DNA of 64,000 nucleotides, from NCBI GenBank assembly GCA_963708235.1, contig OY970200.1, positions 3,223,479-3,287,478 on the forward strand, in the 5' to 3' direction. Of the stretch, positions 1 through 64,000 are shown piece after piece (positions within the stretch are counted from its first letter, which is position 1; every line of letters starts with the position of its first letter). The notes under the pieces were generated by a model. The model did not search any database, was not told the DNA's origin, and worked only from the letters and a program-made list of their open reading frames with translations. The translations under genes and the position numbers were made by a program. This DNA is from an uncultured Acidimicrobiia bacterium (GTDB lineage Bacteria; Actinomycetota; Acidimicrobiia; Spongiisociales; UBA5794).

Positions 1-679
1 CGCCGGTTTCGGCCTCGGCACGCATGGTCAGCTCGACATGGGCGCGGTGCATCGGGTTGCGGGTCTGGAACGCAACGACCTTGCTCCAGCCGTTGGCGGC
101 GAAGCCTTCACGGAGCTGGGCCGGGGTCTTGCGGAGATCGGCGTAGTCGTAGTGGAAGGGGGCCTGGAGCGCCTCGACCCGGCCACCGACGTAGACCGGA
201 TGACCGATGTTGAGCAGGTAGTTGACGGCGGGATGGCCGGTGTCGGTGGTCCCGAAGACCTGGGCGGCCTCCTTGTCCCGGTCGGGTCGCCACACGTCAT
301 CGACGTGAATGACGGCCAGCATGACCCCTTCGGGGTCGCGCAGCGCCAGCACCGAACCGGCGGCGAGACCCTCGGCGGCCTCCTCGGAGATGTCGAGGGT
401 GATCGGGATCGGCCACAGCGTTCCATCGGCGAGCCGCATGTCGGCACACACGGACTCGTAGTCCGCCTGACCGAGGAAGCCGTCGAGCGGGGAGAAGGCC
501 CCGTTGACCAGTAGTTCGAGGTCGCAGACCTGACGTTCGGTCAGATCCCACGAGGGGTAGTCGACGGAAAGGTTCTTCAGCTCGGCGGCACGCTCGGAGT
601 CGACCAGAAGATCGACCAGTGTGCCGCCGTGTGGCTCGATGAGCTCAGGCACGTCACGGCTCCAGGTTTCGATGGGCAT
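1..679 (-). CDS. sat: sulfate adenylyltransferase (ATP sulfurylase), N-terminal ~226 aa; gene continues beyond window start
   Basis: Minus-strand translation from the ATG at complement 677-679 gives MPIETWSRDVPELIEPHGGTLVDL...GFAANGWSKVVAFQTRNPMHRAHVELT. This includes the QTRNP/HRAH ATP-sulfurylase signature and has high GC3. It is absent from the ORF track because there is no stop codon inside the window. Confidence 0.8.
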   Translation of the reverse strand, partial: MPIETWSRDVPELIEPHGGTLVDLLVDSERAAELKNLSVDYPSWDLTERQVCDLELLVNGAFSPLDGFLGQADYESVCADMRLADGTLWPIPITLDISEEAAEGLAAGSVLALRDPEGVMLAVIHVDDVWRPDRDKEAAQVFGTTDTGHPAVNYLLNIGHPVYVGGRVEALQAPFHYDYADLRKTPAQLREGFAANGWSKVVAFQTRNPMHRAHVELTMRAEAETG

Positions 680-914
680 CACAAAGGAAGCAAGCCGGGT
701 TCAGCGGGCGCCTACGGCGCACCCGGCGCCCGGGAACTCTAGGAGTCCCAACGCCCGAAACGAAACCGGGACAAGCGACACGGTATGCGACGCCACCCTC
801 GAACCCTCGGGATCGTTCCTCTTCCAGGCCCTCCCCGCCCGATCGAGCCCTCTCTGGGCGCGGTGGCCCGGACACTTTAAGGGCCATGAACGGGCGGTGG
901 GCCGTTATGAAGCT

Positions 915-1835
915 CCCCGCCCAGCGGACGCAGACGGGCGGGGCGCGACGCCTACGTCGGAAGCCAGCCGTGCCAACCGACCCGCCGTCGCGACCGGGCC
1001 TTGCACCTCCACGACGCGAGCAACCCCGCACGGAGCTTGCTTTTCTGGCCCTCCCCTCCTCGGGAGGAGGGGTGGCTGCGGACGCTTAGCGGACGCAGAC
1101 GGGGCGGAGCGAGACCGCAAGATCCACCTCGCCAACAGCGTCACCGACGGACGCCCGACCAGCCAGACGAAACGAAACACGGCCCCTTCTGGCCCTCCCC
1201 TCCTCGGGAGGAGGGGAGGCTGCGGACGCTTAGCGGACGCAGACGGGGCGGAGCGAGACCGCAAGATCCACCTCGCCAACAGCGTCACCGACGGACGCCC
1301 GACCAGCCAGACGAAACGAAACACGGCCCCTTCTGGCCCTCCCCTCCTCGGGAGGAGGGGAGGCTGCGGACGCTTAGCGGACGCAGACGGGGCGGAGCGA
1401 GACCGCAAGATCCACCTCGCCAGCAGCGTCACCGACGGACGCCCGACCAGCCAGACGAAACGAAACACGGCCCCTTCTGGCCCTCCCCTCCTCGGGAGGA
1501 GGGGTGGCTGCGGACGCTTAGCGGACGCAGACGGGGCGGAGCGAGACCGCAAGATCCACCTCGCCAACAGCGTCACCGACGGACGCCCGACCAGCCAGAC
1601 GAAACGAAGCACGGCCCCTTCTGGCCCTCCCCTCCTCGGGAGGAGGGGTGGCTGCGGACGCAAACGGGGCGGAGCGCGACCGCAAGATCCACCTCGCCAG
1701 CAGCGTCACCGACGGACGCCCGACCAGCCAGACGAAACGAAACACGGCCCCTTCTGGCCCTCCCCTCCTCGGGAGGAGGGGTGGCTGCGGACGCTTAGCG
1801 GACGCAGACGGGGCGGAGCGCGACGCCAAAGTCTG
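915..1835. repeat. tandem array of a 144-bp unit (one degenerate leading copy, about five full copies, one short 132-bp copy and a partial last copy); each unit carries the palindrome CCCCTCCTCGGGAGGAGGGG
   Basis: The motif TTCTGGCCCTCCCCTCCTCGGGAGGAGGGG recurs at 1043, 1187, 1331, 1475, 1620 and 1752 (period 144, last period 132). Copies are nearly identical and contiguous with no spacers, and the region is intergenic between sat and the DivIVA gene. Confidence 0.9.
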
Positions 1836-1893
1836 ATACCCAGAACTGTCACCGACACCCACTCAAGCACGCGGCCCATCGGGGCACCCACAC

Positions 1894-2643
1894 TCAGCCC
1901 TCGGGGGAGTGATCCCGTCGGGTATCGGCCGCCGGCTCGTCGGTCTCGGCGAATCGCGCCACGAAACGGTCGGCGGTCTCCTGGGCTTCGGCGGCGATCT
2001 GTGCCGCTTCGGCACGGGCGGCGGCGAGTAGGGCGCCGGCCCGCCGCTCGGCGGCGGCGAGGATCTGGCCGGCCTGCTGTGTCGTCTCGTCCGCCTGGCG
2101 ATGCCGCTCCGAGACATCCGATGCCAGCTCGGAGTGGCGCTGCGCATCGGACTCGAGCCGGGAGGCCCTGCGGCGCCAGCCTTCGAGCTGGATCTCGAGA
2201 TCGGCGTGGCGCTGCTCGGCGGCGACAAGCTGAGCGCGCAGGTCGGCGATCCGTTCGTCGGGGTCGACCACCTCGACCGATTCGGCGATGGCGACCACAC
2301 GGCGTCGCGCCTCCTCCTCGATCTCCCAGGCCCGTTCCTCGGCTTGCAGCAGGATCCGGTCCTTGGCCTCGAAGGCCGCCAACATCGCATCGTCGATCAC
2401 CCCGCGCTCCGCCACCTTCGCCAGGCGGGCGTCGTTGCGGGCGTGCGAGATCCGCGCCTCGAGTTCGTGGGTGAACGCGGCGAAGTTCTTGATCAACTTC
2501 TCGAGCCGGGTCAGATAGGCGTCGACTTCGACCGGGTCGAGCCCGCCCTTCTTCAGGGTGCCAAACCCTGGACGTCGCAACTCACCCAGCTCGAAACGGG
2601 GATCGGCGACCCATTGCGGTTCTTCCGGAGGCGGGATGGTCAC
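1894..2643 (-). CDS. DivIVA-domain protein (coiled-coil cell-division/polar scaffold family)
   Basis: The N-terminus ...RPGFGTLKKGGLDPVEVDAYLTRLEKLIKNF matches the DivIVA N-terminal motif (RGYdpdEVDaFL). The rest is Ala/Glu/Arg-rich coiled coil. Confidence 0.75.
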   Translation of the reverse strand: MTIPPPEEPQWVADPRFELGELRRPGFGTLKKGGLDPVEVDAYLTRLEKLIKNFAAFTHELEARISHARNDARLAKVAERGVIDDAMLAAFEAKDRILLQAEERAWEIEEEARRRVVAIAESVEVVDPDERIADLRAQLVAAEQRHADLEIQLEGWRRRASRLESDAQRHSELASDVSERHRQADETTQQAGQILAAAERRAGALLAAARAEAAQIAAEAQETADRFVARFAETDEPAADTRRDHSPEG

Positions 2644-2828
2644 GGCGATGTCCTGTGGTCGGGGGGCGCCGGGCGGTCGCCGGTGCGGTCAGGCGGACGG
2701 GACCCGTTCCCGATCAGACCGGAACCGGGGTGGCGTCGAAGCGCAAACCGCAGACGAGCGACCATGGTGTCCTCAGCCTACGGTCGTCCGGCTGTCTTGC
2801 CGGACGACCGTGGCAAGGTGACCGCAGG

Positions 2829-4358
2829 TCAGATGGCGTCGACGATGCTCTGGTCGAGGCCGGGGAACCCGGCGAGGTACTCACGGCGGGCGGTGATCAG
2901 CCCGGCGACGAACCGCTGGTACTCGTCGAGACGCCCCTGGCGCTCGTAGAGCTTGCGGGGCTGGAGCAGTTCCTCGTCGTCGAAGTCGGGGACCGAGGTG
3001 GCGATCTCGTACCCGAAGTCCGGGTCGGTCTCCCATTCGATGGTCCCGGACACGATCCCGGCGACCACTGCCGAGCTGTGGGGGATGGTGACCTTCTTCG
3101 AGCGGTCATCCTCGGGTCCGCCACCGACACGGCCGGTGCTCATGACGTAGACCTCGAGGTCGGGCATCGTCTCCAACAGTTCGAGGAAGCGGTTGCCCTG
3201 AAGGGCGTCGTTGTCGAAGAAGAACGGGTTGGTGCCCGGTACCCGCAGCGACTTGCCGGCTTCGGCGGCGCCACCTGCCGAGGTCCCTTTGGTCTCGCCG
3301 AGCATGAAGTAGGCGGCGGCCTGCTCCCGCTTGAGTCGTGCCACCGCCGGGATCAGGGTCTCGTTGCGGTTGAGCAGGAACAGGTAGTTGGCGACGGGCA
3401 GGTTGGACGGGTCGCGATGGCGGATGTTGGCCAGCGGGAATGTCGAGCGACCGTTGCGGGTGTACGAGTCGTTGAAGAAGTCGACTTTGCCGTCGGCGTC
3501 GACGTAGGTGTTCTCGAGCCAGGCGTCGGGGCGGGTGGTACCGCCGTGGATGCTGGGTTCGTCGATCGGATCGAGACCGTAGGTCTTGGCGAAACAACCG
3601 TTCTCGGACGAATACACCTTGCCACCGGGGAACAACGCCACGAAGTCGTCCTGGACCGGGAGCGAGTCGAGCTGCTGACGGAAGGTGGTGGTGGTCTTGC
3701 CGGTGCCGGAGAGACCGAGGATGAGGGCGGCCTTCTCCTCACCGTTCACATCAGGGAACGTCTTGAGACCGGAGTGCAGGGCAAGCCCGCCACGGTGGTA
3801 CACCAGGTAGTTCCACATCCGCAGCCCGCCCATCTTCGACTCACCGAAGTAGTCGGATCCGAAGACGCGGGTGACGTAGTTGTCGTGGTCGACGACGATC
3901 AACTTGTCCTCGGGCATGCCGGGCGCCGCCAGCGACGGCGTGTAGATGACCGTGAACTCGGGAGTCCACTGGTCGTCCGCCGGGAAGTAGAGCTGCTGCT
4001 GCATCGCCGGGATGTTCGCCTGGGTCCGCTCCATGTAGAGACGGGACCCGGTGCGGAACTCGGGATCGGGACCGATGTAGCCCTCGATCAGGATCATGTC
4101 CTGGTCGGCGATGTGCTCGTCCTGGAGACGGGCCCACTTGTCGTACTCGCTGCGGGGGAGCCAGTTCTTGTGGTTGTCCTCCTCGACGACGAAGAACGTC
4201 GACTTGGAGAGCCGGGAGACCACTTCGGCCTGGTAGTTGATGTTGTCGAACTCGGTGACGGTGACCCGGGGCATGTACTCCAGGACCCAGGACCGCATCT
4301 CTTGTTGCGTCGGATTGACAGCCACCGACTTGGCCGGCGGCAGCTCAAACGTCACAGT
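2829..4358 (-). CDS. pckA: phosphoenolpyruvate carboxykinase (ATP)
   Basis: The translation contains the GLSGTGKTT kinase-1a motif, HSGLKTFPDVNG and YFMLGETKGTSAGG, which are typical of ATP-PEPCK. The start is set at the GTG (VTFELPP...) preceded by AGGAGAGAG, because the upstream Met extension is Arg/Pro-rich junk. Confidence 0.85.
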   Translation of the reverse strand, partial: TVTFELPPAKSVAVNPTQQEMRSWVLEYMPRVTVTEFDNINYQAEVVSRLSKSTFFVVEEDNHKNWLPRSEYDKWARLQDEHIADQDMILIEGYIGPDPEFRTGSRLYMERTQANIPAMQQQLYFPADDQWTPEFTVIYTPSLAAPGMPEDKLIVVDHDNYVTRVFGSDYFGESKMGGLRMWNYLVYHRGGLALHSGLKTFPDVNGEEKAALILGLSGTGKTTTTFRQQLDSLPVQDDFVALFPGGKVYSSENGCFAKTYGLDPIDEPSIHGGTTRPDAWLENTYVDADGKVDFFNDSYTRNGRSTFPLANIRHRDPSNLPVANYLFLLNRNETLIPAVARLKREQAAAYFMLGETKGTSAGGAAEAGKSLRVPGTNPFFFDNDALQGNRFLELLETMPDLEVYVMSTGRVGGGPEDDRSKKVTIPHSSAVVAGIVSGTIEWETDPDFGYEIATSVPDFDDEELLQPRKLYERQGRLDEYQRFVAGLITARREYLAGFPGLDQSIVDAI

Positions 4359-4472
4359 CTCTCTCCTAAACGACGGGGTGGACACCGAGCTTAACGCGAC
4401 CGACAGTGCACCTGGATTCAGATGGCGCCGGGGTCGGCGGGCGTCACGTCGACACCCGCCGACCACCGCGGT

Positions 4473-5522
4473 TCAGGCGATCGTCACCGCATCGTCGAGG
4501 TATACATCCTGAATGGCGTTGAGCAGGGCGATCCCTTCGGCCTTGGGGCGCTGGAAAGCCTTCCGACCGCTGATCAGACCGGAGCCGCCGGCCCGCTTGT
4601 TGATCACCGCGGTCCGCACCGCTTCGGCCGTGTCGCTCTCTCCCGCCGAGGCGCCGCCCGAGTTGATCAGACCGATGCGACCCATGTAGCAGTTGGCGAC
4701 CTGCCACCTGGTGAGGTCGATCGGGTGATCGGTGGTCAGCTTGTCATACACCTGGGCATGGGTCTTGCCGTACCCGACGGCGGTGTAGCCGCCGTTGTTC
4801 TCGGGGAGCTTCTGCTTGATGATGTCGGCCTCGATGGTCACGCCGAGATGATTGGCCTGTCCGGTGAGGTCGGCAGATGCCTCGTAGTTGACGCCGTCGA
4901 TGGTGAACCCCGAGTTGCGGACGTAGCACCACAACACGGTGAACAGCCCGAGCTCGTGGGCACGGGCGAATGCCTCGCTGACCTCCTGGAGCTGCCGGGT
5001 GGATTCCTCGGATCCGAAGTAGATGGTCGCACCCACCCCTGCTGCGCCGAGGTCGTACGCCTGGTCGACGTTGCCGTACATCACCTGGTCGTGGCGGTTG
5101 GGGTACGAGAGCAGCTCGTTGTGGTTGAGCTTGACGATGAACGGGATGCGATGCGAGTAACGGCGGGACACCAGACCGAGGACGCCGAGGGTGGTGGCCA
5201 CCCCGTTGCACCCGGCCTCGACCGCCAGTTCGACGATGTTCTTCGGATCGAAGTAGGCGGGGCTGGGTGCGAACGACGCCGCCGCCGAGTGCTCGATGCC
5301 CTGGTCGACCGGCAGGATCGAGAGGTAGCCGGTGCCGCCGAGGCGACCGTGACCGTAGAGCGCCTGCAGGTTGCGGAGCACCTGGGGGCTGCGGTCGCTG
5401 TCGATGAAGACGCGCTCGACGAAGTCGGGGCCGGGGAGGGTGAGGTCGGTCTTCGGGATGCCCGTCGCTTCGTAGGCGAGCAGTTCATCGGCGTCGTCAC
5501 CCAAGAGTGTGGTCAGGTCCAT
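4473..5522 (-). CDS. fbaB: class I fructose-bisphosphate aldolase (DhnA/FbaB archaeal-type family)
   Basis: [27 protein letters not shown]...[15 protein letters not shown]...[13 protein letters not shown] is characteristic of the DhnA-family class I aldolase. GAGGAG lies 8 nt upstream of the ATG at complement 5522. Confidence 0.75.
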
Positions 5523-5656
5523 GCTGTTCGGTCTCCTCGGGAAGGCTCGGGGTTCCATTATGGCCGACCGAGGGTCAGCCGGCCCCGGGAAGGACGACGG
5601 GAACGCACCGAATCAGATTGCGCCGGCGCCGGCAGTCGGTGCCGGGTGCGGACCGG

Positions 5657-7384
5657 TCAGCCGAGACCCATGGCGCCGGCAAGGGCGGTGGCGATGCTCC
5701 GGGCCTTATCGGTGAGTTGACTGTCGAGGGCTCCGAGGTCCGCATCGCCGGTGACCGGGGCGGTGAGGTCGACGTAGATCTTCATCTTGGGTTCGGTGCC
5801 CGACGGGCGGACCAGCACCCGGCCGCGGTCGCCGAGATCGAACACCACGAGCGGCGTGGCACCGAGGTACCTGGGGCGCTCGTCGTCACCGGTGCGGTAG
5901 TCGGTCACCGCCACCACGGGGACACCGTCGATCTCGTCGGGTGGGTTGGCGGCAATGGTGTCGATGGCAGCGGTGATCTCGGTGGCGCCGTCGACGCCGG
6001 CCCGCACCACGCTGTGCTGGACCGACACCCACAGCCCGTGTCGCCGGTAGAGATCGGCGAGCAGATCCCACACCGTCCGGTTGTCCGCAGCGGCACCGGC
6101 CACGAGATCGGCGAAGATCACCGCCGCCGATATCCCGTCCTTGTCGCGCACGGCAGGCGTGACGCAGTATCCCAGCGCCTCCTCGTACCCGAACAGAAAA
6201 CGCCCGACCGAACCGGCCTCAAGGTCCAGGGCGGCATTCCAGATCCACTTGAACCCGGTGAGCGTGGCGGCATGGGCGGCACCGTGATGGGCGGCGATGG
6301 CGGCGAGCATCGGCGACGACACGATCGAGTTGAGCACGATGGGCGCATCGATCTTGGTGTGGGTGAGCAGGTACTCACCGAGAAGCACCCCGATCTGGTT
6401 GCCGGTGAGCGGGACCCAGTTCCCGGCGGCGTCGGGGGCGGCGGCGGCGAGCCGGTCGGTGTCGGGATCGTTGGCGAGGATCAGATCGGCGTTCGATTCC
6501 TGGGCCTGGGCGATGGCGAGGTCGAGCGCTCCCGGCTCCTCCGGGTTGGGGAACGCCACCGTGGGGAAGTGCCCGTCGGGGGCGAACTGTTCGGCGACGG
6601 GGTCGACCGAATGGTGCCCGAAGCGGTTCAGGGCGCTCACCACATACTCCCCGCCGACCCCGTGCATCGGGGTGAAAACGATCCGGATCTGGTGCGGAGG
6701 CTCCGCTGCGGTACGGATCTCGGAGAGTCGTTCCAGGTACCGCTCGAAGATGTCGATCGGGACCGCCTCCACCAGCGGGGCGTGCCACTCCCCGGCAAGC
6801 AGGCGAACCCCGGTGGCGGGTCCGACCCGCTCGATCGCACCGGCAATGAGGCGGTCGGTGGGTGGGACGATCTGGGCGCCGTTGGTGTCGTACACCTTGT
6901 AGCCGTTGTCGGCCGGGGGGTTGTGGCTGGCGGTGATCACGATGGCGGCCCGGGCCCCCAGCTCGAGGGCGGCAAAGGCAACGAGCGGGGTCGGGACCGG
7001 TTCGGGGAAGTAGCGGACCGGGATCCCGGCGGCACCGAGCACGTCGATGGTGTCGTCCATGAAACGGCGGCTGGAGAGGCGGGCGTCGTGACCGACGACG
7101 ATCGGCCCGTCACCGCCTCGCCCGGTGTAGTGGGCGGCAAGCCCCGCCGTGGTACGGATCACGACGGCGCGGTTCATCCGGTTCGAGCCTGCCTCGACCC
7201 TGCCGCGCAACCCGGCGGTTCCGAACTCGAGCGCCCCTGCCATCCGCTCCGCAAGCTCGCTGTGGTCGTGGCTGGCGACCAGCCGGCGCAGCTCGGCTCG
7301 GGTCTGCGGGTCGGGGTCTGCGGCGATCCATTGCTCGGCTGCGGTGGTGAGGTCGTCTGCCATGTGAGCGAGGCTAATGCCCAT
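5657..7384 (-). CDS. phosphoglucomutase/phosphomannomutase family protein (alpha-D-phosphohexomutase)
   Basis: The translation carries the active-site loop TASHNPPADNGYKVY, a GTEPKMKIY sugar-binding loop and an FTPMHGVGG metal-binding region. The long N-terminal extension of the track ORF is Arg/Gly-rich junk. The start is set at MGISLAHMADD, which abuts the stop codon of the next gene. Confidence 0.8.
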   Translation of the reverse strand: MGISLAHMADDLTTAAEQWIAADPDPQTRAELRRLVASHDHSELAERMAGALEFGTAGLRGRVEAGSNRMNRAVVIRTTAGLAAHYTGRGGDGPIVVGHDARLSSRRFMDDTIDVLGAAGIPVRYFPEPVPTPLVAFAALELGARAAIVITASHNPPADNGYKVYDTNGAQIVPPTDRLIAGAIERVGPATGVRLLAGEWHAPLVEAVPIDIFERYLERLSEIRTAAEPPHQIRIVFTPMHGVGGEYVVSALNRFGHHSVDPVAEQFAPDGHFPTVAFPNPEEPGALDLAIAQAQESNADLILANDPDTDRLAAAAPDAAGNWVPLTGNQIGVLLGEYLLTHTKIDAPIVLNSIVSSPMLAAIAAHHGAAHAATLTGFKWIWNAALDLEAGSVGRFLFGYEEALGYCVTPAVRDKDGISAAVIFADLVAGAAADNRTVWDLLADLYRRHGLWVSVQHSVVRAGVDGATEITAAIDTIAANPPDEIDGVPVVAVTDYRTGDDERPRYLGATPLVVFDLGDRGRVLVRPSGTEPKMKIYVDLTAPVTGDADLGALDSQLTDKARSIATALAGAMGLG

Positions 7385-7386
7385 CG

Positions 7387-8097
7387 TCACCCGCTGTCGC
7401 CCGACCCTTCCGGCTGCGTCGGATCCTGCGGTTCGGGCGGGCGCAACCTTCTTGGGGTGAGGTCGACCGGACCGGGGGTGACCCATCCCAGACGGAGCGA
7501 GAACAGCCGGATGGCGGCGACGGCGGCGACGACCAGAAGCCCGGCGGCGCCACCCGGCATGACGCCATACCCGGTGAGAGTGACGTAAGTGGCGGCGCCG
7601 AGAATGCTCAGGGTCGCATATGGCGCATCGCGTCGGAAGACCATCGGCGGCAGGGTTCCGGTGAACACATCCCGCAGGATCGAGCCACCCACACCGGTGA
7701 TCACACCGAGCATCACCGCCGAGATCGCCGGCAGCCCGAAGATGAGGCCGCGCTCGGTCCCGACAATGGTGAAAAAGCCCAGGGCGAGCGCATCGATTCC
7801 GACCAGCATCCACCCGACGCGTTTCACCACCGCACCGAACAGAAACCCGAGCAGCGCCGCCACCCCGACCGTCCACAGGTAGGCAGGCTCCCGCAGGGCG
7901 AGAGGAATGGTCCCGAGCAGCATGTCGCGGATCATGCCGCCACCCAACCCGGACACGACACCGATGGCGAGCACACCGATCACATCGAGGTGACGTCGGG
8001 CGGCGATGGCGGTTCCGGCAAGGGCGCCCGCCACGACCGCGGCCAGTTCCACCCACAGCGGAGGCGCCAACACCTGGGCATCGAGGAAACCGGGCAT
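7387..8097 (-). CDS. TRIC/UPF0126 (YadS-type, glycine-transporter-domain) trimeric intracellular cation channel family membrane protein
   Basis: Two internal repeats of a three-helix glycine-rich membrane domain are present (GVVSGLGGGMIRDMLLG...; GVITGVGGSILRDVF), which is the UPF0126 pattern. Confidence 0.65.
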   Translation of the reverse strand: MPGFLDAQVLAPPLWVELAAVVAGALAGTAIAARRHLDVIGVLAIGVVSGLGGGMIRDMLLGTIPLALREPAYLWTVGVAALLGFLFGAVVKRVGWMLVGIDALALGFFTIVGTERGLIFGLPAISAVMLGVITGVGGSILRDVFTGTLPPMVFRRDAPYATLSILGAATYVTLTGYGVMPGGAAGLLVVAAVAAIRLFSLRLGWVTPGPVDLTPRRLRPPEPQDPTQPEGSGDSG

Positions 8098-8264
8098 GCG
8101 ACCAAGCTACGGCGTTGATGCGGGAACCGCCAGCCTCAACCCTGCGGCAGGATCATGGTGGGTATTGCGAACAGGGAACCGCCGCCTCTCCAGACAATAT
8201 GCCGTTGTCTCTTGTCTTACACCGTCCTGCTTACCAAGTTACCTGACCTGAGTAAAAAAAGGCG

Positions 8265-8293
8265 TTGTCCTGGCGCCGGTAACAGGCGATACT
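8265..8293 (+). promoter_or_regulatory. sigma-70-like promoter TTGTCC-N17-GATACT upstream of the first S15 peptidase
   Basis: Hexamers sit at 8265-8270 and 8288-8293 with a 17-nt spacer, in an unusually AT-rich 250-bp intergenic region. The same -10 hexamer and geometry recur upstream of the paralog at 10415-10443. Confidence 0.4.
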
Positions 8294-8356
8294 CGTGCGT
8301 TCAGGGAGGGTGCTCGCATGGGGGCGCTCGATTGATCCGCTCTCTAGGAGGTTCCT

Positions 8357-10288
8357 TTGAAGCACACGGGGAAACGCGCGCTCGTGCTCGCCATCGCCGC
8401 ATTGATGGCACTGGCTCTGGTACCGGCTTCGGCCAGCGCCAGCTCTGCACTGGCCCAGGTTGAATATCCGGACGAGATCGTCATCGCCGACGGGGTCACC
8501 CAGCCGGTGTTCGGCTACAGCGATGCGATTCGCGAACGAGTGTGGGTCGAGGCCGACTTCGACAGCGACATGGACGGCGTCAAGGATCTCGTCGCCATGG
8601 ACATCATGCGTCCCGCCAAGTCGGCCGACGGACTCGAGGTCCCGGTCGTGATGGACGCCAGCCCGTACTACACGACCTCGTGTCGCGGCAACGAGAGCCA
8701 GTGCATCTCCGACACCAACGGTGACGGGATCAACGACCGCTGGCCGCTGTTCTACGACAACTACTTCGTGCCCCGCGGGTACGCCGTGGTGCTGCTGCAC
8801 ATGGCCGGCACCGCCTCGTCGACCGGTTGCCCGGTCACCGGCGGAACTCCCGACAACCTCAGCGCCGTCGCCGCCATCGACTGGCTCAACGGTCGTCGTC
8901 CCGGTATCAACGGGGCCGGAGAGTCGGTTGTCGCCGACTGGCACAACGGGCACACCGGAATGATCGGCAAGTCGTACGACGGCACGCTGGCCAACGCCGC
9001 CGCCGCCACCGGAGTCGAGGGTCTGTCGACCATCGTTCCGATCTCGGCGATCTCGAGCTGGTACGACTACAGCCGTTCCAACGGCATCCGCTTCAACACC
9101 AACTACCCGTCCAGCCTCTCCAACACGGTGACCAATGCGGCCCGCCGCGCCTACTGCGCTCCGATCCGCACCATCCTCAACGACACCGACGGTGACGAGA
9201 CCGGTGACTTCACCGACTTCTGGGTGGAGCGCGACTACCACAAGGACATCGACAACGTCGACACCCCGGTGTTCGTGATCCACGGTCTCCAGGACAACAA
9301 CGTCAAGACCGACCACGCCTCCAAGTGGTGGTACGGCCTCGCCGAGCGCGACGTCCCCCGCAAGATCTGGCTGAACCGCTCGGGTCACGAAGACCCGTTC
9401 GACTTCAACCGGGCCTACTGGGTCGAGACCATCCACCGTTGGTTCGACCATCACCTGCAGGGTGTCGAGAACGGGATCATGGACGAGCCGATGGCCGATG
9501 TGGAGTACGCCGCCAATGAGTGGGTCAAGTACGACACCTGGCCGGTGCCGAACTCGACCCAGACCAACCTGTACTTCAACCCGGTGGGCACCGGCTCCGC
9601 CGGAACCCTGGATCTGACGCAGCCGGCGATGGGGACCACCCAGAGCTATGTCGACCGCAGCAACCAGTCCGAGGCACAGGCGGTCAACACTCCCAACAAT
9701 GCCAACCCCAACCGCCTGGTGTATCTCTCCGAGCCGCTGACGGCGCCGCTGCACATCTCGGGCACACCCGAGTTGAAGCTGAAGGCGAAGGTCAACGACA
9801 CCTTCACCAACTTCGGTGTGGTGCTGATGGAGTACACCGGTGCCAGCCGCGCCCAGGTGACGACCACCAGCGACGGGGTCGCCAACGTTCCGGGCAGCCC
9901 GCGTGACTGTTGGGGCCCAGAGGTCGTCGGCGACTTCTCGTCCTGCTACATCCAGACCCAGACCAACACCACCAACCAGACGCAGTGGCGGGTGAGCAAG
10001 GGAATCGTGGATGGTCAGAACATCTACGACTACACCACCCAGACGCCGCTGCGGCCGAACAAGTGGTACAACTTCGACTACGTGCTCCTGCCCAATGACT
10101 ACGTCTTCCCGGTCGGCAGCCGGATCGGCGTGGTCCTGGTCGGCAGCTACTCGGGTTACTCCAGCGTGGCCGTGACCAATGCCGCCGAAGTGACCATCGA
10201 TCTCGGCAACAGCCGCATCTCCCTGCCCATCGTCGGCGGCAAGCGTGCCGCCTTCGATGCGGGGATCACCGACAGCAACCGGGGCTGA
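8357..10288 (+). CDS. secreted S15-family peptidase (Xaa-Pro dipeptidyl-peptidase / CocE-NonD hydrolase family), copy 1
   Basis: TTG start after AGGAGG; signal peptide MKHTGKRALVLAIAALMALALVPASASA. The nucleophile elbow is GKSYDG in an alpha/beta hydrolase core, with a C-terminal beta-sandwich region. It is 643 aa. Confidence 0.75.
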   Translation: MKHTGKRALVLAIAALMALALVPASASASSALAQVEYPDEIVIADGVTQPVFGYSDAIRERVWVEADFDSDMDGVKDLVAMDIMRPAKSADGLEVPVVMDASPYYTTSCRGNESQCISDTNGDGINDRWPLFYDNYFVPRGYAVVLLHMAGTASSTGCPVTGGTPDNLSAVAAIDWLNGRRPGINGAGESVVADWHNGHTGMIGKSYDGTLANAAAATGVEGLSTIVPISAISSWYDYSRSNGIRFNTNYPSSLSNTVTNAARRAYCAPIRTILNDTDGDETGDFTDFWVERDYHKDIDNVDTPVFVIHGLQDNNVKTDHASKWWYGLAERDVPRKIWLNRSGHEDPFDFNRAYWVETIHRWFDHHLQGVENGIMDEPMADVEYAANEWVKYDTWPVPNSTQTNLYFNPVGTGSAGTLDLTQPAMGTTQSYVDRSNQSEAQAVNTPNNANPNRLVYLSEPLTAPLHISGTPELKLKAKVNDTFTNFGVVLMEYTGASRAQVTTTSDGVANVPGSPRDCWGPEVVGDFSSCYIQTQTNTTNQTQWRVSKGIVDGQNIYDYTTQTPLRPNKWYNFDYVLLPNDYVFPVGSRIGVVLVGSYSGYSSVAVTNAAEVTIDLGNSRISLPIVGGKRAAFDAGITDSNRG

Positions 10289-10310
10289 GCGACCTCACCC
10301 CCCGACCGCA

Positions 10311-10339
10311 GCGACCCCCGGCCTCTTGCCGGGGGTCGC
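10311..10339 (+). terminator. GC-rich hairpin (12-bp stem GCGACCCCCGGC / GCCGGGGGTCGC, 5-nt loop) immediately after the peptidase stop
   Basis: A perfect inverted repeat sits 23 nt after the stop codon. There is no strong T-tract, which is common in high-GC actinobacteria. Confidence 0.5.
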
Positions 10340-10414
10340 TGTACGTCACGGGCAGTTCCAGTCCCACCACCGGCACCGGCGCACCCACCGCCGACCGGAG
10401 TAACTAGAAATACG

Positions 10415-10443
10415 TTGCCGTTTTGAAAGCGGGTGACGATACT
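10415..10443 (+). promoter_or_regulatory. sigma-70-like promoter TTGCCG-N17-GATACT upstream of the second S15 peptidase
   Basis: It has the same spacing and -10 hexamer as the copy-1 promoter. The downstream 5' UTR also ends in the same CTC(T/A)(A/C)GGAGGTTCC ribosome-binding sequence. Confidence 0.4.
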
Positions 10444-10505
10444 TACGTCCTCAAGGAGAGCTGCTTGCGAGAGCGCTCCGACGTCATCTGCTCTCAGGAG
10501 GTTCC

Positions 10506-12434
10506 ATGAGGAACGTGGGGAAACGTGCAGCCGTGCTCGCCATTGCGCTGTTGACCGCACTGGTGGTGGTACCGGCCACGGCATCGGCGGCCGCCGCCGC
10601 ACAGGTCGAGTATCCGGACGAGATCGTCATCGAGGACGGGGTCACGCAGCCGGTCTTCGGCTACACCGATGCGATCCGTCAGCGGGTGTGGGTCCAGGGT
10701 GACTTCGACACCGACATGGACGGCGAGAACGACATGATCGCCATGGACATCATCCGCCCGGCCAAGTCCGCCGACGGCCTGGATGTCCCCGTGGTCATGG
10801 ACGCCAGCCCGTACTTCACGACGCTCTGTCGCGGCAACGAGAGCCAGTGCATCGAGGACGTCGACGGTGACGGCCTCAACGACCGCTGGCCGCTGTTCTA
10901 CGACAACTACTTCGTGCCCCGTGGCTACGCCGTGATGCTGCTGCACATGGTCGGCACCGGGTTCTCCAACGGCTGCCCCGTCACCGGCGGGACCGGGGAC
11001 AATCTCAGCGCCGTGGCGGCCATCGACTGGCTCAACGGCCGTAAGCCCGGTGTCGACGCCGCCGGCAACCCCGTGGTCGCCGACTGGCACAACGGTCACA
11101 CCGGGATGATCGGTAAGTCGTATGACGGCACGCTGGCCAACGCCGCCGCCGCCACCGGAGTCGAGGGGCTGACCACGATCGTTCCGATCTCGGCGATCTC
11201 GAGCTGGTACGACTACAGCCGCTCCAACGGCATCCGGTTCAACACCAACTACCCGTCGAGCCTCTCCAACACCGTGACCAACCCGGCGCGCCGTGCCTAC
11301 TGCGCTCCGGTGCGGACCATCCTCAACGAGACCGACGGTGACGAGACCGGCGACTTCACCGACTTCTGGGTGGAGCGCGACTACCACAAGGACATCGACA
11401 ACGTCGAGGCCTCGGTGTTCGTCGTCCACGGCTGGCAGGACAACAACGTCAAGACCGACCACGCCTCCAAGTGGTGGTACGGCCTCGCCGAGCGGGACAT
11501 CCCCCGCAAGATCTGGTGGAACCGTTCCGGTCACGAGGAGGGCTTCGACTTCCGTCGAGCCGAGTGGGTCGACACCATCCACCGCTGGTTCGACTTCTGG
11601 CTGCACGAGGTCGACAACGACATCATGGACGAGCCGATGGCCGACGTGGAGTACGCCGCCAATGAGTGGGTGACCTACGACGACTGGCCGGTGCAGGGTG
11701 CGACGCAGACCAACCTGTACTTCAACCCGTCCGGTGAAGGGGAGGCGGGCACGCTCGACCTGACCCAGCCGGCGCAGGGGGTGACCGACAGTTACGTCGA
11801 CCGCAACAACCAGAGCGAGGCACAGGCGGTCAACAACCCGACGACGGCCAACCCGAACCGACTGGTCTACCTGTCGGACCCGCTGACCGAGCCGCTGCAC
11901 ATCTCCGGTACCGCCGAGCTGAAGCTGAAGGCGAAGGTCAATGACACCTTCACCAACTTCGGTGTAGTGGTGATGGAGTACACGGGAGCCACACGTCAGC
12001 AGGTGACGACATCGAGCGAAGGTGTCGCCAACGTTCCGGGCAACCCACGGGACTGTTGGGGTGAGAGCAGCGAGCATGACTCGGCCTGCTATATCCAGAC
12101 CCAGACCAACACCACCAACGCCTCGCAGTGGAGGGTGACCAAGGGGATCGTGGATGGTCAGAACATCTACGACTACACCACCCAGACCCCGCTGCGACCC
12201 AACAAGTACTACAACTTCGGGTACAACCTGTTGCCCATCGACTACATCTTCCCGGCAGGCAGCCGGATCGGTGTGGTGCTGGTCGGCAGCTACCCGAGCT
12301 ACTCGAGCGTGGCGGTGACCAACGCCGCCGAGGTGACCATCGACCTCGGCAACAGCCGCATCGCACTGCCCATCGTCGGTGGCAAGCGTGCCGCCTATGA
12401 CGCAGGGATCCTCGACAGCAACCGGGACGGCTGA
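10506..12434 (+). CDS. secreted S15-family peptidase (Xaa-Pro dipeptidyl-peptidase family), copy 2 (paralog of 8357-10288, about 85% identical)
   Basis: Signal peptide MRNVGKRAAVLAIALLTALVVVPATASA. It is collinear with copy 1 along the whole length and has the GKSYDG motif. Confidence 0.75.
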   Translation: MRNVGKRAAVLAIALLTALVVVPATASAAAAAQVEYPDEIVIEDGVTQPVFGYTDAIRQRVWVQGDFDTDMDGENDMIAMDIIRPAKSADGLDVPVVMDASPYFTTLCRGNESQCIEDVDGDGLNDRWPLFYDNYFVPRGYAVMLLHMVGTGFSNGCPVTGGTGDNLSAVAAIDWLNGRKPGVDAAGNPVVADWHNGHTGMIGKSYDGTLANAAAATGVEGLTTIVPISAISSWYDYSRSNGIRFNTNYPSSLSNTVTNPARRAYCAPVRTILNETDGDETGDFTDFWVERDYHKDIDNVEASVFVVHGWQDNNVKTDHASKWWYGLAERDIPRKIWWNRSGHEEGFDFRRAEWVDTIHRWFDFWLHEVDNDIMDEPMADVEYAANEWVTYDDWPVQGATQTNLYFNPSGEGEAGTLDLTQPAQGVTDSYVDRNNQSEAQAVNNPTTANPNRLVYLSDPLTEPLHISGTAELKLKAKVNDTFTNFGVVVMEYTGATRQQVTTSSEGVANVPGNPRDCWGESSEHDSACYIQTQTNTTNASQWRVTKGIVDGQNIYDYTTQTPLRPNKYYNFGYNLLPIDYIFPAGSRIGVVLVGSYPSYSSVAVTNAAEVTIDLGNSRIALPIVGGKRAAYDAGILDSNRDG

Positions 12435-12458
12435 CACCCCGCTGGATCGAGTCTGGAG

Positions 12459-12488
12459 AGTGGCCCCCGGCATCCGCCGGGGGCCACT
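12459..12488 (+). terminator. GC-rich hairpin (AGTGGCCCCCGGC-ATCC-GCCGGGGGCCACT) after the second peptidase
   Basis: A 13-bp perfect stem with a 4-nt loop is followed by TCTACGTCTGC. Confidence 0.5.
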
Positions 12489-12611
12489 TCTACGTCTGCA
12501 TTGGATTCTCCTGTGGTGTGTCCATCCGTTCCGGTCGGCGGCTTCGGATAGCGTGTGTCGTCCGGACGCCACCACCGACCTTTGCGCGTCCGGACCGGAG
12601 AAAGGCTGGGA

Positions 12612-13727
12612 ATGCTGCTCGCCACCAAAGACATCCTGCGATCGAAGCTGAAGTTCGGGCTGCTCGCCGGTGCCCTCGGTCTACTGGTGTTCCTGCTTCT
12701 GTTCCTCAACTCGATTTCGAACCAGCTCGTCCAGTCGCTGATCGGCGCCCTCGACAACTCCACCGCCGATGTCCTCGTGGTGGGGGACGAGTCTCAGGGC
12801 GCCCTCGCCGCCAGCCGGCTCGATGCCGCAACGGTCGAGACCGTCACCGAGATCGAGGGGGTGGCCGAGGCGGTCGGCATCGGGCTCTTCACCACCACCG
12901 CCGACGTCGGTGGAGAACAGCAGGAGCTGTCACTGTGGGGAGTGCCGGTGGGTGGGCCCGGATTCCCCGCCGATCTGATCGAGGGCCGCATGCCGGAGAC
13001 CGCCGGCGAGATCGTCGTCGATGTCGGGGCCCGTTCCGAGGGGTTCGCCGTCGGCGAGACCGTGGCCCTGCTCCCCTCCGGAGAGTCGCTCCAGGTGGTC
13101 GGGGTGGTCCGCAATGCCTCCTACTTCATCACCCCCACCGCCTACGCCGCTCTAGACGATTGGGAGGAAGCCTTCCTCGCCCAGTTCCCCGGTGCGCCTG
13201 AGGTGCCGCTCAACGCCGTCGGGGTCGCCATCGACGACGGGGTCGAGGCGACCGCCGTTGTGGGACGGGTGACGGATTCGATCGAGGGGGTGGAGGCGAT
13301 GACCCCCGCCGAGCTGGCGGCGATGACCCCCGGGATCGATTCGCTGACCCAGAGCTTCGGGCTGATCCTGGGGATCACCTTCCTCGTCGTGGTGCTGCTG
13401 GTCGGCTTCTTCTTCCTGATCCTCACCGTCCAGAAGCTGCGGCCGTTCACGGTGCTGCGGGCGGTGGGGGCGCCGACGGCGCTGCTGGGCAGATCGGTGG
13501 CTGCCCAGATCGTGGTGATCGTCCTGGCCGGGGTCGCCATCGGGACCGCCGGTCTGTGGCTGGTCAGCCTCGCCTCGACCGCCGAGTTCACCATCCGGTT
13601 CGATCCGTCACCGATCCTGGGGGTGACCGCCGCCATCCTGGTCTCGTCGCTTGCGGCCGGTCTGTTCTCGATCCGCCGCATCGCCCGCGAAGATCCCGCC
13701 GATGCGGCGTTCGGAGGTGGCCGATGA
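12612..13727 (+). CDS. ABC transporter permease, FtsX/MacB-like (N-terminal TM, large extracytoplasmic domain, C-terminal 3-TM FtsX domain)
   Basis: The start is set at MLLATKDILRSKLKFGLLAGALGLLVFLLL after GGAGAAAGG. The C-terminal TM bundle is LILGITFLVVVLLVGFFFLILTV... Confidence 0.7.
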   Translation: MLLATKDILRSKLKFGLLAGALGLLVFLLLFLNSISNQLVQSLIGALDNSTADVLVVGDESQGALAASRLDAATVETVTEIEGVAEAVGIGLFTTTADVGGEQQELSLWGVPVGGPGFPADLIEGRMPETAGEIVVDVGARSEGFAVGETVALLPSGESLQVVGVVRNASYFITPTAYAALDDWEEAFLAQFPGAPEVPLNAVGVAIDDGVEATAVVGRVTDSIEGVEAMTPAELAAMTPGIDSLTQSFGLILGITFLVVVLLVGFFFLILTVQKLRPFTVLRAVGAPTALLGRSVAAQIVVIVLAGVAIGTAGLWLVSLASTAEFTIRFDPSPILGVTAAILVSSLAAGLFSIRRIAREDPADAAFGGGR

Positions 13728-14848
13728 ACCTCGCCTTTGCCGAGCTCCGTCGCACCCGGTCCCGTTTTGCGGTGATCACGGTGGCGGTGGGGTTCATCGT
13801 GTTCCTGGCACTGATCCTCGCCGCCCTCGCCGATGGGCTCTACCTCTCCAACACCGGTGCGCTGCGCAACGCCGGAGCCGACGGATATGTCTTCGCCGCC
13901 GACAGCGAACGGTCGTTGAGCCGTTCCGAGCTGGCTCCCGAGGTCGCCGACGAGGTGGCGGCGGTCGATGGAGTCGAGCAGGCTGCCCCGGTGGCGTTCT
14001 TCGAGGTTCCGGTCTCGGTCGACGGTGAGCGTCTCAGCGTCGTGGTCGCCGGGTTCCAACCCGACGGCCCGGGGGGCCCGCAGGCGGCTTCCGACGGCGC
14101 CCTGCCCGAGGGGTCGACCGACCCGATCGAGGCGGTTGCCGACCGCACCCTCGCCGACGAGTACGACCTTGCGATCGGAGACGTCATCGACATGGGCGGG
14201 GACGTCACGGTGACCGTGACCGGTTTCGCCGACGACGTGAGCTATCTGGGCGGGTCGACCTTGTGGGTCCCGTTCGAGGAGTGGGTGGAGATCCGTGATG
14301 CGGTGCGCCCTGAGCTTTCGGGTCGCAACCCGGTGCAGGCGGTTGCCTTCACCCTCGCCACCGGTTCCGAACCGACCGCGGTCACCGCCGATATCGGGGA
14401 CGAGGTCGACGGTGTCGAGGCGGTCCCGGTCGACGACGCCGTGCTGGCGTTGCCGGCGGTGGCGCAGCAGGAGTCGGTCTTCGCCGCCATCGTCGGTGCC
14501 ACCTTTGTCGTGGTGGCGTTGGTGGTGGCGCTGTTCTTCGCATTGGTGACGATGGAGAAGCGGACCCAGTATGCCGTGCTCAAGGCGATCGGGGCCCGCA
14601 CCCGGACGCTCGCCCTCGGGGTGCTGATCCAGGCCACCGTGACCGCATTCCTCGGGTTCCTGCTCGGTCTGGGGTTGACCCGCCTCGTCGGAGCAGTACT
14701 GCCGGCGTCGGTGCCCGCCACCTTTGTCACCGGCACTGCGATCTCTCTGCTGGTCGCCACCATCGTGATGGGCGGGCTCGGCGCAGTCCTGTCCTTCCGC
14801 CGTATCGGACAAATCGATCCCGCATCCGCCCTTGGAGGTGCCGAATGA
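13724..14848 (+). CDS. ABC transporter permease, FtsX/MacB-like (second permease)
   Basis: The ATG at 13724 overlaps the upstream stop (ATGA). MNLAFAELRRTRSRFAVITVAVGFIVFLALIL... has the same architecture as the preceding gene. Confidence 0.7.
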   Translation: MNLAFAELRRTRSRFAVITVAVGFIVFLALILAALADGLYLSNTGALRNAGADGYVFAADSERSLSRSELAPEVADEVAAVDGVEQAAPVAFFEVPVSVDGERLSVVVAGFQPDGPGGPQAASDGALPEGSTDPIEAVADRTLADEYDLAIGDVIDMGGDVTVTVTGFADDVSYLGGSTLWVPFEEWVEIRDAVRPELSGRNPVQAVAFTLATGSEPTAVTADIGDEVDGVEAVPVDDAVLALPAVAQQESVFAAIVGATFVVVALVVALFFALVTMEKRTQYAVLKAIGARTRTLALGVLIQATVTAFLGFLLGLGLTRLVGAVLPASVPATFVTGTAISLLVATIVMGGLGAVLSFRRIGQIDPASALGGAE

Positions 14849-15534
14849 CCGCTGCCCTCACCGTCGAGTCCGTCACCAAGACGTACGGTTCGGGGCACAC
14901 CGCCGTGACCGCCGTCGACAGCGCCGAGTTCACCCTCGGCGAGAACGAGTTCATCGCCCTGGTCGGTCCGTCCGGCTCCGGCAAGACGACGCTGCTGTCG
15001 ATGGTCGGCGGGCTGCTCACCCCGTCGGAAGGCCGGATCGAGGTGGGCGGCACCGACATCACCGGGCTGTCCCGCAAGGCGCAGACCCGGTTCCGCGCCA
15101 ACCGCATCGGTTTCGTGTTCCAGTCGTTCAACCTGGTTCCGTTCCTCACGGCCAGGGAGAACCTGACCGTGATGGCCTCGATCGCCGACATCCCCAAGCG
15201 CGAGATCGAGGAACGCGCCGATCGCCTGCTCGAGGATCTGGGTCTCGCCGACCGCCGCCGCAACCTCCCCTCCGAGCTTTCCGGCGGTGAGCGTCAACGT
15301 GTCGCCATCGGCCGCGCCCTGGTCACGGACCCCGACCTGATCCTGGTCGACGAGCCCACCGCCAGCCTCGACACCGAGCTCGGCACCCAGGTGGTCAAGA
15401 TGCTCGCCGCCGAAGTCTCCGGTCGCGGCAAGGCCGGGATCATGGTCACCCACGACATGCGCATGGTCGACTTCACCGACCGCACCCTCCGCATCACCGA
15501 CGGCCGCCTCGAAGAAAGCTCCGACTCGGAGTAG
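14845..15534 (+). CDS. ABC transporter ATP-binding protein (MacB/LolD-like)
   Basis: ATGA overlap with the upstream gene. Walker A GPSGSGKTT, Q-loop, ABC signature LSGGERQRVAIGRAL, and Walker B ILVDEPT are all present. Confidence 0.9.
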   Translation: MTAALTVESVTKTYGSGHTAVTAVDSAEFTLGENEFIALVGPSGSGKTTLLSMVGGLLTPSEGRIEVGGTDITGLSRKAQTRFRANRIGFVFQSFNLVPFLTARENLTVMASIADIPKREIEERADRLLEDLGLADRRRNLPSELSGGERQRVAIGRALVTDPDLILVDEPTASLDTELGTQVVKMLAAEVSGRGKAGIMVTHDMRMVDFTDRTLRITDGRLEESSDSE

Positions 15535-15586
15535 ACGCCACCGTCGTGTCACCGGGCGGCGATCGCCGCTGTCTACGCTGCCCGCC

Positions 15587-15961
15587 ATGGCCACGAACAA
15601 GACCAGACGGGCCAGGTACGCACGGCGTCGCAAGAAGCGCATGGACCGGGTCGAACACGACCTGACCGACGAGCAGTGGGGTGCCCTGCAAGCCGCATGG
15701 GGAGGCTGCGCCTACTGCGGCGCCACCGACCGGCCGTTGCAGAAGGACTGTGTGTTGGCGCTGTCACGCGGCGGCCGGTACACCCTCGACAACATCGTCC
15801 CCGCCTGCCGATCCTGCAACGCCGGTAAGTGCAACACGGAGGTCACCAGCTGGATGCGCCGCCGCCGCCTCGACGAGCAGACCTTCCTCCTCCGCCATCT
15901 CGAGATCCGCACCGCCCTCGCCCCGGCCGAACCCGCAGCGGCCAGCGAATTCGTCGACTGA
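15587..15961 (+). CDS. HNH endonuclease family protein
   Basis: CAYCGATDRPLQKDCVLALSRGGRYTLDNIVPACRSCNAGK is an HNH/zinc-finger nuclease motif (two Cys pairs plus the conserved Asn and His-equivalent positions). It is a small basic 124-aa protein. Confidence 0.7.
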   Translation: MATNKTRRARYARRRKKRMDRVEHDLTDEQWGALQAAWGGCAYCGATDRPLQKDCVLALSRGGRYTLDNIVPACRSCNAGKCNTEVTSWMRRRRLDEQTFLLRHLEIRTALAPAEPAAASEFVD

Positions 15962-15974
15962 CTGCGCGACCTCC

Positions 15975-16135
15975 TTTCTGGCCCTCCCCACCCTGGCGAG
16001 GAGAAGCAACGGGCTCCCCAGAGACAGACCCGCCTTTCTGGCCCTCCCCGCCCTGAGAAAGAGAAGCAACGGGCTCCACAGAGACAGACCCGCCTTTCTG
16101 GCCCTCCCCGCCCTGGGGGGGGACGCTCCTATGGA
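15975..16135. repeat. 2.7 tandem copies of a 60-bp unit starting TTTCTGGCCCTCCCC, related to the 144-bp array at 915-1835
   Basis: TTTCTGGCCCTCCCC occurs at 15975, 16035 and 16095. The array abuts the stop of the IS110 transposase gene. Confidence 0.85.
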
Positions 16136-17460
16136 TGTCAAGTGGGGTTTTCGAGGAGGCGGTAGATGTGGCGGGCGATGTAGCGTTTGAGGCAGCGTCG
16201 GATCTCGGCTGGTTTTTTGCCTTCTGCGGCGCGGCGGGCGGCGTAGGCGCGGGTCTCGGGGTCGTAGCGGAGCCGGCAGAGGACAATGGTGTGGAGTGCC
16301 TGGTTGAGTTGCCGGTCGCCGTAGCGGTTGAGGCGGTGTCGGGTGATGAGCCCGGAGGACGCCTCGATGGGGGCGACCCCGGCAAGGTTCGCGAACGCGG
16401 CTTCGTTTCGGAATCTGCCTGGGTGGGACCAGGCGCACAGGATGATGGCGGCGACGATGGGTCCGACGCCTTGTTCGTTGAGGAGGTCGGGTCGCCACGC
16501 TTTGACGATCTGGTCGATGTGGTGTTGGTGGTTGGCGGCTTCGTTGTCGAGGGTGCGTGCCCGGCGGGCGAGCTGGCGAATGGTGTCGGCAACGATGCGG
16601 GTCTCGTGGCTCCAGGCGGTGCTGGTACGGAGCTTGGCAGCGGTCGTGATCATCCGGGTGGTGGACAGGCCCCGGAAACGGTCCCGGAGTGGTTCGGGGG
16701 CGCCGATGATGATGGCGTGGAGTTGCTGTTTAGCCGTCTTGGCGGCGTCTTTGGCGGAACTGCGGGCAGTGACAAGCACCGCCAACGATGCCCGGTCACC
16801 GTTCAGGTTGCGGGGCTCACCGGGATGTCGACGGGTCAGGGCCTCGCGACCGGAACGCACCGCGTCGATCTCATCGGACTTGGCGCCGTTACGCCGCTTG
16901 GGTCGGGTCGGGCGGTCAACTTCGACGATCCGCTCGCCGCGGGCGAGGAGGTGCCGAGCCAACCCGGCACCGTAACTCCCGGCGCCTTCAATCACCCACA
17001 CCCGTTGGGTGGTAGCGCCGTGACGGTCAGCAACGGTGATCAACTCGTTGTAGCCGCCCGGATCGGCCGGGACCTGCTCGATATCGATTGCTGCACCGGT
17101 ACCAGTGACGAGCACCGCAGCGGTATGGGTATCTCGATGCGTATCGACCGCCACGACGAACTCGTAGTTGTCTGCCAACATGGACATCAGCGTTCCTCCT
17201 CGCCTAGAGCTGGACGTATGGCTCTGGTCCGGTCACAGGGGATCGGCAAGGCTGTGATGAGACACGCCAGGCCAACACCGGGCGGTCAAGCTCCTAATCA
17301 GGCCAGTCACCCCTTGACCGGGCCAGCGCCGATGACACCAAGCGGACATGTCCCCCCAAAGGCACCCCCCAACAGGGAAGGCCAGCGGGGTAAGGGTCAC
17401 ACCCAACGTCATCGACACCAACCCAGTCTCCACCACCGAACCACGAACCGCATCCTCACA
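16136..17460 (-). mobile_element. IS110-family insertion sequence (boundaries approximate; this family lacks terminal inverted repeats)
   Basis: The transposase gene has about 270 bp of non-coding sequence on its 5' side. The element sits between two blocks of the same REP-like repeat family, which is the preferred target type for IS110 elements. Confidence 0.45.
16138..17187 (-). CDS. IS110-family transposase (DEDD recombinase)
   Basis: The 349-aa product has the N-terminal VAVDTHRDTHTAAV (DEDD RuvC-like) motif and the C-terminal GVGPIVAAIIL...FRNEAAFANLAGVAPIEASSG...RLNRYGDRQLNQALH block typical of IS110/IS1111 transposases. Confidence 0.9.
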   Translation of the reverse strand: MSMLADNYEFVVAVDTHRDTHTAAVLVTGTGAAIDIEQVPADPGGYNELITVADRHGATTQRVWVIEGAGSYGAGLARHLLARGERIVEVDRPTRPKRRNGAKSDEIDAVRSGREALTRRHPGEPRNLNGDRASLAVLVTARSSAKDAAKTAKQQLHAIIIGAPEPLRDRFRGLSTTRMITTAAKLRTSTAWSHETRIVADTIRQLARRARTLDNEAANHQHHIDQIVKAWRPDLLNEQGVGPIVAAIILCAWSHPGRFRNEAAFANLAGVAPIEASSGLITRHRLNRYGDRQLNQALHTIVLCRLRYDPETRAYAARRAAEGKKPAEIRRCLKRYIARHIYRLLENPT

Positions 17461-17700
17461 GCGGGGTGGCTGCGGACGCCTTGCGGACGCAGACGGGGCG
17501 GGGCGCGACGTCATCGTTCGGGGTCTGGCGTGTCACCGAACTGCCCTTCTTCAGCGTCGGAGCCCACGGCAGCTCGCACCGCACGCGACAGACCGACCTT
17601 CTGGGACTGCGACCTCGCGCCCCGCCCCACCTCCTCCCAGAACCTCGGAGGCACCCCGCCCCCCGGGGCGGGGAGGGCCAGAACAGCGCACTCTCAACCC
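17460..17700. repeat. dispersed copies of the same REP-like family (GGTGGCTGCGGACGC...GCGGACGCAGACGGGGCGG; GGGGAGGGCCAGAA in reverse orientation)
   Basis: The region shares segments of 20-35 nt with the 144-bp repeat unit, including the reverse-complemented TTCTGGCCCTCCCC core at about 17675. Confidence 0.6.
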
Positions 17701-17739
17701 AAGGTCCCTCGGCAGACGTGCAGTCAGTCTTCTGCCCAA

Positions 17740-18762
17740 TCAGGGCCGAGCAGCGAGAACACCCGCCTGCTCTGAAGTGAGATGGCCGGCCTTCGACATC
17801 CAGCGGATCGAGTCGGCAAGAGTCTCGTCGAACGAGGGCATCGGGCCGCCGATCTGGCGGGCGAGATGGTCGTCGGCGGATTGCCAGTTGGCGAGCACCC
17901 ACGGTCCCTCCGGTTCGATATCGAGATGACGACCGGTCCGCTGCGCCACCCATTGCACGGCCCTTGCGACGTGCACGGCGGCTCGGGCCGGAAGCGGCAC
18001 CACGAGAGGGCGGCGCCGTCCGGTCAGCCGATAGGCGGTGCGGAGGATCTGGCGATAGGCGACCACGGTGCCCGGGGCGACGATGCGCTGCCCACCGGGA
18101 TCGGGCGTGATCACCACCTCGGTCAGGAGGTGCGCCAGCCAGCGGACATCGACGATGCCGAACTCACCACCGAGCGCCACCGGCATCCGATCGGCGAGCA
18201 TCCCACGCAGGATGCCGACCATCTCCCCCGCTCCTGGGTCATCGGGGCCGAAGACCTGGGCCGGGTAGACGATGCTCACCGCGGCTCCGTGTTCCTGATG
18301 CCGTCTGGCGACCCGCTCCGCCCCGATCTTGGACCGGGCATACGGCAGGGTCCCCCGACCGATCGGAGGATCCGCCGGGATCGGGCCATCGCTCGGAAGC
18401 AGCGTGACCATCGACGAGACATGGACGATGTGGCGACAACCGGCGGCCACGGCGGCGTCGAGGACGTGGGCGGTCCCATCGACGTTGACCCGATACATCT
18501 CGTCGGCCCGCTGCGAGTCCAGGGTGTAGACGTTGGCAACGTGGAGCACGGCGTCGCACCCGTGGACCGCCGAAGCGACCGCAGCCGGATCGAGCACATC
18601 ACCCGCCATGACCTCGACCTCCGGTGAGCCATGGGGCTGGAGGGCGGTCGCCAACCTGTCCGGTGATCTGACCAGACACCGCACCCGGTGCCCGGCGGCG
18701 GCGAGGGCCGCCACCGCATGTGACCCGACGAATCCCGATGCACCGGTGACCAGAACGTCCAT
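17740..18762 (-). CDS. NAD(P)-dependent epimerase/dehydratase (extended SDR family)
   Basis: The N-terminal Rossmann motif is MDVLVTGASGFVGSHAV, with the catalytic YxxxK context (PYARSK) and overall SDR-e length (340 aa). Confidence 0.75.
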   Translation of the reverse strand: MDVLVTGASGFVGSHAVAALAAAGHRVRCLVRSPDRLATALQPHGSPEVEVMAGDVLDPAAVASAVHGCDAVLHVANVYTLDSQRADEMYRVNVDGTAHVLDAAVAAGCRHIVHVSSMVTLLPSDGPIPADPPIGRGTLPYARSKIGAERVARRHQEHGAAVSIVYPAQVFGPDDPGAGEMVGILRGMLADRMPVALGGEFGIVDVRWLAHLLTEVVITPDPGGQRIVAPGTVVAYRQILRTAYRLTGRRRPLVVPLPARAAVHVARAVQWVAQRTGRHLDIEPEGPWVLANWQSADDHLARQIGGPMPSFDETLADSIRWMSKAGHLTSEQAGVLAARP

Positions 18763-18849
18763 TGCCGACCCTTCGGTGGCGAGCGATGTCCCTGGTCAGG
18801 GTATGCGGACCCGTCCGGCCACCGGAAGTCAGGTACCCGAACGGCGAGG

Positions 18850-20806
<1,957 letters not shown>

Positions 20807-20870
20807 GTTCCCAGTCCTCCCGGATCGTCATCGATCGACATGGTCTCCGGTCATCGTATCGGTGCGGGGG

Positions 20871-21617
20871 TCATGTCGCAGCGGGTTTGCGACCCGACGC
20901 CGCATCGAGATGCGTCACCACCTCGGCGCCGAGCAGGTGGCGTTCGACGTCGAGGGTGGCGACGTGCCCGGAGTGCTCCAGCCAGAGGAGTCGCCTGGGG
21001 GCGGTGAGGGTGTCGTGGATGATCTGGCCGCTCTCGGGTCGCACGGTGCGGTCCCGCCGTGACTGCACCACCAGGGTGGGGGCGGTGATCCGGGGCAAGG
21101 CCCGGCGGGCGCCACGGATCAGGTCGCGCAGTTCGGCGACGGTGCCGACCGGAGTGTCGCCGTAGTCGTGGTGGTACTCGGTGGCGTACCCGACGGGGTG
21201 GACGGCAGGGTCGCCCCTTCGGATGTAGCTGCGGCCCCGTACCGCGCCGGAGATGCGGAACATGCGGTCGTGGACCTTGATCGGGGCGTTGATGCTGGTG
21301 AGTGATGCCACCTCACCGGTGGCGGCAATCAGGATGCCGATCAGGGCGCCCATGGAGAGCCCGGCGACGTGCAAGGTCCGGTCGTCGCCGACGTCGTTGA
21401 CCGCTTCGAGGGCGCTGCGCACCCAGTCGCGCCAGGTGGTGGTGAGGATGTCGTCGATGTGGGTGCCGTGTCCGGCGAGCAGCGGAGCCACCACCCCGTA
21501 CCCGGCGGCGGCGATGGCGTCGGCGAGTGGGCGGAGCTGTGCCGGGGTGCCGGTCCAGCCATGGAGGAGCAGCACCACCTGTTCACGTTCGGAGTGCAAC
21601 GCAAAGCCGTCGGCCAT
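20871..21617 (-). CDS. alpha/beta-hydrolase fold esterase/lipase
   Basis: The oxyanion region is VVLLLHGWTGT and the nucleophile elbow is GLSMGA, with a C-terminal His region. The first 157 codons of the 408-aa track ORF are antisense junk over the next gene, so the start is set at M161 (MADGFALHS). Confidence 0.65.
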   Translation of the reverse strand: MADGFALHSEREQVVLLLHGWTGTPAQLRPLADAIAAAGYGVVAPLLAGHGTHIDDILTTTWRDWVRSALEAVNDVGDDRTLHVAGLSMGALIGILIAATGEVASLTSINAPIKVHDRMFRISGAVRGRSYIRRGDPAVHPVGYATEYHHDYGDTPVGTVAELRDLIRGARRALPRITAPTLVVQSRRDRTVRPESGQIIHDTLTAPRRLLWLEHSGHVATLDVERHLLGAEVVTHLDAASGRKPAAT

Positions 21618-21777
21618 CGGGTGCATCAGCGGTGACGCGGTCACCGGCGGAGCGTACCGCTCGGAAACGACCGTCGATCCGCTGTGGTCATCTGGGACAG
21701 TGCTTGCAGAACGCACATCGGTAGGCTCGGCGCTAGTCCGCCACACGGAAATCCCGATCCATCGGAAGAGACCCACG

Positions 21778-22977
21778 GTGACTAGAACCGCCCTGATGTT
21801 GGCGTTGGCATTGGTGATGGTCGGCGCCTGTTCGGGTTCCGATGACGAGGTGGCTCCGCTGGGTCCGCCGGTCGACCGCCTGGTGGTGGTCGACGGTTCG
21901 GCGGTGGTCACCATGACCCCCGAGGGCGGTGACCGGGTCGTCATCCACGACGAGGCGGATGCGGTGTCGTTCCAGCCGATCTGGTCGTGGGACGGCGAGC
22001 GGATCGCCTTCTCGTCGATCACCGACGGGACCGACTTCTCGGTGACGGTCGCCGCCGCCGACGGCAGCGAGGTGATGTCCGACGAGGCGATCGCCAACGT
22101 CTTCTACCTGCAGTGGTCGCCAGCCGGTGACCGGCTGGGGACGCTGCGCAACCACGTCGAGGGCGGGGTCGCCCTGGATGTCGTCACCGTCGGCGAGGAC
22201 GGGGTGGAGACCGTCGAGGTCGACGACGGCGACTCGTACTACTTCGTGTGGAGCCCGGACGGCGCCGACATGGCGGTGCACGTCGGTTCGGGCAGGTTCG
22301 AGACCTGGGTCGATGGGGAGTTCGGATCGATCGAGGACACACCGGCGTCGTTCCAGGCCCCGATGTGGACCGACGACGGGATCTTCGGGGTCCGCAGCGC
22401 CGACGATTCGGTGGTGTTGACCCGGTACGACCCCGACGGCGACCCAGAGGATCTGGTCGAGGTCGCCGGCCCGACCTCGTTCCATGTGTCACCGGACGGC
22501 AGACGGATCGCCCTGCAGAGTCTGTCCTCGGCCGACGGGATCGAGGTGGCGTGGCGGACGCAGCCGGCGGTGGACCAGCGCCTTGCTGGCAACCGGGTCT
22601 ATGTGGTGGATGTCGAGTCGGGTGAGGTCACCGAGGTGATGAACCGGCTGGTGACCGGTTTCTGGTGGAGCCCCGACGGCGAGCGGCTGGCGATCCTGTA
22701 TCTCCCGGAGGGAAGCCGGTCGCGGATGATCTGGCGGTTCTGGGAGGACGGGGTGCTGACGGATGGTCCGGAGTTCGTTCCGCTGTCGACGTGGGTCACC
22801 GACCTGATCCCGTTCGTCGACCAGTACAACCGCTCGATGACCCCGTGGTCACCGGATTCGGGTTCGCTGGCGTTCCCCGGAACCATCGACGGCGACCCCG
22901 GGATCTGGGTCACCGAGATCGACGGCGAGGCCACCAAGGTCTCCGACGGCACCTGGGTGACATGGTCACGGAGCTGA
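21778..22977 (+). CDS. lipoprotein with PD40/TolB-like beta-propeller repeats
   Basis: GTG start after GGAAGAGACCCAC. The lipobox is ALALVMVGAC. Six repeats of the [FW]xWSPDG(x)R[IL]A motif are present (IWSWDGERIAF, LQWSPAGDRLG, FVWSPDGADMA, FHVSPDGRRIA, FWWSPDGERLA, TPWSPDSGSLA). Confidence 0.7.
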   Translation: MTRTALMLALALVMVGACSGSDDEVAPLGPPVDRLVVVDGSAVVTMTPEGGDRVVIHDEADAVSFQPIWSWDGERIAFSSITDGTDFSVTVAAADGSEVMSDEAIANVFYLQWSPAGDRLGTLRNHVEGGVALDVVTVGEDGVETVEVDDGDSYYFVWSPDGADMAVHVGSGRFETWVDGEFGSIEDTPASFQAPMWTDDGIFGVRSADDSVVLTRYDPDGDPEDLVEVAGPTSFHVSPDGRRIALQSLSSADGIEVAWRTQPAVDQRLAGNRVYVVDVESGEVTEVMNRLVTGFWWSPDGERLAILYLPEGSRSRMIWRFWEDGVLTDGPEFVPLSTWVTDLIPFVDQYNRSMTPWSPDSGSLAFPGTIDGDPGIWVTEIDGEATKVSDGTWVTWSRS

Positions 22978-23066
22978 CCCGACCGGGCCGACCCCTGGGA
23001 CCGCCGCAACCTGCCAAGGGCTATACTCGCCCATGCTCACCCGTCCGAAAGTCCGGGTGATCGGTT

Positions 23067-23144
23067 GGGGGCGTGGTGAAGTCTGGAGTTCACGCCGGCC
23101 TGTCAAGCCGGAGGTCGCGGGTTCGAATCCCGTCGCTCCCGCCA
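23067..23144 (+). tRNA. tRNA-Asp (anticodon GTC), CCA encoded
   Basis: The manual cloverleaf has acceptor GGGGGCG/CGCTCCC (one G-U), D-stem GTGA/TCAC, anticodon stem CCGGC/GCCGG with loop CTGTCAA, T-arm GCGGG-TTCGAAT-CCCGT, discriminator G, and CCA. Confidence 0.85.
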
Positions 23145-23199
23145 ACCCAACGCCCGGATCTCACGGTCCGGGCGTTGGTCGTACCGGCGAACAATCCCC

Positions 23200-23272
23200 G
23201 GTCAGGTAGCTCAGTTGGTAGAGCGCCGGTCTGAAAAACCGGAGGTCGGCGGTTCGAGACCGCCCCTGACCA
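23200..23272 (+). tRNA. tRNA-Phe (anticodon GAA)
   Basis: GGTCAGGTAGCTCAGTTGGTAGAGC... matches the canonical tRNA-Phe 5' half. The acceptor is GGTCAGG/CCTGACC, the anticodon stem is CCGGT/ACCGG with loop CTGAAAA, the T-arm is GGCGG-TTCGAGA-CCGCC, and the discriminator is A. Confidence 0.9.
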
Positions 23273-23278
23273 CCCCAA

Positions 23279-23315
23279 GAGCCCCAACGATTCCCACCGG
23301 AAACCGTTGGGGCTC
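23279..23315 (+). terminator. hairpin (11-bp stem GAGCCCCAACG / CGTTGGGGCTC, 15-nt loop) directly downstream of tRNA-Phe
   Basis: A perfect inverted repeat starts 7 nt after the tRNA. It could equally be part of an attachment site. Confidence 0.4.
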
Positions 23316-24015
23316 AACGATTTCCGATCCCCGCTGACATCTCACCCGGCTTCACCGGGTTTCGCGCTTTCTCACCCGATTTCACTGCTCTCCGCCGCGG
23401 AGCGCGCGCGGATCCGCTGCGCTACTCGGAATGCGTCGAGGCGTTCATGGCGCCTTAAACGCCGCGCGGATAGGGAGTGGTGATCCACCAGTCGGGGGGT
23501 TGTCTCGGGGATGATCCCGAGTGCACACAACCCCCGACCTGGTGGGGGCCACATCACGCGCGCTTGAAGCCCGGTGTCATGCAGGCGACGTAGGAGATGT
23601 TCGAGGCGGTGTTGCCGGAGCCGCCGGTGGATAACCAATCCGTTGGGTCGGCACCGCAGACGGATCCCGGATCGGGTGTGCTTTCAAGGGATCCTGCCCC
23701 GGCTCGTGACGTAGTCCTCGTGGGAGGACATCGAGTGGGTCCTCGGTTATGTCGTGTCCGACACGGTCCGGATGGCCGGTGTCATGTCGATCGCTCATCT
23801 TCAAGAGAAAGCTAGTGATCGGCCCGGGCGGTCGTCCACTCTGCTCATGCCTGGAGAAGTGTTGACGAAAAGTGTCGGCGAGAAGCTCGGGTCGTCCGAT
23901 CAGCGACTACTACTCCAAGGAAGCGCGCCTCAAGCTGACGAAATGTCGCGGAGGGTCTGTGCCCGGCGAACCTAGAATGCGGGTGTGGGTCGATAGCTCG
24001 TAGGAGTAGCACGCC

Positions 24016-24879
24016 ATGCCACCCGATGAAGTTGGGTCCGTCACCCCCTACCTGCACCGATGGGGAGTCGTCGTCGCCTTGGCAGGAGTCGTGATCGCAG
24101 CTGCTATCGGTATCGTACAGATCAACCGCAGCGCTGGGGCTGTCGGTCCCTCGTCGACCGCTCTCCAACCATCCGAGCAGACGACCTCGACGCTCGTCCC
24201 GACGACCTCGACGCTCGTCCCGACGACCTCAACAGCCGACGACACCACGGTCGCAGGTTCCGGTGCCTCGTCCGCCGAAGCAGCCCAGCGCGCCCTCGCC
24301 ATCGCGGAGGGCGCCGAGTCAGTATTGCCTGCCGACTACACCAGCTCGATCGAACAGGGCGAACCCGACTCCGTCGAGGGCGAAGACAACACTATGTTCG
24401 CTACCTGTCTCGACGGTGAGGAGTTCGCTATCGATGAGACGGCGTCCATCACCGCCGGGGTGGCGACGCTGACCGCAGACGGGCCGATGCAGGACTCCGG
24501 GCTGCCCGGACCGTCAGCCTCGATCGAGGTCCGGGTCTTCGACAATGCCAGTGCCGGCGACGAGGTCTTCGGCGTGCTCGAGCAGATCTTCGGCTCCGAC
24601 GCGGGACGCCAGTGTCTTGCCAACAGCGTTCAGGACTCGATGGGACCGATGATGGAGGACGCCGAGATCGACCTGTCGATCAATCGGCTCACCGTCGATG
24701 GCGCCGACATCGGTTCCCGCATCATGATGGATCTGGGCCTCGAAGGATTCGAGGCCCAGGTCGCCATCGACCTGCTTGCCTCCCTGGACGGCGACATCGG
24801 CACCTTCGGATCGTTCTTCAGCTTCGGCGACCCTTTCCCCGCCGACCTCCAGGCCGACATCATGACCGCGACCAGCTGA
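24016..24879 (+). CDS. hypothetical membrane-anchored acidic protein (one N-terminal TM, Thr/Ser-rich linker with direct repeat STLVPTT x2)
   Basis: ATG follows GTAGGAGTAGCAC. The TM is WGVVVALAGVVIAAAIGIV, and the extracytoplasmic part is very acidic. GC is lower than the surroundings. No recognisable family. Confidence 0.55.
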   Translation: MPPDEVGSVTPYLHRWGVVVALAGVVIAAAIGIVQINRSAGAVGPSSTALQPSEQTTSTLVPTTSTLVPTTSTADDTTVAGSGASSAEAAQRALAIAEGAESVLPADYTSSIEQGEPDSVEGEDNTMFATCLDGEEFAIDETASITAGVATLTADGPMQDSGLPGPSASIEVRVFDNASAGDEVFGVLEQIFGSDAGRQCLANSVQDSMGPMMEDAEIDLSINRLTVDGADIGSRIMMDLGLEGFEAQVAIDLLASLDGDIGTFGSFFSFGDPFPADLQADIMTATS

Positions 24880-25223
24880 GACCCTCCAAAGATCACCCCC
24901 ACAGGGCGCCCTCCTCGCCGGTGGGGTGCCTGTCTGGCAGGTGTGCTGGGACAGGTCCGGGCTGGTTAGGGAATCCTCAGCGCACCAAGGTCGTACCCAC
25001 AATGCGACAGCGACGTCTCAGTCGTGCTCAAAGCGCCATCGCACCTGCGTCAGCACCTACCGGCTCAGAGGAGGACTGGTGGTCCAAGCTCCGTGCCGTA
25101 GCTGTACATCAACCGCCACTGCGGCGAAGATCAACGTGCCATCATCGGAGGCCTGCGCTAGGCCCTGCGCATTACTTCTGAGACGGGGAGTCACGATGAC
25201 CACGGAATACCCAGGTTGAGCCG

Positions 25224-25952
25224 ATGGATCACGATCCGCGCTGGGCGGCCGTTGAGCAGAGTTCCTTGGCCGGCTTATATATCTATGAGGTGCGCTGGCT
25301 GTTGATCTCGTGTGTGGATGCGGCGGCGCGCTTGGCCGATCTCGCACCAGCCGACCTCGGTGACGTCATGAAGGTCGACGGGTCAATAGGCGTTAGTGCC
25401 ATTGAGGCGATTTCATCAGCGGCACGTCTGAATGCGCTCCTATTTGCTGCACCACGTCGAAAGGGCGAGTCCCTGAAGCGATTCGAGCTGCGCAAGCGCC
25501 GCGCTAGCTGGCTGAGGGACAGGGTCTTTGACGGAGTCGACGTGTCCGTGCTCAACGATCGAGGCGTCCGGAATAGCATCGAGCACTTCGATGACCGCCT
25601 AGATGAGGTCGCAGAGAAGGCTACCGACGGCGTGCACGAGTTCCCTCTCACGATCGTGAGCGACGTCGCACTCGGCCGACCGGGCTTGCTCGAATTCTTG
25701 GAGCGAGGAGAAGCGCCACCGAAGACGGTCCAGCATGTCCGTACATATGTGGCCTCCACCAACGAGTACCGCATCCTGCGCTGGAGCTTCGACGTCGGTG
25801 CCGTTGCCAGGTGCTGTAGGTCGATGCTGGACCACTTGGTCGATAGCGGGTATTTCGACGCTCGACTACCTGAAGAGCGAGCCGGATTGATGCTGTCCCA
25901 GCGTTCGCGGCCTCAGGCGAAGGGGATTCTGTCGGAGAACGAAGACGGCTGA
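25224..25952 (+). CDS. hypothetical protein with an Rx4H (HEPN-like) motif (VRNSIEHF)
   Basis: The 242-aa ORF is in the lowest-GC part of the window (about 60%). The only recognisable feature is the R-x4-H motif typical of HEPN RNase/abortive-infection domains. This is weak evidence. Confidence 0.45.
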   Translation: MDHDPRWAAVEQSSLAGLYIYEVRWLLISCVDAAARLADLAPADLGDVMKVDGSIGVSAIEAISSAARLNALLFAAPRRKGESLKRFELRKRRASWLRDRVFDGVDVSVLNDRGVRNSIEHFDDRLDEVAEKATDGVHEFPLTIVSDVALGRPGLLEFLERGEAPPKTVQHVRTYVASTNEYRILRWSFDVGAVARCCRSMLDHLVDSGYFDARLPEERAGLMLSQRSRPQAKGILSENEDG

Positions 25953-26297
25953 GCAGCATCGTGGAGCGTGAATGCAGATCTAGAGTGGTTCCGGCCCGCT
26001 GTACCTCGTGCTAGCCGGGCCAGCCGACAATCGCGGCAAGGTGTGGGCCGCTGGGAGGAGGGGACGAGGTTGGCTCCCTCCGAAGGCGGTGCGGCGCACC
26101 ACGTATTGCAGCCGCTCTTCTCGGGTGATTCGGCCGCGACCACGACCACCGAGAGGGGTGGCTGACTGTTGTCGGCGCTTCGCGGCAGCGGCCCGGGCGG
26201 TCGTGCTGGCGGTGTGTTTGGCGGTCACGTTGCCTGCCTGTCGCTGTCGTAGCGCTTTTGCCAGCCGATGGCGGGCGCGGGTAGCCCTGTGGTGTGA

Positions 26298-26513
26298 TCA
26301 GCGCGGGGCTGGCACGAGGTGAGCGAGTTGGGCTTCTCGTTCTTGGTCGAGGTATCGCTCGATGTCGTCGGGTCGGAACAGGATGCGTCGTCCGACCCGG
26401 ACACCGAGCGAGCCCGGTTGTTCACCTCGGTAGCGCTGTTGGTAGATAGCTCCGGGGGTGGCGCGGACGATCGTTGCGATCTCTTCGACCGTGAGGAGTT
26501 GAGGGATTGTCAT
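26298..26513 (-). CDS. excisionase/AlpA-family helix-turn-helix DNA-binding protein (Xis-like), 71 aa
   Basis: MTIPQLLTVEEIATIVRATPGAIYQQRYRGEQPGSLGVRVGRRILFRPDDIERYL fits the HTH_17/MerR-type excisionase fold. GGAGA lies 8 nt upstream. The longer Met-initiated ORF upstream is Pro/Ser/Thr junk. Confidence 0.65.
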   Translation of the reverse strand: MTIPQLLTVEEIATIVRATPGAIYQQRYRGEQPGSLGVRVGRRILFRPDDIERYLDQEREAQLAHLVPAPR

Positions 26514-26568
26514 CGGCTTCTCCAGTTGGACGGCGTGTGCACGGTCTGGGTGACCTCTCGGCAGTGGT

Positions 26569-28842
26569 TCATCGCTGAAGGGATCGGGCTGTCGATGGGT
26601 CGCCTGCTCGGCGTCCCTGGCTCGGTCGTCGGGTTTGGTCCATGTCGGTGAGGTGGTAGTTGATCCCGCGTTCGACGGCGGCGGGGTCCCAGTCGATGCG
26701 TTGGGAGATGAGCTCGGCTGCCTGGGCGCGTAGCTGTGGGTCGGTGAGGCCGACGACGATGACGGAGGCGTCGCGGAGGGCGTTCCAGTCGGCTTCGCGG
26801 TCGTTCGAGTCACGCTCGTTGAGGATGTGATCGATGACGTGGAGAGGAAGGGGTGTGGCCTCGGCGAGCGCCTTGCGCAACACGGGAAGCTGTCGGTTGG
26901 CGACGAGATCGGCGGGGTCGCTTCCCGCGGGGAGGGTGGCGACGCGGATGTTGAGGTCGGGGTCGACTTCCTCGGCGAGTTGGTGGACGCGGCGGGCGGC
27001 TTGGGTGCCGGCGTCGTCGCCGTCGAGGGTCAGTGTCACTCGGTGGGTGGTGCGGCGGAGGGTGGCGAGGTGGTGGGTGGTGATGGCGGTGCCGCCGGCA
27101 GCGACGGCGTTGGTGATGCCGGTTTGGTGGAGCGCGATGGCGTCGAGGTAGCCCTCGACGAGGATCGCCTCGCCGGTGTGGACGATGCCGGAGTGGGCGT
27201 GGTGGTGGCCGTAGAGGAGTTCGCTCTTGCGGTAGATGGCGGTGGCCGGCGTGTTGAGGTACTTGGGGCCGTCGCCTTCGATGAGTCTGCCGGCGAACCC
27301 TCTCGGGTGTCCTTGGCGGTCGTGGATGGGGAACACGAGCCGGCCGCGCATGGTGTCGTAGAGCCGTCCGGTTCGTGCCCGGGCGACGACACCGGCAGCG
27401 AGCAGGTCGCTGGGGGTGTACCCGTCGCGTTGGAGGGCATTCGTGATGGTCTGCCAGGAGGGCGGGGCGTAGCCGAGTTGGAATCGCCCGGTGATCTCGT
27501 CGGTGAAGTTCCGCCCTTCAAGATGTTGGCGGGCGGCCTCGCCCTTGGGTCCGCGTAGCCACGTTTGGTAGTGGGTGATGGCGCGGTCGAGGACCTGCTG
27601 GATACGAGCGGTGTCCTGTTGGCGGTCGGCGGTGCCTCGGGGTGGGATACCGCCGGGGATGACATCGGCGGGGTAGGCCATGGCGCCGCCACGGTGGGCG
27701 CGTTCGGCGTGGGTTCCGCAGGCGAGTTCGTAGTAGGCGTTGCCTTGCCTGCCGGGTTCGGCGGGGCCGTCGTAGACGGCGAGGTGGGTGGCGTCGTCGC
27801 CGCAGCTGGCGCAGCCGCCGTCGCGGGTCATGATGCCGGGGTGCCCGGGCGGGTAGATGCTGTACACCGCACCCCGCCGCTGCACCGTGCTCAGCTGGTC
27901 GGCGTCGATCTGTTCTCGCACCACGCCGTGGCCCACGGTCTCGCGTTCGGGGGCGGCGGGTGCGAGTTCGGGTGTGGGTGCTCGTTCGAGGGCGGGAAGA
28001 ATGCCCCGAGCGCAGGTGAGGACCCGCTGCGCGGTCTGGGCGATGAGGTTGGCGTTGCCGTCGGACCAGGTCGCAACGTAGGGGAGGCTGTAGCTGGCGG
28101 TGTCGATCCCGGCCGCGGCGGCAACGATGTAGGCGACGGATTCGGCTTCGACCTCGATGACGCCGCGGCATTCGGGGCGTTGCCCACCGTCCGGGTCGTG
28201 GAGGCGGATGTGGGCCAGTTCGTGGGCGGCGGTCTTGAACCGCTGTGCCCCCGACAGGTCGTCGCGGATGGCGACCTGGCGGCTGTCCCATGTGGTCATG
28301 CCGTTGGCGGTACCGAGACTCGCCGGGTGGACGAGGTCGAGGGTGAACCCTTCGGCGGCGATCAGGGCAGCGAGGGTGTCCCATTGTTGGGGGAGGTCCC
28401 CGACTGCGTGTTGAGGTCGGACTTCGGGGAGGGGTTCGCCGTCTGTCTGGGAGATGTCGAAGACGTGCACGACCCGGAACCCGACCACCCGCCGCTCACT
28501 CTCCTCCTTTGAGTCGGCTCTGGTAGCGGCGGGGGTGTGGTCGGGTTCGAGGTCGGGGGTCTTTCGAATGATCGGTGCCAGGATCGGGATGCCCTTTTCG
28601 CCCTTCCGGACTTGGCGGTCGAGTTCTTGCCATTTGCGGTACCCGGCGACTCGGCTGGGGGTGATGCCGCGGCGATGGGCTTCGATGGCGATGAGCTGGG
28701 CGTTGGCGAACGAGTAGTCGTGGAACTTCGACGCCACCTCGAGCGCGGCGAGCCAGTCCTCTGAGGTGACGAGGGCCCACAGGGATTCCTCGAGCTGGGC
28801 GTGGAGCTGAGCGGCGGCATCTGAACTCTGCATGAGCCGCAC
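26569..28842 (-). CDS. ArdC-like (N-terminal ssDNA-binding domain plus HEXXH metalloprotease) fused to a zinc-finger CHC2 and DnaG-type TOPRIM primase
   Basis: The N-terminus WLAALEVASKFHDYSFANAQLIAIEAHRRGITPSRVAGYRKWQELDRQVRKGEKGIPILAP matches the ArdC N-domain, and HELAHIRLH is an HEXXH motif. The C-terminal half has CASCG...H and GRLVFPIHDRQGHPRGFAGR...KYLNTP...ILVEGYLDAIAL (TOPRIM, EGYxD). Confidence 0.75.
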   Translation of the reverse strand: MRLMQSSDAAAQLHAQLEESLWALVTSEDWLAALEVASKFHDYSFANAQLIAIEAHRRGITPSRVAGYRKWQELDRQVRKGEKGIPILAPIIRKTPDLEPDHTPAATRADSKEESERRVVGFRVVHVFDISQTDGEPLPEVRPQHAVGDLPQQWDTLAALIAAEGFTLDLVHPASLGTANGMTTWDSRQVAIRDDLSGAQRFKTAAHELAHIRLHDPDGGQRPECRGVIEVEAESVAYIVAAAAGIDTASYSLPYVATWSDGNANLIAQTAQRVLTCARGILPALERAPTPELAPAAPERETVGHGVVREQIDADQLSTVQRRGAVYSIYPPGHPGIMTRDGGCASCGDDATHLAVYDGPAEPGRQGNAYYELACGTHAERAHRGGAMAYPADVIPGGIPPRGTADRQQDTARIQQVLDRAITHYQTWLRGPKGEAARQHLEGRNFTDEITGRFQLGYAPPSWQTITNALQRDGYTPSDLLAAGVVARARTGRLYDTMRGRLVFPIHDRQGHPRGFAGRLIEGDGPKYLNTPATAIYRKSELLYGHHHAHSGIVHTGEAILVEGYLDAIALHQTGITNAVAAGGTAITTHHLATLRRTTHRVTLTLDGDDAGTQAARRVHQLAEEVDPDLNIRVATLPAGSDPADLVANRQLPVLRKALAEATPLPLHVIDHILNERDSNDREADWNALRDASVIVVGLTDPQLRAQAAELISQRIDWDPAAVERGINYHLTDMDQTRRPSQGRRAGDPSTARSLQR

Positions 28843-28852
28843 CGTGCCGGAA

Positions 28853-28990
28853 CCCGTTCACCAACCATTGCCACACCTGTTCACCAACGACACACCAACC
28901 CCCATTGCCTCGACCGGGACCGGAAGCCGCCGTGGTGTGTCGTTGGTGTGTGTCTGGTGAGCGATCCGGGCAACGTTTGGTGAACGGCAT
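28853..28990. promoter_or_regulatory. divergent promoter region with four TGGTGAAC-type motifs (two in each orientation) and CGTTGGTGTGTG units; near-identical to the block at 54512-54590
   Basis: GTTCACCAACC occurs at 28855 and GTTCACCAACG at 28879. GTGGTGTGTCGTTGGTGTGTGTCTGGTGAGCG occurs at 28933-28964 and TTTGGTGAACG at 28976. About 30 nt of this is almost identical to CGTTGGTGTGTCGTTGGTGTGTGTTTGGTGAACGG upstream of the relaxase. Confidence 0.5.
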
Positions 28991-28995
28991 CGCTG

Positions 28996-29769
28996 ATGGT
29001 GCCCGCCATGGACGAGACACCCACGACCGAGCGGGCGGTGGACACCGAGCTGGTGCGCCGCATCCAGGCGGACTGGCGACTTCTGGTCGAATCGCGACGG
29101 TTCCGCACCCACCTGAACCGATGGGGTGTCGAGGACCCTCGCCTGGCGTTTCCTCATGGCGACGACCTGGTTGCTGCGGCGCGTCGCCGCGACACCGACG
29201 ATTGGCGCCACCGCGACCAGGCTCTCTCTGCGCTGTTGGCGAGGGTCGGGTCGGATGCGTTGGCGAGGCGGGTGGCGCTGCAGGTAGTGCTCCCCGGTGT
29301 CGTCACCCTCATCGACACGGTGCGGGGTTGGGACATCGAGGAGCGCGCCTCGCGTGTGGTGGCCGAAGCCGTCGAAGTGCTGGAACGGTGTTCCGGCGTC
29401 GAGGCGGGGACTGCTCCGAACTTCCGGGTGTTCGCCAATACCCGCCGTCGGGTCCTGCGGGCAGCGATTCGGGACCGGAACGAACCCGTCACACCTACCG
29501 GTGTCGCGGTCGAGTCGGTCGCTCACGCTGAGCCCGGGGACGGTGACCCGTCGCTGGGGGCTGAGGCGGAGTTGCGGGAGCTCGTCGAGTGGATCAGCAC
29601 CGAAGGCGGGGTGCGCCGTGACGTCGCCGGTGAGGTCGTATTGACCCGCTCCGGCGGGGTCGATGTCGATCACCTGGCGGAGATTCTGGGCGTCTCGGCT
29701 CAGACGCTGCGGCGCCGGCGGCTGCGCACCGAGCAGCGCCTCGCCCGAACTCTGAGCCTCGAACGATGA
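28996..29769 (+). CDS. putative transcriptional regulator with a C-terminal sigma-70 region-4-like HTH
   Basis: The C-terminus VDVDHLAEILGVSAQTLRRRRLRTEQRLARTL resembles sigma-70 region 4 / LuxR-type HTH. The gene is divergent from the primase and adjacent to the TGGTGAAC repeats. The family is not firmly identified. Confidence 0.5.
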   Translation: MVPAMDETPTTERAVDTELVRRIQADWRLLVESRRFRTHLNRWGVEDPRLAFPHGDDLVAAARRRDTDDWRHRDQALSALLARVGSDALARRVALQVVLPGVVTLIDTVRGWDIEERASRVVAEAVEVLERCSGVEAGTAPNFRVFANTRRRVLRAAIRDRNEPVTPTGVAVESVAHAEPGDGDPSLGAEAELRELVEWISTEGGVRRDVAGEVVLTRSGGVDVDHLAEILGVSAQTLRRRRLRTEQRLARTLSLER

Positions 29770-29882
29770 CATCCCAACCAACCCTTCCACCAACGGGTGT
29801 CGCGTGGCGACCGTCGTCGCCGCCCCTTAGAAGGGAAAGAGGGTCAACCACGAACCGATCGACCCAGCAACAGGAGGAGATC

Positions 29883-30197
29883 ATGGTGACGACAACGGCA
29901 ACCCCCCTCGGCGGATGGCCGGTCCTGGGGCCTGTCGAGGGCGAGGACATTCGGTGTGTCCCCTTGGACGAGTTGGACCGGCGGGTCCGTGCCGCTGCGG
30001 AGGTGTGGGAGACACTGGTCGATGAGTGCGCCTCGTCGGGGATGCTGCCGTCACCGCCGGTGGCGTCCCTGCTGACCTCGTTCTTGGAGCGGGACTACTG
30101 GATCGCCGAAGAAGCCCACATCGAAGGCCTCCGACGCCGCACCCACTCCGACCGCACCAGAACCCTGATCGACAACGCGGCGGATGCCCGTGGCTGA
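29883..30197 (+). CDS. hypothetical protein (104 aa)
   Basis: ATG follows AACAGGAGGAGATC. The frame has high GC3. The upstream in-frame Met at 29766 gives a Pro/Arg-rich extension overlapping the previous gene. Confidence 0.5.
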   Translation: MVTTTATPLGGWPVLGPVEGEDIRCVPLDELDRRVRAAAEVWETLVDECASSGMLPSPPVASLLTSFLERDYWIAEEAHIEGLRRRTHSDRTRTLIDNAADARG

Positions 30198-31074
30198 CCG
30201 CACCTTCACCCAACCCTCTACGGAAACGCAGACGACCATCGCCGGTGGTCGGCGGTGGAACCCGGCGTGGACGGTCCGTGTCCTGCATGTGGCGTTGTGG
30301 GTCGTGGTTGCGTCGGGTCCGGTGCTCGCTGTGGTGGCGCTCGCCGAGACGGCCGGGCTCCGCCAACACATCACCGCGGTGGCGGCGTCGGCCGGTCCGG
30401 CACCTGTCGACACGACCGAGCCGGAGGGCGTCGCCACGGTTGTGGTCGCCGACCATCTCGCCGCTGCGGGGTGGGATGTGGCGGGCACCGCCAGCCTCAG
30501 CGCCGAAGAGATCACTCCCGGCGTGTTCACGGTCACCGTCACCGCCCATGCAACGCCACCGACCACCGAAACCGGCCCCGAGACCGACAGCGGCACCGAC
30601 AGTGCCGTGCCGGTGCCGGTGCGGCTGTTCCTCACCGTTGCGGTGGCGGAGACCGGCGACGGGTGGGTGGCTCTCGGGTCGCCTTCGATCGTGGCGGGTC
30701 CCACCGTCGAGATCCTCACCGACAACCCGCGTGGGGGACGTCTCGACGCCACCGCTGGGTTGGAGGCGGCGGTGGCGGGGTTCCTCGCCGCCTACCTGAC
30801 CGGCGACGGGGACGTGGAGCGCTACACCGCACCCGACACCGCCCTCTCCCAAGTGACGCCGACGCCGTTCACCACCGTCGAGGTCACCCAAGCCGCCGTC
30901 ACCCGCACCGAGGACGGAGCGCTCGTCGTGTCCGTGACCGTTGACGGTGTCACCCCTGCCGGCGCAGTACTCGAGGTGGGGTATCGGCTGGTGGTGGGTG
31001 AGCGTGACGGCCGGTTCGAGATCACCGATCTCGGCCCTGCAATCCAATCGTTCGAACTTGGAGGTTCGTCGTGA
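30184..31074 (+). CDS. hypothetical bitopic membrane protein of the conjugation module (one TM, Thr/Pro-rich linker, extracytoplasmic domain)
   Basis: The TM is WTVRVLHVALWVVVASGPVLAVVALA. It is the first gene of the plus-strand T4SS-like block. Confidence 0.5.
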   Translation: MPVADRTFTQPSTETQTTIAGGRRWNPAWTVRVLHVALWVVVASGPVLAVVALAETAGLRQHITAVAASAGPAPVDTTEPEGVATVVVADHLAAAGWDVAGTASLSAEEITPGVFTVTVTAHATPPTTETGPETDSGTDSAVPVPVRLFLTVAVAETGDGWVALGSPSIVAGPTVEILTDNPRGGRLDATAGLEAAVAGFLAAYLTGDGDVERYTAPDTALSQVTPTPFTTVEVTQAAVTRTEDGALVVSVTVDGVTPAGAVLEVGYRLVVGERDGRFEITDLGPAIQSFELGGSS

Positions 31075-31334
31075 TCGAAACGGCACAATCGCTGGTCGGC
31101 AGGCTCACGTCGGTTGCGATCGGCGCTGCGGTGCTGCTCGCCATCGGGATGATCCTGTGGGTCTGGCTCGTGAAACGCACCGTGTCGGCCGTGGTCGGGG
31201 TCATCATCCTGGCCGCCATCGTCTTGTTCGCCATCAACGCCACCGACTGGCTCCAGGACAAGGTCGCCGAAGACGTCGGCGCCCACCCCGCCACACCCGT
31301 GGTTGTTGAGTTCGAGGTGGGGGTCGTGTCGTGA
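31071..31334 (+). CDS. small two-TM membrane protein (VirB2/TcpD-like by position)
   Basis: 87 aa with two hydrophobic helices. It is translationally coupled to both flanking genes and lies upstream of VirB3-like and VirB4 genes. Confidence 0.45.
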   Translation: MIETAQSLVGRLTSVAIGAAVLLAIGMILWVWLVKRTVSAVVGVIILAAIVLFAINATDWLQDKVAEDVGAHPATPVVVEFEVGVVS

Positions 31335-31768
31335 CCGCCCCCAACGAGCCCGGCACATCAGTGTTCTTGTCATATACCCATGCGTTGCGGCATCCGGTGA
31401 TCATCGGGAAGGTCGCTGGGTGGTCGTTGCCGTGGGCGATGTCCGCCACCCAACTCGGCACCATCGCCGCCACCGCCACCGCACTGCTGATCGCTCGTCC
31501 GGTGTGGGCACACCTCGGCGGGATCGGCAACCTCACCCTGTTCACTGTCGTGGTGGCGGGTTCGGGGTGGGCGGTGCGGCACTGGCGCATCGAGGGCCGC
31601 TCCCCGCTGCGGGTGGCGGCGTCGGTGGCGACGCTTTGGACCAGCCCGTCAGCCCGGTTCGGGGTCCGCAACGGGACACCTGCCGTTCCGCCACGGTCCC
31701 GCCGCAGCCACACCGCCCCGGTAGTGGTCGACGCCCGCTACGACCACCAGGGGGGCCACGGTGGGTAG
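31331..31768 (+). CDS. membrane protein (VirB3/TcpE-like by position immediately upstream of VirB4)
   Basis: 145 aa with two TM helices (LGTIAATATALLIARPVWAHLGG, LTLFTVVVAGSGWAV). Its stop overlaps the VirB4 start. Confidence 0.45.
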   Translation: MTAPNEPGTSVFLSYTHALRHPVIIGKVAGWSLPWAMSATQLGTIAATATALLIARPVWAHLGGIGNLTLFTVVVAGSGWAVRHWRIEGRSPLRVAASVATLWTSPSARFGVRNGTPAVPPRSRRSHTAPVVVDARYDHQGGHGG

Positions 31769-34337
31769 CGAACTGCCGGTGCGGGCACTCACGGGGCATC
31801 TGGTGTGGGCACCGGACGGGTCAGTGTGGGCGTGCTTCCAAGTGGAGCCGTTCGGGTTCCCGCACCGCTCGACACGCGACGCCACCGATATCCATGCCCG
31901 CACTCAAGCTGCGCTCCTGGCCCTACCCGCAGAGGCGCTGGTGCTGTCCATCGGCCGCCGCCTCTCCCCTGCTGAGATCACCGACCGCATCGCCACCGCC
32001 GGTGGAGGCCAGCCGGGGTGGGTGGCGTACGCCCGCCGCGCCGCTGCGACCCCCGCCTACACCCGCATGTGGGTCCTCGCCGTCCAACTCCCCGACCCCG
32101 ACGGGACGCAGGGCTGGATGGACCGGTTGCGTGCCGCCACCAGCGAGGTGGGGGCCGGGGTCGGTGCCGTCCACACGCCCCCCGGTGCACGTCGGGTCAA
32201 GACGGCGTTCGCGGCAGCCCGGGCTGTCGAGGAGGAACTGGCCCGCCACATCACCTTGCGGCCGCTACCGGCGTTGCGGGTGCGGTGGCTGTACGAGCAC
32301 GCCGTCACCCGCGGCCTGATCGACCCGCCCCTCCCCGACCCGACCCCACTCCACCCGACCGGTGACATGCGGCCGGTGGTGGTGCGGCGGTGGGACCGCG
32401 ACACCGTCTACATCGAGGGCGGGACGAAGACCGACCCGGGTCGGCCGCGGCACCGCCGCTACCTCACCGTTGAGCATCCCGACTACGGGACGGCGTACCA
32501 GACGTTCCTGTGCCTGGGCGAGTTGCCGGCAGCGTGGACATTCCCCTACGGATCGGGCGAATGGTTGTGGCACCTCGACGATCAGGTCTCGTTCCCGGTC
32601 GACTGGGCACTGCGCATCACCCGTGTCAGCAACGAAACAGCCCGCCGGCGGGTGCTGCGGGCCCGTCGCAACCTCACCGGGCAACTCGACGAACCCGGAG
32701 GCGACCCCGCCGGGCCGTCGACAACGATCGCCTCGGCAGCCGACGCCGTCGATCACCAACGGGCCCGGCTCGAAGCCAACCCGGCGCTCCCGGCGTTCAA
32801 GGCCACCACCATCGTCGCCGTGGCAGACCGTGACCTCCCGACGTTGGAGCGGAGGGCCTCGCTTGTAGAAACGACGTTCCGGCAGGCCGAATTCAACTTC
32901 TACCGCCCCACCGGTGGCCAGCACGCCGCACACCTGGCAATGTTGCCCGGCAGCCCGATCTCGTCGGTCGTCGGTGAGTATGCCCAGGATCTGTTGCCCG
33001 ACGGGTTGGCGTCGGCGATGCCGTTCGCCGGGTCCGGTGTCGGCGACCCCGACGGGATGCTGCTAGGTGCCTGTCTCGACACCTTGGTGCCGTCACCGGT
33101 GTTCATGGACCCCGCCCATGCGCCACGTGACCTGAACCGGTCCGGTTCCCTGGCAGCGATCGGTGAGCTCGGCGCCGGCAAGAGCTTCCTGGCCAAGACC
33201 CTCGCCTACCGCACCGTGGCGATGGGTGGCCGAGTCGTTGCGGTGGACCGCACCGAGCGCGGCGAGTACGCCGCCCTCGCCGACGTCGCTGCAGGCACAA
33301 GCCAGGTGGTTGAGGTCACCGCCGACGCGCAGGTGTGCCTCGACCCGTTCCAGGTATTCACCACTGACCAGTTGCGGCTCCGCTACGGCGTTGGTTTCCT
33401 CACCCTGCTGACCGCAACACCACCGGGGTCAACAGCCGGTGCCCTGTGTCACCGCGCCGCCCACAGGTGCCTCGAGCACGCCGCCGCCACCGGCGCCACC
33501 CCCCGACTCGTCGATGTCATCGACGCGCTCGCAGCCGAGGGTGCCGGTGGTGAGGAGCTGGCACGCAAGCTCCAAGCAATGTCAGGGATCGCCGAAGCCG
33601 GACTGGTGTTGGGCGACCCGGGACCACCGCTGGACCTGGACGCCGACTACGTGTGCTTCCACCTACCCGGCCTCCGGCTCCCCGCCCGGGGCACCGCACG
33701 CGACGAGCTGCTGCCCGAGGAACTCATCGGCCAAGCCGTGCTCTACCTGGTTGCGGCATTCTCACGCCGCGTCCTGTTCAGCGACCCGCACCGCTTCGCC
33801 GCCCTGCTGTTGGACGAGGCCCATGCCCTCACCACCAACCCCCAAGGTCGCGCCCTCGTGACCGAACTCATCAGAGACGGCCGCAAACACTTCGCAGCGG
33901 TGTGGGGCTTCTCCCAACTCCCCGCCGACTTCACCACCACCGGCGACAGCGGCGAACCCGGCGGGCTCGAAGCGCTCCTCGGATACAGGGTCGCGTTCCG
34001 CCAATCCCGCCACACCGCCGCCGCGGCGCTCACCTTCCTGGGCTCCGACGACCGGGAAGGGAACCTCGACACCGTCACCGGCCTCGGCACGGGTGAATGT
34101 CTGCTGCGCGACCCCACCGGCCGCCTCGGTGTCGTCCGTATCAGCCCACCCGACGACCCAGCCGTCCTTGCGGCGTTCTCCACCACCCCCACCGAGACAC
34201 CCGACGTCGACGCGGTGTGGGAGCCGTGGCCGTCGCTCACCCAACGCGCCGCCAACGGCGACAGACACACCACCAAAGATGGCAACGGCAACGGGCAGAC
34301 GTCGATCTTCGACCACGGACACGAGGTGGAACCATGA
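31761..34337 (+). CDS. VirB4/TrbE/CagE-family type IV secretion ATPase
   Basis: 858 aa. Walker A is GELGAGKSFLAKTL in the C-terminal half and Walker B is ALLLDEAHAL. The size and domain order match VirB4. The GTG start overlaps the upstream stop. Confidence 0.8.
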   Translation: MGSELPVRALTGHLVWAPDGSVWACFQVEPFGFPHRSTRDATDIHARTQAALLALPAEALVLSIGRRLSPAEITDRIATAGGGQPGWVAYARRAAATPAYTRMWVLAVQLPDPDGTQGWMDRLRAATSEVGAGVGAVHTPPGARRVKTAFAAARAVEEELARHITLRPLPALRVRWLYEHAVTRGLIDPPLPDPTPLHPTGDMRPVVVRRWDRDTVYIEGGTKTDPGRPRHRRYLTVEHPDYGTAYQTFLCLGELPAAWTFPYGSGEWLWHLDDQVSFPVDWALRITRVSNETARRRVLRARRNLTGQLDEPGGDPAGPSTTIASAADAVDHQRARLEANPALPAFKATTIVAVADRDLPTLERRASLVETTFRQAEFNFYRPTGGQHAAHLAMLPGSPISSVVGEYAQDLLPDGLASAMPFAGSGVGDPDGMLLGACLDTLVPSPVFMDPAHAPRDLNRSGSLAAIGELGAGKSFLAKTLAYRTVAMGGRVVAVDRTERGEYAALADVAAGTSQVVEVTADAQVCLDPFQVFTTDQLRLRYGVGFLTLLTATPPGSTAGALCHRAAHRCLEHAAATGATPRLVDVIDALAAEGAGGEELARKLQAMSGIAEAGLVLGDPGPPLDLDADYVCFHLPGLRLPARGTARDELLPEELIGQAVLYLVAAFSRRVLFSDPHRFAALLLDEAHALTTNPQGRALVTELIRDGRKHFAAVWGFSQLPADFTTTGDSGEPGGLEALLGYRVAFRQSRHTAAAALTFLGSDDREGNLDTVTGLGTGECLLRDPTGRLGVVRISPPDDPAVLAAFSTTPTETPDVDAVWEPWPSLTQRAANGDRHTTKDGNGNGQTSIFDHGHEVEP

Positions 34338-35823
34338 CCACGAACACCACACCGACAAGCCATCACCGGCAGCGACATCATCGGGGATGGGTGCTCGACG
34401 GGGCGGCGTGGATCGTGACCGCCACCCTCGCCGCGCTGATGGTCTTCGGGGGCGCCGCCTCACCGGCCCTGGCCGCGACCGAGGAACCAGATCCGGACAC
34501 GTCGGGCTTGGGGGGAGAGCTGTATCCGCCGGCGGCGTACACCGTTGACCCGGCTGCGGGGATCTTCCCCGTCGGGAACTACGACATCGGGTGCGCCAAC
34601 TCGGGGATGATCGGCAACGCGGGATGCATGGGCCTGGGGACCATCACCAACCTGGTGTTCTCCCTCGCCAAAGCCCTCGTCACCCTCGCCATCTGGCTCC
34701 TCGAAGCCGCCACCAGCTTCACCCTCGAAGACACCCTGGAAACCGCGGCGGCGTCGGTCGCTGACATCTTGGACACCCGAATCCTCGGACCCACAAGGTT
34801 GTCGCACCTCGGTCTCGTCGTTTCCGCGCTGTACATGGGGTGGCAGTTCCTCCGTGGCCGCTACGGCACCGGCGCCGGCGAATTCGTCGTCTCCCTCCTC
34901 GTGTTTGCGGTGCTGGTGACGGTGACCACGACGGGTGGGTTCGGGGCGGCCGTCAACGGGGCGATGCGTGGCGCCGGTGGCATCTCTGCCGAGATCGTGT
35001 CCCTCGCTGCCGACACGAGAGCCGGGGACACCGTGTCGGGACGGATTGGTGGGGCGTTGATGGCTGGGTTCGTCCGTGACCCGTACGACACCATCAACTG
35101 GGGGAGCTCCTCACGGGCACAGGATGCGAATCGGCTCGGAACCAGGCACTCGCCACAGGGCCTCACGGCACCTCCGACGAACCCCGCACCTTCATGCAGA
35201 ACACCGGGTGCACATCGCAGGCGGCGTTCAACGCCGAAGCCACCGGGAACCGCCTGTCGGGGACGATCCTCTACCTCATCGTCGCCGTCGCCGCGCTGGC
35301 GCTGTTCGTCATCACCGCGTTCACCCTCGTCGTCGCCAAAGGCATGGCCCTGTTCCTCGTCGCCCTCCTCCCCATTGCCCTATACGCCGGTCTCTTCCCC
35401 GGAGCAGGACGCAGCCTCCTGTGGCATTGGGTTTCGGCGCTCATCCGCATCCTCTCGCTCGTGATCGCCCTCGGAGTGTTCCTCGCCCTACTCGTCGCCG
35501 GCCTGTCCGGGCTGTTGGCGATGCCAGGTGGGTTGTGGCAACGGTTCTTGATGGTCGTGTTCTTCATGGCCGTCATGTGGGTCGGCCGCAAACAACTCGT
35601 CGACATGTCCGGCAAGTTCGCCGACTCCACATTCCAACGCCTCGACGCCGCCCGCCTCGGCGGCAGCCACGGCGCCCACTGGATCCGCCCCTATCAGTCC
35701 GGAGGCATCACCGGCCTCGGCGTCACCCACACCGCCCAAGAGACCGTTGCGGAACTCCCCCGACGCCACCACCTCACCGCCGCCGCGACCTGGCGGCGTC
35801 ACAAGACCCCCACCCCGTCATGA
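34334..35823 (+). CDS. polytopic membrane protein, TrbL/VirB6-like by context; frame broken near 35093-35098
   Basis: Frame 1 is clean (signal peptide and TM segments) up to DPYDTINWG at about 35105, then becomes Pro/Ser/Arg junk. A second frame opens at a TGA at about 35080 and reads LGELLTGTGCES...LSGTILYLIVAVAALALFVI... (polytopic) through to 35823. A G5 run (TGGGGGA) at the junction would join the two if it were G6. Confidence 0.5.
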
Positions 35824-37031
35824 CACCCGACCCCCTCACCAACACCATGCGGCACTTGACCGCCAACCGCAGCGACGGGCAGGCAGCGGTGTGGCTAGGG
35901 AGGTGGCGACGCTGGCGGCTCGTCGTCGCTGTCGTCTCCACGATTGGTGTCGGCTGGAGCGCCCTCCTCTTGTTCCTGCTTGTCGTGATCGCCTCGGTGA
36001 TGGCACCGGCCCCTACCCAGGCAACCGCGCACGCCGCTGGCATCCCACCCGTCGTCCTTGCCGCCTACGTCAACGCCGAACGTGAGTCGCCCACCGTCGC
36101 CGAGGGGTGTGAGGTGGCGTGGCCGATCATCGCCGGGATCTGGAGGGTCGAGTCGATCCACGCCACCTACGGTGGCCGCACCGTCACCGACAGCGGCGTC
36201 GTCACCCCACCGCTGTACGGGGTCACGCTGGACGGCTCCACACCCGGCACCCAGATCATTGCCGACACCGACAACGGCGAACTCGACGCCGACGCCTCGT
36301 GGGACCGCGCCGTCGGACCGGCACAGTTCCTGCCCTCGTCGTGGCGAGCCCTCGGCCAAGACGGAAACGGTGACGGAACCGCCGATCCGCAGAACGTGTA
36401 CGACGCCGCCCTCGCCACCGTCGCGCACCTGTGTGTCTGGGCGCCCGGTGACTACACCCACCGTCCCGACCTCGAACGTGCCCTGTTGCGGTACAACAAC
36501 CACCAGGAGTACGTCGACACGGTGATCGGGTGGATCGAGTTCTACGCCGCGTTCGCGGTCACCGACGGGGATGTCACCGCCGACGGCCAGTACGCCTTCC
36601 CGCTCCCCCGAAACTCGGTCACCGTTGACCAGATCCGCCGCAGCCACCACGACTACCCCGCCTGGGACGCCGGTATCCCCGAAGGCACCCCGATCTACGC
36701 CGCGCACCCCGGCACCGTCACCGGCCTTTCGGTTCCGTGCGCGACGTGCCGGTGCGGGTACGGCGTGCACATCGAAGGAGCCGACCGGCACCGCTACACC
36801 TACTGCCACGGCGTATCGATCCCCGACGGCATTGCCACCGGCACCACCGTGGTGGCAGGTCAGCTGATCATGTTGTCCGGGAACACCGGGAACTCCACCG
36901 GACCCCACCTCCACTTCCAGATCCGCAACCCCGCCGGTGACCTCGTCTGCCCTCAACCCCTGCTCGAAGCGTGGTGGAACGGCATCGGGCTCTCCCCCAT
37001 CGCCGCACCCACCAGCGGCTGCACCCACTGA
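35820..37031 (+). CDS. bifunctional cell-wall hydrolase: lytic transglycosylase (SLT) domain plus M23 metallopeptidase domain
   Basis: The SLT-like region is AGIWRVESIHATYGG...WDRAVGPAQFLPSSW. The M23 motifs are HxxxD (PAWDAGIPEGTPIYAAHPG) and GNTGNSTGPHLHFQI. There is an N-terminal TM. This is the typical T4SS peptidoglycan hydrolase. Confidence 0.75.
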   Translation: MTPDPLTNTMRHLTANRSDGQAAVWLGRWRRWRLVVAVVSTIGVGWSALLLFLLVVIASVMAPAPTQATAHAAGIPPVVLAAYVNAERESPTVAEGCEVAWPIIAGIWRVESIHATYGGRTVTDSGVVTPPLYGVTLDGSTPGTQIIADTDNGELDADASWDRAVGPAQFLPSSWRALGQDGNGDGTADPQNVYDAALATVAHLCVWAPGDYTHRPDLERALLRYNNHQEYVDTVIGWIEFYAAFAVTDGDVTADGQYAFPLPRNSVTVDQIRRSHHDYPAWDAGIPEGTPIYAAHPGTVTGLSVPCATCRCGYGVHIEGADRHRYTYCHGVSIPDGIATGTTVVAGQLIMLSGNTGNSTGPHLHFQIRNPAGDLVCPQPLLEAWWNGIGLSPIAAPTSGCTH

Positions 37032-37046
37032 AAGGAACCTCCGTAC

Positions 37047-37404
37047 ATGGCTGACCCCCCTGTCGATCCCAAGGAGCTGCCTCACCCGCGAACGGCTCCT
37101 CAAAGCGCTCGGCACCGCCCGCAGCAACCTGTTCACCCCGACGGATCGCCAATCGGTACGGCACCAGGCAGCGCACCCCGACCTGGCCCTCACCGACACC
37201 GAACGCGATGTCATCTCCCGCGCACTTGTCGCCTCACCCCGGCTCCTATCCGGGTTCGCCCACCGGACACTGGAACGCTACGACGACCTGTGCGCCGGGG
37301 ACCGGGCCGAAGCGCTCGACCTGTTCGCCGACATCGTCCACCACCCCCTCTTCTACGAACGCGGTCTCATCCTGCGCCCACCTCGACGCGAGATTGAACG
37401 ATGA
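37047..37404 (+). CDS. small hypothetical protein; apparent 1-nt frameshift in a C6 run at about 37055-37060
   Basis: An ATG with an AAAGGAA RBS lies at 37047, but from the C6 run onward the high-GC3 frame is the +1 frame (…LTPLSIPRSCLTRERLLKALGTARSNLF...YERGLILRPPRREIER), which ends with an ATGA overlap into the next gene. Five C's would give MADPLSIPRSC... in one frame. Confidence 0.45.
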
Positions 37405-37865
37405 GCACCTGTCGAGGCTGTGACGCTCGCTGGGCGACAACGCCGCAAGGATTCTGTGTCCCGTGCCAGGACGACCTGCGGTTCATCACCCGCCCCGTCG
37501 CGCACCGCGAACAGTGGCGGCGCGCCATCGCTGGCGGATCGTCGTTCTACCAGGAGATGGCTCAGCGCGGAGTGATCGTCGTCACCGACGCCCCCGCCGA
37601 CAACGCCGAGTGGATCTGCGACTTCTGCAACGACCAGATCCCCATCACAGCCGAACACACCCTGATCCCCCTGATCGGGAGCTACGCCCTCTGCACACCG
37701 TGTGTCACCCGGTTCGACTACTGGCCCGACGCCTGGACCCACCCCGCACCCCGAGCCTGCCTCTGCGACGCATGCCAACTCCCCCTCCAACGACTCGCCC
37801 TCCGCGACCGCATCCACCAACAAGAGCGCTACCAGTCTGAACGTGGTCAGGGACTGGAACGGTGA
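37401..37865 (+). CDS. Cys-rich zinc-ribbon-like hypothetical protein (CRGC, CVPC, CDFC, CTPC, CLCDAC)
   Basis: 154 aa with five CxxC-type pairs. It is translationally coupled between the preceding small gene and VirD4. Confidence 0.5.
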   Translation: MSTCRGCDARWATTPQGFCVPCQDDLRFITRPVAHREQWRRAIAGGSSFYQEMAQRGVIVVTDAPADNAEWICDFCNDQIPITAEHTLIPLIGSYALCTPCVTRFDYWPDAWTHPAPRACLCDACQLPLQRLALRDRIHQQERYQSERGQGLER

Positions 37866-39541
37866 CCGGACCCGCCGCGCCGGGCATCGACGCCGACAAG
37901 GCACTCACCATCGTCGCCGGTGTAGTTGCCGCAGCATGCCTGCTGGTGTGGGCCGCGACGCAGGTCACGGTCCGGTTCGCCAGCGGCGAATGGCATGACA
38001 CGCCGCTCGTCGAGGCACCACGCCTCGCCCTCCACGTCATCCTCTACCCGGACCAGCCCGCCGCCCATGATGTGGTCGAGCCGACCGTGTTCTACGCCAC
38101 GCTGGCGGTCCTCGCCGTCGTGACCTGCGCCGTCTGTGCCGTGGTGTGGCGTGCCGTACGCGACCGGGCACGAAACGACGACGGTGACGACGCCCGGTGG
38201 GCCAAGCCCCGCGACCTCAAACCCCTTCTGGTCCGGCGACCCCAGCCAGGGCGACTCACGCTCGGGACGGTCGAGCGCCGGTTGATCGCCACCGAACAGC
38301 AGCATTCGGTGTGCATCATCGGACCCACCGGCACCGGCAAGACCACCGGGTTCGCCATCCCCGCAATCTCCGAATGGGACGGACCGGTCGTCGCTACCAC
38401 CATCAAAGGCGACCTCCTCCAACCCACCATGGAGCGCCGCTCCCACCAGGGCAACGTGTGGGTCTACGACCCCACCGCAGTCACCGGCCGACCCGCCACA
38501 GGATGGTCACCCCTCGACGCCTGTCATGACTGGCAAGGAGCGCTCCGAATGGGAGCGTGGCTCGTGTCCACCGCCCGGGCCGGCGACCGCGGCGGGCTAC
38601 AAGACGCCGACTTCTGGTACGCCGTCGCTCAAAAACTTCTCGCCCCACTGTTGTACGGCGCCGCCGTGTCCGGCAAGACCATGCGCGACGTGGTCCGCTG
38701 GGTCGACCTCCAAGACGAAACGGAACCGCTCCAGGCGCTGTTCACCACCGGTGAAGCCGACCCGATCCAGGCGTTCAACGCCACCGAGAACCGCGAGGAA
38801 CGCACCCGATCCTCCGCCTACACCACCGCCGAGACGGTGTTGGCTGCGTTCGCTGACCCCGGTGTCCTCGACGCCACCACCAACCCCACCAGGATCACAC
38901 CCGCACAGCTCCTCGACGGCGGGAACCACACCCTCTACGTGTGCGGCCCGCTCGATGAGCAGGCCCGCCTCCGACCCCTCTACACCGCCCTCATCGAAGA
39001 GATGATCTCCGCCATCTACCGCCGCGCCGCACGCCCCGACACCATGCTCACCAAACCGCTCCTCTTGGTCCTCGACGAAGCCGCCAACATCGCACCCCTC
39101 CCCGACCTCGCCCAACTCGCCGCCACCGCCCGCGGCGTCGGAATCCAACTCGTCACCGTATGGCAAGACTTCGCACAGATCCAGGCTCGGTACGGGACGT
39201 TCGCCCCGACCGTGATCAACAACCACCGCGCCAAGGTCGTCCTCTCCGGTGTCTCCGACCCCCCAACTTTGGACTATGTCACACGCCTGATCGGAGACGA
39301 ACGCGTCACCGAGACCTCGATCGCACGGGAAGGCGGCGGCTCGGTGCGCTCCACCACCGAATCCACCCGGCAACGGCCACTCGCCTCCATCGGAGCACTA
39401 CGACAAGCCCCCATCGGAACCGGCGTGCTCGTGTACGGCAACCTCCACCCCGCCCGCATCAAGCTACGCCGACCCCGCCAGCGCATCCCACGACACACGG
39501 ATACCGCCAGACAGCCCGACCTGTTCACGAACCAGATCTAG
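37862..39541 (+). CDS. type IV secretion coupling protein (VirD4/TraG/TraD family)
   Basis: Two N-terminal TM helices, Walker A SVCIIGPTGTGKTT and Walker B LLLVLDEAANI. 559 aa. Confidence 0.8.
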   Translation: MTGPAAPGIDADKALTIVAGVVAAACLLVWAATQVTVRFASGEWHDTPLVEAPRLALHVILYPDQPAAHDVVEPTVFYATLAVLAVVTCAVCAVVWRAVRDRARNDDGDDARWAKPRDLKPLLVRRPQPGRLTLGTVERRLIATEQQHSVCIIGPTGTGKTTGFAIPAISEWDGPVVATTIKGDLLQPTMERRSHQGNVWVYDPTAVTGRPATGWSPLDACHDWQGALRMGAWLVSTARAGDRGGLQDADFWYAVAQKLLAPLLYGAAVSGKTMRDVVRWVDLQDETEPLQALFTTGEADPIQAFNATENREERTRSSAYTTAETVLAAFADPGVLDATTNPTRITPAQLLDGGNHTLYVCGPLDEQARLRPLYTALIEEMISAIYRRAARPDTMLTKPLLLVLDEAANIAPLPDLAQLAATARGVGIQLVTVWQDFAQIQARYGTFAPTVINNHRAKVVLSGVSDPPTLDYVTRLIGDERVTETSIAREGGGSVRSTTESTRQRPLASIGALRQAPIGTGVLVYGNLHPARIKLRRPRQRIPRHTDTARQPDLFTNQI

Positions 39542-39688
39542 AGCCGACGCTGGTGAAGCTGCACCTGGTGTTCAGCGACATCGACCCGCCACCCAGACCG
39601 GTGGAACGTCTACGACGACCTTCACCACCTCCTAGTCCCCCGCGGTCCCCCTGATCCGGTTTCATCCATGAGGCCCCGGGAGGCGGGG

Positions 39689-39714
39689 CTGACCGCGACC
39701 GGCGCGCCGGTCAG
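39689..39714. terminator. GC-rich palindrome (contains the perfect 14-nt palindrome ACCGGCGCGCCGGT) between the convergent VirD4 and defence operons
   Basis: CTGACCGCGACCGGCGCGCCGGTCAG lies in the 180-bp gap between the convergent genes and could act as a bidirectional terminator. Confidence 0.45.
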
Positions 39715-39720
39715 AAGGGC

Positions 39721-41034
39721 TCATTTCCGTCCCGGGGGGGACGACTCGTCCGCTCCCTCCCACGGCGACAGCCCCTCTACTGGCGGCGCGTCGTCCTCAC
39801 TCAGCTCCGCCGATTGTTCTGCGAGCGCGACGCTCCACTCGGCTCTGGCCAACAGCTCGTCGAATGTGATGATCTCGGGTTCGGCGAGCTGGCGTCGGTA
39901 GAGCTCAAACGATCGAACCTTGTCGACGTGATCTCCCCCGCCCTCGCCGATCAGCTGCTTGAGGTTGCCTACGACCAGATACGAGCGGGGCCGTACCAAG
40001 TAGGTGAACTGCCCGGGGATCTCGCTGCCGTCGTCTGCGACGGTGGCTATCCGCTCGCCGATGTGGTGCACGGCTCGATGAACGGTGCCGTGAACCTGTG
40101 CGACCGCTCCGGTCAGCTCGGCTGACGGCGCCCAGCACCCGGAGCGGTACTCCCCACCCGCGAGGAGGTCGGTTCGGTGAGTCTTGATCTCAGCGAGGAC
40201 CATGGACCGGATTCGACCAGTCGTCTGGAGGACCGCATCGGACCGCTTGCCGGCACCGGCAATTGAGGAACCGACAATCACCTGCTCGAGCTTCTGTTCG
40301 TCCCAACCGGTCAGGAACAGGGAGCCGAGGCTGTGGCCGAACACCCAGGGGTTCACCTCGAAGAACCGTTGCCACACGCTCTCCGGCCCGGAAGCTTGCC
40401 TAGCCCGCTCATCGAAGTAGGCATCGTCCTCAAGAAGACAGCGGAACTCGGCTACTGCGAGTCGCCGCGCCTGAAGAGCGATGACATCCCTGGCGTTCTC
40501 GTCGCCTTCGATGAGACGTCGGATCCGATTCTCGTCCGATCGGTAGACGCGCTGGAGGGCAGCCGGGTCGGAGAAGAAGTCCCGCAGGACATCATCATCG
40601 ACGTGCACCGTCTGGCCGCCTTCGACGGCGATCGAGTCGATTGACTTGAGGAGGTCGAGCAACTTGCCGACATCCGGCTGCTTGAGGTTGAGCAGGACTT
40701 GGACAGCTCCGCCCTTGCCGGATCCCGGCACGCGCTGGATCCAGAGTTCCTTGACGTTCCCCGGTTCGCGAGCGACCAGTAACTTGACCTGGTAGCGCCC
40801 GGCCGGCGTCGTACGAATGACCCATTCGGATCCATCATCTGATTGCACAACCTTTGACTCAGAATCCGGATCGAACACCTTGTAGATGAAACGCGCGGGA
40901 GTTCCGTCGTCGGCGGAATTGGTCCGCTTGAGATCGAAGGACCGCGACGCGTAGGTGCGGCTGGCGAGTCGACCCTGTGCGTACGTCGTCTCATCCGCAT
41001 CCTCCTTGGAGTCATCCCCCGACTCGGCAGCCAT
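39721..41034 (-). CDS. PD-(D/E)xK-motif nuclease-like protein, candidate Shedu (SduA/DUF4263)-like effector; last gene of the defence operon
   Basis: 437 aa. GKRSDAVLQTTGRIRSMVLAEIKTH gives D-x15-E-x-K, the spacing of a PD-(D/E)xK core. The N-terminal region is variable and charged. The start codon overlaps the hsdR stop (TGATG). The Shedu assignment is from recalled family architecture, not a search. Confidence 0.45.
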   Translation of the reverse strand: MAAESGDDSKEDADETTYAQGRLASRTYASRSFDLKRTNSADDGTPARFIYKVFDPDSESKVVQSDDGSEWVIRTTPAGRYQVKLLVAREPGNVKELWIQRVPGSGKGGAVQVLLNLKQPDVGKLLDLLKSIDSIAVEGGQTVHVDDDVLRDFFSDPAALQRVYRSDENRIRRLIEGDENARDVIALQARRLAVAEFRCLLEDDAYFDERARQASGPESVWQRFFEVNPWVFGHSLGSLFLTGWDEQKLEQVIVGSSIAGAGKRSDAVLQTTGRIRSMVLAEIKTHRTDLLAGGEYRSGCWAPSAELTGAVAQVHGTVHRAVHHIGERIATVADDGSEIPGQFTYLVRPRSYLVVGNLKQLIGEGGGDHVDKVRSFELYRRQLAEPEIITFDELLARAEWSVALAEQSAELSEDDAPPVEGLSPWEGADESSPPGRK

Positions 41035-44000
41035 CAGCTGAGCCCGAGGAAGCGGTCGAAGAAGTCGCCGAGCTTGGCCAGCACGGTTCCCTTCTTGGCG
41101 GCGTGGCCGCCAGCCTGTCCGAAGCGGGAGACCGGCGGGAGGACCTTGGTGATCGCGGTGCCAGCCGATTGGACTGCACCGTCCCGAAAGGCTGCATCTA
41201 CGAAGTCACGGGTGGCCTCCGGGTCAAGGCCCTCCTCGACGATGATGCGGTCGAGCTCTTCGGCGCGCTTCGCCGCGACGAACGCGGTCCACGCCGCGTC
41301 GACCTCGGCGCTGACGGACAGCGACTCCACGAACGCCTGAATGAGGTCCTTCTTGTTGCGGAGCGAGGGGCTCGAGTCGACGGCCCGATCGATGGCAGCG
41401 CGGATCTCCTTGTCCTCGCCGTCACCCCGCGCATCGCGGTAGCGCTCGACGAGCATCAAGATGTAGTCGACGTTGATCTCGACCTGCTTGATCAGCTCGA
41501 TCTCGAAGACGACCTCCTCGTGGATCGGCTCCTTCTCGGCGTCGCGCTCGGTGCGGAACTCCTGGTACAGGTTGAGGTAGACGCTCTGATAGTCCTGCAT
41601 CTCCCGGGGGGTGAGGATCTCGTTGCCGGCGAAGTCGTCGAAGGAACCGAGGATGTTCCGGAGCCGGAGGATGGCGCCGAACAGCGCGATGAATGCCTTC
41701 TGGGCTGCCTCCCCGACGATGCGCTGCCCGAGGGGGAACCCGGCCTGGAGCTCCGCGACCCGCTCGGCGTACTCGTTGTAGTACTCCGCATATGGCTCGA
41801 GGAGCACGATCCCGCGGGCATCCTCGTTGCCGAACAGCGAAATGGCATCGTTGGTCTCCTGCTCCAGGTCCCGGAAGCTGACAATGTTCCCGAACGTCTT
41901 CACAGAGTTGAGGATCCGGTTCGTCCGTGAGTAGGCCTGGACGAGGCCGTGGGCCCGCAGGTTCTTGTCGACCCAGAGCGTGTTGAGCGTCGTGGCGTCG
42001 AATCCGGTGAGGAACATGTTGACGACGATCACGAGGTCGATCTCGCGGCGCTTGATACGCAGCGACAAGTCCTTGTAGTAGTTCTGGAACTTGTCGGCGG
42101 TCGTGTCGAAGCTGGTGCCGAACAGATCGTTGTAGTCCTCGATGGCGTGATCGAGGAACTCTCGGGCGTCGGCGCCGAGGCCCTCGGTCTCGAACTCCTC
42201 CTCGGGCAGCAGGTCGTCCTCGGCCTCATTGGGGGCGAAGCTGTAGATGAGGCCGACCTTCAGGCGTTGGTCCGACGGGAGGTCCCGTTGCTGGAGGGAG
42301 AACTGGTTGTAGTAGCGTCGGGCAGCGTCGATCGACGCGGTGGCCAGAAGGGAGTTGAAGCCCCGCATGCGCTTGCCGGCAACGCTGTAATGCGAGGCGC
42401 GCTTCGTCTTCTGGTCGAAGTGCTCGCAGATATAGGCGACGATCTGCTCGATGCGCTCAGGCGCCAGCAATGCGCTTTCCCTGTCGATCGCACTGACCTG
42501 CTTGTCGGCGATCGACTCGGGCATCTTCACCGTGTTCACATAGTCGATACGGAACGGCAGCACGTTCTTGTCGGTGATGGCATCGACGATCGTGTAGGTG
42601 TGCAGCTTGTCGCCGAACGCCTGCTCAGTCGTCCGTAGCTGCGGGTTGCCCCCGCTCGCCGAGTTGGCGGCGAAGATCGGCGTGCCGGTGAACCCGAAGA
42701 GGTGGTAGCGGCGGAACGCCTTGGTGATCGCGGTGTGCATGTCGCCGAACTGTGATCGGTGGCACTCGTCGAAGATGATCACCACGTGGCCGTCGTAGAT
42801 CGCGTGGCCCTTGTTGGCGGCGATGAAGGTGCTGAGCTTCTGGATCGTGGTGACGATGATCCGGGCTGCCGGGTCCTCCAGCTGCTGCTTGAGGATACGG
42901 GTCGAGGTGTTGGAGGTGGCCGCTCCCTTCTGGAAGCGGTCGTACTCCTGCATGGTCTGGTAGTCGAGGTCCTTGCGGTCAACCACGAACAGCACCTTCT
43001 CGACCCCGGCGAGCTTGCTGGCGAGCTGGGCAGCCTTGAAGCTGGTGAGCGTCTTGCCGGATCCAGTGGTGTGCCAGACGTAACCGCCGCCGGCGACGGT
43101 GCCCCACCGCTTGTAGTTGGAGGCCACCTCGATGCGTCGCAGGATCTGCTCGCTCGCCACGATCTGGTACGGGCGCATCACCAGCAGCATCTGATCGGCG
43201 GTCAGCACGCAGTACCGGGTGAGGATGTTTAGCAGCGTGTGCTTGGCGAAGAACGTCTTGGCGAAGCCGCTCAGGTCCTCAATCGGCTTGTTCGTGGCGT
43301 CGGCCCACCAGCTCGTGAACGCGAAGCTGTTCGACGTCTTGCGCGCCCGCTTGGCGCCCGCCCGCTCACCGAGGTGCTGGGCCCGGACCGTGTTGCTGTA
43401 GTACTTGGTCAACGTGCCGTTGCTGATCACGAATAGCTGCACGTACTCGAACAGCCCCAACCCGGCCCAGAAGCTGTCGCGCTGGTACCGGTCGATCTGA
43501 TTGAACGCCTCGCGGATGTCGACACCGCGGCGCTTGAGCTCGACATGCACCATCGGTAGGCCGTTGACGAGGACGGTGACGTCGTAGCGGTTCGCGTAGT
43601 TGCCCTCGGTCTCGTACTGGTTGATGACTTGGAGCCGGTTGTTGTGGATGTTCGCCTTGTCGATCAGCACGACGTTCTTGGTCGACCCGTCGTCGCGCCG
43701 CAGGAGCTGGACGTGGTCCTCCTGGATGCGGATCGTCTTCTCGACGACGCCGTCTCTGTCTCCGGCAATCCGCTCACGGAAGAACCGCTCCCATTCGGCG
43801 TCTGAGAACGCGATGCCGTTCAGCGCTTCGAGCTGGACGCGCAGGTTGGTGACGAGACCCTCCTCGCTGGTGAGTGTCAGGTAGTCGTAGGCCTGCTCGC
43901 CGAGGATCTCGATCAGGGCGCGCTCTAGGGCGGCCTCCGACTGGTAGCCGCCTTCTTGCGACGGGTCGGCGACGAACTCGGCGACGACGGTGCTCTCGGA

Positions 44001-44045
44001 GCTGACTGCTATCGGCTCGTAACGAGGGACAGCCCCGTCGGTCAC
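41034..44045 (-). CDS. hsdR: type I restriction enzyme R subunit
   Basis: 1003 aa. The N-terminal nuclease region is followed by SF2 helicase motifs (TGSGKTLTSF, DECHR, FGFTGTPI) and the HsdR C-terminal domain. The stop overlaps the downstream start and the start overlaps the hsdS stop. Confidence 0.9.
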   Translation of the reverse strand: MTDGAVPRYEPIAVSSESTVVAEFVADPSQEGGYQSEAALERALIEILGEQAYDYLTLTSEEGLVTNLRVQLEALNGIAFSDAEWERFFRERIAGDRDGVVEKTIRIQEDHVQLLRRDDGSTKNVVLIDKANIHNNRLQVINQYETEGNYANRYDVTVLVNGLPMVHVELKRRGVDIREAFNQIDRYQRDSFWAGLGLFEYVQLFVISNGTLTKYYSNTVRAQHLGERAGAKRARKTSNSFAFTSWWADATNKPIEDLSGFAKTFFAKHTLLNILTRYCVLTADQMLLVMRPYQIVASEQILRRIEVASNYKRWGTVAGGGYVWHTTGSGKTLTSFKAAQLASKLAGVEKVLFVVDRKDLDYQTMQEYDRFQKGAATSNTSTRILKQQLEDPAARIIVTTIQKLSTFIAANKGHAIYDGHVVIIFDECHRSQFGDMHTAITKAFRRYHLFGFTGTPIFAANSASGGNPQLRTTEQAFGDKLHTYTIVDAITDKNVLPFRIDYVNTVKMPESIADKQVSAIDRESALLAPERIEQIVAYICEHFDQKTKRASHYSVAGKRMRGFNSLLATASIDAARRYYNQFSLQQRDLPSDQRLKVGLIYSFAPNEAEDDLLPEEEFETEGLGADAREFLDHAIEDYNDLFGTSFDTTADKFQNYYKDLSLRIKRREIDLVIVVNMFLTGFDATTLNTLWVDKNLRAHGLVQAYSRTNRILNSVKTFGNIVSFRDLEQETNDAISLFGNEDARGIVLLEPYAEYYNEYAERVAELQAGFPLGQRIVGEAAQKAFIALFGAILRLRNILGSFDDFAGNEILTPREMQDYQSVYLNLYQEFRTERDAEKEPIHEEVVFEIELIKQVEINVDYILMLVERYRDARGDGEDKEIRAAIDRAVDSSPSLRNKKDLIQAFVESLSVSAEVDAAWTAFVAAKRAEELDRIIVEEGLDPEATRDFVDAAFRDGAVQSAGTAITKVLPPVSRFGQAGGHAAKKGTVLAKLGDFFDRFLGLS

Positions 44046-45220
44046 CCAGCCTCCTCGAAGGCGAGCAGCCGGTCCCGGTAGTACTCGTACTGAGCCCGCC
44101 GAGCCTTCAGCTCTGCCGGCAGACCAACCGCCGGGTCATTCACCAAGGCGTCGAACTTGTCGAGGGTCGAGACGATTCGCTCCTGCTCGGACATGGACGG
44201 GACCGGAATGCGAACCTGTTTGATGCCGCTCAACGACAGTCGCTTCACCTTGGCCCGGGCGACATATCGACTCTTCTCGATGTGGAATGCAGCAGTCTGG
44301 AGCCAATACGCCACGAACACTGGATTCATCGAGTGTCGGAAGCCGTAGCAGCCATCGTGGATTGCCACTGGCGTTCCTCCGAGCCACGCGGTGGCCTTTC
44401 CGACATCCTCAACGGTCTCCCCGACCTCGGCGATCACGACGTCGCCCGGCTGTGCAAAGCGCAGATTTGGCTCCAGGTCGACGCGCACATGAGTCACGGC
44501 TTCGGTGGTCGAGGTGCCGTACTCGGTGTAGAGCTCTCCGTAGTGGATCGCGGGCAGGCCGTTGGCAACGTAGTCAGCCTTGACGAAGCGACGGCCACGA
44601 TAGATCTCACCCACCTCGCCCAAGGTCATCCACTTGACCTCCCCCCGCTCGTCAGGGAATGTCATCAGCGAGTCGCGGTAGTGCGCGTACTGGCGGCGTC
44701 GGGCTTCCAGCTCCGCATCCAGCTCCGCTTCCAGCTGCCGGAACAAGTCTAAAACTCGGACGATCTCATGCTGGACCTCGATCGGCGGCACGGGGATGCG
44801 GAAGTGGGAGTACGTCGAGATCCACTGTCTGGCGTGATCCTTAGGTGAGTAACGAATCAGCTGCATGGCGTACCAGACGAATCTCATCGTCGTCGGCGCC
44901 CCCGGGCGCAGGGTCAGCATCTTCATGGCTGAGGACTTCGCCTTGAACGGGAAGTAGACCCATTTGAAGGCTGTGGTGAAGTCGTCGAAGATTACAACTG
45001 GGCTGTTCGGCGTGGCCGCGTAGATCCCATCGACCTCGTTGGTGTGGCCCAGGACGAATGTTTGACCCGCCGTCAGCACCGGAGTCGAGTATTCATCGCG
45101 GTAAGCGGTCGAGGTCACGAGGTACTTCGTCGGCTGCTCATAGGCCAGCAGTTCCCCGAGGGTTTGGTACTCGACACCGTTCGGGCAGTGTTGGCGGATG
45201 AGGTCGTCGATGTGGCTCAC
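44042..45220 (-). CDS. hsdS: type I restriction-modification specificity subunit (two target-recognition domains)
   Basis: GTG start overlapping the Mrr stop (GTGA). Two TRDs are separated and followed by conserved coiled-coil repeats (LDLFRQLEAELDAELEARRRQYAHYRDSL; LDKFDALVNDPAVGLPAELKARRAQYEYYRDRLL). The first 191 codons of the track ORF are antisense junk. Confidence 0.85.
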   Translation of the reverse strand: MSHIDDLIRQHCPNGVEYQTLGELLAYEQPTKYLVTSTAYRDEYSTPVLTAGQTFVLGHTNEVDGIYAATPNSPVVIFDDFTTAFKWVYFPFKAKSSAMKMLTLRPGAPTTMRFVWYAMQLIRYSPKDHARQWISTYSHFRIPVPPIEVQHEIVRVLDLFRQLEAELDAELEARRRQYAHYRDSLMTFPDERGEVKWMTLGEVGEIYRGRRFVKADYVANGLPAIHYGELYTEYGTSTTEAVTHVRVDLEPNLRFAQPGDVVIAEVGETVEDVGKATAWLGGTPVAIHDGCYGFRHSMNPVFVAYWLQTAAFHIEKSRYVARAKVKRLSLSGIKQVRIPVPSMSEQERIVSTLDKFDALVNDPAVGLPAELKARRAQYEYYRDRLLAFEEAG

Positions 45221-46125
45221 GTGAAGAAGTCCTCGTCGATCTCGACGACGCGGTAGGTGCGCTCGACCTGGACGCCGACGCCGTACTCGATCATCAGCTC
45301 GGTGAGCCGCTGACCGTCGATAAGGATGACGCGGGTCGGCACCGATCGTGCGTACTCGACGGCGCCCGGACTGAAACGGCTGGTGGTGATGAACACGCCG
45401 CCGTCGGCCTTGCCGCTGAGTGCTCCGACGAAGCCCTGCACTTCCGGCCGCTGCACGTTGTTGGTCGTTGAGTAGCGCTTCGCCTGGACGTAGACCTTGC
45501 CGAGGCCCAGTACGTCCTGGTCGATCACACCGTCGATGCCGCCGTCGTTGTAGTCGGTGGTGACGCCCCGCCCGCCGGCACCGCCGTAGCCCATAGCGAG
45601 GAGCAGCTTGACCACAGCACTCTCGAAGAACGCTGGGTCCTGCTCGACCAGACGCGACAGCAGCTCGGACGCCACCTCTTCGTGAATGCGAGCAACGCCC
45701 TGCTCGACCTGCTCGGTGGGATCGAGGTTGGTGACCGCCGTGTCGAGTGGCTGGGGCTCCTCTCCGCTCGTCGACGACTTGGAGAGCCACCACTCGTCGC
45801 CTTCCTTGGCGATCGCCCTCAGGTCGTTCTCCGTGATACCGCCTTGGTGTTTCAGCAGCAGCTCCCGTCCGAGGTCGGTGATCACGTACTGGCCGCGACT
45901 CGGCCGGTGCAGCGCGTCGACCCGGTTCAGATACGAGGCAGCCCAGCCAATCCGGTTGTCAGCCCGGCTTTGACCGGAGGGCAGAGTGTCCGCTCGCTGA
46001 TCCGCGGTGAGCCCGACGACGTCGGCCACGTCGAGCCGAAGCTGGCGCAGTGCCCGAGTTGCGCCGTCCGTTAGTACGGTCAGGATCGGGACGGTGAACC
46101 CCTCCCAGGTCGGCATGTCGCTCAT
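45217..46125 (-). CDS. mrr: Mrr-like (type IV, modification-dependent) restriction endonuclease: Mrr_N winged helix plus Mrr catalytic domain
   Basis: The N-terminus WEGFTVPILTVLTDG...IGWAASYLNRVDAL is Mrr_N-like. The C-terminal core is GGIDGVIDQD...VYVQAKRY...VFITTSRFS (PD-(D/E)xK of the Mrr_cat family). ATGA overlap with hsdM. Confidence 0.75.
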   Translation of the reverse strand: MSDMPTWEGFTVPILTVLTDGATRALRQLRLDVADVVGLTADQRADTLPSGQSRADNRIGWAASYLNRVDALHRPSRGQYVITDLGRELLLKHQGGITENDLRAIAKEGDEWWLSKSSTSGEEPQPLDTAVTNLDPTEQVEQGVARIHEEVASELLSRLVEQDPAFFESAVVKLLLAMGYGGAGGRGVTTDYNDGGIDGVIDQDVLGLGKVYVQAKRYSTTNNVQRPEVQGFVGALSGKADGGVFITTSRFSPGAVEYARSVPTRVILIDGQRLTELMIEYGVGVQVERTYRVVEIDEDFFT

Positions 46126-47684
46126 CGGTCCGAGCTTTCCAGGTCGGCGACGATCTCGTCGATGGCGGTGCGTAGCTCGTGCTGGCGTTCAACGATTTGG
46201 GCGATCTCGGCGTTGAGCCCGACGATGTCGACCGCGACGCGGATGTCCTGCGCCTCGACGTAGGAGGCGACCGAGAGGTTGTAGTCGTTCGCCGCGATCT
46301 CGGAGTTGTCGACGAGCCGTGCGAAGTGGTCGGCGTCGTCTCGCGCGATGAAGGCGTCGAGGACCGCCTGCTGGTTGTCGTCGGTGAGCTTGTTCTTGTT
46401 GCCACCGCGGACGAACTGTGCGGACGCGTCGATGAAGAGCGTCGTGCTGTCGGCCTTCGACTTCTTGAGGATGATGACGCAGGTGGCGATCGTGGTGCCG
46501 AAGAAGAGGTCGGGCGGGAGCTGGATCACGGTGTCGACGTAGTTGTTGTCGATGAGGTACTTGCGAATCTTCTGTTCAGCGCCGCTGCGGTAGAGCACGC
46601 CGGGGAACTCGACGATCGCCGCTGTTCCGTTGACGGCGAGCCAGCTCAGTATGTGCATGGTGAAGGCCAGGTCGGCCTTGCTCTTCGGGGCAAGCACGCC
46701 GGCGGGGGCATAACGGGGGTCGTTGATGAGCAGCGGGTTGGCGTCGCCCTCCCATTTCGTGGAGTACGGCGGGTTGGAGACGATCGCCTCGAACGGTTCG
46801 TCGTCCCAGTGCGCCGGGTCGGTGAGCGTGTCGCCGTGCGCGATGTCGAACTTCTCGAAGTTGATGTCGTGGAGGAACATGTTGATCCGGCACAGGTTGT
46901 AGGTAGTGAGGTTGATCTCCTGGCCGAAGAAGCCCTGCCGCACGTTGTCGCGACCGAGCACCTTGGCGAACTTGAGCAGCAGCGAGCCGGAGCCGCATGC
47001 CGGGTCGTAGACCTTGTTCACCTCCGTCTTGCCGACCACGGTCATCCGGGCGAGCAGCTCCGACACCTCTTGGGGCGTAAAGAACTCGCCGCCGGACTTT
47101 CCGGCGCCCGAGGCGTACATCGTCATCAGGTACTCGTAGGCGTCGCCGAACGCGTCGATCGTGTTGTCGGCGAAGTCCCCGAGCGAGAGATCCCCGATCG
47201 CGTAGAGCAGCTTCGCGAGCTTCTCATTGCGCTTGGCGACAGTAGGCCCGAGCTTGGAGCTGTTGACGTCAAGGTCGTAGAACAGGCCCTTGAGGTCATC
47301 CTCGCTGTCACTGCCAACCGCCGAGCCCTCGATGTGGTGGAACACCCGCTCGAGGGTCTCATTCAGGTTCTCGTCGCCCTTGGCGCGGCGCCGCACGTTG
47401 ACGAAAAGCTCGCTGGGCAGGATGTAGAAGCCCTTCTCGCTGACGGTTTCGGTCCTGCCGAACTCGGCGTCGTCATCGGCGAGGCTCGCGTAGTCGAAGT
47501 CCGACGTGCCGGCCTTTCGTTCGTGGTCGTTGAGGTAGGCGGCGAGGTTCTCCGAGATGAACCGGTAGAAGAGCATTCCGAGCACGTACTGCTTGAAATC
47601 CCAGCCGTCGACGCTGCCGCGAAGGTCGTTGGCGATCCGCCAGATCGTCTTGTGCAACTCCGCGCGTTGCGCTTCTTTCGTCAT
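46122..47684 (-). CDS. hsdM: type I restriction-modification N6-adenine DNA methyltransferase subunit
   Basis: The start is set at MTKEAQRAELHKTIWRIANDLRG after GAGGTGGGGG. Motif I is YDPACGSGSLLL, motif IV is NPPYS, and the HsdM N-terminal helical domain is present. Confidence 0.9.
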   Translation of the reverse strand: MTKEAQRAELHKTIWRIANDLRGSVDGWDFKQYVLGMLFYRFISENLAAYLNDHERKAGTSDFDYASLADDDAEFGRTETVSEKGFYILPSELFVNVRRRAKGDENLNETLERVFHHIEGSAVGSDSEDDLKGLFYDLDVNSSKLGPTVAKRNEKLAKLLYAIGDLSLGDFADNTIDAFGDAYEYLMTMYASGAGKSGGEFFTPQEVSELLARMTVVGKTEVNKVYDPACGSGSLLLKFAKVLGRDNVRQGFFGQEINLTTYNLCRINMFLHDINFEKFDIAHGDTLTDPAHWDDEPFEAIVSNPPYSTKWEGDANPLLINDPRYAPAGVLAPKSKADLAFTMHILSWLAVNGTAAIVEFPGVLYRSGAEQKIRKYLIDNNYVDTVIQLPPDLFFGTTIATCVIILKKSKADSTTLFIDASAQFVRGGNKNKLTDDNQQAVLDAFIARDDADHFARLVDNSEIAANDYNLSVASYVEAQDIRVAVDIVGLNAEIAQIVERQHELRTAIDEIVADLESSDR

Positions 47685-47802
47685 CCCCCACCTCGTGACG
47701 AGCATCCGAGTCCGGCTGAGGGCAGGGTAGTCCCGGGTGCCGTTGGGCCAGGTGCTACCGAGCTCAAGGACTGAGGAACACGCTCCTTCGGAGCGGGGAG
47801 GC

Positions 47803-48390
47803 TCACTCTGGCCCCGCAGCATGCTGAGCGAAGAACAAGTCGATCTCGAGTGCTCGCAGTTCCGTCAAGTAGGCCTGCACCTGCCTCACCTTCAGGATGG
47901 CATCGTCAAATCCCTTGAGCATCGTCGCCGCATGTTGCTGACGACCGATCCCCGGAAGCGGGATCTCAAGGCTCGCCAACGCGCGGTAGCTGAGCCTGGG
48001 CATCGTCGTTCCCGACGTGTGGCGGTCGACCTGGTCGCGAAACTGAGTTGATTGAGTCCAGACGTAGATCCACGCACCTGCGATCTCGGGTCCGGGCCGA
48101 ATCAGAGCGCATTCGCGTCCGAGGAGTGCACCGGCGTGTTGTGACGTGACCAGAGCAGACCGCCCGATCTTGCTCATCAGGGCCACCACGACATCTCCCT
48201 CCGCCAGAAGGACAGGGTCGCCCGCCGCGAGGTCGGGCTCGACCAGCCGGGGAGCGACAGGCCCGTCAAGGGCGAGTTCAGCGAGTCCGAAGAACGGTAT
48301 CCCATCGTCAGTCTGGGTGGGCTTCGCCGGGACAGTCCCGCGACGGATCTCAGCGACATCCCCGAGGGTTCTACCTAAGATCGTGCTCAC
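47803..48390 (-). CDS. single-TRD (half) HsdS-like specificity protein
   Basis: 195 aa. LGDVAEIRRGTVPAKPTQTDDGIPFFGLAELA... is a TRD start, and the C-terminal conserved helix is LKVRQVQAYLTELRALEIDLF. Only one TRD is present. The GTG start overlaps the upstream methyltransferase stop (GTGA). Confidence 0.65.
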   Translation of the reverse strand: MSTILGRTLGDVAEIRRGTVPAKPTQTDDGIPFFGLAELALDGPVAPRLVEPDLAAGDPVLLAEGDVVVALMSKIGRSALVTSQHAGALLGRECALIRPGPEIAGAWIYVWTQSTQFRDQVDRHTSGTTMPRLSYRALASLEIPLPGIGRQQHAATMLKGFDDAILKVRQVQAYLTELRALEIDLFFAQHAAGPE

Positions 48391-49949
48391 TGGTCGCCTC
48401 CGGTATCCAGACGGGCGACTAGCCGCTCCACCGCGTCGCTGGCGGCCACCGACGCGGCCGGTATGAGGGACCGCAACTCGGCAGCACGTTGCCGGGTCCT
48501 CTCGACGTTCGTCACCGAGACCGGGCGATACCGCGGGGGCTCGATGATCGCATCATTGGCGAGAAGGTCGTCCGTGCTGACGACCCACGCGACCTCTGTG
48601 TCTTCCAGCTCTCCGTGCTCATACGTCCGCACGACATGAGCGATCCGCTCGATGTCTGCCTCCTCGAATGAGTGAAGGGAGCGCCCAGTAGTGCCGAGTC
48701 CTGAGGCGTCGACCAGCAGCACGTCGTGTTTCGGTGCGGGCGACCTCAGAATCCAGAGGACCAGCGCAATCGAGGTGTTGGGACGCAGGCGGGTTGGGAG
48801 CTGGATAACCGCGTCCACCACTCCCGCCTTCAGCATCGACCGCCGGACGTTGGCTTCGCTTCCGCCTCGGAATGTTGCTCCTGGCGTCGTCACCGCCACG
48901 GCACGACCTCCATCCCGCAGGCACCCGATGGCGACCTGCAACCAGGCGAGATCTCCACTTCGGCGAGGCGGCACCCCGAACCGCCAACGGGCATCGAGGT
49001 AGACGTCTGCATCACCCCAGTCCGACATGTTGAGCGGGGGGTCGAGCAGGACTACGTCTGCCTTCGGCAGTTCGTCTGCCGGGACTCGGAAGACGTCGCC
49101 TGGGCGAAGGTCGGCCGCAACGTCATAGAGAAAAAAGCGGGATCTAGCGATTCGGAGCACGCCCTGGTTGACCTCGTACCCGATCAGATCGGTGGCCGAG
49201 GACTGGTCCGGGTGGATGGCTGCTGACAGGAGGAGCCCACCTTCGCCGCTGGCGGGATCAAGGACGGTGCCACCACGGTGTCCTGCGAGTCGGACCATCA
49301 GCTCAGTGATGTCGCTGGGGGTAGAGGACTCACCCCTGAATCGATCGACGTCGCTCGCTCGCGAGACAACCTCCTCGAACAGGGCGAAGTAGGGCGTCTC
49401 GTCGTGGGCTGCCCGTTCCAGGCTGTCGATCAGACGAGGCAGCACCTGCCCACCGACGAGGGATGCCTTGGATAGCCCAGGGACCAAGAGACCTTCGAGT
49501 GGCGGGTTGGCACGTTCGATATCTTCTGCCGCATGGAGCAGGGCGTCGGCCAGAGCGTCCGGTGAGGTTCGGCGAACCTGGTGCCAGCGCGCCGCATCCG
49601 GGACGGTCAGTTCGGAGGCGCTGTGAGGCCGCAGGACCGACGGCTCCTCGGACGCCTGCAGATAGACGAGCACCGCTGTTAGGAAATCCGTGGTGTCTTC
49701 AGCGAAGAGCGTGTCCCGCAGGGTGTCGGCCAGGGACCAGAGCTCGTATGCCGCTGGCACATGGCCGTTGATCTTGCCCTTCTCGATCAGCCAGCGCTCG
49801 ACCTCTCGTAGGTCGAACTCGCCGCTGAAGTTGGGGACGGGAAAGTCGTCGTGGCGCTTCCGCCAATTCCCGACTGCGGATCGACTAACGCCAGCGATAT
49901 CGGCGATCTGTTGGATGTCGAGAGTCACCCGCGACGACACGTCGCTCAC
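48387..49949 (-). CDS. N6-adenine DNA methyltransferase (gamma-class, HsdM-like core) with an N-terminal excisionase/MerR-type HTH
   Basis: The N-terminus MSDVSSRVTLDIQQIADIAGVSRSAVGNWRKRH is an HTH. Motif I is VLDPASGEGGLLL. Motif IV is the variant LLDPPLNMSDW (DPPL instead of NPPY/F). 520 aa. ATGA overlap with the upstream NYN gene. Confidence 0.7.
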   Translation of the reverse strand: MSDVSSRVTLDIQQIADIAGVSRSAVGNWRKRHDDFPVPNFSGEFDLREVERWLIEKGKINGHVPAAYELWSLADTLRDTLFAEDTTDFLTAVLVYLQASEEPSVLRPHSASELTVPDAARWHQVRRTSPDALADALLHAAEDIERANPPLEGLLVPGLSKASLVGGQVLPRLIDSLERAAHDETPYFALFEEVVSRASDVDRFRGESSTPSDITELMVRLAGHRGGTVLDPASGEGGLLLSAAIHPDQSSATDLIGYEVNQGVLRIARSRFFLYDVAADLRPGDVFRVPADELPKADVVLLDPPLNMSDWGDADVYLDARWRFGVPPRRSGDLAWLQVAIGCLRDGGRAVAVTTPGATFRGGSEANVRRSMLKAGVVDAVIQLPTRLRPNTSIALVLWILRSPAPKHDVLLVDASGLGTTGRSLHSFEEADIERIAHVVRTYEHGELEDTEVAWVVSTDDLLANDAIIEPPRYRPVSVTNVERTRQRAAELRSLIPAASVAASDAVERLVARLDTGGDQ

Positions 49950-50419
49950 GCCGACTCCAGCGGCAGACGGACATCAGCGATGAGGGACGGCAGCAGTTCA
50001 TGGCGGTGAGATGCCAGCCGCAAGGCCGCGGACAGGCTCTCGGGCCGGGAAACCACTGTAACAGTGACGCCAGCAGCGCCGAGGGAGGCGACCGCACTGG
50101 CGAAGATCCCGTCGCCGGAAGCGACATGAACGAAGCCGAACCGCCGTGCTACGTCCTCCGAAGCGATGACCTCGAGAAGTGCAAGATCGGCTCCGTTGGC
50201 ACCCGAGCGGAGCAAGAGTCGGGCCTCGGGCCACTCCCACGCGACTGCGTGGACGGCATGGTGACTGCAGGCAACGACGACCAGGTCGCTAACGCCGACG
50301 AAGGCCGACTCATACAGATCCCTGCAATCCCTCACCTCCTCGGCTGTAGGACTGGCGGTGCCAGTCAGGTTCTCGATGTCGATGAGATGGAGCGTTCGCC
50401 CCCGATGTGGTCTAATCAT
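49946..50419 (-). CDS. NYN-domain (PIN-like) nuclease family protein; first gene of the defence operon
   Basis: LHLIDIENL (N-terminal Asp), GANGADLALLEVIAS and FVHVASGDGIFASAVASLGAAGVTVTVVS match the three conserved NYN/LabA blocks in order. Confidence 0.6.
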   Translation of the reverse strand: MIRPHRGRTLHLIDIENLTGTASPTAEEVRDCRDLYESAFVGVSDLVVVACSHHAVHAVAWEWPEARLLLRSGANGADLALLEVIASEDVARRFGFVHVASGDGIFASAVASLGAAGVTVTVVSRPESLSAALRLASHRHELLPSLIADVRLPLESA

Positions 50420-50446
50420 ACCTTTAGCTTACGTCACGACAGTTGT

Positions 50447-50473
50447 GATGTCAATGCACATTCAATGTGACAT
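50447..50473. promoter_or_regulatory. nested palindrome GATGTCA-N13-TGACATC (inner CACATT-C-AATGTG) about 30 bp upstream of the NYN gene start; candidate operator or promoter of the defence operon
   Basis: The dyad symmetry sits in a locally AT-rich stretch just 5' of the first gene of the 8-gene operon. Confidence 0.35.
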
Positions 50474-51156
50474 CTGGCACAGGAGTTGTGTTGGAATCCT
50501 ACACGACGCAGGCTCTGGGGGAACCGCCTCAGCCGATGTCTAGACCTGGCATTTCCCGCTGCGGGCCGCGGCGTTGCATCTCCTCGATCTCGCGAGTTGC
50601 TGGTCCGAGGTAGGCGACCCGCCTTGCGTCCTCCAGCTACTGCGCCGCTCGATCACGATCATCGAAGATGAGTTCGGCCACGTCGCTGCTGCATCGCGAA
50701 CCACCGTCCCCGACTCGATGGCAGGGTCGTCGGCTCCGTCGTTGGCAAGTACCTTCCGAGAACGTCGCGAGCCTCGTCGAGGTCGTCGGCGACGACGAGC
50801 ACCCGGTTCTCCTGCCGGAGGCCGGGCAGGTCGAGTTCGGCGGCACCCTCATCGCAGACGCAATCTCCGTGCTGCAGGTCTGCTGCTGCTCTGCCAGCGG
50901 CGCCGCGGACCGCTCCTGGACAAGCCGGCGGTCACATGCGACACGTTCACCGAGATCGAGATCAACCCCCAGCGCTCGATCAAACTGACAAGCGAACTCC
51001 TATGCTCTCGCCGTGTTGCTCACGGAGGTCGCGCAGCTGGCGGGCGAGATGTCGATCCGACGGTGCCGATCATGAAGCTTGACGAAACACCGCCGCTCTC
51101 CTTGTTGTCGTCACAGAGGACGTGCCAACCACTGGGCTCCACAGTTGTGAGGTGCG

Positions 51157-54063
51157 TCACCTGCCACGCGTCAACCCTGCCGCATGGTCGTGCGTCCCGA
51201 GTTCCAGGCGCCGCGCGGCAGCTCGCCCTGCGGCGATGCGCTTCGCTTCGTTCTCGCCAACAACATTGGTCAACGTCCCCGCTGCCGCCGGAGACGAGTC
51301 GGCAATCGCAGGAACCGGGTCTCGTCTACGTTCCGTCTCCTGTGGGCGCCGTGTAGAGACGTTCTTCAGAGGATCCGGACGGCGCGGCAGCTCGTGGCCA
51401 GTGAGTTGTGGTCGCCCACCGGTGTCGATCGCGGCGGTTTGGCGTTCTGTGCGATCGAGCGCGGTATCAAGACGCCGCGTCTCTCCTGGTCGGTTGTGGG
51501 TGATGTGACCACAGTCGTCGTCGACCGCAGGGCTGACAAGGTAGATAGTGGTCGCTTCGCGGCCACGGCTCATGGCCACGTAGCTCCACTCCCGGGTGAT
51601 TGCGTCGGACGCGACGACGAATGCCCGGTTGATGGTCAGGCCCTGGGCCTTGTGGCCGGTGATGGCGTAGCCGTGGTTGAGGTAGCCAGAAGCGATGTAC
51701 CAGGCGGGGAGATGGACTGTCTCGTCGTGGCGGTCGAGACTCACAGTGAGCGTGCGGTGATGTGAGTCGGCAGCGATGACTGTGCCGAGGTCGCCGTTGA
51801 GGACCCCGATCCTGGACTGGTTTTTGAGGCACATGATCCGGTCGCCGGGTTGGTAGACCCGACCACTCGCCTCGATGCCGGGGCCACCGATACTCCCGGC
51901 GGCGATGGTGAGGTCGCGGGCTCGGCGGTTGAGTTCATCGACGGTGGCGCTGTGGTGGGCGATGAGCAGTGCGCCGCGGGCGTCGCCGGTGATATCGACG
52001 TAGGTGCGCCAGTCGGCGACAGCCCGGTCGAGGGTGGCGGAAGACGTGGCCTCGATTACGACGCGGCTTCTCTGTAGGTAGTCAGCTACTGCACGCGCTA
52101 CGGAACCGTGGCGAAGTTCAGCGAGGGTACGGCGTTCCCATTCCTCGGCTTGGCGGATGTTCTCGGTGAGTTGGGTCGAGGGGAGCCGGTTGGCAAGCGC
52201 GGTGAACAGTCCCCCGGCGTCGATCTCGGCGAGCTGGTGGTCGTCGCCGGTCAAGATGAGCTTGCCTTCAGCTGCCTCTGTGAGTTTGGCGAGGCGGGCG
52301 AGTTGGCGCGTGCCGACCATGCCGGCTTCGTCGACGACGAGGACGGTGCCGTGTTGGAGGCCGCCCTCGCGTTGGCTCTCGCCGAGGAGTCGGGTGATGG
52401 TGTACGAGGGGATGCCGGAGTCGGTCTGGAGTTCGGCGGCGGCCCGGCCGGAGAGGGCGGTGCCGATGATGGGGGTGTTGGTGGCGTCGGAGAGTTCGCG
52501 GATGGCTTCCATGACAGTGGTCTTGCCGGAGCCGGCGACGCCGATGGCTACGTCGATGGCGTTGCCGGACGCGGTGAGGTGGTGCACCGCTCTGGTCTGG
52601 TCGTCGGTGAGGTGGGGTCGGTCGGCGACGGCTTGCTCGACGAGTCGCACGGGGGGTGTGAAGCGGCCGGCGCCGACGCCTTCGAGGGCGGTGGTGATGG
52701 TGGTGTGTTCTGTGATAAGGAGTTCGGCGGTGGTGTAGCGGCGTTCGTGGGCGAGTCCGGGGTGGAAGGTTCGGTCGCCGCGTCGCATCGGGGGTGTGCC
52801 GGCGTGCGGCTCTAGGTGTTGTTCGAGGATCTCACGTTGCTCGTCGGTGATGCCGTCGATGTCGCCGAGCCGGCGACGGTCGCTTCCGGTGGGCAGGATG
52901 GGCACGACATCGGGTGTGGTGAGGAACTGGCGGGCACGGTCTTCGATCTGTTGCCGGGTGCCGCCTTCGGGGAGGGCGCTGGCGATGTGCTCGACGACTT
53001 CTCCCTTGCCGAACGTGGAACGAGTCTTGGTGAGGCCTTCTGGTGCTGCCATGTCGGTGAACAGCTCCTCGATGTCGGGGAGCTGGATGTCGTGGCTGGG
53101 GCCGATGATGGAGGCGATGTGTTCGGGGGTGATCCCGACAGCGGCGGCTCGTCGCTGCCATTCGGGCATGAGGGTGTCGACGGGGTGGTCGGTCTTGGCG
53201 CGGCGGGTGGCGAGGGTGGCCGCTTCGTACGCCGCAGCAGATGGGGTGAGTCCCTCGGCCTCGACCCAGGCTTCGATTTGTTGGCGGCGGCGGGAGAACT
53301 CTTCGATCTGGCGGCGGGTGAATCCTGCGATGTCGGCCATGCCCTTGTGGACGGGTTGCCATTGGACGCCGAGGCGTTCGGTGAGCTGGCAGCGCAGTTC
53401 GGCTTCGTGGATGGCGCTGGTGTCCTTCTGGTGCCGGTACAGAAGCTGCCCGTCGACGGCCCGCCACTTCCCGTCGAGGCCCTTGACGCGGTTGGCGACG
53501 ACGACGTGGGTATGGAGCTGAGGGTCGTTCTCTCGGCTGGTGAACTCGGTGAACGACGCCGCCAGGTACCCGTGGGTGGGGATGGGCCACGTCTCGGTGC
53601 GCAGCTTCGGTTTCCCGTCCTCACCGAGCACCGGTTCGCCGTTGTCGTCGAGGACCGGTCGCCGTTCGGCGCCCCGGGTCGACGAGGCGACGGATTCGAG
53701 GTAGGCGAGAGCGGATTCGGTGGCGGCCGCGAACGCCTCCATGACCTGCTCGCGGATCTCGGGTGTGCCGAACGCCCACAGCAGCGACACGGATTTGTCA
53801 GCGGAGAAGGTGATGTCCCACGCGGCCACGCCATCCTTCCGGAGCCGCCTGCCGAGCTGTTGGCCTGTGGCGGGGTGGAGACCGTCGAAGAGGCGGACGA
53901 GGCCCTCGGTAGAGACGACGCCGTCAAGACCTACCTCGGCGGCTCCGCCTCCGCGCCACATGCCCGTGGCGGTGCCGCCGCGGAGGTAGTAGTCCTCCCG
54001 CGGTGACAGCTCGTGGAGCTTCTGGAGGTAGTAGTCCTTCGCCGCCTTCGCCAGGCTGATCAT
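51157..54063 (-). CDS. MobF-family conjugative relaxase (TrwC/TraA-like): N-terminal relaxase plus C-terminal RecD-like helicase
   Basis: The start is set at MISLAKAAKDYYLQKLHELSPREDYYLRGG (TrwC-like N-terminus), and the His triad is LHTHVVVANRV. The C-terminal half has Walker A GVAGSGKTT and Walker B VLVVDEAGMV. The 72 upstream codons in the track ORF are His/Pro/Arg junk. Confidence 0.85.
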   Translation of the reverse strand: MISLAKAAKDYYLQKLHELSPREDYYLRGGTATGMWRGGGAAEVGLDGVVSTEGLVRLFDGLHPATGQQLGRRLRKDGVAAWDITFSADKSVSLLWAFGTPEIREQVMEAFAAATESALAYLESVASSTRGAERRPVLDDNGEPVLGEDGKPKLRTETWPIPTHGYLAASFTEFTSRENDPQLHTHVVVANRVKGLDGKWRAVDGQLLYRHQKDTSAIHEAELRCQLTERLGVQWQPVHKGMADIAGFTRRQIEEFSRRRQQIEAWVEAEGLTPSAAAYEAATLATRRAKTDHPVDTLMPEWQRRAAAVGITPEHIASIIGPSHDIQLPDIEELFTDMAAPEGLTKTRSTFGKGEVVEHIASALPEGGTRQQIEDRARQFLTTPDVVPILPTGSDRRRLGDIDGITDEQREILEQHLEPHAGTPPMRRGDRTFHPGLAHERRYTTAELLITEHTTITTALEGVGAGRFTPPVRLVEQAVADRPHLTDDQTRAVHHLTASGNAIDVAIGVAGSGKTTVMEAIRELSDATNTPIIGTALSGRAAAELQTDSGIPSYTITRLLGESQREGGLQHGTVLVVDEAGMVGTRQLARLAKLTEAAEGKLILTGDDHQLAEIDAGGLFTALANRLPSTQLTENIRQAEEWERRTLAELRHGSVARAVADYLQRSRVVIEATSSATLDRAVADWRTYVDITGDARGALLIAHHSATVDELNRRARDLTIAAGSIGGPGIEASGRVYQPGDRIMCLKNQSRIGVLNGDLGTVIAADSHHRTLTVSLDRHDETVHLPAWYIASGYLNHGYAITGHKAQGLTINRAFVVASDAITREWSYVAMSRGREATTIYLVSPAVDDDCGHITHNRPGETRRLDTALDRTERQTAAIDTGGRPQLTGHELPRRPDPLKNVSTRRPQETERRRDPVPAIADSSPAAAGTLTNVVGENEAKRIAAGRAAARRLELGTHDHAAGLTRGR

Positions 54064-54119
54064 CGCCGACCACCCCACAGTCGCCGCGGCTCCCGGCCGG
54101 TTCCCATCGCTGCTGGTGT

Positions 54120-54590
54120 GTGGCTGGTGAACCGGTGCGCAACTTGTTGCAGGGGCGTGTGTGGAAAACGCCCTTGTGGTGCGTGGATGGTGAACGCGTC
54201 CGGGGGGTCTCCTCGGTGCACCGTGGTGATCGGGGTGGTGTGATCGGTCATGAGGGCGAGAATGCGGTGACGCGTTCACCAGATGCGCACCAGATCAGTG
54301 ATTCCTGGGAGAAATTCAGCCCACGGGGTCTGTATCTGGGCGGATTCGGCCGGTGATTGCTCCCCAGGCCCCCGCTGATCCCACCCCGGTCGATGGACGT
54401 CGAACCGATACCCGGCGGCGGACGCCTCGACCCCGCCTGGCCACCGCTCCGGCCCGGATCTCCCGGATCGTCTTGTGTGTCAACGGATTCGGCCCGACGA
54501 CCGGGCACCGTGGTGTGTGTTTGGTGAACGGTTGGTGCGTCGTTGGTGCGTCGTTGGTGTGTCGTTGGTGTGTGTTTGGTGAACGGCCCG
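54120..54590. promoter_or_regulatory. relaxase upstream region with four direct TGGTGAAC motifs and four tandem CGTTGGTG(C/T)GT units; candidate oriT and/or regulator binding array
   Basis: GGCTGGTGAACCGG occurs at about 54123, GGATGGTGAACGCG at about 54187, TTTGGTGAACGG at 54520, and CGTTGGTGCGTCGTTGGTGCGTCGTTGGTGTGTCGTTGGTGTGTGTTTGGTGAACGG at 54532-54588. The region lies between the divergent relaxase and lipoprotein genes. Confidence 0.5.
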
Positions 54591-54749
54591 GGCCACGGTG
54601 AACCCTGCTGCCGAGGCCGACAGGGGCCGGGGCGACCCAGGAGGGGCACGAGGATGAACGGATTTCGCGGATCGGACCTCTTCACCCGTAGGGCCGCGGG
54701 GCGTAGGGTGAGAGGTTCAGTGACGGACGCGGAATGCGAGGGGTACACC

Positions 54750-55796
54750 ATGAACCCCAATCGACACTCCAGGGGGGTCCGGGGGGACTGGTTCATCCGT
54801 GTGTTGTTCGTCGCCGTCACCGTTGCGCTAGTCGCCGCCTGCAACGGGTCCGTCCCCTCCACGACCTCGACCACGACCTCGTCGACGCCTCCAACCTCAA
54901 CGACCCCGGCCTCGACGACGACCAGGCTGCCGGCATCCACGACCACATCCATGGTTCCTGCGACGACCGAGCCGGTGCCTCCCGACGAGGCAGTCGAGGA
55001 GGCGTGGCTCGAGTTCTGGGATGCGTGGGTCGCAGTCCGAGCGAGCGACCCGCTCGATGCCGCACCCTTGGAAGCGGTCGCCTCTCCACAGGTGGTGGAC
55101 GCGGCCGTGACATTGTTCGAGCGGGACCGGGACTCGAACCCGACCGGTGTGGCGACCGACGTGTTCGCCAGCGCAACCGTGGTCGAGATGGCGGCCGACG
55201 CTGCGGCTGTCGAGGACTGCGTCGTGCTGGCACCGAGCTTCACCAACACCGGAGGCATCCGGTACGAGGCCGACCTCCGGCCCAGTGACGGTGGATGGGT
55301 GGTCACCGATCTCCGTATCCGCTCCGCCGGCGGCTGCGTTCCATCCGAGTTCGAGTCGGCAGCGATTGCCGGCTACGAGGCCTACTACGAGGCCGTCGCA
55401 GAGTTCTGGGATCCGCCGGATCCGTCGAGCCCGCTGATCGACGAGGTCCTCGTTGATCCTCGTCGCAGCAGCATCGTCGCCCTGCTGGAGGAGCATGCGG
55501 ATCGCGGCGTCGCCTTCCGCAGTGATCCCACTACCCACCCCGAAGTGATCGAGGTACGAAGCACGACCGAGGTCGTGATCCTCGACTGCTACGAACCTGC
55601 CGCAACAGATGGTGTCTTCGACCTCGAAACAGGAGAACGCCTCCCCGACGAACCCGCGATCCGAGACGGTCAACGCAACCTCAGGTCGGCCGTGATGATC
55701 TTGGATGAGGGACGGTGGAAGGCATCGGACTTCCAAGGACAAGTTGACTTCACATGCGAGTTCGCACCTACCAATCGAGGCTTGCCCTCCGTCTGA
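54750..55796 (+). CDS. lipoprotein (lipobox LVAAC) with a Thr/Ser/Pro-rich linker; first gene of the Tad-containing plus-strand block
   Basis: ATG after GCGAGGGGTACACC. The signal is MNPNRHSRGVRGDWFIRVLFVAVTVALVAAC, followed by TTSTTTSSTPPTSTTPASTTT and a globular domain with no recognised family. Confidence 0.6.
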   Translation: MNPNRHSRGVRGDWFIRVLFVAVTVALVAACNGSVPSTTSTTTSSTPPTSTTPASTTTRLPASTTTSMVPATTEPVPPDEAVEEAWLEFWDAWVAVRASDPLDAAPLEAVASPQVVDAAVTLFERDRDSNPTGVATDVFASATVVEMAADAAAVEDCVVLAPSFTNTGGIRYEADLRPSDGGWVVTDLRIRSAGGCVPSEFESAAIAGYEAYYEAVAEFWDPPDPSSPLIDEVLVDPRRSSIVALLEEHADRGVAFRSDPTTHPEVIEVRSTTEVVILDCYEPAATDGVFDLETGERLPDEPAIRDGQRNLRSAVMILDEGRWKASDFQGQVDFTCEFAPTNRGLPSV

Positions 55797-56652
55797 TCGT
55801 CGTCGGTGCGGTGGCGTTGACGATGGTGTGCACAGCCGCGATCCCCAGCCTTGCTCACCACTGCACAGGCGGCGGCTCGGTCGACGACGACGGCGGCGAT
55901 GTGATCGCGGAGTGTCATGGTGTGACGCCGGGTCGTCCTCCGAGGACTGGTTTCGCATTCGTCTCTGTGGGATCTGTATTGCTCGTCGCTGTATCCGTTC
56001 GAGGATGGGTTTCCGGGTGGATTTCAAGCTGGAAGGACCGGCCACTGAGGAGGAGGTGGCATTGTTCGGGTTCGATCCGACGGGTGAGTACGTCTGGTAT
56101 CTGGTGTTGTGCTGGACCGATGAGGGGGCGATCGATGTGGGGGCGATCGTGGTCGAGGAGACGGCGCCGGTCCCGCCGGAGGTACTGCGTGATCGGGCCC
56201 GGGCACGGATCAATCCGCCGCCGCCGTCGCCGGCGACTTCACCGTCGTTGGACGCGGTGACGTATGTGCAGTTGCCGACGTGGTTGTGGCTTGACGGGTC
56301 GGAATGGGGGCCGATCACCGAGTCGGAGACGCAGGGGTTCACGTCGGTGACCGTGACGGCAACACCGGTCGAGGCAACGTGGTCGATGGGGGACGGCAAC
56401 GAAGTGGTGTGTGCCGGGCCGGGTATTGCGTGGGTGCGTGGGTTGGCTGAGGACGCCACGGACTGCGTCCATGTGTACCGGTCGGCGACGTACGGGGAGC
56501 CGGGTGGCCGTTTCTCTGCCGGGGTGTCGGTGCGGTGGGTGTTCGAGTGGTGGATCAACGACCGACCCCAGGGCGAGTTCGGTGACCTGGGGCTGTCGAC
56601 CGGTTTCGAGATCGCAGTGGCAGAGATTCAAGCGGTGGAGAGCGGAGGCTGA
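55754..56652 (+). CDS. hypothetical TM-anchored protein, read in two frames (55754 to about 56000, then 56005-56652); probable frameshift
   Basis: The first frame gives MRVRTYQSRLALRLIVVGAVALTMVCTAAIPSLA...FAFVSVGSVLLVAVSV (signal or TM) and then degenerates with no stop until 56260. The second frame is clean from MGFRVDFKLEGPATEEE... to 56652. The overlap of more than 250 bp argues for one gene with an indel. Confidence 0.4.
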
Positions 56653-56654
56653 CG

Positions 56655-57320
56655 ATGACCACCACACCAACCACGTCGACGACTCAACGAACGAACGGTG
56701 ACGGTCGCCGGGACGGCGGATCGTTCCGACTGGCTTCAGCGACCCGGCCGACCCAGGTGCCACAGTTGGTGGTGGCGCTGTTGGTGATCGGGGTGTCGGC
56801 GCTGATTGCTGTGGTGGGGTTCTCGCAGGCGACGGGTCGTTCACCGGTGTTGGCACTCGCCGCTGACATCGGACGCGGCGAGGTGGTGGAGTCCGGGGAC
56901 CTGGTCGTGGTGCATGTGGCGTCCGACGACCAGGTCGTGACGGTGCCACCGGAAACGGCGGCGTCGTTGGTGGGTCGGGTGGCGGTGACGGACCTGTCGG
57001 CCGGGGTGTTGGTGGCCCCGGGCTTCTTCGTTGACCGTGCCGTGGTGGCCCCTGGCGAGGGGGTGGTGGGGTTGGCGCTGGCACCGGGCGAGTACCCGAC
57101 AGTGCAGCTGGCTCCGGGCGACGTAGTCGATGTCGTGTCAACCGACCCGGCAGCCGGGATGGTGGTGTCGGGGGCGGAGGTGTTCGACATCACCGAGTTG
57201 GGGACGCAGGGGAGCCGGTTCGTGTCGCTGCGGATGGCCGCTGTGGATGCGGCGGCGGTGACCGGTTTCGCTGAGGGTGGCGGGGTGCGCCTCGTGCTGG
57301 TGGCGGGGGACGGACCATGA
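56655..57320 (+). CDS. cpaB: Flp pilus assembly protein CpaB/RcpC-like (SAF domain)
   Basis: N-terminal TM LVVALLVIGVSALIAVVGF, then a SAF-type beta domain (GEVVESGDLVVVHVASDDQ...). Position immediately upstream of tadZ-cpaF. Confidence 0.6.
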   Translation: MTTTPTTSTTQRTNGDGRRDGGSFRLASATRPTQVPQLVVALLVIGVSALIAVVGFSQATGRSPVLALAADIGRGEVVESGDLVVVHVASDDQVVTVPPETAASLVGRVAVTDLSAGVLVAPGFFVDRAVVAPGEGVVGLALAPGEYPTVQLAPGDVVDVVSTDPAAGMVVSGAEVFDITELGTQGSRFVSLRMAAVDAAAVTGFAEGGGVRLVLVAGDGP

Positions 57321-58072
57321 GCCTTGTCGTGTTGTGTTCGGCGCATGCTTCGCCCGGTGTCACCACGGCAGCGTTGGTGCTGGCGGCGGCGTGGCCACCG
57401 GATCGGGGCGGCGCCGTGGTGGTGGAGGCTGACCCTTCCGGTGGGGTGATCGCGGCCCGGTTCGGGCTGGGTGACACTCCCGGTCTGGCGTCATTGGCGG
57501 TCACAGCCCGCACCGGCGTCCCTCACGACGTGTTGGCTGGTCATGTCCAAGAGTTGCCCGGTGGCCTGCCGGTGGTGGCTGGGCCGGCGACTCCGGAACA
57601 GGCCGCGATGGTGCTCCCCGATGTCACCCCGGTGGTGGTGTCGATGTCGGCGACGTTCGATGTCGTCGTTGATGCGGGACGGGTCCTCCCCGGGTCACCG
57701 GCGATGGGTTTGTTGCGGGCGGCGGACGTGGTGTTGGTTGTGGTGCGCCCTTCACCGGATCAGCTGCGACCGGCCGCTACCCGACTCGAGGCCCTCCAAC
57801 GCAGCGGCGTTCGTGTGGCGGTGTGTCTGATCGGTGACGGACCGTACGGGGCGGAGGAAGTCGCCGCCGTGCTCGGTGTCGAGGTTCTCGGGGTGTTGGC
57901 GTGGGATCCCCGTTCCGCCGATGCTCTCACCGGCACCGACACCCCGAGGCGTGGATTGCGGCACATGCCCCTTGCCCGATCGGCCGCCACCCTCGCCGAG
58001 CACCTCACCGTTCGTCTCACCACCACCGGACCGGTTGCCGAAGACCGGCAGATGACGGGAGGGATGCGATGA
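57317..58072 (+). CDS. tadZ: TadZ/CpaE-like pilus assembly protein (degenerate ParA/MinD ATPase fold)
   Basis: ATGA overlap. The deviant P-loop region is CSAHASPGVTTAALVLAAAW with a ParA-like fold length. It sits immediately upstream of cpaF. Confidence 0.55.
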   Translation: MSLVVLCSAHASPGVTTAALVLAAAWPPDRGGAVVVEADPSGGVIAARFGLGDTPGLASLAVTARTGVPHDVLAGHVQELPGGLPVVAGPATPEQAAMVLPDVTPVVVSMSATFDVVVDAGRVLPGSPAMGLLRAADVVLVVVRPSPDQLRPAATRLEALQRSGVRVAVCLIGDGPYGAEEVAAVLGVEVLGVLAWDPRSADALTGTDTPRRGLRHMPLARSAATLAEHLTVRLTTTGPVAEDRQMTGGMR

Positions 58073-59367
58073 CCCCGGACCCGGTGTTGGTGGCACAGGT
58101 ACGCCAAGCCGTCACCGATCGTCTCACCGACCAGCTGCAAGGCTCGGGACCGGTGTCGGTTGATGATGAGCGGGAGCTGACCCGGTCGGTGATCGCTGCC
58201 GAGTTGCGGCGTATCGCTGAGGACGCCTACCGCAACGGCGCCGCACCGCTCGCTGCGGAGATGGAGTCAGCGGTCGCCGATGCGGTGTTCGACCGGTTGT
58301 GGGGTCTGGGCAGGTTGCAGCCGCTGATCGACGACCCGGGTCTGGCCAACATCCACATCAACGGCTGCGACAACGTGTGGTTGGTGTACCGCGACGGCAA
58401 CAAAATCCCCGGCCCGCCGGTCGCTGACACCGACCGGGAACTCATCGACGTGATCTCCGCTGCGGCCCGACGGGTAGGACGGTCCGAGAAGCGCTGGGAC
58501 CAGGTGTCGTGGGAACTGCATTTGCAGCTCGCAGGCGGTGAGCGTCTCCACGCCGTGATGGGTCTCACCGGACGCCCCGCGGTCACGATCCGCCGCCACG
58601 ACTTCTCCATCTCCCGCATCAAGCACCTCATCGACCTTGGCGTCATCGACGACGGCTTGGGCGAGTTCCTCGCCGCCGCGGTCAGAGCGAAACTGAACGT
58701 GATCGTCGCCGGCGGCACCAACACCGGCAAGACCACCTTGTTGCGGTGCCTGCTCAACGAGGTCCCAGCGGAGGAGCGGGTGATCACCGTGGAGGACAAC
58801 CTCGAGCTCGGTCTCGAGCGGTTCGTTGATCTGCATCCGGATCAGGTGTGTTGGGAGCGGCGCACCGCCAACATGGAAGGTCACGGTGCCGCCACCCTGG
58901 CTGATTGTGTGAAGGCCACGTTGCGCCAGAACCCTGATCGGGTGATTGTTGGTGAGATCCGTGGTGTCGAGGTCCTCGACATGCTGCGCGCTATGTCCCA
59001 GGGCAACGACGGGTCAATGTCGAGCATTCACGCCGATTCCTCCAAAGGCGCGCTGGTGCGCCTGGCGATGTACACCGCTGAGGCCGGGCTCGATGAGGAA
59101 ACGTCCAACAAGTGGATCGCCAACGCCGTTGATCTGATCGTCCACCTCGGCTGGGTCGGCACCACCCGCAGGGTCACCTCGGTGCGGGAAGTCCTCGAAG
59201 CGGACGCACGCCAGATCGCCACCAACGAGATCTACCGGCCCGCACCGGACGGCCGCGCCGTTCCCGCACCGGGTCCCACCATCCGCAACGGCACCCTCGA
59301 ACGCCTCGCCGACGCCGGGTTCGACCCTCACCTGCTGGCCAACCCCGACGGGTGGTGGGGACCATGA
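58069..59367 (+). CDS. cpaF: Tad/Flp pilus assembly ATPase CpaF/TadA (secretion ATPase superfamily)
   Basis: The start is set at MTPDPVLVAQVRQ (ATGA overlap). Walker A VIVAGGTNTGKTTLL and Walker B RVIVGEIRG are present, with Asp and His boxes. The 56-codon upstream extension is junk. Confidence 0.85.
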   Translation: MTPDPVLVAQVRQAVTDRLTDQLQGSGPVSVDDERELTRSVIAAELRRIAEDAYRNGAAPLAAEMESAVADAVFDRLWGLGRLQPLIDDPGLANIHINGCDNVWLVYRDGNKIPGPPVADTDRELIDVISAAARRVGRSEKRWDQVSWELHLQLAGGERLHAVMGLTGRPAVTIRRHDFSISRIKHLIDLGVIDDGLGEFLAAAVRAKLNVIVAGGTNTGKTTLLRCLLNEVPAEERVITVEDNLELGLERFVDLHPDQVCWERRTANMEGHGAATLADCVKATLRQNPDRVIVGEIRGVEVLDMLRAMSQGNDGSMSSIHADSSKGALVRLAMYTAEAGLDEETSNKWIANAVDLIVHLGWVGTTRRVTSVREVLEADARQIATNEIYRPAPDGRAVPAPGPTIRNGTLERLADAGFDPHLLANPDGWWGP

Positions 59368-60227
59368 CCCCCCTCACCGCCGCCGGAATCGGCGCCGCCG
59401 CCGGGGTGGGGATCTGGCTCGCCATCTGCTCACTGCGAGGTATCCGGGTCATCCCCCACGCCCGGGACCTCGTTCCCGACACCATCGCCGCCGAACGAGC
59501 CGCCGTGTGGCTCACCGGAGCACTCGTCGGCGGGTTGCTGGTCGGGTTGGTGACCGGGTGGCCCGTCGCCGGGTTGATGACCACAGTCGGGGTGCTGCTC
59601 GGGCCGGCGGTCCTGGGAGGGAACCGACGCCGCCGCGACGACATTGCGGTGGCCGAAGCGGTTGCGACATGGACCGACATGATCCGAGACACCATGGCCG
59701 GCGCCTCCGGTCTCGAAGAAGCCCTCGTCCAAACCACCCGCGTTGCCCCCACCGCGATCAAGGCACCGCTGCGGGCGTTCGCCACCCGGTTGCGGCACCA
59801 GTCCCTCGACGACGCCCTCGCCTCGTTGGCCCACGACCTCGACCACCCATCGGCTGATCTGTTGGTGGCGGCGCTGGCGTCCGCCGGGCGACTCGAAGCC
59901 CGCGACCTCGGTGGTCTACTGGGCAGGCTGTCGGAAGCGATCCGTGGCGATGTGCGGATGCGGGTCCGTATCGACATCGGCCGGGCCAGGATCCGCACCT
60001 CAGCCAAAATCGCTGCCGGAACCACCGCCGCCACCATCACCTTCCTGTACCTCTTCGCCGGACACCTCCTCGCCCCCTACGACACCACCGCCGGGCAACT
60101 CTGGCTTCTGGTCGTCGCCGGCGTGTTTGTAGGGTCGGGGGTGTTGCTGCGTCACTACAGCAACGTCGACATCCCCGACCGGTTCACCCTCCGCACCACC
60201 ACCGACACCCCGGAGGTTCGGCGATGA
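59364..60227 (+). CDS. tadB: TadB (type II secretion system F-family inner-membrane platform protein)
   Basis: ATGA overlap. Three TM segments in a GspF-like domain arrangement. Position after cpaF. Confidence 0.7.
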   Translation: MTPLTAAGIGAAAGVGIWLAICSLRGIRVIPHARDLVPDTIAAERAAVWLTGALVGGLLVGLVTGWPVAGLMTTVGVLLGPAVLGGNRRRRDDIAVAEAVATWTDMIRDTMAGASGLEEALVQTTRVAPTAIKAPLRAFATRLRHQSLDDALASLAHDLDHPSADLLVAALASAGRLEARDLGGLLGRLSEAIRGDVRMRVRIDIGRARIRTSAKIAAGTTAATITFLYLFAGHLLAPYDTTAGQLWLLVVAGVFVGSGVLLRHYSNVDIPDRFTLRTTTDTPEVRR

Positions 60228-61132
60228 CGCTGTGGGTGGCGATCCTCGCCGGCGCCGGATTCGGACTCGGCCTCATCCTCCTCGCAAGGGCGCTACGGCC
60301 GAGGCCGGTCCCGCTCGCCGACGTGTTCGCCGACCTGCAACGCCCCCGCACCCCAACCACCACCACGCCTGCTCCTGGTAGGGGGTGGCGGGGTGTGATC
60401 GGGTTGGTGGAGAAGGTCGGGCTTGTCGACACCGAAACGCTCACCCGTCGGCTGCGGATCCTCGACACCACCCCCGAACAGCACGTCACCACCAAACTCA
60501 CTGTCGCCATAGCCGGAATGGGGATCCCAGTCCTGTTCGCCGCCGTGCTACGCCTCGGCGGCATCACCGTGCCGGTGGGGTTGGTGACAGTGGGTGCTGT
60601 TGTCCTGGGGACGGTTGGGTTCGTGTGGCCCGATGTGGGGTTGGCGGATCGGGTGGAGCAGCGACGGCGGGGGTTCCGTCACGCCCTTTCGGCCTACCTC
60701 GACCTGGTCACCGTGATCCTCGCCGGTGGAGGCGGCCTCGAAACGGCCCTCCATACTGCAGCGGAGGCCGGCGACGGCTGGGCGTTTGCGGAGATCCGCC
60801 ACGCCCTACACCGTGCCCGGTTCACCGGCCAGACCCCATGGGACGTCTTCGACAGCCTCGGCCGGGAACTCGGCATCGACGAACTGTCCGAACTGGCGGC
60901 ATCGGCGCACCTCGCCGGTGACCAGGGCGCCCGCATCCGCACCACCCTCGCCGCCAAAGCAGACACGATGCGCGCCCACCAAACCGCCGCCATCGAAGCC
61001 GCCGGCGAAGCAGCCACCGAAAAGATGCTGCTCCCCGTCGTCGGTCTCGTCGTCGGGATGATCCTGTTCATCGGATACGGCGTCGTCGAAGCCATCTCCA
61101 CCCCCGACCCGACCTCGCTCATCCAACCCTGA
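60224..61132 (+). CDS. tadC: TadC (type II secretion system F-family platform protein)
   Basis: ATGA overlap. GspF-like domain with TM segments (LTVAIAGMGIPVLFAAVL..., LLPVVGLVVGMILFIGYGVV). Confidence 0.7.
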   Translation: MTLWVAILAGAGFGLGLILLARALRPRPVPLADVFADLQRPRTPTTTTPAPGRGWRGVIGLVEKVGLVDTETLTRRLRILDTTPEQHVTTKLTVAIAGMGIPVLFAAVLRLGGITVPVGLVTVGAVVLGTVGFVWPDVGLADRVEQRRRGFRHALSAYLDLVTVILAGGGGLETALHTAAEAGDGWAFAEIRHALHRARFTGQTPWDVFDSLGRELGIDELSELAASAHLAGDQGARIRTTLAAKADTMRAHQTAAIEAAGEAATEKMLLPVVGLVVGMILFIGYGVVEAISTPDPTSLIQP

Positions 61133-61161
61133 CCCGTGTTCCCGGAAGGAGGAACCAACCC

Positions 61162-61383
61162 ATGACCGTCTACATCACCTACCTACAAGCCCTCACCGCA
61201 GACACGCTGCGGCGGATGGGCCGCGACGTGTACGACGAAGAGACCGGCGCCATGTCCACCGAAGCTGCGGTCATCACCGGTGTCCTCGTCGCGGTTGCGG
61301 TCGCTGCGGGGATCATCCTGATCGCCAAGATGCGATCCAACGCCGAAGCCATCCCCGACGTCGTCACCCCACCCGGCAGCTGA
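61162..61383 (+). CDS. flp: Flp-family type IVb prepilin
   Basis: 73 aa. DEETGAMSTEAAVITGVLVAVAVAAGIILIA fits the Flp G/xxxxE(Y) processing motif followed by a hydrophobic helix. GGAAGGAGG RBS upstream. Confidence 0.7.
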   Translation: MTVYITYLQALTADTLRRMGRDVYDEETGAMSTEAAVITGVLVAVAVAAGIILIAKMRSNAEAIPDVVTPPGS

Positions 61384-61385
61384 CC

Positions 61386-61778
61386 ATGCATCAACGGACG
61401 GTGCGCAACGGCGAGGCGGGGGTGACCGCCACCGAACTGGCAGTGCTCATGCCGGTGGTGATCGCCCTCGTCCTCGTCCCGTTCCAGGTCGGGTTGTGGT
61501 GGCACGCCACCCAGGTCGCCCACGCCGCCGCCCAAGAAGCCGTCGACGCCATCCAAGCCCTCGACGGCACCGAAGCCGACGGCATTGCCGTGGCGACCTG
61601 GTTCTTGGACCAAGCCGGGCACCTCACCCACAAGCATGTCACCGTGACCCGCAGCGACGAAACCGTCACCGCGGAGGTCACCGGTGTCGCCCCCAGGTTG
61701 CTGTTCGATTGGTCCGTCACCGCCACCGCCATCGGCCCTGTCGAACGATTCACGCCAACCATGGAGGCCGATCCGTGA
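61386..61778 (+). CDS. tadE: TadE-like pseudopilin/minor pilin
   Basis: The N-terminus RNGEAGVTATELAVLMPVVIALVLVPFQVGLWW is the TadE family motif. Confidence 0.7.
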   Translation: MHQRTVRNGEAGVTATELAVLMPVVIALVLVPFQVGLWWHATQVAHAAAQEAVDAIQALDGTEADGIAVATWFLDQAGHLTHKHVTVTRSDETVTAEVTGVAPRLLFDWSVTATAIGPVERFTPTMEADP

Positions 61779-62206
61779 CCGCTGGGAGGCGGGCGTTGGG
61801 TGAGGGGGGTGCGGTGTCGACCGAGCTGGCGGTCCTCACCCCGGTCCTGATCGGGTTCATGCTGTTCGCCGTGTACGCCGGGCGGGTGACACAGATGGAA
61901 GCAGACGTCGCCAACGCCGCACACGAAGCCGCCCGCGCCGCCACCCTCCACGCCACCCCCACCGGTGCCATTGACGCTGCCGAGGTCACCGCCGCAGCGA
62001 ACCTCACCCACCGGGGAGTGTCCTGCGGTGAGCTCGTCGTCGCAGTAGATATCGCCGCGTTCAATCCGGGTGGGCAGGTGGCGGTCACGGTCACCTGCCA
62101 CACCTCGATGGGGGACCTGGCCATGCTGGCCGTGCCCGGCGCCCGCACCTTCACCGCCTCAGCGGTCGAGGTCCTCGACACCCACATCGCCGGGGGTGAC
62201 ACATGA
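61775..62206 (+). CDS. TadE/TadG-like pseudopilin (second)
   Basis: GTG start overlapping the upstream stop. GEGGAVSTELAVLTPVLIGFMLFAVYAGR has the same N-terminal motif. Confidence 0.65.
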   Translation: MTAGRRALGEGGAVSTELAVLTPVLIGFMLFAVYAGRVTQMEADVANAAHEAARAATLHATPTGAIDAAEVTAAANLTHRGVSCGELVVAVDIAAFNPGGQVAVTVTCHTSMGDLAMLAVPGARTFTASAVEVLDTHIAGGDT

Positions 62207-62607
62207 TGCGTCTGCGGTTGGGTGAGTCGGGTGCGGTGTCGACGTTCCTGGCGGTGATCGCGGTGGCGTTGGTGATGGCCGGTGGGCTCGCCGTTGACGG
62301 TGGCCACAAGGTCGCAGCGTTGCGTGAGGTCACCCACATTGCGGACAACGCCGCCCGCGCCGCCGCTCAAGCCATCGACACCGACACCCTCCGGACCGAC
62401 GCCACCGTCGCATTGGACCCGGATCGGGCGGTCGCCGCCGCCGAGCAGTACCTGGCGTCGGTCGGTCACACCGGCACGGTCACCATCGAAGCCGATCGGG
62501 CGACCGTCACGGTGACTCTCACCGTGCACCCCCGGCTGCTACCGACCGGGCCGATGACCGTGACCGCCACTGAGACCGCCACCGCCCTCAGCGAGGACCC
62601 CTCATGA
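62203..62607 (+). CDS. TadE/TadG-like pseudopilin (third)
   Basis: ATGA overlap. GESGAVSTFLAVIAVALVMAGGLAVDGG. Confidence 0.6.
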   Translation: MMRLRLGESGAVSTFLAVIAVALVMAGGLAVDGGHKVAALREVTHIADNAARAAAQAIDTDTLRTDATVALDPDRAVAAAEQYLASVGHTGTVTIEADRATVTVTLTVHPRLLPTGPMTVTATETATALSEDPS

Positions 62608-64000
62608 CCCCCAACCCCCGACGTATCACCGACCTCGTCAAAGGCCTCGTCACGTTCGTTGCGGTCACCGGGTTCATGATCGCGATCCCGGTCGGGCTGA
62701 TCCGCTACATCGGATGGCCGGTCCCCACCGAGCTACCGACCCTCGACCAGGTGGCCATGGGGCTGCGGTCCAGCCTCGACCCGCAACTCGTCATCAAGAC
62801 CCTCGCCGTCCTCGTGTGGCTGGCATGGGCACAACTCGCCATTGCCCTCATCGTCGAGACCGTCGCCGCCATCCGCGGCCACGCCTCCCAACACGTCCCG
62901 CTCCTACCCGGCCTTCAACAACTCGCTGCACGGACCGTCGCAACGATCGCGGTCGTCGCCGCCACCCTCGGCCCGGCCCGCGCCCCCGCAGCGTTCGCCG
63001 AAACCAACCCGCCCATCGTCTACGAACACACCACCCCCGCCACCACCACGGGGCAGGCAAACATTTCTGGTGCGGTGCCGGCTGAAGCGGCGGTCGTCGC
63101 CCATCACGTCGGGTACACGGTGCAGCGGTTCGACACGCTGTGGGACATCGCCGAACGCACCCTCGGTGACCCCACCCGCTGGCGCGACATCCGCCAACTC
63201 AACACCGGCCGCACCATGGCTGACGGCACCCAGTTCACCGAACACACCGACCACCTCACCGCCGGATGGGAACTCCACCTCCCACCAGACGCCACCCTCC
63301 CACCAACCGACGACGACGCCGGGCCCGGCGAAACCGGCAGAACGGTGCTCGTGGAGAAGGGCGACCACTTCTGGAGCATCGCCGGAGACACCCTCAGCGA
63401 GGCATGGGGCCGGGAACCCGCCACCGACGAGGTCGCCCCGTACTGGCAGTCGCTCGTTGCCGAGAACCGGGACCAGCTCGCCCCGCCCCACCACCCCGAC
63501 CTCATCTACCCGGGCCAGACCTTCACTCTCCCGCCGACACCGCCCGACCCCGCCAACGGGCATCCACCGTCGGTCAGCGCCCCCGGGGAAGTGGTGGTCG
63601 AGCGCGGCGACCATTTCTGGGGCATCGCCGAAGACACCCTCGCCGAGGCGTGGGACCGGGAACCCGCCGCCGACGAGGTCGCCCCGTACTGGCGGTCACT
63701 CGTCGAGGCCAACGGCCACCGGCTCCGGGCATCGCGCGACGCCAACCTCATCCACCCCGGCCAGGTGTTCGAACTCCCCGCCATCCCCGACGACCCGACG
63801 AGCGAACACCCCAAGAGGCCGACCGACACCTCCCAGGACAACCCGGCGGCGCCGCCCGACGAGCCACAGGGCGGGCCACGCAGCGACTCACCCGATCCCG
63901 CCGACGAGGCCACCACCGGCACGGAAGATGAGAGCCACGTCGTCGACTCGACGGCGCCGGCGCCCCGCGCCACCACACGTGTCGACACGCACCAGGACAA
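62604..64000 (+). CDS. membrane-anchored protein with three LysM-like repeats (partial; continues beyond window end)
   Basis: ATGA overlap with the previous gene and a clean high-GC3 frame to the window end. It is absent from the ORF track because there is no stop in the window. Two N-terminal TM helices are followed by three repeats (YTVQRFDTLWDIAERTLGDPTRWRDIRQLN, VLVEKGDHFWSIAGDTLSEAW...YPGQTF, VVVERGDHFWGIAEDTLAEAW...HPGQVF). Confidence 0.65.
   Translation, partial: MTPNPRRITDLVKGLVTFVAVTGFMIAIPVGLIRYIGWPVPTELPTLDQVAMGLRSSLDPQLVIKTLAVLVWLAWAQLAIALIVETVAAIRGHASQHVPLLPGLQQLAARTVATIAVVAATLGPARAPAAFAETNPPIVYEHTTPATTTGQANISGAVPAEAAVVAHHVGYTVQRFDTLWDIAERTLGDPTRWRDIRQLNTGRTMADGTQFTEHTDHLTAGWELHLPPDATLPPTDDDAGPGETGRTVLVEKGDHFWSIAGDTLSEAWGREPATDEVAPYWQSLVAENRDQLAPPHHPDLIYPGQTFTLPPTPPDPANGHPPSVSAPGEVVVERGDHFWGIAEDTLAEAWDREPAADEVAPYWRSLVEANGHRLRASRDANLIHPGQVFELPAIPDDPTSEHPKRPTDTSQDNPAAPPDEPQGGPRSDSPDPADEATTGTEDESHVVDSTAPAPRATTRVDTHQD

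Follow-up and report, generated by a model that had tools for sequence, protein, structure and literature searches.

A probable integrative and conjugative element carrying a Tad pilus operon downstream of a tRNA-Asp/tRNA-Phe pair

The window analysed here is a stretch of 64,000 nucleotides, the left part of which carries housekeeping genes (PEPCK, aldolase, phosphoglucomutase, PepX peptidases, ABC transporter and acyl-CoA synthetase) and one IS110. The housekeeping genes stop at position 23274 with a tRNA-Asp gene directly upstream of a tRNA-Phe gene, and conjugation genes lie downstream, bearing out the abrupt change in gene content at the tRNA-Phe 3′ end that an earlier sequence-only reading had described. 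The boundary is set by gene content and not by G+C, which showed no marked shift there. About 3 kb of unrelated genes separate tRNA-Phe from the first backbone gene.

23067-23144, + strand: tRNA-Asp (ARAGORN, Rfam)
23200-23274, + strand: tRNA-Phe (GAA), presumed attL side (ARAGORN, Rfam)
24016-24879, + strand: element-specific gene with a predicted membrane segment (GC-frame analysis)
25224-25952, + strand: second element-specific gene (GC-frame analysis)

The two element-specific genes had no match in Pfam, PADLOC or NCBIfam, and their homologues were absent from every related locus fetched (loci are designated by L numbers). They lie between an Xis-like gene and the tRNA, the position held by the integrase in related elements. 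Further to the right are a primase, a candidate regulator and the genes of a type IV secretion system (T4SS).

26298-26513, − strand: HTH_17 excisionase-family (Xis-like) gene, 71 aa (Pfam HTH_17, E = 3.8e-9, 37.1 bits against a cutoff of 27)
26569-28842, − strand: ArdC_N + M78-like + DnaG/Toprim primase fusion (Pfam)
28856-28990, unstranded: operator-like array 1, copies of TGGTGNGTNNNTGGTGAAC, separating the divergently oriented primase gene and regulator/T4SS operon
28996-29769, + strand: regulator candidate, 257 aa, C-terminal HTH (weak HTH Pfam matches, below cutoff)
30184-31074, + strand: TcpC/VirB8-like (Pfam TcpC, 29.3 bits, above cutoff)
31071-31334, + strand: hydrophobic protein, 87 aa, two transmembrane segments judged by eye; VirB2/PrgF-like candidate
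31331-31768, + strand: TcpE-like (Pfam TcpE, 25.9 bits, below cutoff)
31761-34337, + strand: VirB4 ATPase (Pfam AAA_10, 163 bits)
34334-35823, + strand: TrbL/VirB6-like channel protein, frameshifted (Pfam TrbL on the distal part; tblastn of homologues)
35820-37031, + strand: SLT+M23 cell-wall hydrolase (Pfam)
about 37047-37865, + strand: two small conserved genes, in the same order in L120 and L123
37862-39541, + strand: VirD4 coupling protein (Pfam)

The Xis-like gene, which lies directly downstream of the primase, weakly matched the Xis of L001 in tblastn. The domain composition of the primase fusion suggests that it acts as both an anti-restriction protein and a conjugative primase; it is 61% identical to its homologue in L121, where its position relative to the T4SS operon is also the same. 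The regulator candidate, the first gene of the T4SS-side operon, shares 61% identity with a 254-aa protein at the equivalent position in L121/L122. The T4SS genes at 30184-34337 are syntenic with L120, L121 and L123 (identity 63-83%), and homologues of the stretch from the hydrolase to VirD4 (35820-39541) are kept in order in L120 and L123.

VirB4, VirD4, the VirB6-like protein, the SLT+M23 hydrolase, the relaxase, the primase and the Xis-like HTH were each recovered by Pfam where the sequence-only reading had placed them. Its description of the T4SS as full holds for the presence and position of the listed genes and fails for the VirB6-like gene, which is frameshifted. This gene runs in frame 2 to 35104 and in frame 1 from about 35107, being split by one missing G in the G-run TGGGGGAG at about 35101-35106, as judged by tblastn of intact homologues of 496-501 aa (L121:12532-14022, L120:4287-5792) against the window. 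Unless this is a sequencing error, the present copy may be unable to transfer itself. The change affects one base of a homopolymer run and may have arisen in assembly. All other backbone genes scanned are full length.

Between the T4SS module and the relaxase module lies a block of defence genes, which is cargo. The same position in relatives holds other cargo, and DNA-level matches to plasmids were confined to the type I R-M genes. All assignments in this block are from Pfam and PADLOC.

39721-41034, − strand: Shedu SduA
41034-44045, − strand: type I R-M HsdR
44042-45220, − strand: type I R-M HsdS
45217-46125, − strand: Mrr-type type IV enzyme
46122-47822, − strand: type I R-M HsdM
47803-48390, − strand: second HsdS, half-size
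48387-49949, − strand: methyltransferase, beside the half-size HsdS
49946-50419, − strand: NYN-like ORF, weak

The remainder of the window is occupied by a relaxase gene and, divergent from it, a Tad/Flp (type IVc) pilus operon (54750-62607) followed by a LysM gene that closes the Tad module.

51157-54063, − strand: MOBF relaxase, TrwC domain + RecD-like helicase (Pfam)
54114-54597, unstranded: operator-like array 2, five copies of the 19-nt motif of array 1, between the relaxase and the Tad operon
54139-54163, − strand: candidate oriT core CACACACGCCCCTGCAACAAGTTGC, with the palindrome GCAAC-AA-GTTGC inside
54750-55796, + strand: lipoprotein, Tad operon (Pfam/NCBIfam scan, synteny)
55705-56652, + strand: unknown gene, Tad operon (synteny)
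56655-57320, + strand: SAF/CpaB-like (Pfam)
57317-58072, + strand: TadZ/CpaE-like (NCBIfam CpaE_hom_Actino, E = 8e-13, below cutoff)
58069-59367, + strand: TadA/CpaF ATPase (Pfam)
59352-60227, + strand: TadB (Pfam)
60224-61132, + strand: TadC (Pfam)
61162-61383, + strand: Flp-like pilin (Pfam/sequence)
61386-61778, + strand: TadE (Pfam)
61775-62206, + strand: TadE/F (Pfam)
62203-62607, + strand: TadG (Pfam)
62604-64000, + strand: LysM-repeat membrane protein, cut by the window end (Pfam LysM)

Read from the start at 54063, the relaxase has 968 aa, the same length as the database copy from the source genome, and its N-terminus aligns with those of relatives. It has more than 1100 homologues, mostly 55-58% identical; most are nameless, and the named ones come chiefly from Acidimicrobiia MAGs. 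The closest is 72% identical, and on its contig, as in L049, the relaxase is likewise divergent from Tad. In a MAFFT alignment of the window with eight related loci, strong non-coding conservation upstream of the relaxase gene was limited to the CACACACGCCCCTGCAACAAGTTGC block, about 75-100 nt from the relaxase start, which makes this block a candidate oriT. Array 2 surrounding it includes about 7 tandem 11-bp units at 54511-54592. The TGGTGNGTNNNTGGTGAAC motif has 7 matches in the window against 0.1 expected, all within 28856-28990 or 54114-54597. Relatives have the same array layout with motifs of their own (TGACAGGG in L040, TGAGA in L049), likewise limited to the Tad-side and primase-side control regions.

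Across 84 related loci, the great majority preserve the gene order of the entire Tad operon. Because the primase, relaxase and T4SS found here also accompany the Tad operon and the LysM protein (54750-64000) in relatives, which are mostly metagenomic contigs and MAGs of Acidimicrobiia, we judged both to be element backbone. The LysM protein is visible for 465 aa, compared with 1105-1122 aa in its homologues (full-length ORFs in L040, L048, L049 and L053), which also have a weak BTAD-like C-terminus (E = 0.005, below cutoff). Because the last visible gene is thus a backbone gene cut at 64000, with 465 of about 1110 aa seen, the element continues past the window and measures at least about 43 kb, in agreement with the earlier estimate of more than 40 kb. 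The Tad operon did not appear in the gene list of the sequence-only reading.

The same gene set was found on one 41.7-kb metagenomic contig (L040 + L120) in the order Tad-LysM-cargo-primase-relaxase-cargo-T4SS, in which the segment from Tad to primase is inverted relative to the window; the window order primase-regulator-T4SS recurs in L121/L122. Additional flanking sequence of 5 kb or more was available for 26 related Tad-LysM loci, and 18 of them carry an integrase or a homologue of the primase, relaxase or hydrolase. Tyrosine integrase and Xis genes lie beside the Tad module or the primase in relatives, and one related integrase abuts tRNA-Met. The sequence-only reading had regarded occurrence of these genes in a non-mobile context as evidence against it; the relatives adjoin integrases, tRNA genes and direct repeats rather than fixed core contexts. 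Eight proteins of the element were found in the protein collection; clustered at 90% identity, they were singletons apart from one cluster of two, and there was no near-identical copy of the element.

No recombinase, intact or as a remnant, was found in 23275-64000 among the substantial ORFs and gap ORFs scanned against Pfam, and every six-frame ORF of the region scored below 6 bits against an integrase profile built from the integrases of related elements. Both results agree with the earlier statement that the available 40 kb lacks an integrase. The search for a repeat of the tRNA-Phe 3′ end, proposed earlier for sequence past 64000, was run as far as that position: the 22-mer at 23251-23272 had no further copy in the window with up to 3 mismatches, and thus none in the 40.7 kb of 23275-64000. 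Because neither integrase nor repeat is present in these 40.7 kb, tRNA-Phe can be called only a presumed integration site, and the element only a putatively excisable one. L006, a related 13-kb element that encodes a relaxase, sits in the same tRNA-Asp/tRNA-Phe pair; the 3′ part of tRNA-Phe is repeated exactly over 56 bp at the two boundaries of this element, whose integrase lies at the tRNA-distal end. Use of this tRNA pair by L006 makes tRNA-Phe a plausible attachment site, and its layout would fit an integrase and attR beyond 64000.

We conclude, with a probability of roughly 0.8, that the sequence starting at 23275 and continuing past 64000 represents an integrative and conjugative element (ICE), or one that was disabled very recently. 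The element belongs to the actinobacterial T4SS/MOBF type and lies downstream of the tRNA-Asp/tRNA-Phe pair; its host is a high-GC actinobacterium, probably of the class Acidimicrobiia, judging from the origin of the closest named homologues. The visible backbone consists of four modules: the Xis-like gene with the ArdC-primase; the regulator with a Gram-positive-type T4SS (TcpC, small membrane protein, TcpE-like, VirB4, VirB6-like, SLT/M23 hydrolase, VirD4); the MobF relaxase with its conserved upstream block; and the Tad/Flp operon ending in LysM. The right end, and the integrase if it still exists, are outside the window. By analogy with what is established for such families, recombination between the tRNA-Phe 3′ end and a distal repeat, catalysed by a tyrosine integrase with the aid of the Xis-like protein, would release the element, and the relaxase would nick oriT upstream of its own gene. 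VirD4 would then pass the DNA strand to the VirB4-powered channel, with the SLT+M23 hydrolase opening the peptidoglycan and the Tad pilus probably aiding cell contact, and the ArdC-primase would shield the incoming strand and prime its complement in the recipient.

Integrase loss has to be taken seriously as an alternative because the HTH_17 gene of the window has no adjoining integrase, unlike in seven related loci (L001, L005, L006, L028, L045, L046 and L049), and we consider loss almost as likely as an integrase beyond 64000. The island may thus be a decaying, immobilised ICE remnant whose integrase originally separated the Xis-like gene from tRNA-Phe and has since been deleted or has given way to the genes at 24016-25952, and whose channel is now also broken by the VirB6-like frameshift; we lean against this possibility. 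In L045, the HTH_17/integrase pair is flanked on one side by the primase and on the other by a tRNA with its 3′ end towards the pair, and the window has the same order of primase, Xis and tRNA with unrelated genes at the integrase place. Relatives also include decayed copies, with a truncated regulator (L124), frameshifted integrases (L005, L006) and a frameshifted primase (L028). However, no trace of an integrase was detectable in 23275-26300, the other scanned backbone genes are full length, the oriT-like block is conserved, the frameshift may be the assembly error noted above, and, as L006 demonstrates, integrases of this family that are specific for tRNA-Phe can be at the distal end. On this reading, the island would now be fixed in place, carrying defence genes and a pilus operon.

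tRNA genes accumulate islands in tandem, and two or more may lie side by side here, either a T4SS element and a Tad 'colonisation island' or an older remnant (23275-26300) beside an ICE. Horizontal movement of Tad loci is known, no relative has a homologue of the first 3 kb, and distant loci with LysM followed by Tad (L099, L104-L108, L111, L113, L116-L118) have no conjugation genes within reach. We nevertheless find such a composite unlikely, as Tad-LysM is joined to the same primase, relaxase and T4SS on many independent contigs and in several different arrangements, the Tad-side and primase-side control regions have an element-specific motif array in common in the window and likewise in L040 and in L049, and no att-like repeat or recombinase lies between the modules. 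Neither an integrase nor an att repeat would be expected if a conjugative plasmid had inserted through homologous recombination or through recombination driven by its relaxase. Site-specific recombination at oriT is a reaction that relaxases of the TrwC type can catalyse, and the recombinase-free 40 kb, the encoded primase and the related Tad+T4SS clusters on Streptomycetaceae plasmids point the same way. We give this origin very little weight, since replication initiator and partition genes were not found in the element, relatives have tyrosine integrases, Xis genes, tRNA targets and the 56-bp att repeat, and the window retains an excisionase-family gene and abuts a tRNA 3′ end.

ICEBs1 and Tn916 are grouped with the Gram-positive T4SSs that share these channel components, and the TcpA-type coupling protein is FtsK-like. 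The present element resembles the Tcp system of Clostridium perfringens pCW3 and the Gram-positive T4SSs (ICEBs1, Tn916, pCF10, pIP501), at the level of Pfam similarity only, in its TcpC (VirB8-like), TcpE-like, AAA_10-type VirB4, polytopic VirB6-like and bifunctional cell-wall hydrolase proteins. It differs in having a VirD4-type rather than FtsK-like TcpA coupling protein and a MOBF relaxase. The 87-aa small membrane protein is at the position corresponding to PrgF, recently proposed to be VirB2-like (bioRxiv 10.64898/2025.12.18.695078).

T4SS/MOBF ICEs in actinobacterial tRNA genes are already known: 17 were predicted by Ghinet et al. 2011 (PMC3218068; reviewed in PMC3429521), most of them in tRNA-gene 3′ ends and with tyrosine integrases. 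These likewise combine a TrwC-like relaxase, VirD4 and VirB4 in a chromosomal island. In contrast, the integrase and attR of the present element are not seen, its host lineage is probably Acidimicrobiia, and its backbone adds the ArdC-primase and Tad operon, which were not markers in those surveys. Tad loci beside T4SS genes have also been reported: the Cutibacterium acnes linear plasmids p15.1.R1 and pIMPLE-HL096PA1 are actinobacterial mobile elements with a conserved tad/Flp locus next to conjugation genes (VirB4, TcpC-like; PMC5696575). Likened by gene content, they differ in being linear plasmids with an FtsK-like translocase, for which PMC5696575 mentions no relaxase, whereas the present element is chromosomal with VirD4 and MobF.

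A Tad + T4SS cluster is also present on the Embleya sp. NBC_00896 plasmid NZ_CP108778.1. Its Tad order (two unknown genes, SAF, TadZ-like, TadA, two T2SSF, small pilin, TadE, TadE/G, TadG, large BTAD protein) is the same, and the operon is directly beside PrgI, VirB4, VirD4, a relaxase-like gene and a hydrolase. It differs in being plasmid-borne, with 30-46% protein identity, a relaxase of another type annotated 'replication-relaxation', and a large terminal protein that has only a LysM-like stretch in common. On Kitasatospora and Streptomyces plasmids, TadA and VirB4 matches lie 12-15 kb apart.

Gene content changed completely 3′ of tRNA-Phe, and G+C was 63-70% across the whole window. The left flank encoded metabolism and transport functions (PEP carboxykinase, an aldolase, phosphoglucomutase, two X-Pro dipeptidyl peptidases and an ABC transporter), together with an epimerase, an acyl-CoA synthetase, an alpha/beta hydrolase and a beta-propeller lipoprotein. 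An Rfam scan of the window returned two tRNAs and nothing else. Genes were called from codon-position G+C and a codon-usage score and were annotated by Pfam, PADLOC and NCBIfam. The region to the right of tRNA-Phe is clearly a mobile island of at least 43 kb, with the following features.

23067-23144 (+): tRNA-Asp
23200-23274 (+): tRNA-Phe
Last 45-56 nt of tRNA-Phe: its 3′ end, GTCTGAAAAACCGGAGGTCGGCGGTTCGAGACCGCCCCTGACCACC plus a few bases
24016-24879 and 25224-25952 (+): two unknown genes
26298-26513 (-): HTH_17 excisionase-family (Xis-like) gene
26569-28842 (-): primase with ArdC_N, M78-like and DnaG-Toprim domains
28996-29769: 257-aa protein with a C-terminal HTH
30184-39541: TcpC-like protein, 87-aa hydrophobic protein, TcpE-like protein, VirB4, VirB6-like protein, SLT+M23 hydrolase, two small genes, VirD4
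39721-50419 (-): SduA, HsdR, HsdS, Mrr-type protein, HsdM, half-size HsdS, second N6 methyltransferase, weak NYN-like ORF
51157-54063 (-): TrwC+helicase (MobF) relaxase
54139-54163 (-): conserved block CACACACGCCCCTGCAACAAGTTGC, containing the palindrome GCAAC-AA-GTTGC
54750-62607 (+): full Tad/Flp operon, followed by a LysM-repeat protein that runs off the window end

The sequence-only reading had described a tRNA-Phe-associated conjugative element, and every gene that it listed was recovered by the Pfam, PADLOC and NCBIfam scans. Its interpretation was largely right but incomplete. The Tad operon and the defence cargo had gone unmentioned. The 257-aa HTH protein was considered as the Xis-like HTH and set aside: it is conserved and regulator-like with weak HTH matches, and the real excisionase-family gene is the one at 26298-26513. 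The ORF at 26319-26651 (+), which overlaps the HTH_17 gene, was judged spurious. When the flanking core gene (21811-22977) was used to look for an empty tRNA-Phe site, no relative was retrieved from the genome-contig collection. Eight proteins of the element were present in the protein collection, where clustering at 90% identity left them as singletons or, in one case, in a cluster of two. The housekeeping region included an IS110-family (DEDD) transposase gene (16138-17187, -), 6 kb upstream of the tRNA pair, and a homologous IS110 transposase (30% identity to that of the window) was found near the solitary relaxase of the related locus L005.

A relaxase, a type IV coupling protein and a VirB4 ATPase, a combination expected of a T4SS-type ICE, were encoded within 22 kb (Pfam scores of 254 bits for TrwC, 135 for T4SS-DNA_transf and 163 for AAA_10). 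The relaxase had the MOBF architecture, with an N-terminal TrwC domain (PF08751) followed by AAA_30, AAA_19, SH3_13 and UvrD_C_2, and its tblastn matches on plasmids were annotated as 'MobF family relaxase'. AICEs of the FtsK/TraB type use a TraB/FtsK-like dsDNA translocase and a Rep protein; the element instead carries VirB4, VirD4 and a relaxase, and none of the ORFs scanned with Pfam had an FtsK_SpoIIIE or Rep domain. It fits the kind of T4SS-type ICE with TrwC-like relaxase, VirD4 and VirB4 that was predicted in Actinobacteria in 2011, mostly at tRNA 3′ ends (PMC3218068, PMC3429521).

The remaining transfer genes formed a Gram-positive (Tcp/FATA-like) T4SS set in one operon, comprising TcpC/VirB8-like, TcpE-like, AAA_10 VirB4 and VirB6-like proteins and a peptidoglycan hydrolase, where the TcpE and TrbL Pfam scores were just under the curated cutoffs. 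The order of this operon was kept in the related loci L120, L121 and L123. Of the full T4SS described earlier, the TcpC, TcpE-like and hydrolase components were present, but the VirB6-like gene carried a 1-nt frameshift. Intact VirB6-like homologues are 496 and 501 aa long; their alignment to the window ran in frame 2 until ...DPYDTINWG (35104) and in frame 1 from about 35107, and the DNA at the frame change reads AACTGGGGGAGCTCCTC. Adding one G restores AAC TGG GGG GAG CTC CTC, as in the VirB6-like homologue, indicating a 1-nt loss in a homopolymer G-run (35101-35106). The loss may have arisen during assembly or may be a real mutation that inactivates the gene. The best-conserved product of the operon (79-83% identity to L120 and L121) was the 87-aa hydrophobic protein encoded at 31071-31334 (+) between the TcpC-like and TcpE-like genes, in which two transmembrane segments were recognized by eye. 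Gram-positive T4SSs have been argued to have VirB2-like pilins (preprint 10.64898/2025.12.18.695078), and the 87-aa protein may be a VirB2/PrgF-like pilin candidate.

The operon at the right end of the window encoded a complete Tad/Flp (type IVc) set of a TadA/CpaF ATPase (T2SSE, 122 bits), a TadB/TadC platform and TadE/F/G pseudopilins. T2SSF matched 60224-61132, and Pfam found two TadE domains and one Tad domain; the 291-aa neighbour of the T2SSF gene was assigned by position only. A 73-aa Flp-type prepilin candidate (...EETG/AMSTEAAVITGVLVAVAVAAGIIL...) showed the G/xxxxE processing motif by eye and had no profile match. No A24-type prepilin peptidase (TadV/CpaA) was found among the window ORFs scanned, and this enzyme may be encoded elsewhere in the genome.

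Linkage across relatives indicates that the Tad operon is part of the backbone of the element rather than a neighbour and that the element continues past the window. The relaxase had more than 1100 homologues (E<=1e-30), mostly 55-58% identical, and VirB4 had 90, mostly 60-70% identical; most of these matches were unnamed, and the named ones, like the best matches of the LysM protein, were chiefly from Acidimicrobiia MAGs. A metagenome scan with the LysM alignment yielded 303 relatives and 80 loci, and all window proteins were mapped onto these loci. The Tad operon and the LysM gene occurred together in nearly all loci, in the order of the window in the great majority, and a distant group had a LysM-like gene preceding the Tad operon. 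Among the 26 loci whose extra flank was 5 kb or longer, 18 carried a homologous conjugation gene or an integrase. In the closest clade (L040, L042, L053, L055 and L065), the ArdC-primase gene (-) followed the LysM gene by about 0.2-7 kb, with the relaxase gene (+) directly after it. The relaxase gene was divergent from the Tad operon, as in the window, in L049 and in the contig that carries the closest relaxase (72% identity), and a more distant clade had a homologous SLT/M23 hydrolase a few kb past LysM. L040 and L120 proved to be parts of one 41.7-kb contig (Ga0114938_1000271) with the order Tad-LysM-cargo-primase(-)-relaxase(+)-R-M cargo-T4SS(-), which is the gene set of the window with the segment from Tad to primase inverted. 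In L121 and L122, the order primase(-)-regulator-TcpC-...-VirB4-VirB6 matched that of the window at 61-81% identity. Because the LysM protein is 1105-1122 aa long in the closest clade, the copy cut at 64000 must extend about 2 kb further, in agreement with the earlier estimate that the element exceeds 40 kb. L121/L122 also carried, at 1-2037 (-), a second, distant T2SSE/T2SSF set (30% identity to the window TadA), 2.7 kb from the primase of this closest T4SS relative and belonging either to that element or to the chromosome. In L059, a 3.3-kb insertion (5852-9214) with a tyrosine-recombinase-like ORF (7919-9016, -) split the Tad operon between TadE and the next pseudopilin gene.

The 19-nt motif TGGTGNGTNNNTGGTGAAC occurred in seven copies (up to two mismatches) versus 0.1 expected in the window, all of them in the intergenic stretches of two divergent gene pairs: 28856-28990 (primase versus regulator/T4SS operon) and 54114-54597 (relaxase versus Tad operon). 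The latter included about seven tandem 11-bp units at 54511-54592. Relatives showed the same layout with motifs of their own: L040 had nine copies of TGACAGGG in total, each either upstream of Tad or between primase and relaxase, and L049 had TGAGA arrays with 11-nt spacing at relaxase/Tad and primase/Xis. The presence of arrays in both control regions suggests co-regulation of the Tad operon with the genes for DNA processing and transfer, and the arrays might have mediated the inversion between the window and L040. In addition, the window and eight relatives shared one conserved non-coding block, CACACGC-N-C-N-TGCAACAAGTTGC, ahead of the relaxase gene. Its conservation as CACACACGCCCCTGCAACAAGTTGC in the window, although the relaxases are only 55-60% identical, makes it a candidate oriT nick region.

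The sequence-only reading had noted the lack of an integrase in the roughly 40 kb available, and this was upheld by every search. Pfam found no recombinase domain in any ORF scanned, including all substantial ORFs and gap ORFs. The only gaps long enough for an integrase were 23275-24016 and 49949-51157, and the ORFs there had no recombinase match. Integrases of relatives found nothing in the window by tblastn. Five integrases of related elements were combined into a profile; it detected all integrases of the fetched loci, but none of the six-frame ORFs of 23200-64000 reached 6 bits. The 22-mer quoted earlier and longer versions of the tRNA-Phe 3′ end occurred once in the window, so that no second copy was present up to 64000, and no word of at least 14 nt was common to 23150-23700 and the rest of the window. 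Because the word, Pfam, gap-ORF and profile searches were all empty, the absence is real for the visible part. The lack of an integrase is unremarkable in itself, the gene being either just outside the window or lost.

We give a probability of about one half to an integrase beyond the window. The earlier proposal that integrase and attR lie past 64000 is credible because of L006, a locus near a tRNA-Asp/tRNA-Phe pair whose relaxase is 58% identical to that of the window. There, a 13-kb element is flanked by an exact 56-bp direct repeat (7974-8029 and 21006-21061), in which the last 49 nt of tRNA-Phe are followed by 7 further nt. The element has a MobF relaxase, an Xis-like gene and, directly adjoining the repeat far from the tRNA, a frameshifted tyrosine integrase. 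The two copies form a textbook attL/attR pair at a site of the same kind, and the L006 element resembles an integrative mobilisable element that has decayed at this tRNA pair. Loss of the integrase comes somewhat short of an even chance. In seven loci (L001, L005, L006, L028, L045, L046 and L049) the HTH_17 gene directly adjoins the integrase. That of the window is placed between primase and tRNA, and the position expected for an integrase is taken by two unrelated genes. Visible decay in relatives (L005, L006, L028 and L124) also fits a loss. Other explanations take the small remainder.

Further integration sites were seen among the relatives. Tyrosine integrases with an adjoining HTH_17 gene occurred on the left side of the Tad operon (L001/L046, L002 and L003) or just past the primase (L045, L049 and L028). 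The integrase of L045 abuts a tRNA-Met whose 3′ end faces it, and L050 has an Xis-like gene at its contig end; a 91-nt 'tRNA-Phe' in L092 was left out as an apparent false call. L005 and L006, with solitary relaxases, and L123-L125 are decayed or mobilisable relatives rather than full elements. When genomes were scanned with the ArdC-primase, most matches were chromosomal DnaG genes, and the sole true primase relative among genome contigs was L028, a different, decayed island. In this nanopore-style MAG, the primase (10001-11923) was split over several frames and adjoined an Xis gene and a 462-aa integrase-like ORF with N-terminal and central integrase domains only, about 4 kb from tRNA-Met. 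L124, from a 2.73-Mb contig of an Acidimicrobiia MAG, has the appearance of a truncated relative: its T4SS operon directly borders the core genes TatA/TatC, the primase is gone and just a C-terminal remnant of the 257-aa regulator is left (7790-7975). It has a large serine recombinase 4 kb beyond VirD4.

From the observed genes, their order and their conservation, and by analogy with established MOBF, VirD4/VirB4, Tcp-type T4SS, ArdC/primase and integrase-plus-excisionase systems, a working scheme can be proposed. The element would be excised from tRNA-Phe, the relaxase would nick oriT, and VirD4 would pass the single strand to a VirB4-energised channel composed of TcpC, TcpE, the VirB6-like protein and small membrane proteins. 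The SLT/M23 enzyme would open the wall, and the ArdC-primase would shield the incoming strand and prime its complement. The Tad pilus and its LysM wall-binding partner would plausibly bring cells together. A tentative and rather doubtful extension is that Tad/Flp with LysM/BTAD, rather than being cargo, functions within the conjugation apparatus of a widespread family of actinobacterial conjugative elements, as the pilus by which a monoderm T4SS makes contact or mates, and that a single element-encoded DNA-binding protein acting at the shared 11-bp-periodic arrays switches it on together with the relaxase, primase and T4SS.

The linkage of a Tad operon to a Gram-positive-type T4SS recurs in the window, Streptomycetaceae plasmids and C. 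acnes plasmids. An Embleya plasmid has the Tad operon in the order of the element, with a large BTAD protein last and a T4SS cluster directly adjoining, and on plasmids of Kitasatospora and Streptomyces the TadA and VirB4 matches are separated by 12-15 kb. Linear plasmids of C. acnes carry a tad locus beside VirB4/TcpC genes, for which a conjugation role was only suggested (PMC5696575). The Tad pilus may be part of the conjugation machinery, and the recurring linkage makes it testable whether pili help monoderm bacteria to form mating pairs. Our search of the literature on Tad with ICEs in Actinobacteria and Acidimicrobiia found no description of this Acidimicrobiia-associated family. As far as that search shows, the window provides a mapped example of an undescribed conjugative-element family. 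The family is large, with more than 1100 relaxase homologues and about 300 Tad-LysM loci in metagenomes. Four modules have been mapped, together with candidates for the oriT and for operator arrays. The points worth keeping are the frameshifted VirB6-like gene, the Tad-LysM backbone with its shared arrays, the oriT candidate and the L006 precedent.

The island also brings three or four defence systems, along with the pilus operon, into a poorly studied actinobacterial lineage. PADLOC identified Shedu SduA (442 bits) and mREase_IV (236 bits), and HsdR, HsdS and HsdM domains occurred together (Pfam), as in a type I R-M system. Beside this complete type I R-M/Mrr cluster, 47803-49949 (-) encoded a second N6 methyltransferase and a half-size HsdS with no HsdR of their own, with weaker PADLOC matches to 'mads' components. 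In a DNA-level search against plasmids, the type I R-M genes matched and nothing else did. The defence genes are cargo, and the cargo varies among relatives, which have Vsr/Dcm, Eco57I-type and other genes.

Follow-up and report, generated by a model that had tools for sequence, protein, structure and literature searches.

The repeats described here belong to an integrated conjugative element with primase, secretion system, relaxase and pilus operons, part of which is contained in the window (the whole 64-kb stretch of DNA that was analysed). A 19-base repeat of this element stands at a fixed distance before four core operons, and is therefore most likely where the element's own switch of transcription docks. 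Judging from its sequence and placement, it is probably a private promoter box, that is, an element-specific box of the activator type, with the geometry of SARP boxes or of −26 elements, which would co-regulate the core operons. The promoters concerned would be those of (i) the primase gene; (ii) the sigma-like gene and the T4SS operon; (iii) the relaxase gene, by way of a coupled upstream ORF (uORF); and (iv) the lipoprotein/Tad pilus operon (Table 1). An element-encoded regulator linking primase and relaxase had been proposed in the initial annotation, and this proposal is supported by the fixed distance between box, hexamer and start at the four promoters and by the recurrence of this arrangement in related elements.

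Table 1 Repeat units, putative promoter elements and genes in and around the two intergenic regions (coordinates of the window)
Feature	Coordinates	Strand	Remarks
ArdC-N/DnaG-type primase fusion	26569-28833	-	From Pfam; start ATG 28833 (MQSSDAAAQLH)
Putative −10-like hexamer CACGGT of primase promoter P_pri	28841-28846	-	From geometry; same hexamer at the same place in L010
Proximal B box TGGTGAAC of P_pri	28856-28863	-	Then 9 nt, CACGGT, 7 nt, ATG 28833
Distal full unit TGGTGTGTCGTTGGTGAAC	28879-28897	-	23 bp upstream of the P_pri proximal box
A half-site (28933-28940) and full unit TGGTGTGTGTCTGGTGAGC (28944-28962)	28933-28962	+	Upstream of sigma-like gene
Proximal B box TGGTGAAC of sigma-like/T4SS operon promoter P_sig	28978-28985	+	Then 9 nt, GATGGT, 7 nt, ATG 29008
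−10-like hexamer GATGGT of P_sig	28995-29000	+	
Divergent ECF-sigma-like protein, first gene of T4SS operon	29008-29769	+	Sigma-2 and sigma-4 domains; N-terminal extension of ~50 aa
Conserved acidic two-helix-hairpin protein, 104 aa	29883-30197	+	After sigma-like gene
MOBF (TrwC/TraI-type) relaxase-helicase	51157-54063	-	True start MISLAKAAKDYY
Leaderless 63-codon uORF	54060-54251	-	Crosses oriT box; TGA overlaps relaxase ATG (ATGA)
Orphan unit "site 1" TGGTGTGTGGCTGGTGAAC	54114-54132	+	6 nt ahead of oriT-like inverted repeat
Predicted oriT core GCAACTTGTTGCAGGGGCGTGTGTGG	54139-54164	+	Inverted repeat GCAACTTGTTGC, then AGGGGCGTGTGTGG; predicted nic around 54160-54163
Orphan unit "site 2" TGGTGCGTGGATGGTGAAC	54177-54195	+	Inverted-repeat partner of P_rel unit
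−10-like hexamer CATTCT of P_rel	54264-54259	-	
Relaxase promoter P_rel unit TGGTGCGCATCTGGTGAAC	54274-54292	-	Then 9 nt, CATTCT, 7 nt, ATG 54251
Seven 11-bp-phased half-sites, A B A A A A B	54511-54584	+	Spacings 11, 11, 11, 11, 11
−10-like hexamer CACGGT of Tad-operon promoter P_tad	54594-54599	+	9 nt after B box; spacing and hexamer as in P_pri
Lipoprotein-like gene, first of Tad/Flp pilus operon	54654-55796	+	
Seven full units	28879-97(-), 28944-62(+), 54114-32(+), 54177-95(+), 54274-92(-), 54511-29(+), 54566-84(+)		

The repeat unit (TGGTGYGTnnnTGGTGAAC, 19 nt) is composed of two 11-bp direct half-sites, A (TGGTGYGT) and B (TGGTGAAC), which have TGGTG in common. The window contains 13 copies of half-site B (expected, 2.06), a count attained in none of 100 shuffles, and 8 of them fall in the primase/sigma-like and relaxase/Tad intergenic regions; CGTTGGTGYGT is found four times (0.17 expected). 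When up to two mismatches are allowed, the full unit, TGGTGYGNNNNTGGTGAAC, is present in seven copies versus 0.40 expected, all of them confined to the same two regions, and it is absent from the 23 kb of chromosome inside the window. The motif that the initial annotation had described as shared by both regions is, on these counts, real and far above chance, and several of its outlines have been redrawn. The element of roughly 35 bp does exist as a repeat, its unit being the bipartite 19-nt direct repeat of 11-bp halves, and the blocks reported as near-identical at 28933-28988 and 54512-54588 do share sequence (29 of 31 positions identical), the shared extent being 28933-28963 versus 54555-54585. 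On the relaxase side, repeats are present within the limits originally given (54512-54588) and the feature as a whole spans 54114-54599, with four TGGTGAAC on the plus strand and one on the minus strand besides the run of seven phased half-sites. A distant blastn comparison of the relaxase upstream region with PLSDB plasmids yielded no match, and a scan of viral contigs with the 19-nt unit returned 44 single scattered matches and no clustered locus, which we estimate to be at chance level for a database of this size. No RNA family besides two tRNAs was detected in an Rfam scan of the element. The window contains no second copy of the tRNA-Phe 3′ end that could serve as an att repeat, so the right boundary of the element lies outside it.

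Pfam searches confirmed the primase (an ArdC–DnaG primase fusion) and the relaxase (TrwC) named in the initial annotation. The start codons of the primase and sigma-like genes, ATG 28833 and ATG 29008, were set by homologous N-termini, those of L010 and L066 in the case of the primase, and the relaxase upstream region measures ~590 bp because the true relaxase start is ATG 54063. A minus-strand ORF that runs across the repeats (28858-29793) was dismissed as an antisense artefact, with no Pfam match and a low-complexity product, unlike the plus-strand sigma-like ORF, for which more than 110 homologues were found. With the starts thus placed, the arrangement TGGTGAAC-9 nt-NANNNT-7 nt-ATG is encountered three times in the window (0.00 expected), preceding the genes for the primase and the sigma-like protein as well as the leaderless uORF to which the relaxase is coupled. 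P_tad, as the fourth copy, has a box-to-hexamer spacing equal to that of the other three promoters; its proximal B box (TGGTGAAC, 54577-84) is the last half-site of the seven-membered array, and it is followed by a predicted transcription start site (TSS) at about 54607, the RBS GGAGG at 54640 and the ATG at 54654, from where the operon runs to 62607 and encodes CpaF (57901-59367), TadB/C, TadE and a TadG-like protein.

Relative to the TSSs, which we infer together with the identity of the −10 element, the unit spans about −41 to −23 and the B box about −30 to −23, in place of a −35 element; further copies lie upstream of the proximal boxes, phased by 11 or 23 bp. Positions A2 and T6 of the hexamer are invariant in all 12 promoters of the window's subfamily, and the first base is never T. 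No SD sequence is evident upstream of the starts at 28833 and 29008, and no sigma-70 consensus promoter was recognised in either intergenic region. From start to start, the B box is separated from the hexamer by 17 bp (16 in relatives) and the A box by 28 bp (27 in relatives), so that neither half-site has the canonical spacing of ECF −35 and −10 elements (about 22-23 bp). A reading of TGGTGAAC as a classical ECF −35 of the "...AAC" type was discarded for lack of a −10 at 16-17 nt and with start codons lying too near; a sigma-54-like −24/−12 reading of the 11-bp halves was likewise set aside, the protein being of the sigma-70 family and the hexamer and leaderless spacing fitting a −10. In the relaxase region, the P_rel unit is the positional homologue of a box upstream of the relaxase gene in L001/L002 and L062, and equivalents of the uORF are present in L062, L001, L060, L061 and L065. 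Site 1, the B box of which is kept in L062, has no NANNNT hexamer at promoter distance.

The same architecture, with a box followed by 8-9 nt, a −10-like hexamer, 6-7 nt and a start codon, is kept in more than 50 related elements, in which the box words are different. As in ECF regulons, it is found in these relatives before the sigma-like gene and before the primase, relaxase, xis and int genes. In the window, as in more than 40 relatives, the sigma-like gene is preceded by boxes, and the 57 metagenome loci found via the sigma-like protein carry two or three tandem bipartite units, mostly TGAnACTCnnnTGAnAGGG, directly upstream of this gene. Among 111 B boxes in related loci, 33 are followed by 8 nt, NANNNT, 6-7 nt and ATG or GTG, against a background of 0.2%; it should be noted that many of the 33 are homologous copies of one promoter and not independent events. 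The geometry recurs, with box words of their own, in L066 (TGGGAACC), L010 (TGGCAACC), L067 (TGGCAAGG) and L062 (TGGTGAAC), at sigma, primase and relaxase promoters. Altogether, at least eight different box words are in use among closely related elements from similar hosts, and therefore an element-encoded reader that co-evolves with its box is favoured.

The gene at 29008-29769, listed in the initial annotation as an HTH protein encoded at 28996-29769, starts at ATG 29008, and its product belongs to the sigma-70 family (ECF-like) rather than to the plain HTH regulators, as indicated by alignment, Foldseek and weak Pfam matches in relatives. It is a divergent ECF-sigma-like protein, which may bind the RNA polymerase core and direct initiation. 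The top Foldseek matches of its AlphaFold model (pLDDT 83) are all ECF sigma factors (probability 1.0), with weak E values (3e-3 to 5e-2) and TM scores of only 0.2-0.3, the latter because the domain arrangement differs. Sigma-2 and sigma-4 domains are both present, with region-2.4-like and region-4 patterns visible in the homologue alignment. The window protein itself stays below the Pfam thresholds for Sigma70_r2, r4_2 and ECF, with sub-threshold generic HTH matches only, and weak matches to Sigma70_r4_2 or Sigma70_ECF were obtained for 19 of 29 relatives (best E = 1.9e-5). The T4SS operon headed by this gene is syntenic across relatives.

Among elements whose box words differ considerably, hardly any variation is seen in the sigma-4 recognition helix (PQTLRQRRLRAE). 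When the sigma-like protein was tested for covariation with the C, G and A classes of boxes, no alignment column tracked the class, the columns with the highest mutual information being high-entropy linker positions only. Together, the invariant helix and the lack of a tracking column weaken the case for the sigma-like protein as the specificity reader. This protein, alone or with a partner, is the leading candidate for the factor that reads the boxes, and a tentative one. The gene behind it has a long ORF that starts at 29766, with an ATGA overlap with the sigma-like stop codon, and its 104-aa product could conceivably be a partner or anti-sigma factor of the sigma-like protein; as a DNA reader it was rejected, since this acidic hairpin of two helices lacks a DNA-binding fold and gave no informative match in Pfam or the PDB. 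No OmpR/SARP (Trans_reg_C, BTAD), WYL or RHH protein was detected among the scanned proteins of the element part within the window.

Several known systems resemble this arrangement. SARP boxes are direct repeats 11 or 22 bp apart, with 8 bp between the 3′ repeat and a suboptimal −10, for example CACTGT (PMC10936776). Like them, the boxes considered here are direct repeats with an 11-bp periodicity, 9 bp (window subfamily) or 8 bp (majority class) from the putative −10. The resemblance extends to the AfsR afs box of the Streptomyces afsS promoter, 22 bp long and centred near −30, which consists of two 11-bp direct repeats and is accompanied by a suboptimal −10 (CACTGT there; CACGGT, GATGGT and CATTCT here), a poor or absent −35 and extra repeats 11 or 22 bp away. 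In contrast to the SARP systems, however, no OmpR-type/BTAD protein was found among the scanned proteins of the element part within the window, the two halves of the window unit are consistently non-identical (A versus B), and it is the conjugation operons of a mobile element that are marked by the boxes, the word changing from one element to another. PafBC promoters combine a −26 element (−23 to −28) with a −10 and have no −35 (PMC8635444). This "sigma adaptation" of mycobacteria is an actinobacterial hybrid promoter comparable to those of the window in the position of the B box, at about −30 to −23, and in the lack of a sigma-70 consensus; it differs in that no WYL-domain protein is found among the scanned window proteins, and the window promoters add a second half-site and tandem arrays and use an element-specific box word, not one conserved across Actinobacteria.

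Global regulatory repeats are known from conjugative plasmids, such as the ArdK/StbA/TrwA/KorA iterons of R388, the KorA/KorB operators of RP4 and the omega heptads of pSM19035, where one short word at several promoters co-regulates replication or establishment and transfer. These repeats are arrayed directly or inversely, some sites adjoin oriT, and most are repressor operators read by RHH or HTH proteins, whereas in the window the geometry is fixed, as with activators, the promoters are leaderless and the one DNA-binding candidate in view is sigma-like. Autoregulated ECF regulons, with which the sigma-like Orf7 of Tn916-type elements is grouped, are similar in that a two-domain sigma-70-family protein is encoded directly behind a putative target motif that is also found upstream of other operons. 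They differ from the window in their −35/−10 spacing, in that the window motif is a tandem direct repeat and in that no co-variation links the sigma-4 helix to the box word.

The origin of transfer is predicted to be a separate, F-plasmid-like box at 54139-54164, where nicking would take place. This box occurs once per locus in nine of nine relaxase loci and lies opposite to the strand of the relaxase gene, an orientation that would make the relaxase the last to be transferred. The conserved inverted repeat and nic sequence expected of a MOBF oriT belong to this box, in all nine loci, and not to the TGGTGAAC repeats. In layout and sequence, the box resembles the F oriT (GCAAAAACTTGTTTTTGCGTGGGGTGT/GGTGC), in which an inverted repeat, GCAA..C-TT-G..TTGC, is likewise followed about 9-10 nt further on by GTGT/GG(TG); it differs in its stem (5 bp versus 8 bp in F), actinobacterial host and Gram-positive-type T4SS, and its nic is predicted from sequence. 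In relatives with 58-71% identical relaxases, the box words are wholly different and the inverted repeat with GCGTGTG is invariant, so the relaxase would read the latter and not the repeats; the reading of the repeats as oriT in the initial annotation is accordingly not supported. The predicted oriT core lies between two units in the same intergenic region, and sites 1 and 2 may therefore have a secondary role as relaxosome-accessory sites.

Under the preferred reading of the repeat as a private promoter box, an element-encoded DNA-binding factor would sit on the boxes, on one face of the helix and cooperatively where they are arrayed, and would act on RNA polymerase by recruitment or adaptation, in the manner of SARP, PhoB or PafBC; box occupancy would thereby switch on all conjugation functions together. 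In all relatives, it is the sigma-like gene that has the richest set of boxes in front of it, and the circuit is therefore probably self-reinforcing. Sites 1 and 2, next to the oriT core, may couple the factor to relaxosome assembly or damp transcription of the relaxase gene.

Both the binding protein and activation rather than repression are what we infer, and a box lying over the −35 would be equally compatible with repression. Conjugative elements are usually kept off by repressors, and the boxes could be operators of an element-encoded global repressor (KorA/KorB-, ArdK- or ImmR-like) that silences all four operons over the −35, with the units downstream of P_rel acting as roadblocks or looping partners. 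Indeed, the boxes overlap the −35 region at every promoter, and two pairs of inverted repeats would be able to loop, one perfect over 16 nt on the primase side (28882-97 / 28933-48, right arm) and one formed by site 2 and the P_rel unit (24 nt, 83%; 54177-200 / 54269-92). Moreover, sites 1 and 2 lack a −10 and are placed downstream of P_rel, at about +55 to +137; a repressor or an accessory protein acting free-standing would account for them better than a sigma factor. We nevertheless regard repression as unlikely. Promoters with no −35, a weak −10 that never starts with T and no sigma-70 consensus are typical of activator dependence; the exact distance of 8-9 bp between box and −10 in more than 50 elements is a hallmark of activators that touch RNA polymerase, whereas a repressor needs mere overlap; and no repressor-type HTH gene was found in the element part within the window.

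Very improbable is the possibility that the arrays are relaxase or relaxosome-accessory sites which define oriT, the primase-locus copy being a second such site. The biggest cluster does lie upstream of the relaxase gene, two units are within 6-16 nt of the predicted nic region, the sequence just 3′ of nic in the F oriT (GGTGCTTTTGGTGGTGAGAACC) is loosely similar to a unit, and accessory proteins that bind oriT as well as regulating promoters are known, TraY and TrwA among them; however, the box words are unrelated where the inverted repeat with GCGTGTG is invariant, repeats stand at a fixed promoter distance ahead of primase, sigma, xis and int genes that are remote from any relaxase, and L001, L002, L060, L063, L064 and L065 have no units beside the oriT box. 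A host response regulator of the OmpR/PhoB family, which would tie conjugation to a host signal such as phosphate, is suggested by the reverse complement of the box, GTTCACC, in 11-bp direct repeats like those of actinobacterial PHO boxes (the direct-repeat unit of Streptomyces PhoP has a GTTCACC core) and by the classic PhoB/SARP layout of 11-bp direct repeats 8-10 bp from the −10. The variety of box words among close relatives in similar hosts, the chromosomal stretch devoid of full units and the absence of response regulator and pst/pho genes from the window render such a regulator very improbable. As for maintenance of the excised element, the seven 11-bp-phased direct repeats recall the parC array of R1 and the stbDR array of R388, and one repeat set adjoins the primase gene, as might be expected of replication iterons or a centromere (parC- or stbDR-like). 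Yet Pfam scans of the element revealed no Rep initiator, no partition NTPase/adaptor operon is adjacent, the GC content is about 66% in both regions with no AT-rich unwinding region, and relatives carry single units at promoter distance before xis, int and relaxase genes. The genes downstream of the array encode a lipoprotein and the Tad pilus and not a partition operon, and its other copies are single promoter boxes, so that we consider this function extremely improbable; the term "iteron" of the initial annotation does not hold in the replication sense, with neither a Rep initiator nor an AT-rich region in evidence.

A full-text literature search retrieved catalogues of actinobacterial T4SS-type conjugative elements and nothing on their control, which appears to be largely uncharted. 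The locus provides a testable map, with four one-box promoters, a candidate master factor, a predicted F-like oriT/nic and a uORF-coupled relaxase. More broadly, it is conceivable, though on balance doubtful, that widespread actinobacterial (largely Acidimicrobiia-type) T4SS elements run a private programme, in which an ECF-like sigma factor with an extra N-terminal domain reads a non-canonical promoter (a repeat at about −37/−26 and a CACGGT-type −10) to produce leaderless mRNAs, the box words having diversified into orthogonal "promoter dialects" that keep co-resident elements from cross-activating each other. Should the sigma-like protein prove to be the reader, its promoter geometry would be unusual for a sigma factor. 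If the box words are truly element-specific, they would constitute a natural set of orthogonal promoter/factor pairs, cross-talk between elements would become predictable, and the boxes would offer a signature for the core promoters of uncultured elements.

The repeat that the initial annotation had noticed beside the primase and relaxase genes is borne out by its frequency and placement. In the window, TGGTGAAC occurs 13 times versus 2.06 expected, CGTTGGTGYGT four times versus 0.17, and the full 19-nt unit TGGTGYGNNNNTGGTGAAC (two mismatches at most) seven times versus 0.40, with all seven copies of the full unit confined to two intergenic regions. The repeat is thus real rather than an effect of composition. 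Each unit consists of two 11-bp halves in direct repeat, A (TGGTGYGT) and B (TGGTGAAC), which have TGGTG in common. The copies at the primase locus are oriented away from a perfect 16-nt inverted repeat, and the block common to both loci spans 31 nt, of which 29 are identical (28933-28963 versus 54555-54585). The true relaxase start is ATG 54063 (MISLAKAAKDYY), the ORF having been listed from 54279; consequently, the non-coding region on the relaxase side extends over 54064-54653 and includes further units at 54114, 54177, and 54274.

Features of the window; the slash marks the predicted nic
Feature	Position	Strand	Remark
Housekeeping genes and IS110 transposase	1-23 kb		Chromosomal part of the window
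tRNA-Asp and tRNA-Phe	23067-23274		Left flank of the element
Conjugative element	~26.5 kb to window end		Gram-positive T4SS type
Defence cargo island	39721-50419		Shedu (SduA_C), two type I RM sets (HsdR, 2x HsdM, 2x HsdS), Mrr, NYN-domain protein; between T4SS operon and relaxase
Leaderless uORF, 63 codons	54060-54251	-	From predicted relaxase TSS through oriT box; TGA overlaps relaxase ATG (ATGA)
Predicted F-like oriT core	54139-54164	+	GCAACTTGTTGCAGGGGCGTGTGTGG; inverted repeat, then GTGT/GG
Third geometry copy, towards relaxase	ATG 54251		TGGTGAAC, 9 nt, CATTCT, 7 nt
Array of seven half-sites	54511-54584		Steps of exactly 11 bp
Predicted promoter of lipoprotein/Tad operon	B box 54577-54584; CACGGT 54594-54599; ATG 54654		Last B box of the array, 9 nt, hexamer, then GGAGG RBS and ATG
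Tad/Flp-type pilus cluster	54654-62607	+	CpaF-like ATPase, TadB/C-like, TadE, TadG-like; inside the element, behind box-bearing promoter

The conjugative element encodes an ArdC-N/DnaG primase fusion, TcpC-like, TcpE-like, and VirB4-like proteins, an M23/SLT hydrolase, a VirD4-type coupling protein, and a TrwC/MOBF relaxase-helicase; four ORFs between the tRNAs and the primase have no family match. GC content is ~0.61-0.71 per kb across the window and lower, 0.61-0.65, in the defence cargo island. The pilus cluster might serve this T4SS family as a mating-pair device; Tad-like genes are also present in two related metagenome loci (L010 and L025). The right end of the element lies beyond the window, in which there is neither a second copy of the tRNA-Phe 3' end nor an integrase adjoining the two tRNA genes. 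The chromosomal part also holds two tandem paralogous X-Pro dipeptidyl-peptidase (S15) genes and an IS110-family transposase gene (8357-12434 and 16138-17187).

Homologous N-termini fix the starts of the primase at ATG 28833 and of the divergent ECF-sigma-like protein (29008-29769, plus strand; hereafter, sigma-like protein) at ATG 29008. Both are preceded by the same layout, namely TGGTGAAC, 9 nt, a hexamer (CACGGT or GATGGT), 7 nt, and the ATG; TGGTGAAC-N10-A-N3-T-N7-ATG is found three times in the window versus 0.00 expected. No sigma-70 consensus promoter is present in either intergenic region. In all 12 promoters of the window's subfamily, the hexamer has A as its second base and T as its sixth, and T never occupies the first. 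We infer that the hexamers are weak -10 elements and that the ATGs are leaderless starts; on this reading, the proximal B box would cover approximately -30 to -23, and the A position approximately -41 to -34.

Scanning metagenomes with the sigma-like family yielded 57 loci, nearly all of which carry two to three tandem bipartite units, 23 bp apart, immediately upstream of the sigma-like gene. The commonest box word is TGAnACTCnnnTGAnAGGG, and other elements use quite different ones (TGGCAGAC, GTCAACTC, TGGAGC, TGGGAGGG). The closest relatives, L066, L010, and L067, also have a divergent primase and, with the words TGGGAACC, TGGCAACC, and TGGCAAGG, respectively, keep, ahead of both the primase and the sigma start codon, the box-9-hexamer-7 arrangement seen in the window. 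L062, the relaxase of which is 71% identical to that of the window, uses the window's own word, TGGTGAAC, at the relaxase promoter, beside the oriT box, and in a divergent array. Single units of the same geometry, here box, 8 nt, NANNNT, 6-7 nt, ATG, are located before excisionase-type HTH_17 genes (L002, L061), before an integrase (L048), and before uORFs upstream of the relaxase (L001, L060, L061, L063, L065). Over all related loci, 33 of the 111 majority-class B boxes have the downstream geometry versus a 0.2% background, many of them being homologous copies of one promoter. Given the shared geometry with differing words, the window's repeat is best described as one 'dialect' of a predicted family-wide promoter box located at essentially every core operon.

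The initial annotation had also proposed the repeats as a candidate oriT, which is unsupported, as a separate box, GCAACT-N1-2-GTTGCA-NN-(T/G)GCGTGTG(G/T), is kept upstream of the relaxase in all nine loci compared (window, L001, L002, L060-L065), whatever the promoter-box word. Each locus has one copy, invariably on the strand opposite to the relaxase gene; transfer of that strand would bring this gene across last. The oriT core of the F plasmid, GCAAAAACTTGTTTTTGCGTGGGGTGT/GGTGC, likewise contains an inverted repeat, with nic 27 nt into the published 49-mer (PMC3074121; PMC5422253). The window box resembles it in the GCAA..C-TT-G..TTGC hairpin followed after ~9-10 nt by GTGT/GG, and L065 matches F at 11 of 12 bases around nic. 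This F-like layout, the L065 match, and the strand lead us to predict that the box is the nic region, with nic at ~54160-54163. The box is flanked by two repeat units in the window (54114-54132 and 54177-54195) and by one B box in L062; these units are situated downstream of the relaxase promoter and lack a -10-like hexamer at the spacing expected of a promoter. In relatives that use other box words, no units adjoin the oriT box, so that a relaxosome role of the flanking units would be lineage-specific at most. Perhaps by coincidence, the unit at 54177-54195 (TGGTGCGTGGATGGTGAAC), located 13-16 nt to the 3' side of the predicted nic, is similar to the F sequence immediately 3' of the F nic (GGTGCTTTTGGTGGTGAGAACC). 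Equivalents of the leaderless uORF are present in L062, L001, L060, L061, and L065, ending 3-6 nt past the relaxase start, and suggest that the relaxase is translationally coupled to the uORF. The oriT box is translated in one shared frame (HTHLQPVA or HTPLQQVA) in the uORFs of the window, L062, L060, L061, and L065; the L001 peptide departs after HTH (HTHVQHSC).

The sigma-like protein, initially annotated simply as an HTH protein, is the product of a real gene with more than 110 homologues (50-66% identity), several of which carry the source label sigma-24. The alignment contains a region-4-like HTH (...PQTLRQRRLRAEQRLR) and a region-2.4-like FRxYANTRRRVLRAAxRD motif. An AlphaFold model (pLDDT 83) matched in the PDB, as top hits, exclusively ECF sigma factors (sigmaE, AlgU, SigL, SigH, SigW, and SigK), with probabilities of ~1.0 and E-values that are weak because the domain arrangement differs; there is an extra N-terminal extension of ~50 aa. 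Weak Pfam matches to Sigma70_r4_2 or Sigma70_ECF were obtained for 19 of 29 relatives. Together, these data identify the protein as sigma-like by fold, with a putative sigma factor function. An antisense ORF of 311 codons (28858-29793, minus strand) with high GC3, covering this gene and the repeats, was rejected as a high-GC artefact, having no homologues or family match. In all longer relatives, the sigma-like gene heads a syntenic T4SS operon; the next gene, ATGA-coupled to it, encodes an acidic two-helix hairpin in which no DNA-binding features were found. Most relatives (L007, L012, L019, L035, and others) have a conserved 5' UTR hairpin (CTCTCGTG...CACGAGAG) ~60 nt upstream of the sigma-like gene (e.g., L012:9940-9985), the 3' arm of which overlaps a GGAG ribosome-binding site, and their predicted transcript starts with GTG; the window, L010, L066, and L067 lack the hairpin and have an apparently leaderless sigma-like gene. 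One 50-kb contig (L042/L044), which may contain tandem or nested elements, carries two sigma-like genes with differing box dialects (TGACA... versus TGAGA...), plus a third, truncated copy that has a box of its own (L044:4747-4765).

The initial reading of the repeats as regulator-binding sites gains support from the single box at fixed geometry before the primase, the sigma-like gene, and the relaxase uORF. At promoters activated by SARPs, the repeats recur at 11 or 22 bp, the 3' one lying 8 bp from the -10 element, which is CACTGT in afsS (PMC10936776). Similarly, our boxes comprise two 11-bp direct repeats, the 3' one located 8-9 bp from a weak -10 without a -35, and additional copies are spaced by 11 or 22-23 bp. 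PafBC promoters, with their '-26 element', are likewise close in layout (PMC8635444). By this analogy, we favour an activating element-encoded factor that would bind the boxes and recruit or adapt RNAP. It is also possible that the boxes repress instead of activating, or that a host PhoP-type regulator reads them, the latter being disfavoured by the variety of box words among related elements.

As for which protein would read the boxes, the sigma-like protein is a candidate: the conserved module offers no other DNA-binding candidate, its gene is always directly behind the boxes, and the boxes delimit a regulon, as an ECF motif would. However, neither half-site lies at sigma -35 distance, the region-4 recognition helix is almost unchanged among elements with very different box words, and no residue of the protein tracks box class; moreover, the promoterless units on either side of the oriT box suggest a protein that binds DNA by itself. 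In the part of the element that the window covers, no SARP, OmpR, WYL, or RHH protein was found.

Conjugative elements such as R388, RP4, and pSM19035 are already known to use one repeat at several of their promoters, and SARP and -26-type geometries are likewise known from Actinobacteria. A full-text literature search found nothing on such element-specific boxes with an ECF-like T4SS-operon protein, and the combination of a family-wide element-specific box, leaderless promoters, and an ECF-like protein heading the T4SS operon appears to be undescribed. Under the favoured activator model, the primase, T4SS, relaxase, and pilus operons would be turned on together, and the multiple boxes before the sigma-like gene suggest positive feedback on its expression.

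Follow-up and report, generated by a model that had tools for sequence, protein, structure and literature searches.

A conserved NYN, methyltransferase and half-HsdS leader module heads a mosaic type I restriction-modification cluster on an actinobacterial integrative element

An eight-gene defence cluster of an uncultured Acidimicrobiia bacterium opens with a conserved, apparently undescribed module of three genes (G1 to G3), which accompanies type I restriction in many actinobacteria. Judging from gene neighbourhoods, this leader module is a stable evolutionary partner of type I restriction-modification (R-M) operons from several families. For the cluster as a whole, we lean slightly towards a mosaic reading, in which known systems, each autonomous, are combined with a leader module that regulates itself and may guard type I restriction in the manner of Ronin or PrrC. 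The recurrence of the trio 5' of R-M genes, the conserved promoter/operator and the variable cargo slots go beyond what a preliminary description of the locus had reported. Coordinates are given in Table 1, where the window is the whole stretch of 64,000 nucleotides that was analysed.

Table 1. Features of the defence cluster and its flanks in the window.
Feature	Position	Strand	Remarks
T4CP (VirD4/TraG-like coupling protein)	37862..39541	+	T4SS-DNA_transf E 4.6e-39 and TraG-D_C
Defence cluster, eight genes	39721-50419	-	Cargo region of a T4SS-type integrative element
G8, Shedu nuclease SduA, 437 aa	39721..41034	-	Coupled to hsdR stop by TGATG
G7, HsdR, EcoR124/type IC-like, 1003 aa	41034..44045	-	Intact motifs
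G6, full-length two-TRD HsdS, 392 aa	44042..45220	-	GTG start 45220
G5, Mrr-type type IV (modification-dependent) endonuclease	45217..46125	-	Between hsdM and hsdS
G4, canonical HsdM, 520 aa	46122..47684	-	TIGR00497 739 bits, cut-off 243
Intergenic spacer, leader module to hsdM	47685..47802	-	118 nt; sole gap in the cluster
G3, single-TRD ("half") HsdS, 195 aa	47803..48390	-	Methylase_S E 2.3e-9, one stretch
G2, HsdM-like N6-adenine-type methyltransferase, 520 aa	48387..49949	-	N6_Mtase E 1.5e-46
G1, NYN nuclease fold (MARF1/LabA-like, PIN-like), 157 aa	49946..50419	-	First gene
Predicted promoter/operator	50426..50474	-	Conserved; TGTGAC-TTGACA-TCACAG
TrwC-type relaxase/helicase	51157..54279	-	TrwC E 3e-75 and AAA_30

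The ORF check recovered all eight genes on the minus strand, and re-reading each junction agreed with the preliminary description, which had given overlapping junctions and one 118-bp gap before hsdM. The overlaps were tallied as six of 4 nt and one of 1 nt. Those itemised are five of 4 nt, namely GTGA (read on the minus strand) at G1/G2 (49949-49946), G2/G3 (48390-48387), mrr/hsdS (45220-45217, so that hsdS starts at the GTG) and hsdS/hsdR (44045-44042), and ATGA at hsdM/mrr (46125-46122), together with one of 1 nt, TGATG at hsdR/sduA (41036-41032). Such a succession of stop/start overlaps is characteristic of operons with translational coupling and not of chance. A scan for terminator-like sites on the minus strand found none, and the cluster looks co-transcribed, probably as a single transcript. 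The 118-nt spacer could not be aligned between loci, had no match in an Rfam search and gave an RNA fold z-score of +0.61; it is a module boundary and itself not a conserved element. The ATG of hsdM at 47684 is preceded by aggtggggg. GC3 is 0.71-0.91 and exceeds GC2 in all eight ORFs, the coding pattern expected for a genome of about 67% GC. Three GC3 classes are found within the cluster (0.71-0.76, 0.79-0.84 and 0.91), which shows a recent mosaic origin.

That the cluster lies on a mobile element is supported by its flanks. The T4CP gene is convergent with its 3' end, the TrwC gene lies directly upstream in the same orientation, and genes for VirB4-like, TcpC-like, SLT/M23 and ArdC-primase proteins are found further to the left. 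A TrwC gene adjoins the leader module also in L001, L003, L011, L013, L014, L016, L018, L087 and L105.

All eight family assignments stood. HsdM (N6_Mtase E 4e-112, HsdM_N) carries NPPY as motif IV. HsdS matches PADLOC Specificity_I over residues 4-392 (E 1.2e-101), with Methylase_S in two stretches. HsdR (PADLOC REase_I 1168 bits, TIGR00348 559 bits) comprises HSDR_N, SWI2_SNF2, T1R_D3-like and EcoR124_C domains and retains its nuclease motif (D...ELK) intact, alongside Walker A (TGSGKT) and a DECH box. G2 is not needed to make up a full HsdM/HsdS/HsdR set. Mrr shows Mrr_N (E 4e-22), Mrr_cat (E 3.7e-31) and a D...QAK motif, and matches PADLOC mREase_IV (E 1.2e-70). For G8, the evidence is stronger than the Shedu-like PD-(D/E)xK call made beforehand: it is a genuine full-length SduA of the Shedu (DUF4263) family (SduA_C E 2.9e-32; PADLOC PDLC00394 E 5.3e-133, residues 13-408), whose RefSeq homologues carry the name "Shedu immune nuclease family protein". 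Both G5 and G8 are ordinary full-length members of their families and differ from them in placement only: G5 lies within a type I operon and G8 behind one, both with translational coupling.

In the leader module, G1 had no significant match in PADLOC-DB v2.0.0. It has the NYN fold with invariant acidic residues, and structurally it is closest to RNases and regulators (MARF1, LabA-like VPA0982). G2 reaches only 76.6 bits against the hsdM model TIGR00497 (cut-off 242.75) and shares 31% identity with G4 over 232 residues. At its N-terminus is a winged HTH (about residues 9-56), which is sub-threshold in Pfam (HTH_17, E 5.5e-4) and whose residues 9-54 match PADLOC mad1 (E 5e-5). In the AF2 model (pLDDT 88.5) the N-terminus folds as strand-helix-helix-wing-helix and the C-terminus forms a long helix; the best Foldseek matches of the model are PacII M1/M2 and HsdM chains (E 1e-26 to 1e-16). 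Motif I reads DPASGEGG. The variant motif IV noted earlier, DPPL, proved real on motif analysis: Leu replaces the aromatic residue throughout the window clade, more distant family members retain DPPY/F, and D-P-P is invariant. G3 matches PADLOC Specificity_I (E 2.7e-20), and many relatives carry a G3-type S as a C-terminal fusion to the G2-type methyltransferase (about 718 aa).

In 20 of 23 informative loci, inspection of other genomes revealed a six-gene scaffold: NYN, HTH-methyltransferase and half-S (sometimes fused), followed by a complete type I R-M. The order NYN, HTH-methyltransferase (S separate or fused), hsdM, hsdS, hsdR was found in L001, L005, L006, L007/L086, L008, L009, L011/L088, L015-L018, L022, L058 and L087; this order recurs on RefSeq plasmids from Corynebacterium glutamicum and from Mycolicibacterium alvei and in the metagenome loci L105, L106, L153 and L161. 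The scaffold spans Acidimicrobiia, Mycobacteriales, Bifidobacteriaceae, Nocardioides and others. Several type I families supply the partner R-M, with EcoR124_C in the window, EcoEI_R_C in L086 and L088, the two-methylase M1M2 type in L001, L005, L022, L058 and L153, and R-S-M gene order in L006 and L018. Across loci, G1 is better kept (50-75% identity) than G2 (37-62%). No methyltransferase lies downstream of about 42 of the 61 metagenomic G1 homologues, and some of these 42 stand 5' of DISARM-like systems, other helicase systems or genes outside defence; the NYN protein is therefore not strictly dependent on the M'S' pair. HTH-methyltransferase-S fusions also occur 5' of type I R-M without a NYN gene (L054, L065, L074, L082), and in two loci, L012 and a Rhodococcus plasmid, the NYN-methyltransferase pair occurs without type I R-M.

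The sequence upstream of G1 contains a predicted promoter, in which 17 nt separate a -35 box TTGACA (50454-50449) from a -10-like TAAGCT (50431-50426). The latter ends 6 nt 5' of the G1 ATG, which makes a leaderless mRNA likely. Half-sites of the TGTGA/TCACA type lie on both sides of the -35 box and include the inverted repeat GATGTCA/TGACATC (50447-50453 and 50468-50474). The block TGTG(A/C)nTTGACATCACA is found exactly 5' of G1 in L001-L006, L010, L013 and L018, and aligned or as variants in L008, L011, L012, L014-L016 and L087, among loci whose proteins share only 40-62% identity. It was seen only where the HTH-methyltransferase is present, and was not found upstream of the 42 G1 homologues without methyltransferase. 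A generic sigma-70 scan made no call at this promoter; its promoter/operator role is a prediction.

The two additional nucleases behave differently from the scaffold. Among about 165 loci anchored on NYN or HTH-methyltransferase genes, no Mrr or SduA homologue and no second instance of the exact eight-gene order was found, and the order thus looks strain-specific. The idea that the eight genes form one conserved system does not survive this result. Close Mrr homologues also occur as stand-alone genes, and the closest SduA homologues stand alone. Elsewhere the corresponding slots are filled by SIR2-like (SIR2_2), PIN, GmrSD, HNH, kinase, AIPR or AAA ATPase (AAA_15/21) genes. By this comparison, Mrr and SduA are interchangeable cargo in two insertion slots, one of them 3' of hsdR. 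It had also been suggested that two systems are stacked here. Stacking holds, but the trio is not merely beside the R-M, since it recurs directly upstream of type I R-M.

The combination described here was not found in the published literature searched. The eight genes had earlier not been recognised as a described system; the gene order is indeed unmatched in the loci compared, whereas most of the parts are well known. There is documented precedent for Mrr inserted into type I R-M or attached to it, and for accessory genes within type I operons generally (PMC11411939; bioRxiv 10.1101/2024.01.29.577857; PMC5100572). Examples are the type IV system TgvAB, which sits inside a type I R-M of V. 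cholerae VPI-2 (PMC11411939), and the PrrC and HEPN RNases embedded in R-M operons (PMC3710099). Such operons (EcoPrrI/PrrC, TgvAB, DarTG2 in the EPEC RptR island, "guilt-by-embedding" of Payne et al. 2024) are among the closest known systems. As in them, hsdM/hsdS/hsdR is interrupted by a defence gene (here Mrr, type IV like TgvAB), then followed by Shedu, and the embedded genes differ between related loci; unlike these precedents, the host of the window cluster is an actinobacterial ICE. In a type I R-M/DarTG island, the leading position is taken by a repressor, RptR, which has a conserved operator (PMC12255303). A regulator and operator are likewise predicted at the 5' end in the window, where the 5' element is a three-gene module (NYN, HTH-fused HsdM-like methyltransferase, half-S) instead of a small repressor.

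Ronin consists of ronA, hsdS and hsdM without hsdR, is triggered by Ocr/ArdA, is linked to composite type I/type IV R-M or to BREX, and does not need its methyltransferase activity or catalytic motif (Silas et al., bioRxiv 10.1101/2023.04.06.535777). Like the leader module, it has a small effector gene tightly linked to an HsdM/HsdS pair without its own HsdR, the pair usually adjoins a composite type I/type IV R-M, and the upstream non-coding DNA is functionally important in Ronin, a further likeness. RonA, however, is a 61-aa membrane-helix peptide and G1 a soluble NYN fold of 157 aa; the N-terminal HTH is additional in G2, and the S of the window cluster's leader module is half-size. The two systems share no sequence relationship. 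HEC-09 (Payne et al. 2024) resembles G1 in its NYN/MARF1-like fold, conserved aspartates and attachment to a methylase/helicase defence system; unlike G1, it has an additional N-terminal HTH-like domain and is embedded in Hma systems rather than leading them. Alone, it gives no defence (Payne et al. 2024). Non-canonical M1M2S type I systems such as PacII (PMC5100572, PMC9613975) also have two different HsdM-like genes in one cluster; G2 finds its best structural matches in PacII M1/M2, and M1M2SR systems sit 3' of the leader module in the five M1M2-type loci above. In contrast to them, G2 has its own half-S and HTH, and DPPL rather than NPPF/NPPY.

In the mosaic reading, defence would be layered. 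The EcoR124-type R-M would methylate a bipartite site and cut unmethylated incoming DNA, Mrr between hsdM and hsdS would cut DNA bearing foreign methylation, a stand-alone Shedu nuclease would have been added behind hsdR, and the 5' leader module would contribute the NYN RNase-fold protein, the HTH HsdM-like methyltransferase and the half-size HsdS. The mRNA of the module would be leaderless, from the conserved TTGACA/TAnnnT promoter, and auto-repressed via the TGTGA/TCACA half-sites, with the HTH of G2 as the proposed binder. An M'2S'2-type complex may be both sensor and partner of the NYN nuclease, like HsdMS for RonA or EcoPrrI for PrrC: blocking of type I enzymes by an invader's DNA mimic would free the NYN nuclease, which would degrade RNA and abort infection or transfer. 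Such a guard function is suggested by analogy. It is favoured by G1 being better kept than G2 and translationally coupled to it, and by the loss of the motif IV aromatic in the window clade, given that methyltransferase activity is dispensable in Ronin. Against the mosaic-with-guard reading count the G1 family being wider than the module, the HTH-methyltransferase-S genes without NYN, the two NYN-methyltransferase pairs without type I R-M, the GC3 differences, the HTH being sub-threshold with a recognition helix nearly unchanged across loci of differing upstream DNA, and, by analogy, the lack of defence by HEC-09 alone.

Given the DPPY/F of distant members, the methyltransferase is possibly active, in which case the module might merely add a second methylation specificity. 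It would then be an HsdR-less type I-like methyltransferase (M'2S'2, palindromic site), autoregulated by the HTH, whose extra m6A mark might shield the element or host from other restriction or act epigenetically, the NYN protein being an unrelated small regulator or housekeeping RNase co-transcribed by happenstance. The intact AdoMet motif I, the invariant D-P-P, the superposition of the G2 model on active HsdM/PacII M subunits, the half-S or fused S that completes an M-S unit, the many methyltransferase-free contexts of G1 homologues and the NYN-free fusions all agree with this. We nevertheless regard it as rather unlikely, because it leaves unexplained why 20 of the 23 informative loci have the pair directly 5' of complete type I R-M from unrelated families, why G1 is coupled to G2 and better conserved than it, and why motif IV has Leu across the window clade. 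That the trio is its own minimal R-M, with M'S' recruiting the NYN protein to unmethylated sites as a DNA-cleaving subunit in place of HsdR, is very improbable: structurally, the closest relatives of G1 are RNases and regulators, its 157 aa include no translocase or DNA-binding extension, the degenerate DPPL would leave self DNA unprotected, and G1 homologues exist without any methyltransferase.

The cluster might also be no functional unit, but a chance pile-up of independently acquired defence genes in a cargo hotspot, with tight junctions reflecting selection for compactness only. The three GC3 classes, the stand-alone relatives of Mrr and SduA, their absence from all related loci and the non-conserved spacer fit this reading. 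It is improbable in view of the overlapping junctions (tallied as seven of eight), the absence of minus-strand terminator-like sites, the conserved promoter/operator and the recurrence of the six-gene scaffold across taxa with different R-M families.

Eight consecutive open reading frames on the minus strand fill positions 39721–50419: G1 (NYN protein), G2 (HTH-methyltransferase), G3 (half-S), G4 (HsdM), G5 (Mrr), G6 (HsdS), G7 (HsdR) and G8 (SduA). They were found by reading the sequence, and in eight out of eight GC3 exceeds GC2, the coding signature expected at about 67% GC. The preliminary description had reported stop/start overlaps and one 118-bp gap between these genes, and reading of every junction confirmed this (see the table). 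The GTGA junction between mrr and hsdS places the hsdS start at GTG 45220, and a Shine-Dalgarno-like aggtggggg stands ahead of the hsdM ATG. The gap was considered as a regulatory RNA or conserved element and rejected, being unconserved, unstructured (z +0.61) and unmatched in Rfam; across related loci the spacer between the leader module (G1–G3) and the restriction-modification (R-M) genes measures 56–264 nt, with neither sequence nor structure conserved. Opposite hsdM, hsdR and sduA, the plus strand contains long ORFs reaching 531 aa (46179–47774, 40977–41930 and similar); none passes the GC3 test as a gene, and they are artefacts of high GC. A generic promoter/terminator scan called no promoter at the cluster and no terminator-like site on the minus strand inside it. 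A GC-rich hairpin, GACCGG-CGCG-CCGGTC, lies just past the sduA stop, between the convergent sduA and coupling protein genes; it lacks a T-run, and its folding does not surpass that of shuffled sequences (z −0.71), which leaves it a weak terminator candidate at best.

Junctions of the eight genes and features flanking them, in window coordinates
Feature	Sequence or type	Position	Strand	Remark
G1/G2 junction	GTGA	49949–49946	minus	read directly
G2/G3 junction	GTGA	48390–48387	minus	read directly
G3/hsdM junction	118-nt gap	47802–47685	minus	precedes hsdM ATG at 47684
hsdM/mrr junction	ATGA	46125–46122	minus	read directly
mrr/hsdS junction	GTGA	45220–45217	minus	read directly
hsdS/hsdR junction	GTGA	44045–44042	minus	read directly
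hsdR/sduA junction	TGATG	41036–41032	minus	read directly
Hairpin past sduA	GC-rich	39689–39714		weak candidate terminator
Type IV coupling protein gene		37862–39541	plus	flanks cluster
TrwC relaxase gene		51157–54279	minus	flanks cluster
tRNA-Asp and tRNA-Phe	tRNA genes	23067–23274		beside GC dip
GC dip	GC 0.63–0.64	23000–27000
ArdC_N-primase/Toprim fusion		26569–28842		first conjugation-related gene
Secretion ATPase	T2SSE-type	57901–59367		right of relaxase
Membrane protein	T2SSF-type	60224–61132		right of relaxase

Five of the eight are defence genes of the textbook kind; on these alone, the locus would be an ordinary one. Searches of Pfam, NCBIfam and PADLOC bore out the earlier identification of a canonical hsdM, hsdS and hsdR together with Mrr. 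G4 scored 739 bits on the hsdM equivalog TIGR00497 (cut-off 243), with HsdM_N, an N6_Mtase core and motif IV NPPY. G6 is a two-TRD HsdS (PADLOC Specificity_I, E 1.2e-101, residues 4–392; two Methylase_S stretches), and G7 an HsdR with an N-terminal PD-(D/E)xK nuclease region (HSDR_N), an SF2 motor (SWI2_SNF2/ResIII), and T1R_D3-like and EcoR124_C (E 3.6e-71) regions, whose nuclease and ATPase motifs (D..ELK, TGSGKT, DECH) are intact. These features make the set a type I system of the EcoR124/IC-like kind, which would methylate specific sites as m6A and use ATP to restrict unmethylated DNA. G5 matches the winged-helix domain Mrr_N (E 4e-22), the PD-(D/E)xK-type domain Mrr_cat (E 3.7e-31) and PADLOC mREase_IV (E 1.2e-70), and carries its D...QxK motif as DGVID...VQAKR. 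The nuclease gene coupled to hsdR, which had been called Shedu-like, proved to be genuine Shedu, with a PADLOC SduA match along its full length (E 5.3e-133, residues 13–408), the Pfam SduA_C domain (E 2.9e-32) and a D...ExK motif, RSDAV...LAEIK; RefSeq labels its homologues, which occur as stand-alone genes, “Shedu immune nuclease family protein”. Type I enzymes restrict unmethylated DNA, Mrr restricts foreign-methylated DNA, and Shedu is an additional DNA nuclease. From this family knowledge, the three layers of the window would act in these ways.

Conservation of the cluster was assessed with two anchors: a G2-anchored search (141 protein homologues, 80 genome loci, Logan/JGI contigs) and a G1-anchored search (80 metagenome loci, PLSDB plasmids). 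The full eight-gene order was not found in the G2-anchored genome loci and contigs, in the G1-anchored metagenome loci or in the PLSDB plasmids; none of the G1- or G2-anchored loci held Mrr or SduA homologues, which came only from loci fetched with Mrr or SduA queries. Among plasmids, the nearest relatives of these two genes stand alone or in other arrangements, for example hsdR-hsdM-hsdS-mrr in Acetobacter. The eight-gene order is thus not a conserved combination. Stacking, the other possibility raised in the preliminary description, does apply, since known systems are stacked on the element; a novel eight-gene unit does not, its order having turned up in none of the loci searched.

A shorter scaffold is conserved. 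NYN, HTH-methyltransferase and half-S genes (the latter two separate, or fused into a protein of about 718 aa), followed by a complete type I R-M, are present in 20 of the 23 loci with enough downstream sequence. These are L001, L005, L006, L007/L086, L008, L009, L011/L088, L015–L018, L022, L058 and L087, RefSeq plasmids of Corynebacterium glutamicum (p48A) and Mycolicibacterium alvei, and the metagenome loci L105, L106, L153 and L161. The three exceptions are L012, L010, which is unclear, and a plasmid of Rhodococcus that has a P-loop-like protein in place of the R-M. The trio, earlier suggested as a possible system of its own, recurs in these loci as a conserved leader module; a guard function for it is suggested by analogy and is discussed below. 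A TrwC gene lies near many scaffold loci, not all. The R-M partners differ: EcoR124_C type in the window, EcoEI_R_C in L086 and L088, a two-methylase M1M2 type in L001, L005, L022, L058 and L153, and an R-S-M gene order in L006 and L018. The module is therefore tied to type I restriction in general rather than to any single lineage.

The positions of Mrr and SduA are held by other genes in relatives. After hsdR we found a SIR2-like gene (L001), an AAA_15/21 ATPase (L087), a PIN protein (L088), GmrSD (L086), DUF222-HNH (L008) and Ser/Thr kinases (L065 and L074, the former with TPR repeats), and between hsdS and hsdR an AIPR gene (L082). Mrr and Shedu are therefore interchangeable cargo of two insertion slots. 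The cluster is also mosaic in composition: GC3 is 0.71–0.76 in G1, G2, G3 and sduA (0.71–0.74 in the trio alone), 0.79–0.84 in mrr and hsdS, and 0.91 in hsdM and hsdR, with 0.79–0.83 in the backbone genes of the integrative conjugative element. The lower values of the trio relative to hsdM and hsdR, a pattern repeated in most related loci, indicate modular assembly. Presence of Mrr and Shedu in such slots fits the documented embedding habit of type I operons, exemplified by PrrC, an RNase that a type Ic R-M keeps inactive as long as no phage peptide blocks restriction (PMC3710099), and by TgvAB, defence genes embedded in a type I operon (PMC11411939). The hosting of embedded defence genes by type I operons has been termed “guilt-by-embedding” (bioRxiv 10.1101/2024.01.29.577857; a similar remark is made in PMC5100572). 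The island as such, with its defence genes embedded in or stacked beside one another on a mobile element, is of an ordinary kind, and the leader module varies a known theme, that of type I R-M operons with accessory, guard or regulatory genes. Taken together, the locus is likely a mosaic of known systems joined to a conserved, probably self-regulated leader module serving type I restriction.

In the leader module, G1 is the shakiest family assignment, falling under the gathering threshold of Pfam NYN (PF01936; 20.1 bits versus 24.2), but it is rescued by homologues, invariant residues and fold. Many of its 659 homologues match Pfam NYN, and its orthologue in L022 passes the threshold with 33.7 bits. 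Residues D14, E16, N17, D45, H53, D78, S101-G-D103 and F106 are invariant in the family, and the protein adopts a PIN-like alpha/beta fold whose nearest solved structures are NYN domains, with a conserved acidic pocket. The initial call of an NYN nuclease is thus supported at the level of family, nuclease activity being predicted. No model in PADLOC-DB v2.0.0 matched G1. A weak match suggesting that HEPN replaces NYN in L040 (E 8e-4, below the gathering score) was set aside. G1-like NYN proteins of a second subfamily have an N-terminal extension, an ordinary GAAGGAGG ribosome-binding site and no TGTGA/TCACA operator; their genes come first in other restriction-type operons of soil metagenomes, where they lead a DrmE_C and a DEAD/Helicase_C protein in a DISARM-like set (L125:2338–10784), an SNF2 helicase with a 1378-aa MmeI/Eco57I-type methylase (L174:7459–16621), or a 2068-aa kinase-helicase-MZB-REase protein (L134:435–8209). 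Other members of this subfamily adjoin non-defence genes.

G2 is an HsdM-like N6_Mtase (E 1.5e-46) that reaches only about 77 bits on the hsdM equivalog versus a cut-off of 243. In its AF2 model (pLDDT 88.5), a strand-helix-helix-wing-helix unit (residues 9–56) forms the N-terminus and a long helix the C-terminus of a protein with an HsdM core. The HTH is sub-threshold in Pfam (HTH_17, E 5.5e-4); its fold is present in the model, and its sequence is nearly invariant across the family alignment (A16...NWRKR...F36-P37). G3 is a single-TRD HsdS. Profiles for N6_Mtase and HsdS, and for the HTH the predicted structure, thus agree with the pairing of an HTH-methyltransferase and a half-S first read from the sequence. 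The variant motif IV was also confirmed: DPPL occurs in 18 of 32 sequences and DPPY/F in distant ones, and the stacking aromatic is replaced by Leu throughout the window clade. Methylases of the HTH-MTase-S type are commonly found in defence islands. Fusions of this type stand right before hsdM-hsdS-hsdR, with no NYN gene, in L054, L065, L074 and L082 (about 9900–20500 in each), from Streptomyces, Actinopolymorpha, Nocardia and Planosporangium. In L033 (14733–21449, Kibdelosporangium) a Wadjet-like set lies downstream of a distant HTH-MTase-S gene, and consists of a DUF3375/JetA-like gene of 490 aa followed by genes of 224, 1133 and 391 aa.

Upstream of G1 the window reads ATGTCACATTGAATGTGCA-TTGACA-TCACAACTGTCGTGACG-TAAGCT-aaaggt-ATG. 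This corresponds to a conserved block, TGTG(A/C)n-TTGACA-TCACA(G), a GTGAC half-site, TAnnnT, about 6 nt and ATG, matched exactly in L001–L006, L010, L013 and L018 and as close variants in L008, L011, L012, L014–L016, L087 and L105. Loci sharing the block encode proteins only 40–62% identical, and their flanking DNA is unalignable. Upstream of 42 G1 homologues without a methyltransferase the block is absent, and an ordinary GAAGGAGG ribosome-binding site is found. The distance from promoter to ATG implies a predicted leaderless G1 mRNA, with putative operator half-sites bracketing the −35. Since nothing in the conserved module but the HTH of G2 is predicted to bind DNA, we infer that the module may be autoregulated by this HTH through the operator, in a C-protein/RptR-like logic; such controllers combine an HTH encoded at the operon head with a conserved operator over the promoter (for RptR, a 5′ controller of an R-M operon, see PMC12255303). 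Co-variation of HTH and operator across loci gave no convincing signal, because the recognition helix is almost invariant even where the upstream DNA differs.

Comparison with known systems turned up no description of the module. PADLOC matches to mad1, mad2 and mad5 suggested MADS, which was rejected: MAD2 scored 22.3 bits against a cut-off of 720 and MAD5 36.9 against 400, and the other mad genes are absent. The best solved structural matches of G2 in Foldseek were PacII M1/M2 and other HsdM chains, which suggested a PacII-type heterodimeric methylase of G2 and G4. PacII-type M1M2S systems have two highly similar adjacent M genes (NPPF, NPPY) and one shared two-TRD S (PMC5100572, PMC9613975), whereas G2 and G4 are 31% identical over 232 residues and G2 has its own half-S and DPPL; this reading was therefore rejected for the window. 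The M1M2 feature is found in the downstream R-M of the two-hsdM relatives, which the PacII type explains. Nothing relevant came from a full-text literature search for NYN combined with type I R-M or N-6 methylase, and the RefSeq labels of the module genes are generic (“NYN domain-containing protein”, “N-6 DNA methylase”).

The functional precedents nearest to the leader module are PrrC, described above, and Ronin, a small effector gene with hsdS and hsdM and without hsdR, usually adjoining composite type I/type IV R-M or BREX, in which HsdMS masks the toxicity of the effector, Ocr or ArdA triggers cell killing and methylase activity is dispensable (bioRxiv 10.1101/2023.04.06.535777). Likewise, the G2–G3 pair has no R subunit of its own and lies beside a type I system with an embedded Mrr. 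RonA is an effector of about 61 aa with a predicted transmembrane helix, whereas G1 is a 157-aa soluble NYN fold, so the module is not a member of Ronin and is its analogue in architecture and proposed logic only. By this analogy, the leader module might be an unnamed decoy or guard of type I restriction, widespread in Actinomycetota, which we consider rather unlikely. A catalytically degenerate (DPPL) methyltransferase-specificity complex would serve as decoy for DNA-mimic anti-restriction proteins; its binding would free a MARF1-like NYN RNase, and infection or plasmid establishment would be aborted, while the fused HTH would auto-repress the leaderless operon via the TGTGA/TCACA operators. 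NYN proteins would then be generic back-up effectors for restriction-type systems, DISARM-like ones included.

Several observations fit such a guard: the methyltransferase and half-S have no HsdR of their own; the tie to type I R-M looks obligate whatever the R-M family; the motif IV aromatic is Leu in the whole window clade; and G1, of RNase fold with an invariant acidic pocket, is translationally coupled to the methyltransferase and better conserved than it (50–75% identity across loci versus 37–62%). The main rival explanation takes G2 for a plain second methyltransferase and the NYN protein for an unrelated partner. Against the guard, about two thirds of the metagenomic G1 homologues have no methyltransferase downstream, some lying beside non-defence genes, HTH-MTase-S fusions also stand before type I R-M sets that have no NYN gene, and HEC-09, a MARF1-like NYN protein embedded in Hma systems, gave no protection alone (bioRxiv 10.1101/2024.01.29.577857).

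What makes the locus significant is the conserved NYN/HTH-methyltransferase/half-S module together with its operator, rather than the combination of eight genes: these three genes, with their own promoter/operator, accompany several type I families across Actinomycetota, and their presence on plasmids of cultivable Corynebacterium and Mycolicibacterium makes them directly testable in such hosts. If the guard reading were true, decoy immunity, so far represented by Ronin in E. coli, would gain a new phylum and a new class of effector; the recurrence of MARF1-like NYN proteins beside methylation-based defences would be explained, with a bearing on the genetic tractability of actinobacteria and on competition between conjugative elements. 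Should the module instead be a self-regulated second methyltransferase, the list of type I variants would gain a modest entry.

A T4SS-type integrative conjugative element of a high-GC actinobacterium carries the cluster as cargo. The cluster's location on a mobile element, proposed from the sequence, is substantiated by the flanking coupling protein and TrwC genes and by conjugation genes to the left (VirB4-like, TcpC-like, SLT/M23, ArdC-primase). No integrase was present among the ORFs scanned in the window. Two tRNA genes lie beside a GC dip, in a region that may mark one of the ends at which the element integrated; the first conjugation-related gene, the ArdC_N-primase/Toprim fusion, is just to its right. 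Right of the relaxase, the T2SSE- and T2SSF-type genes resemble a Tad/type IV pilus-like set.
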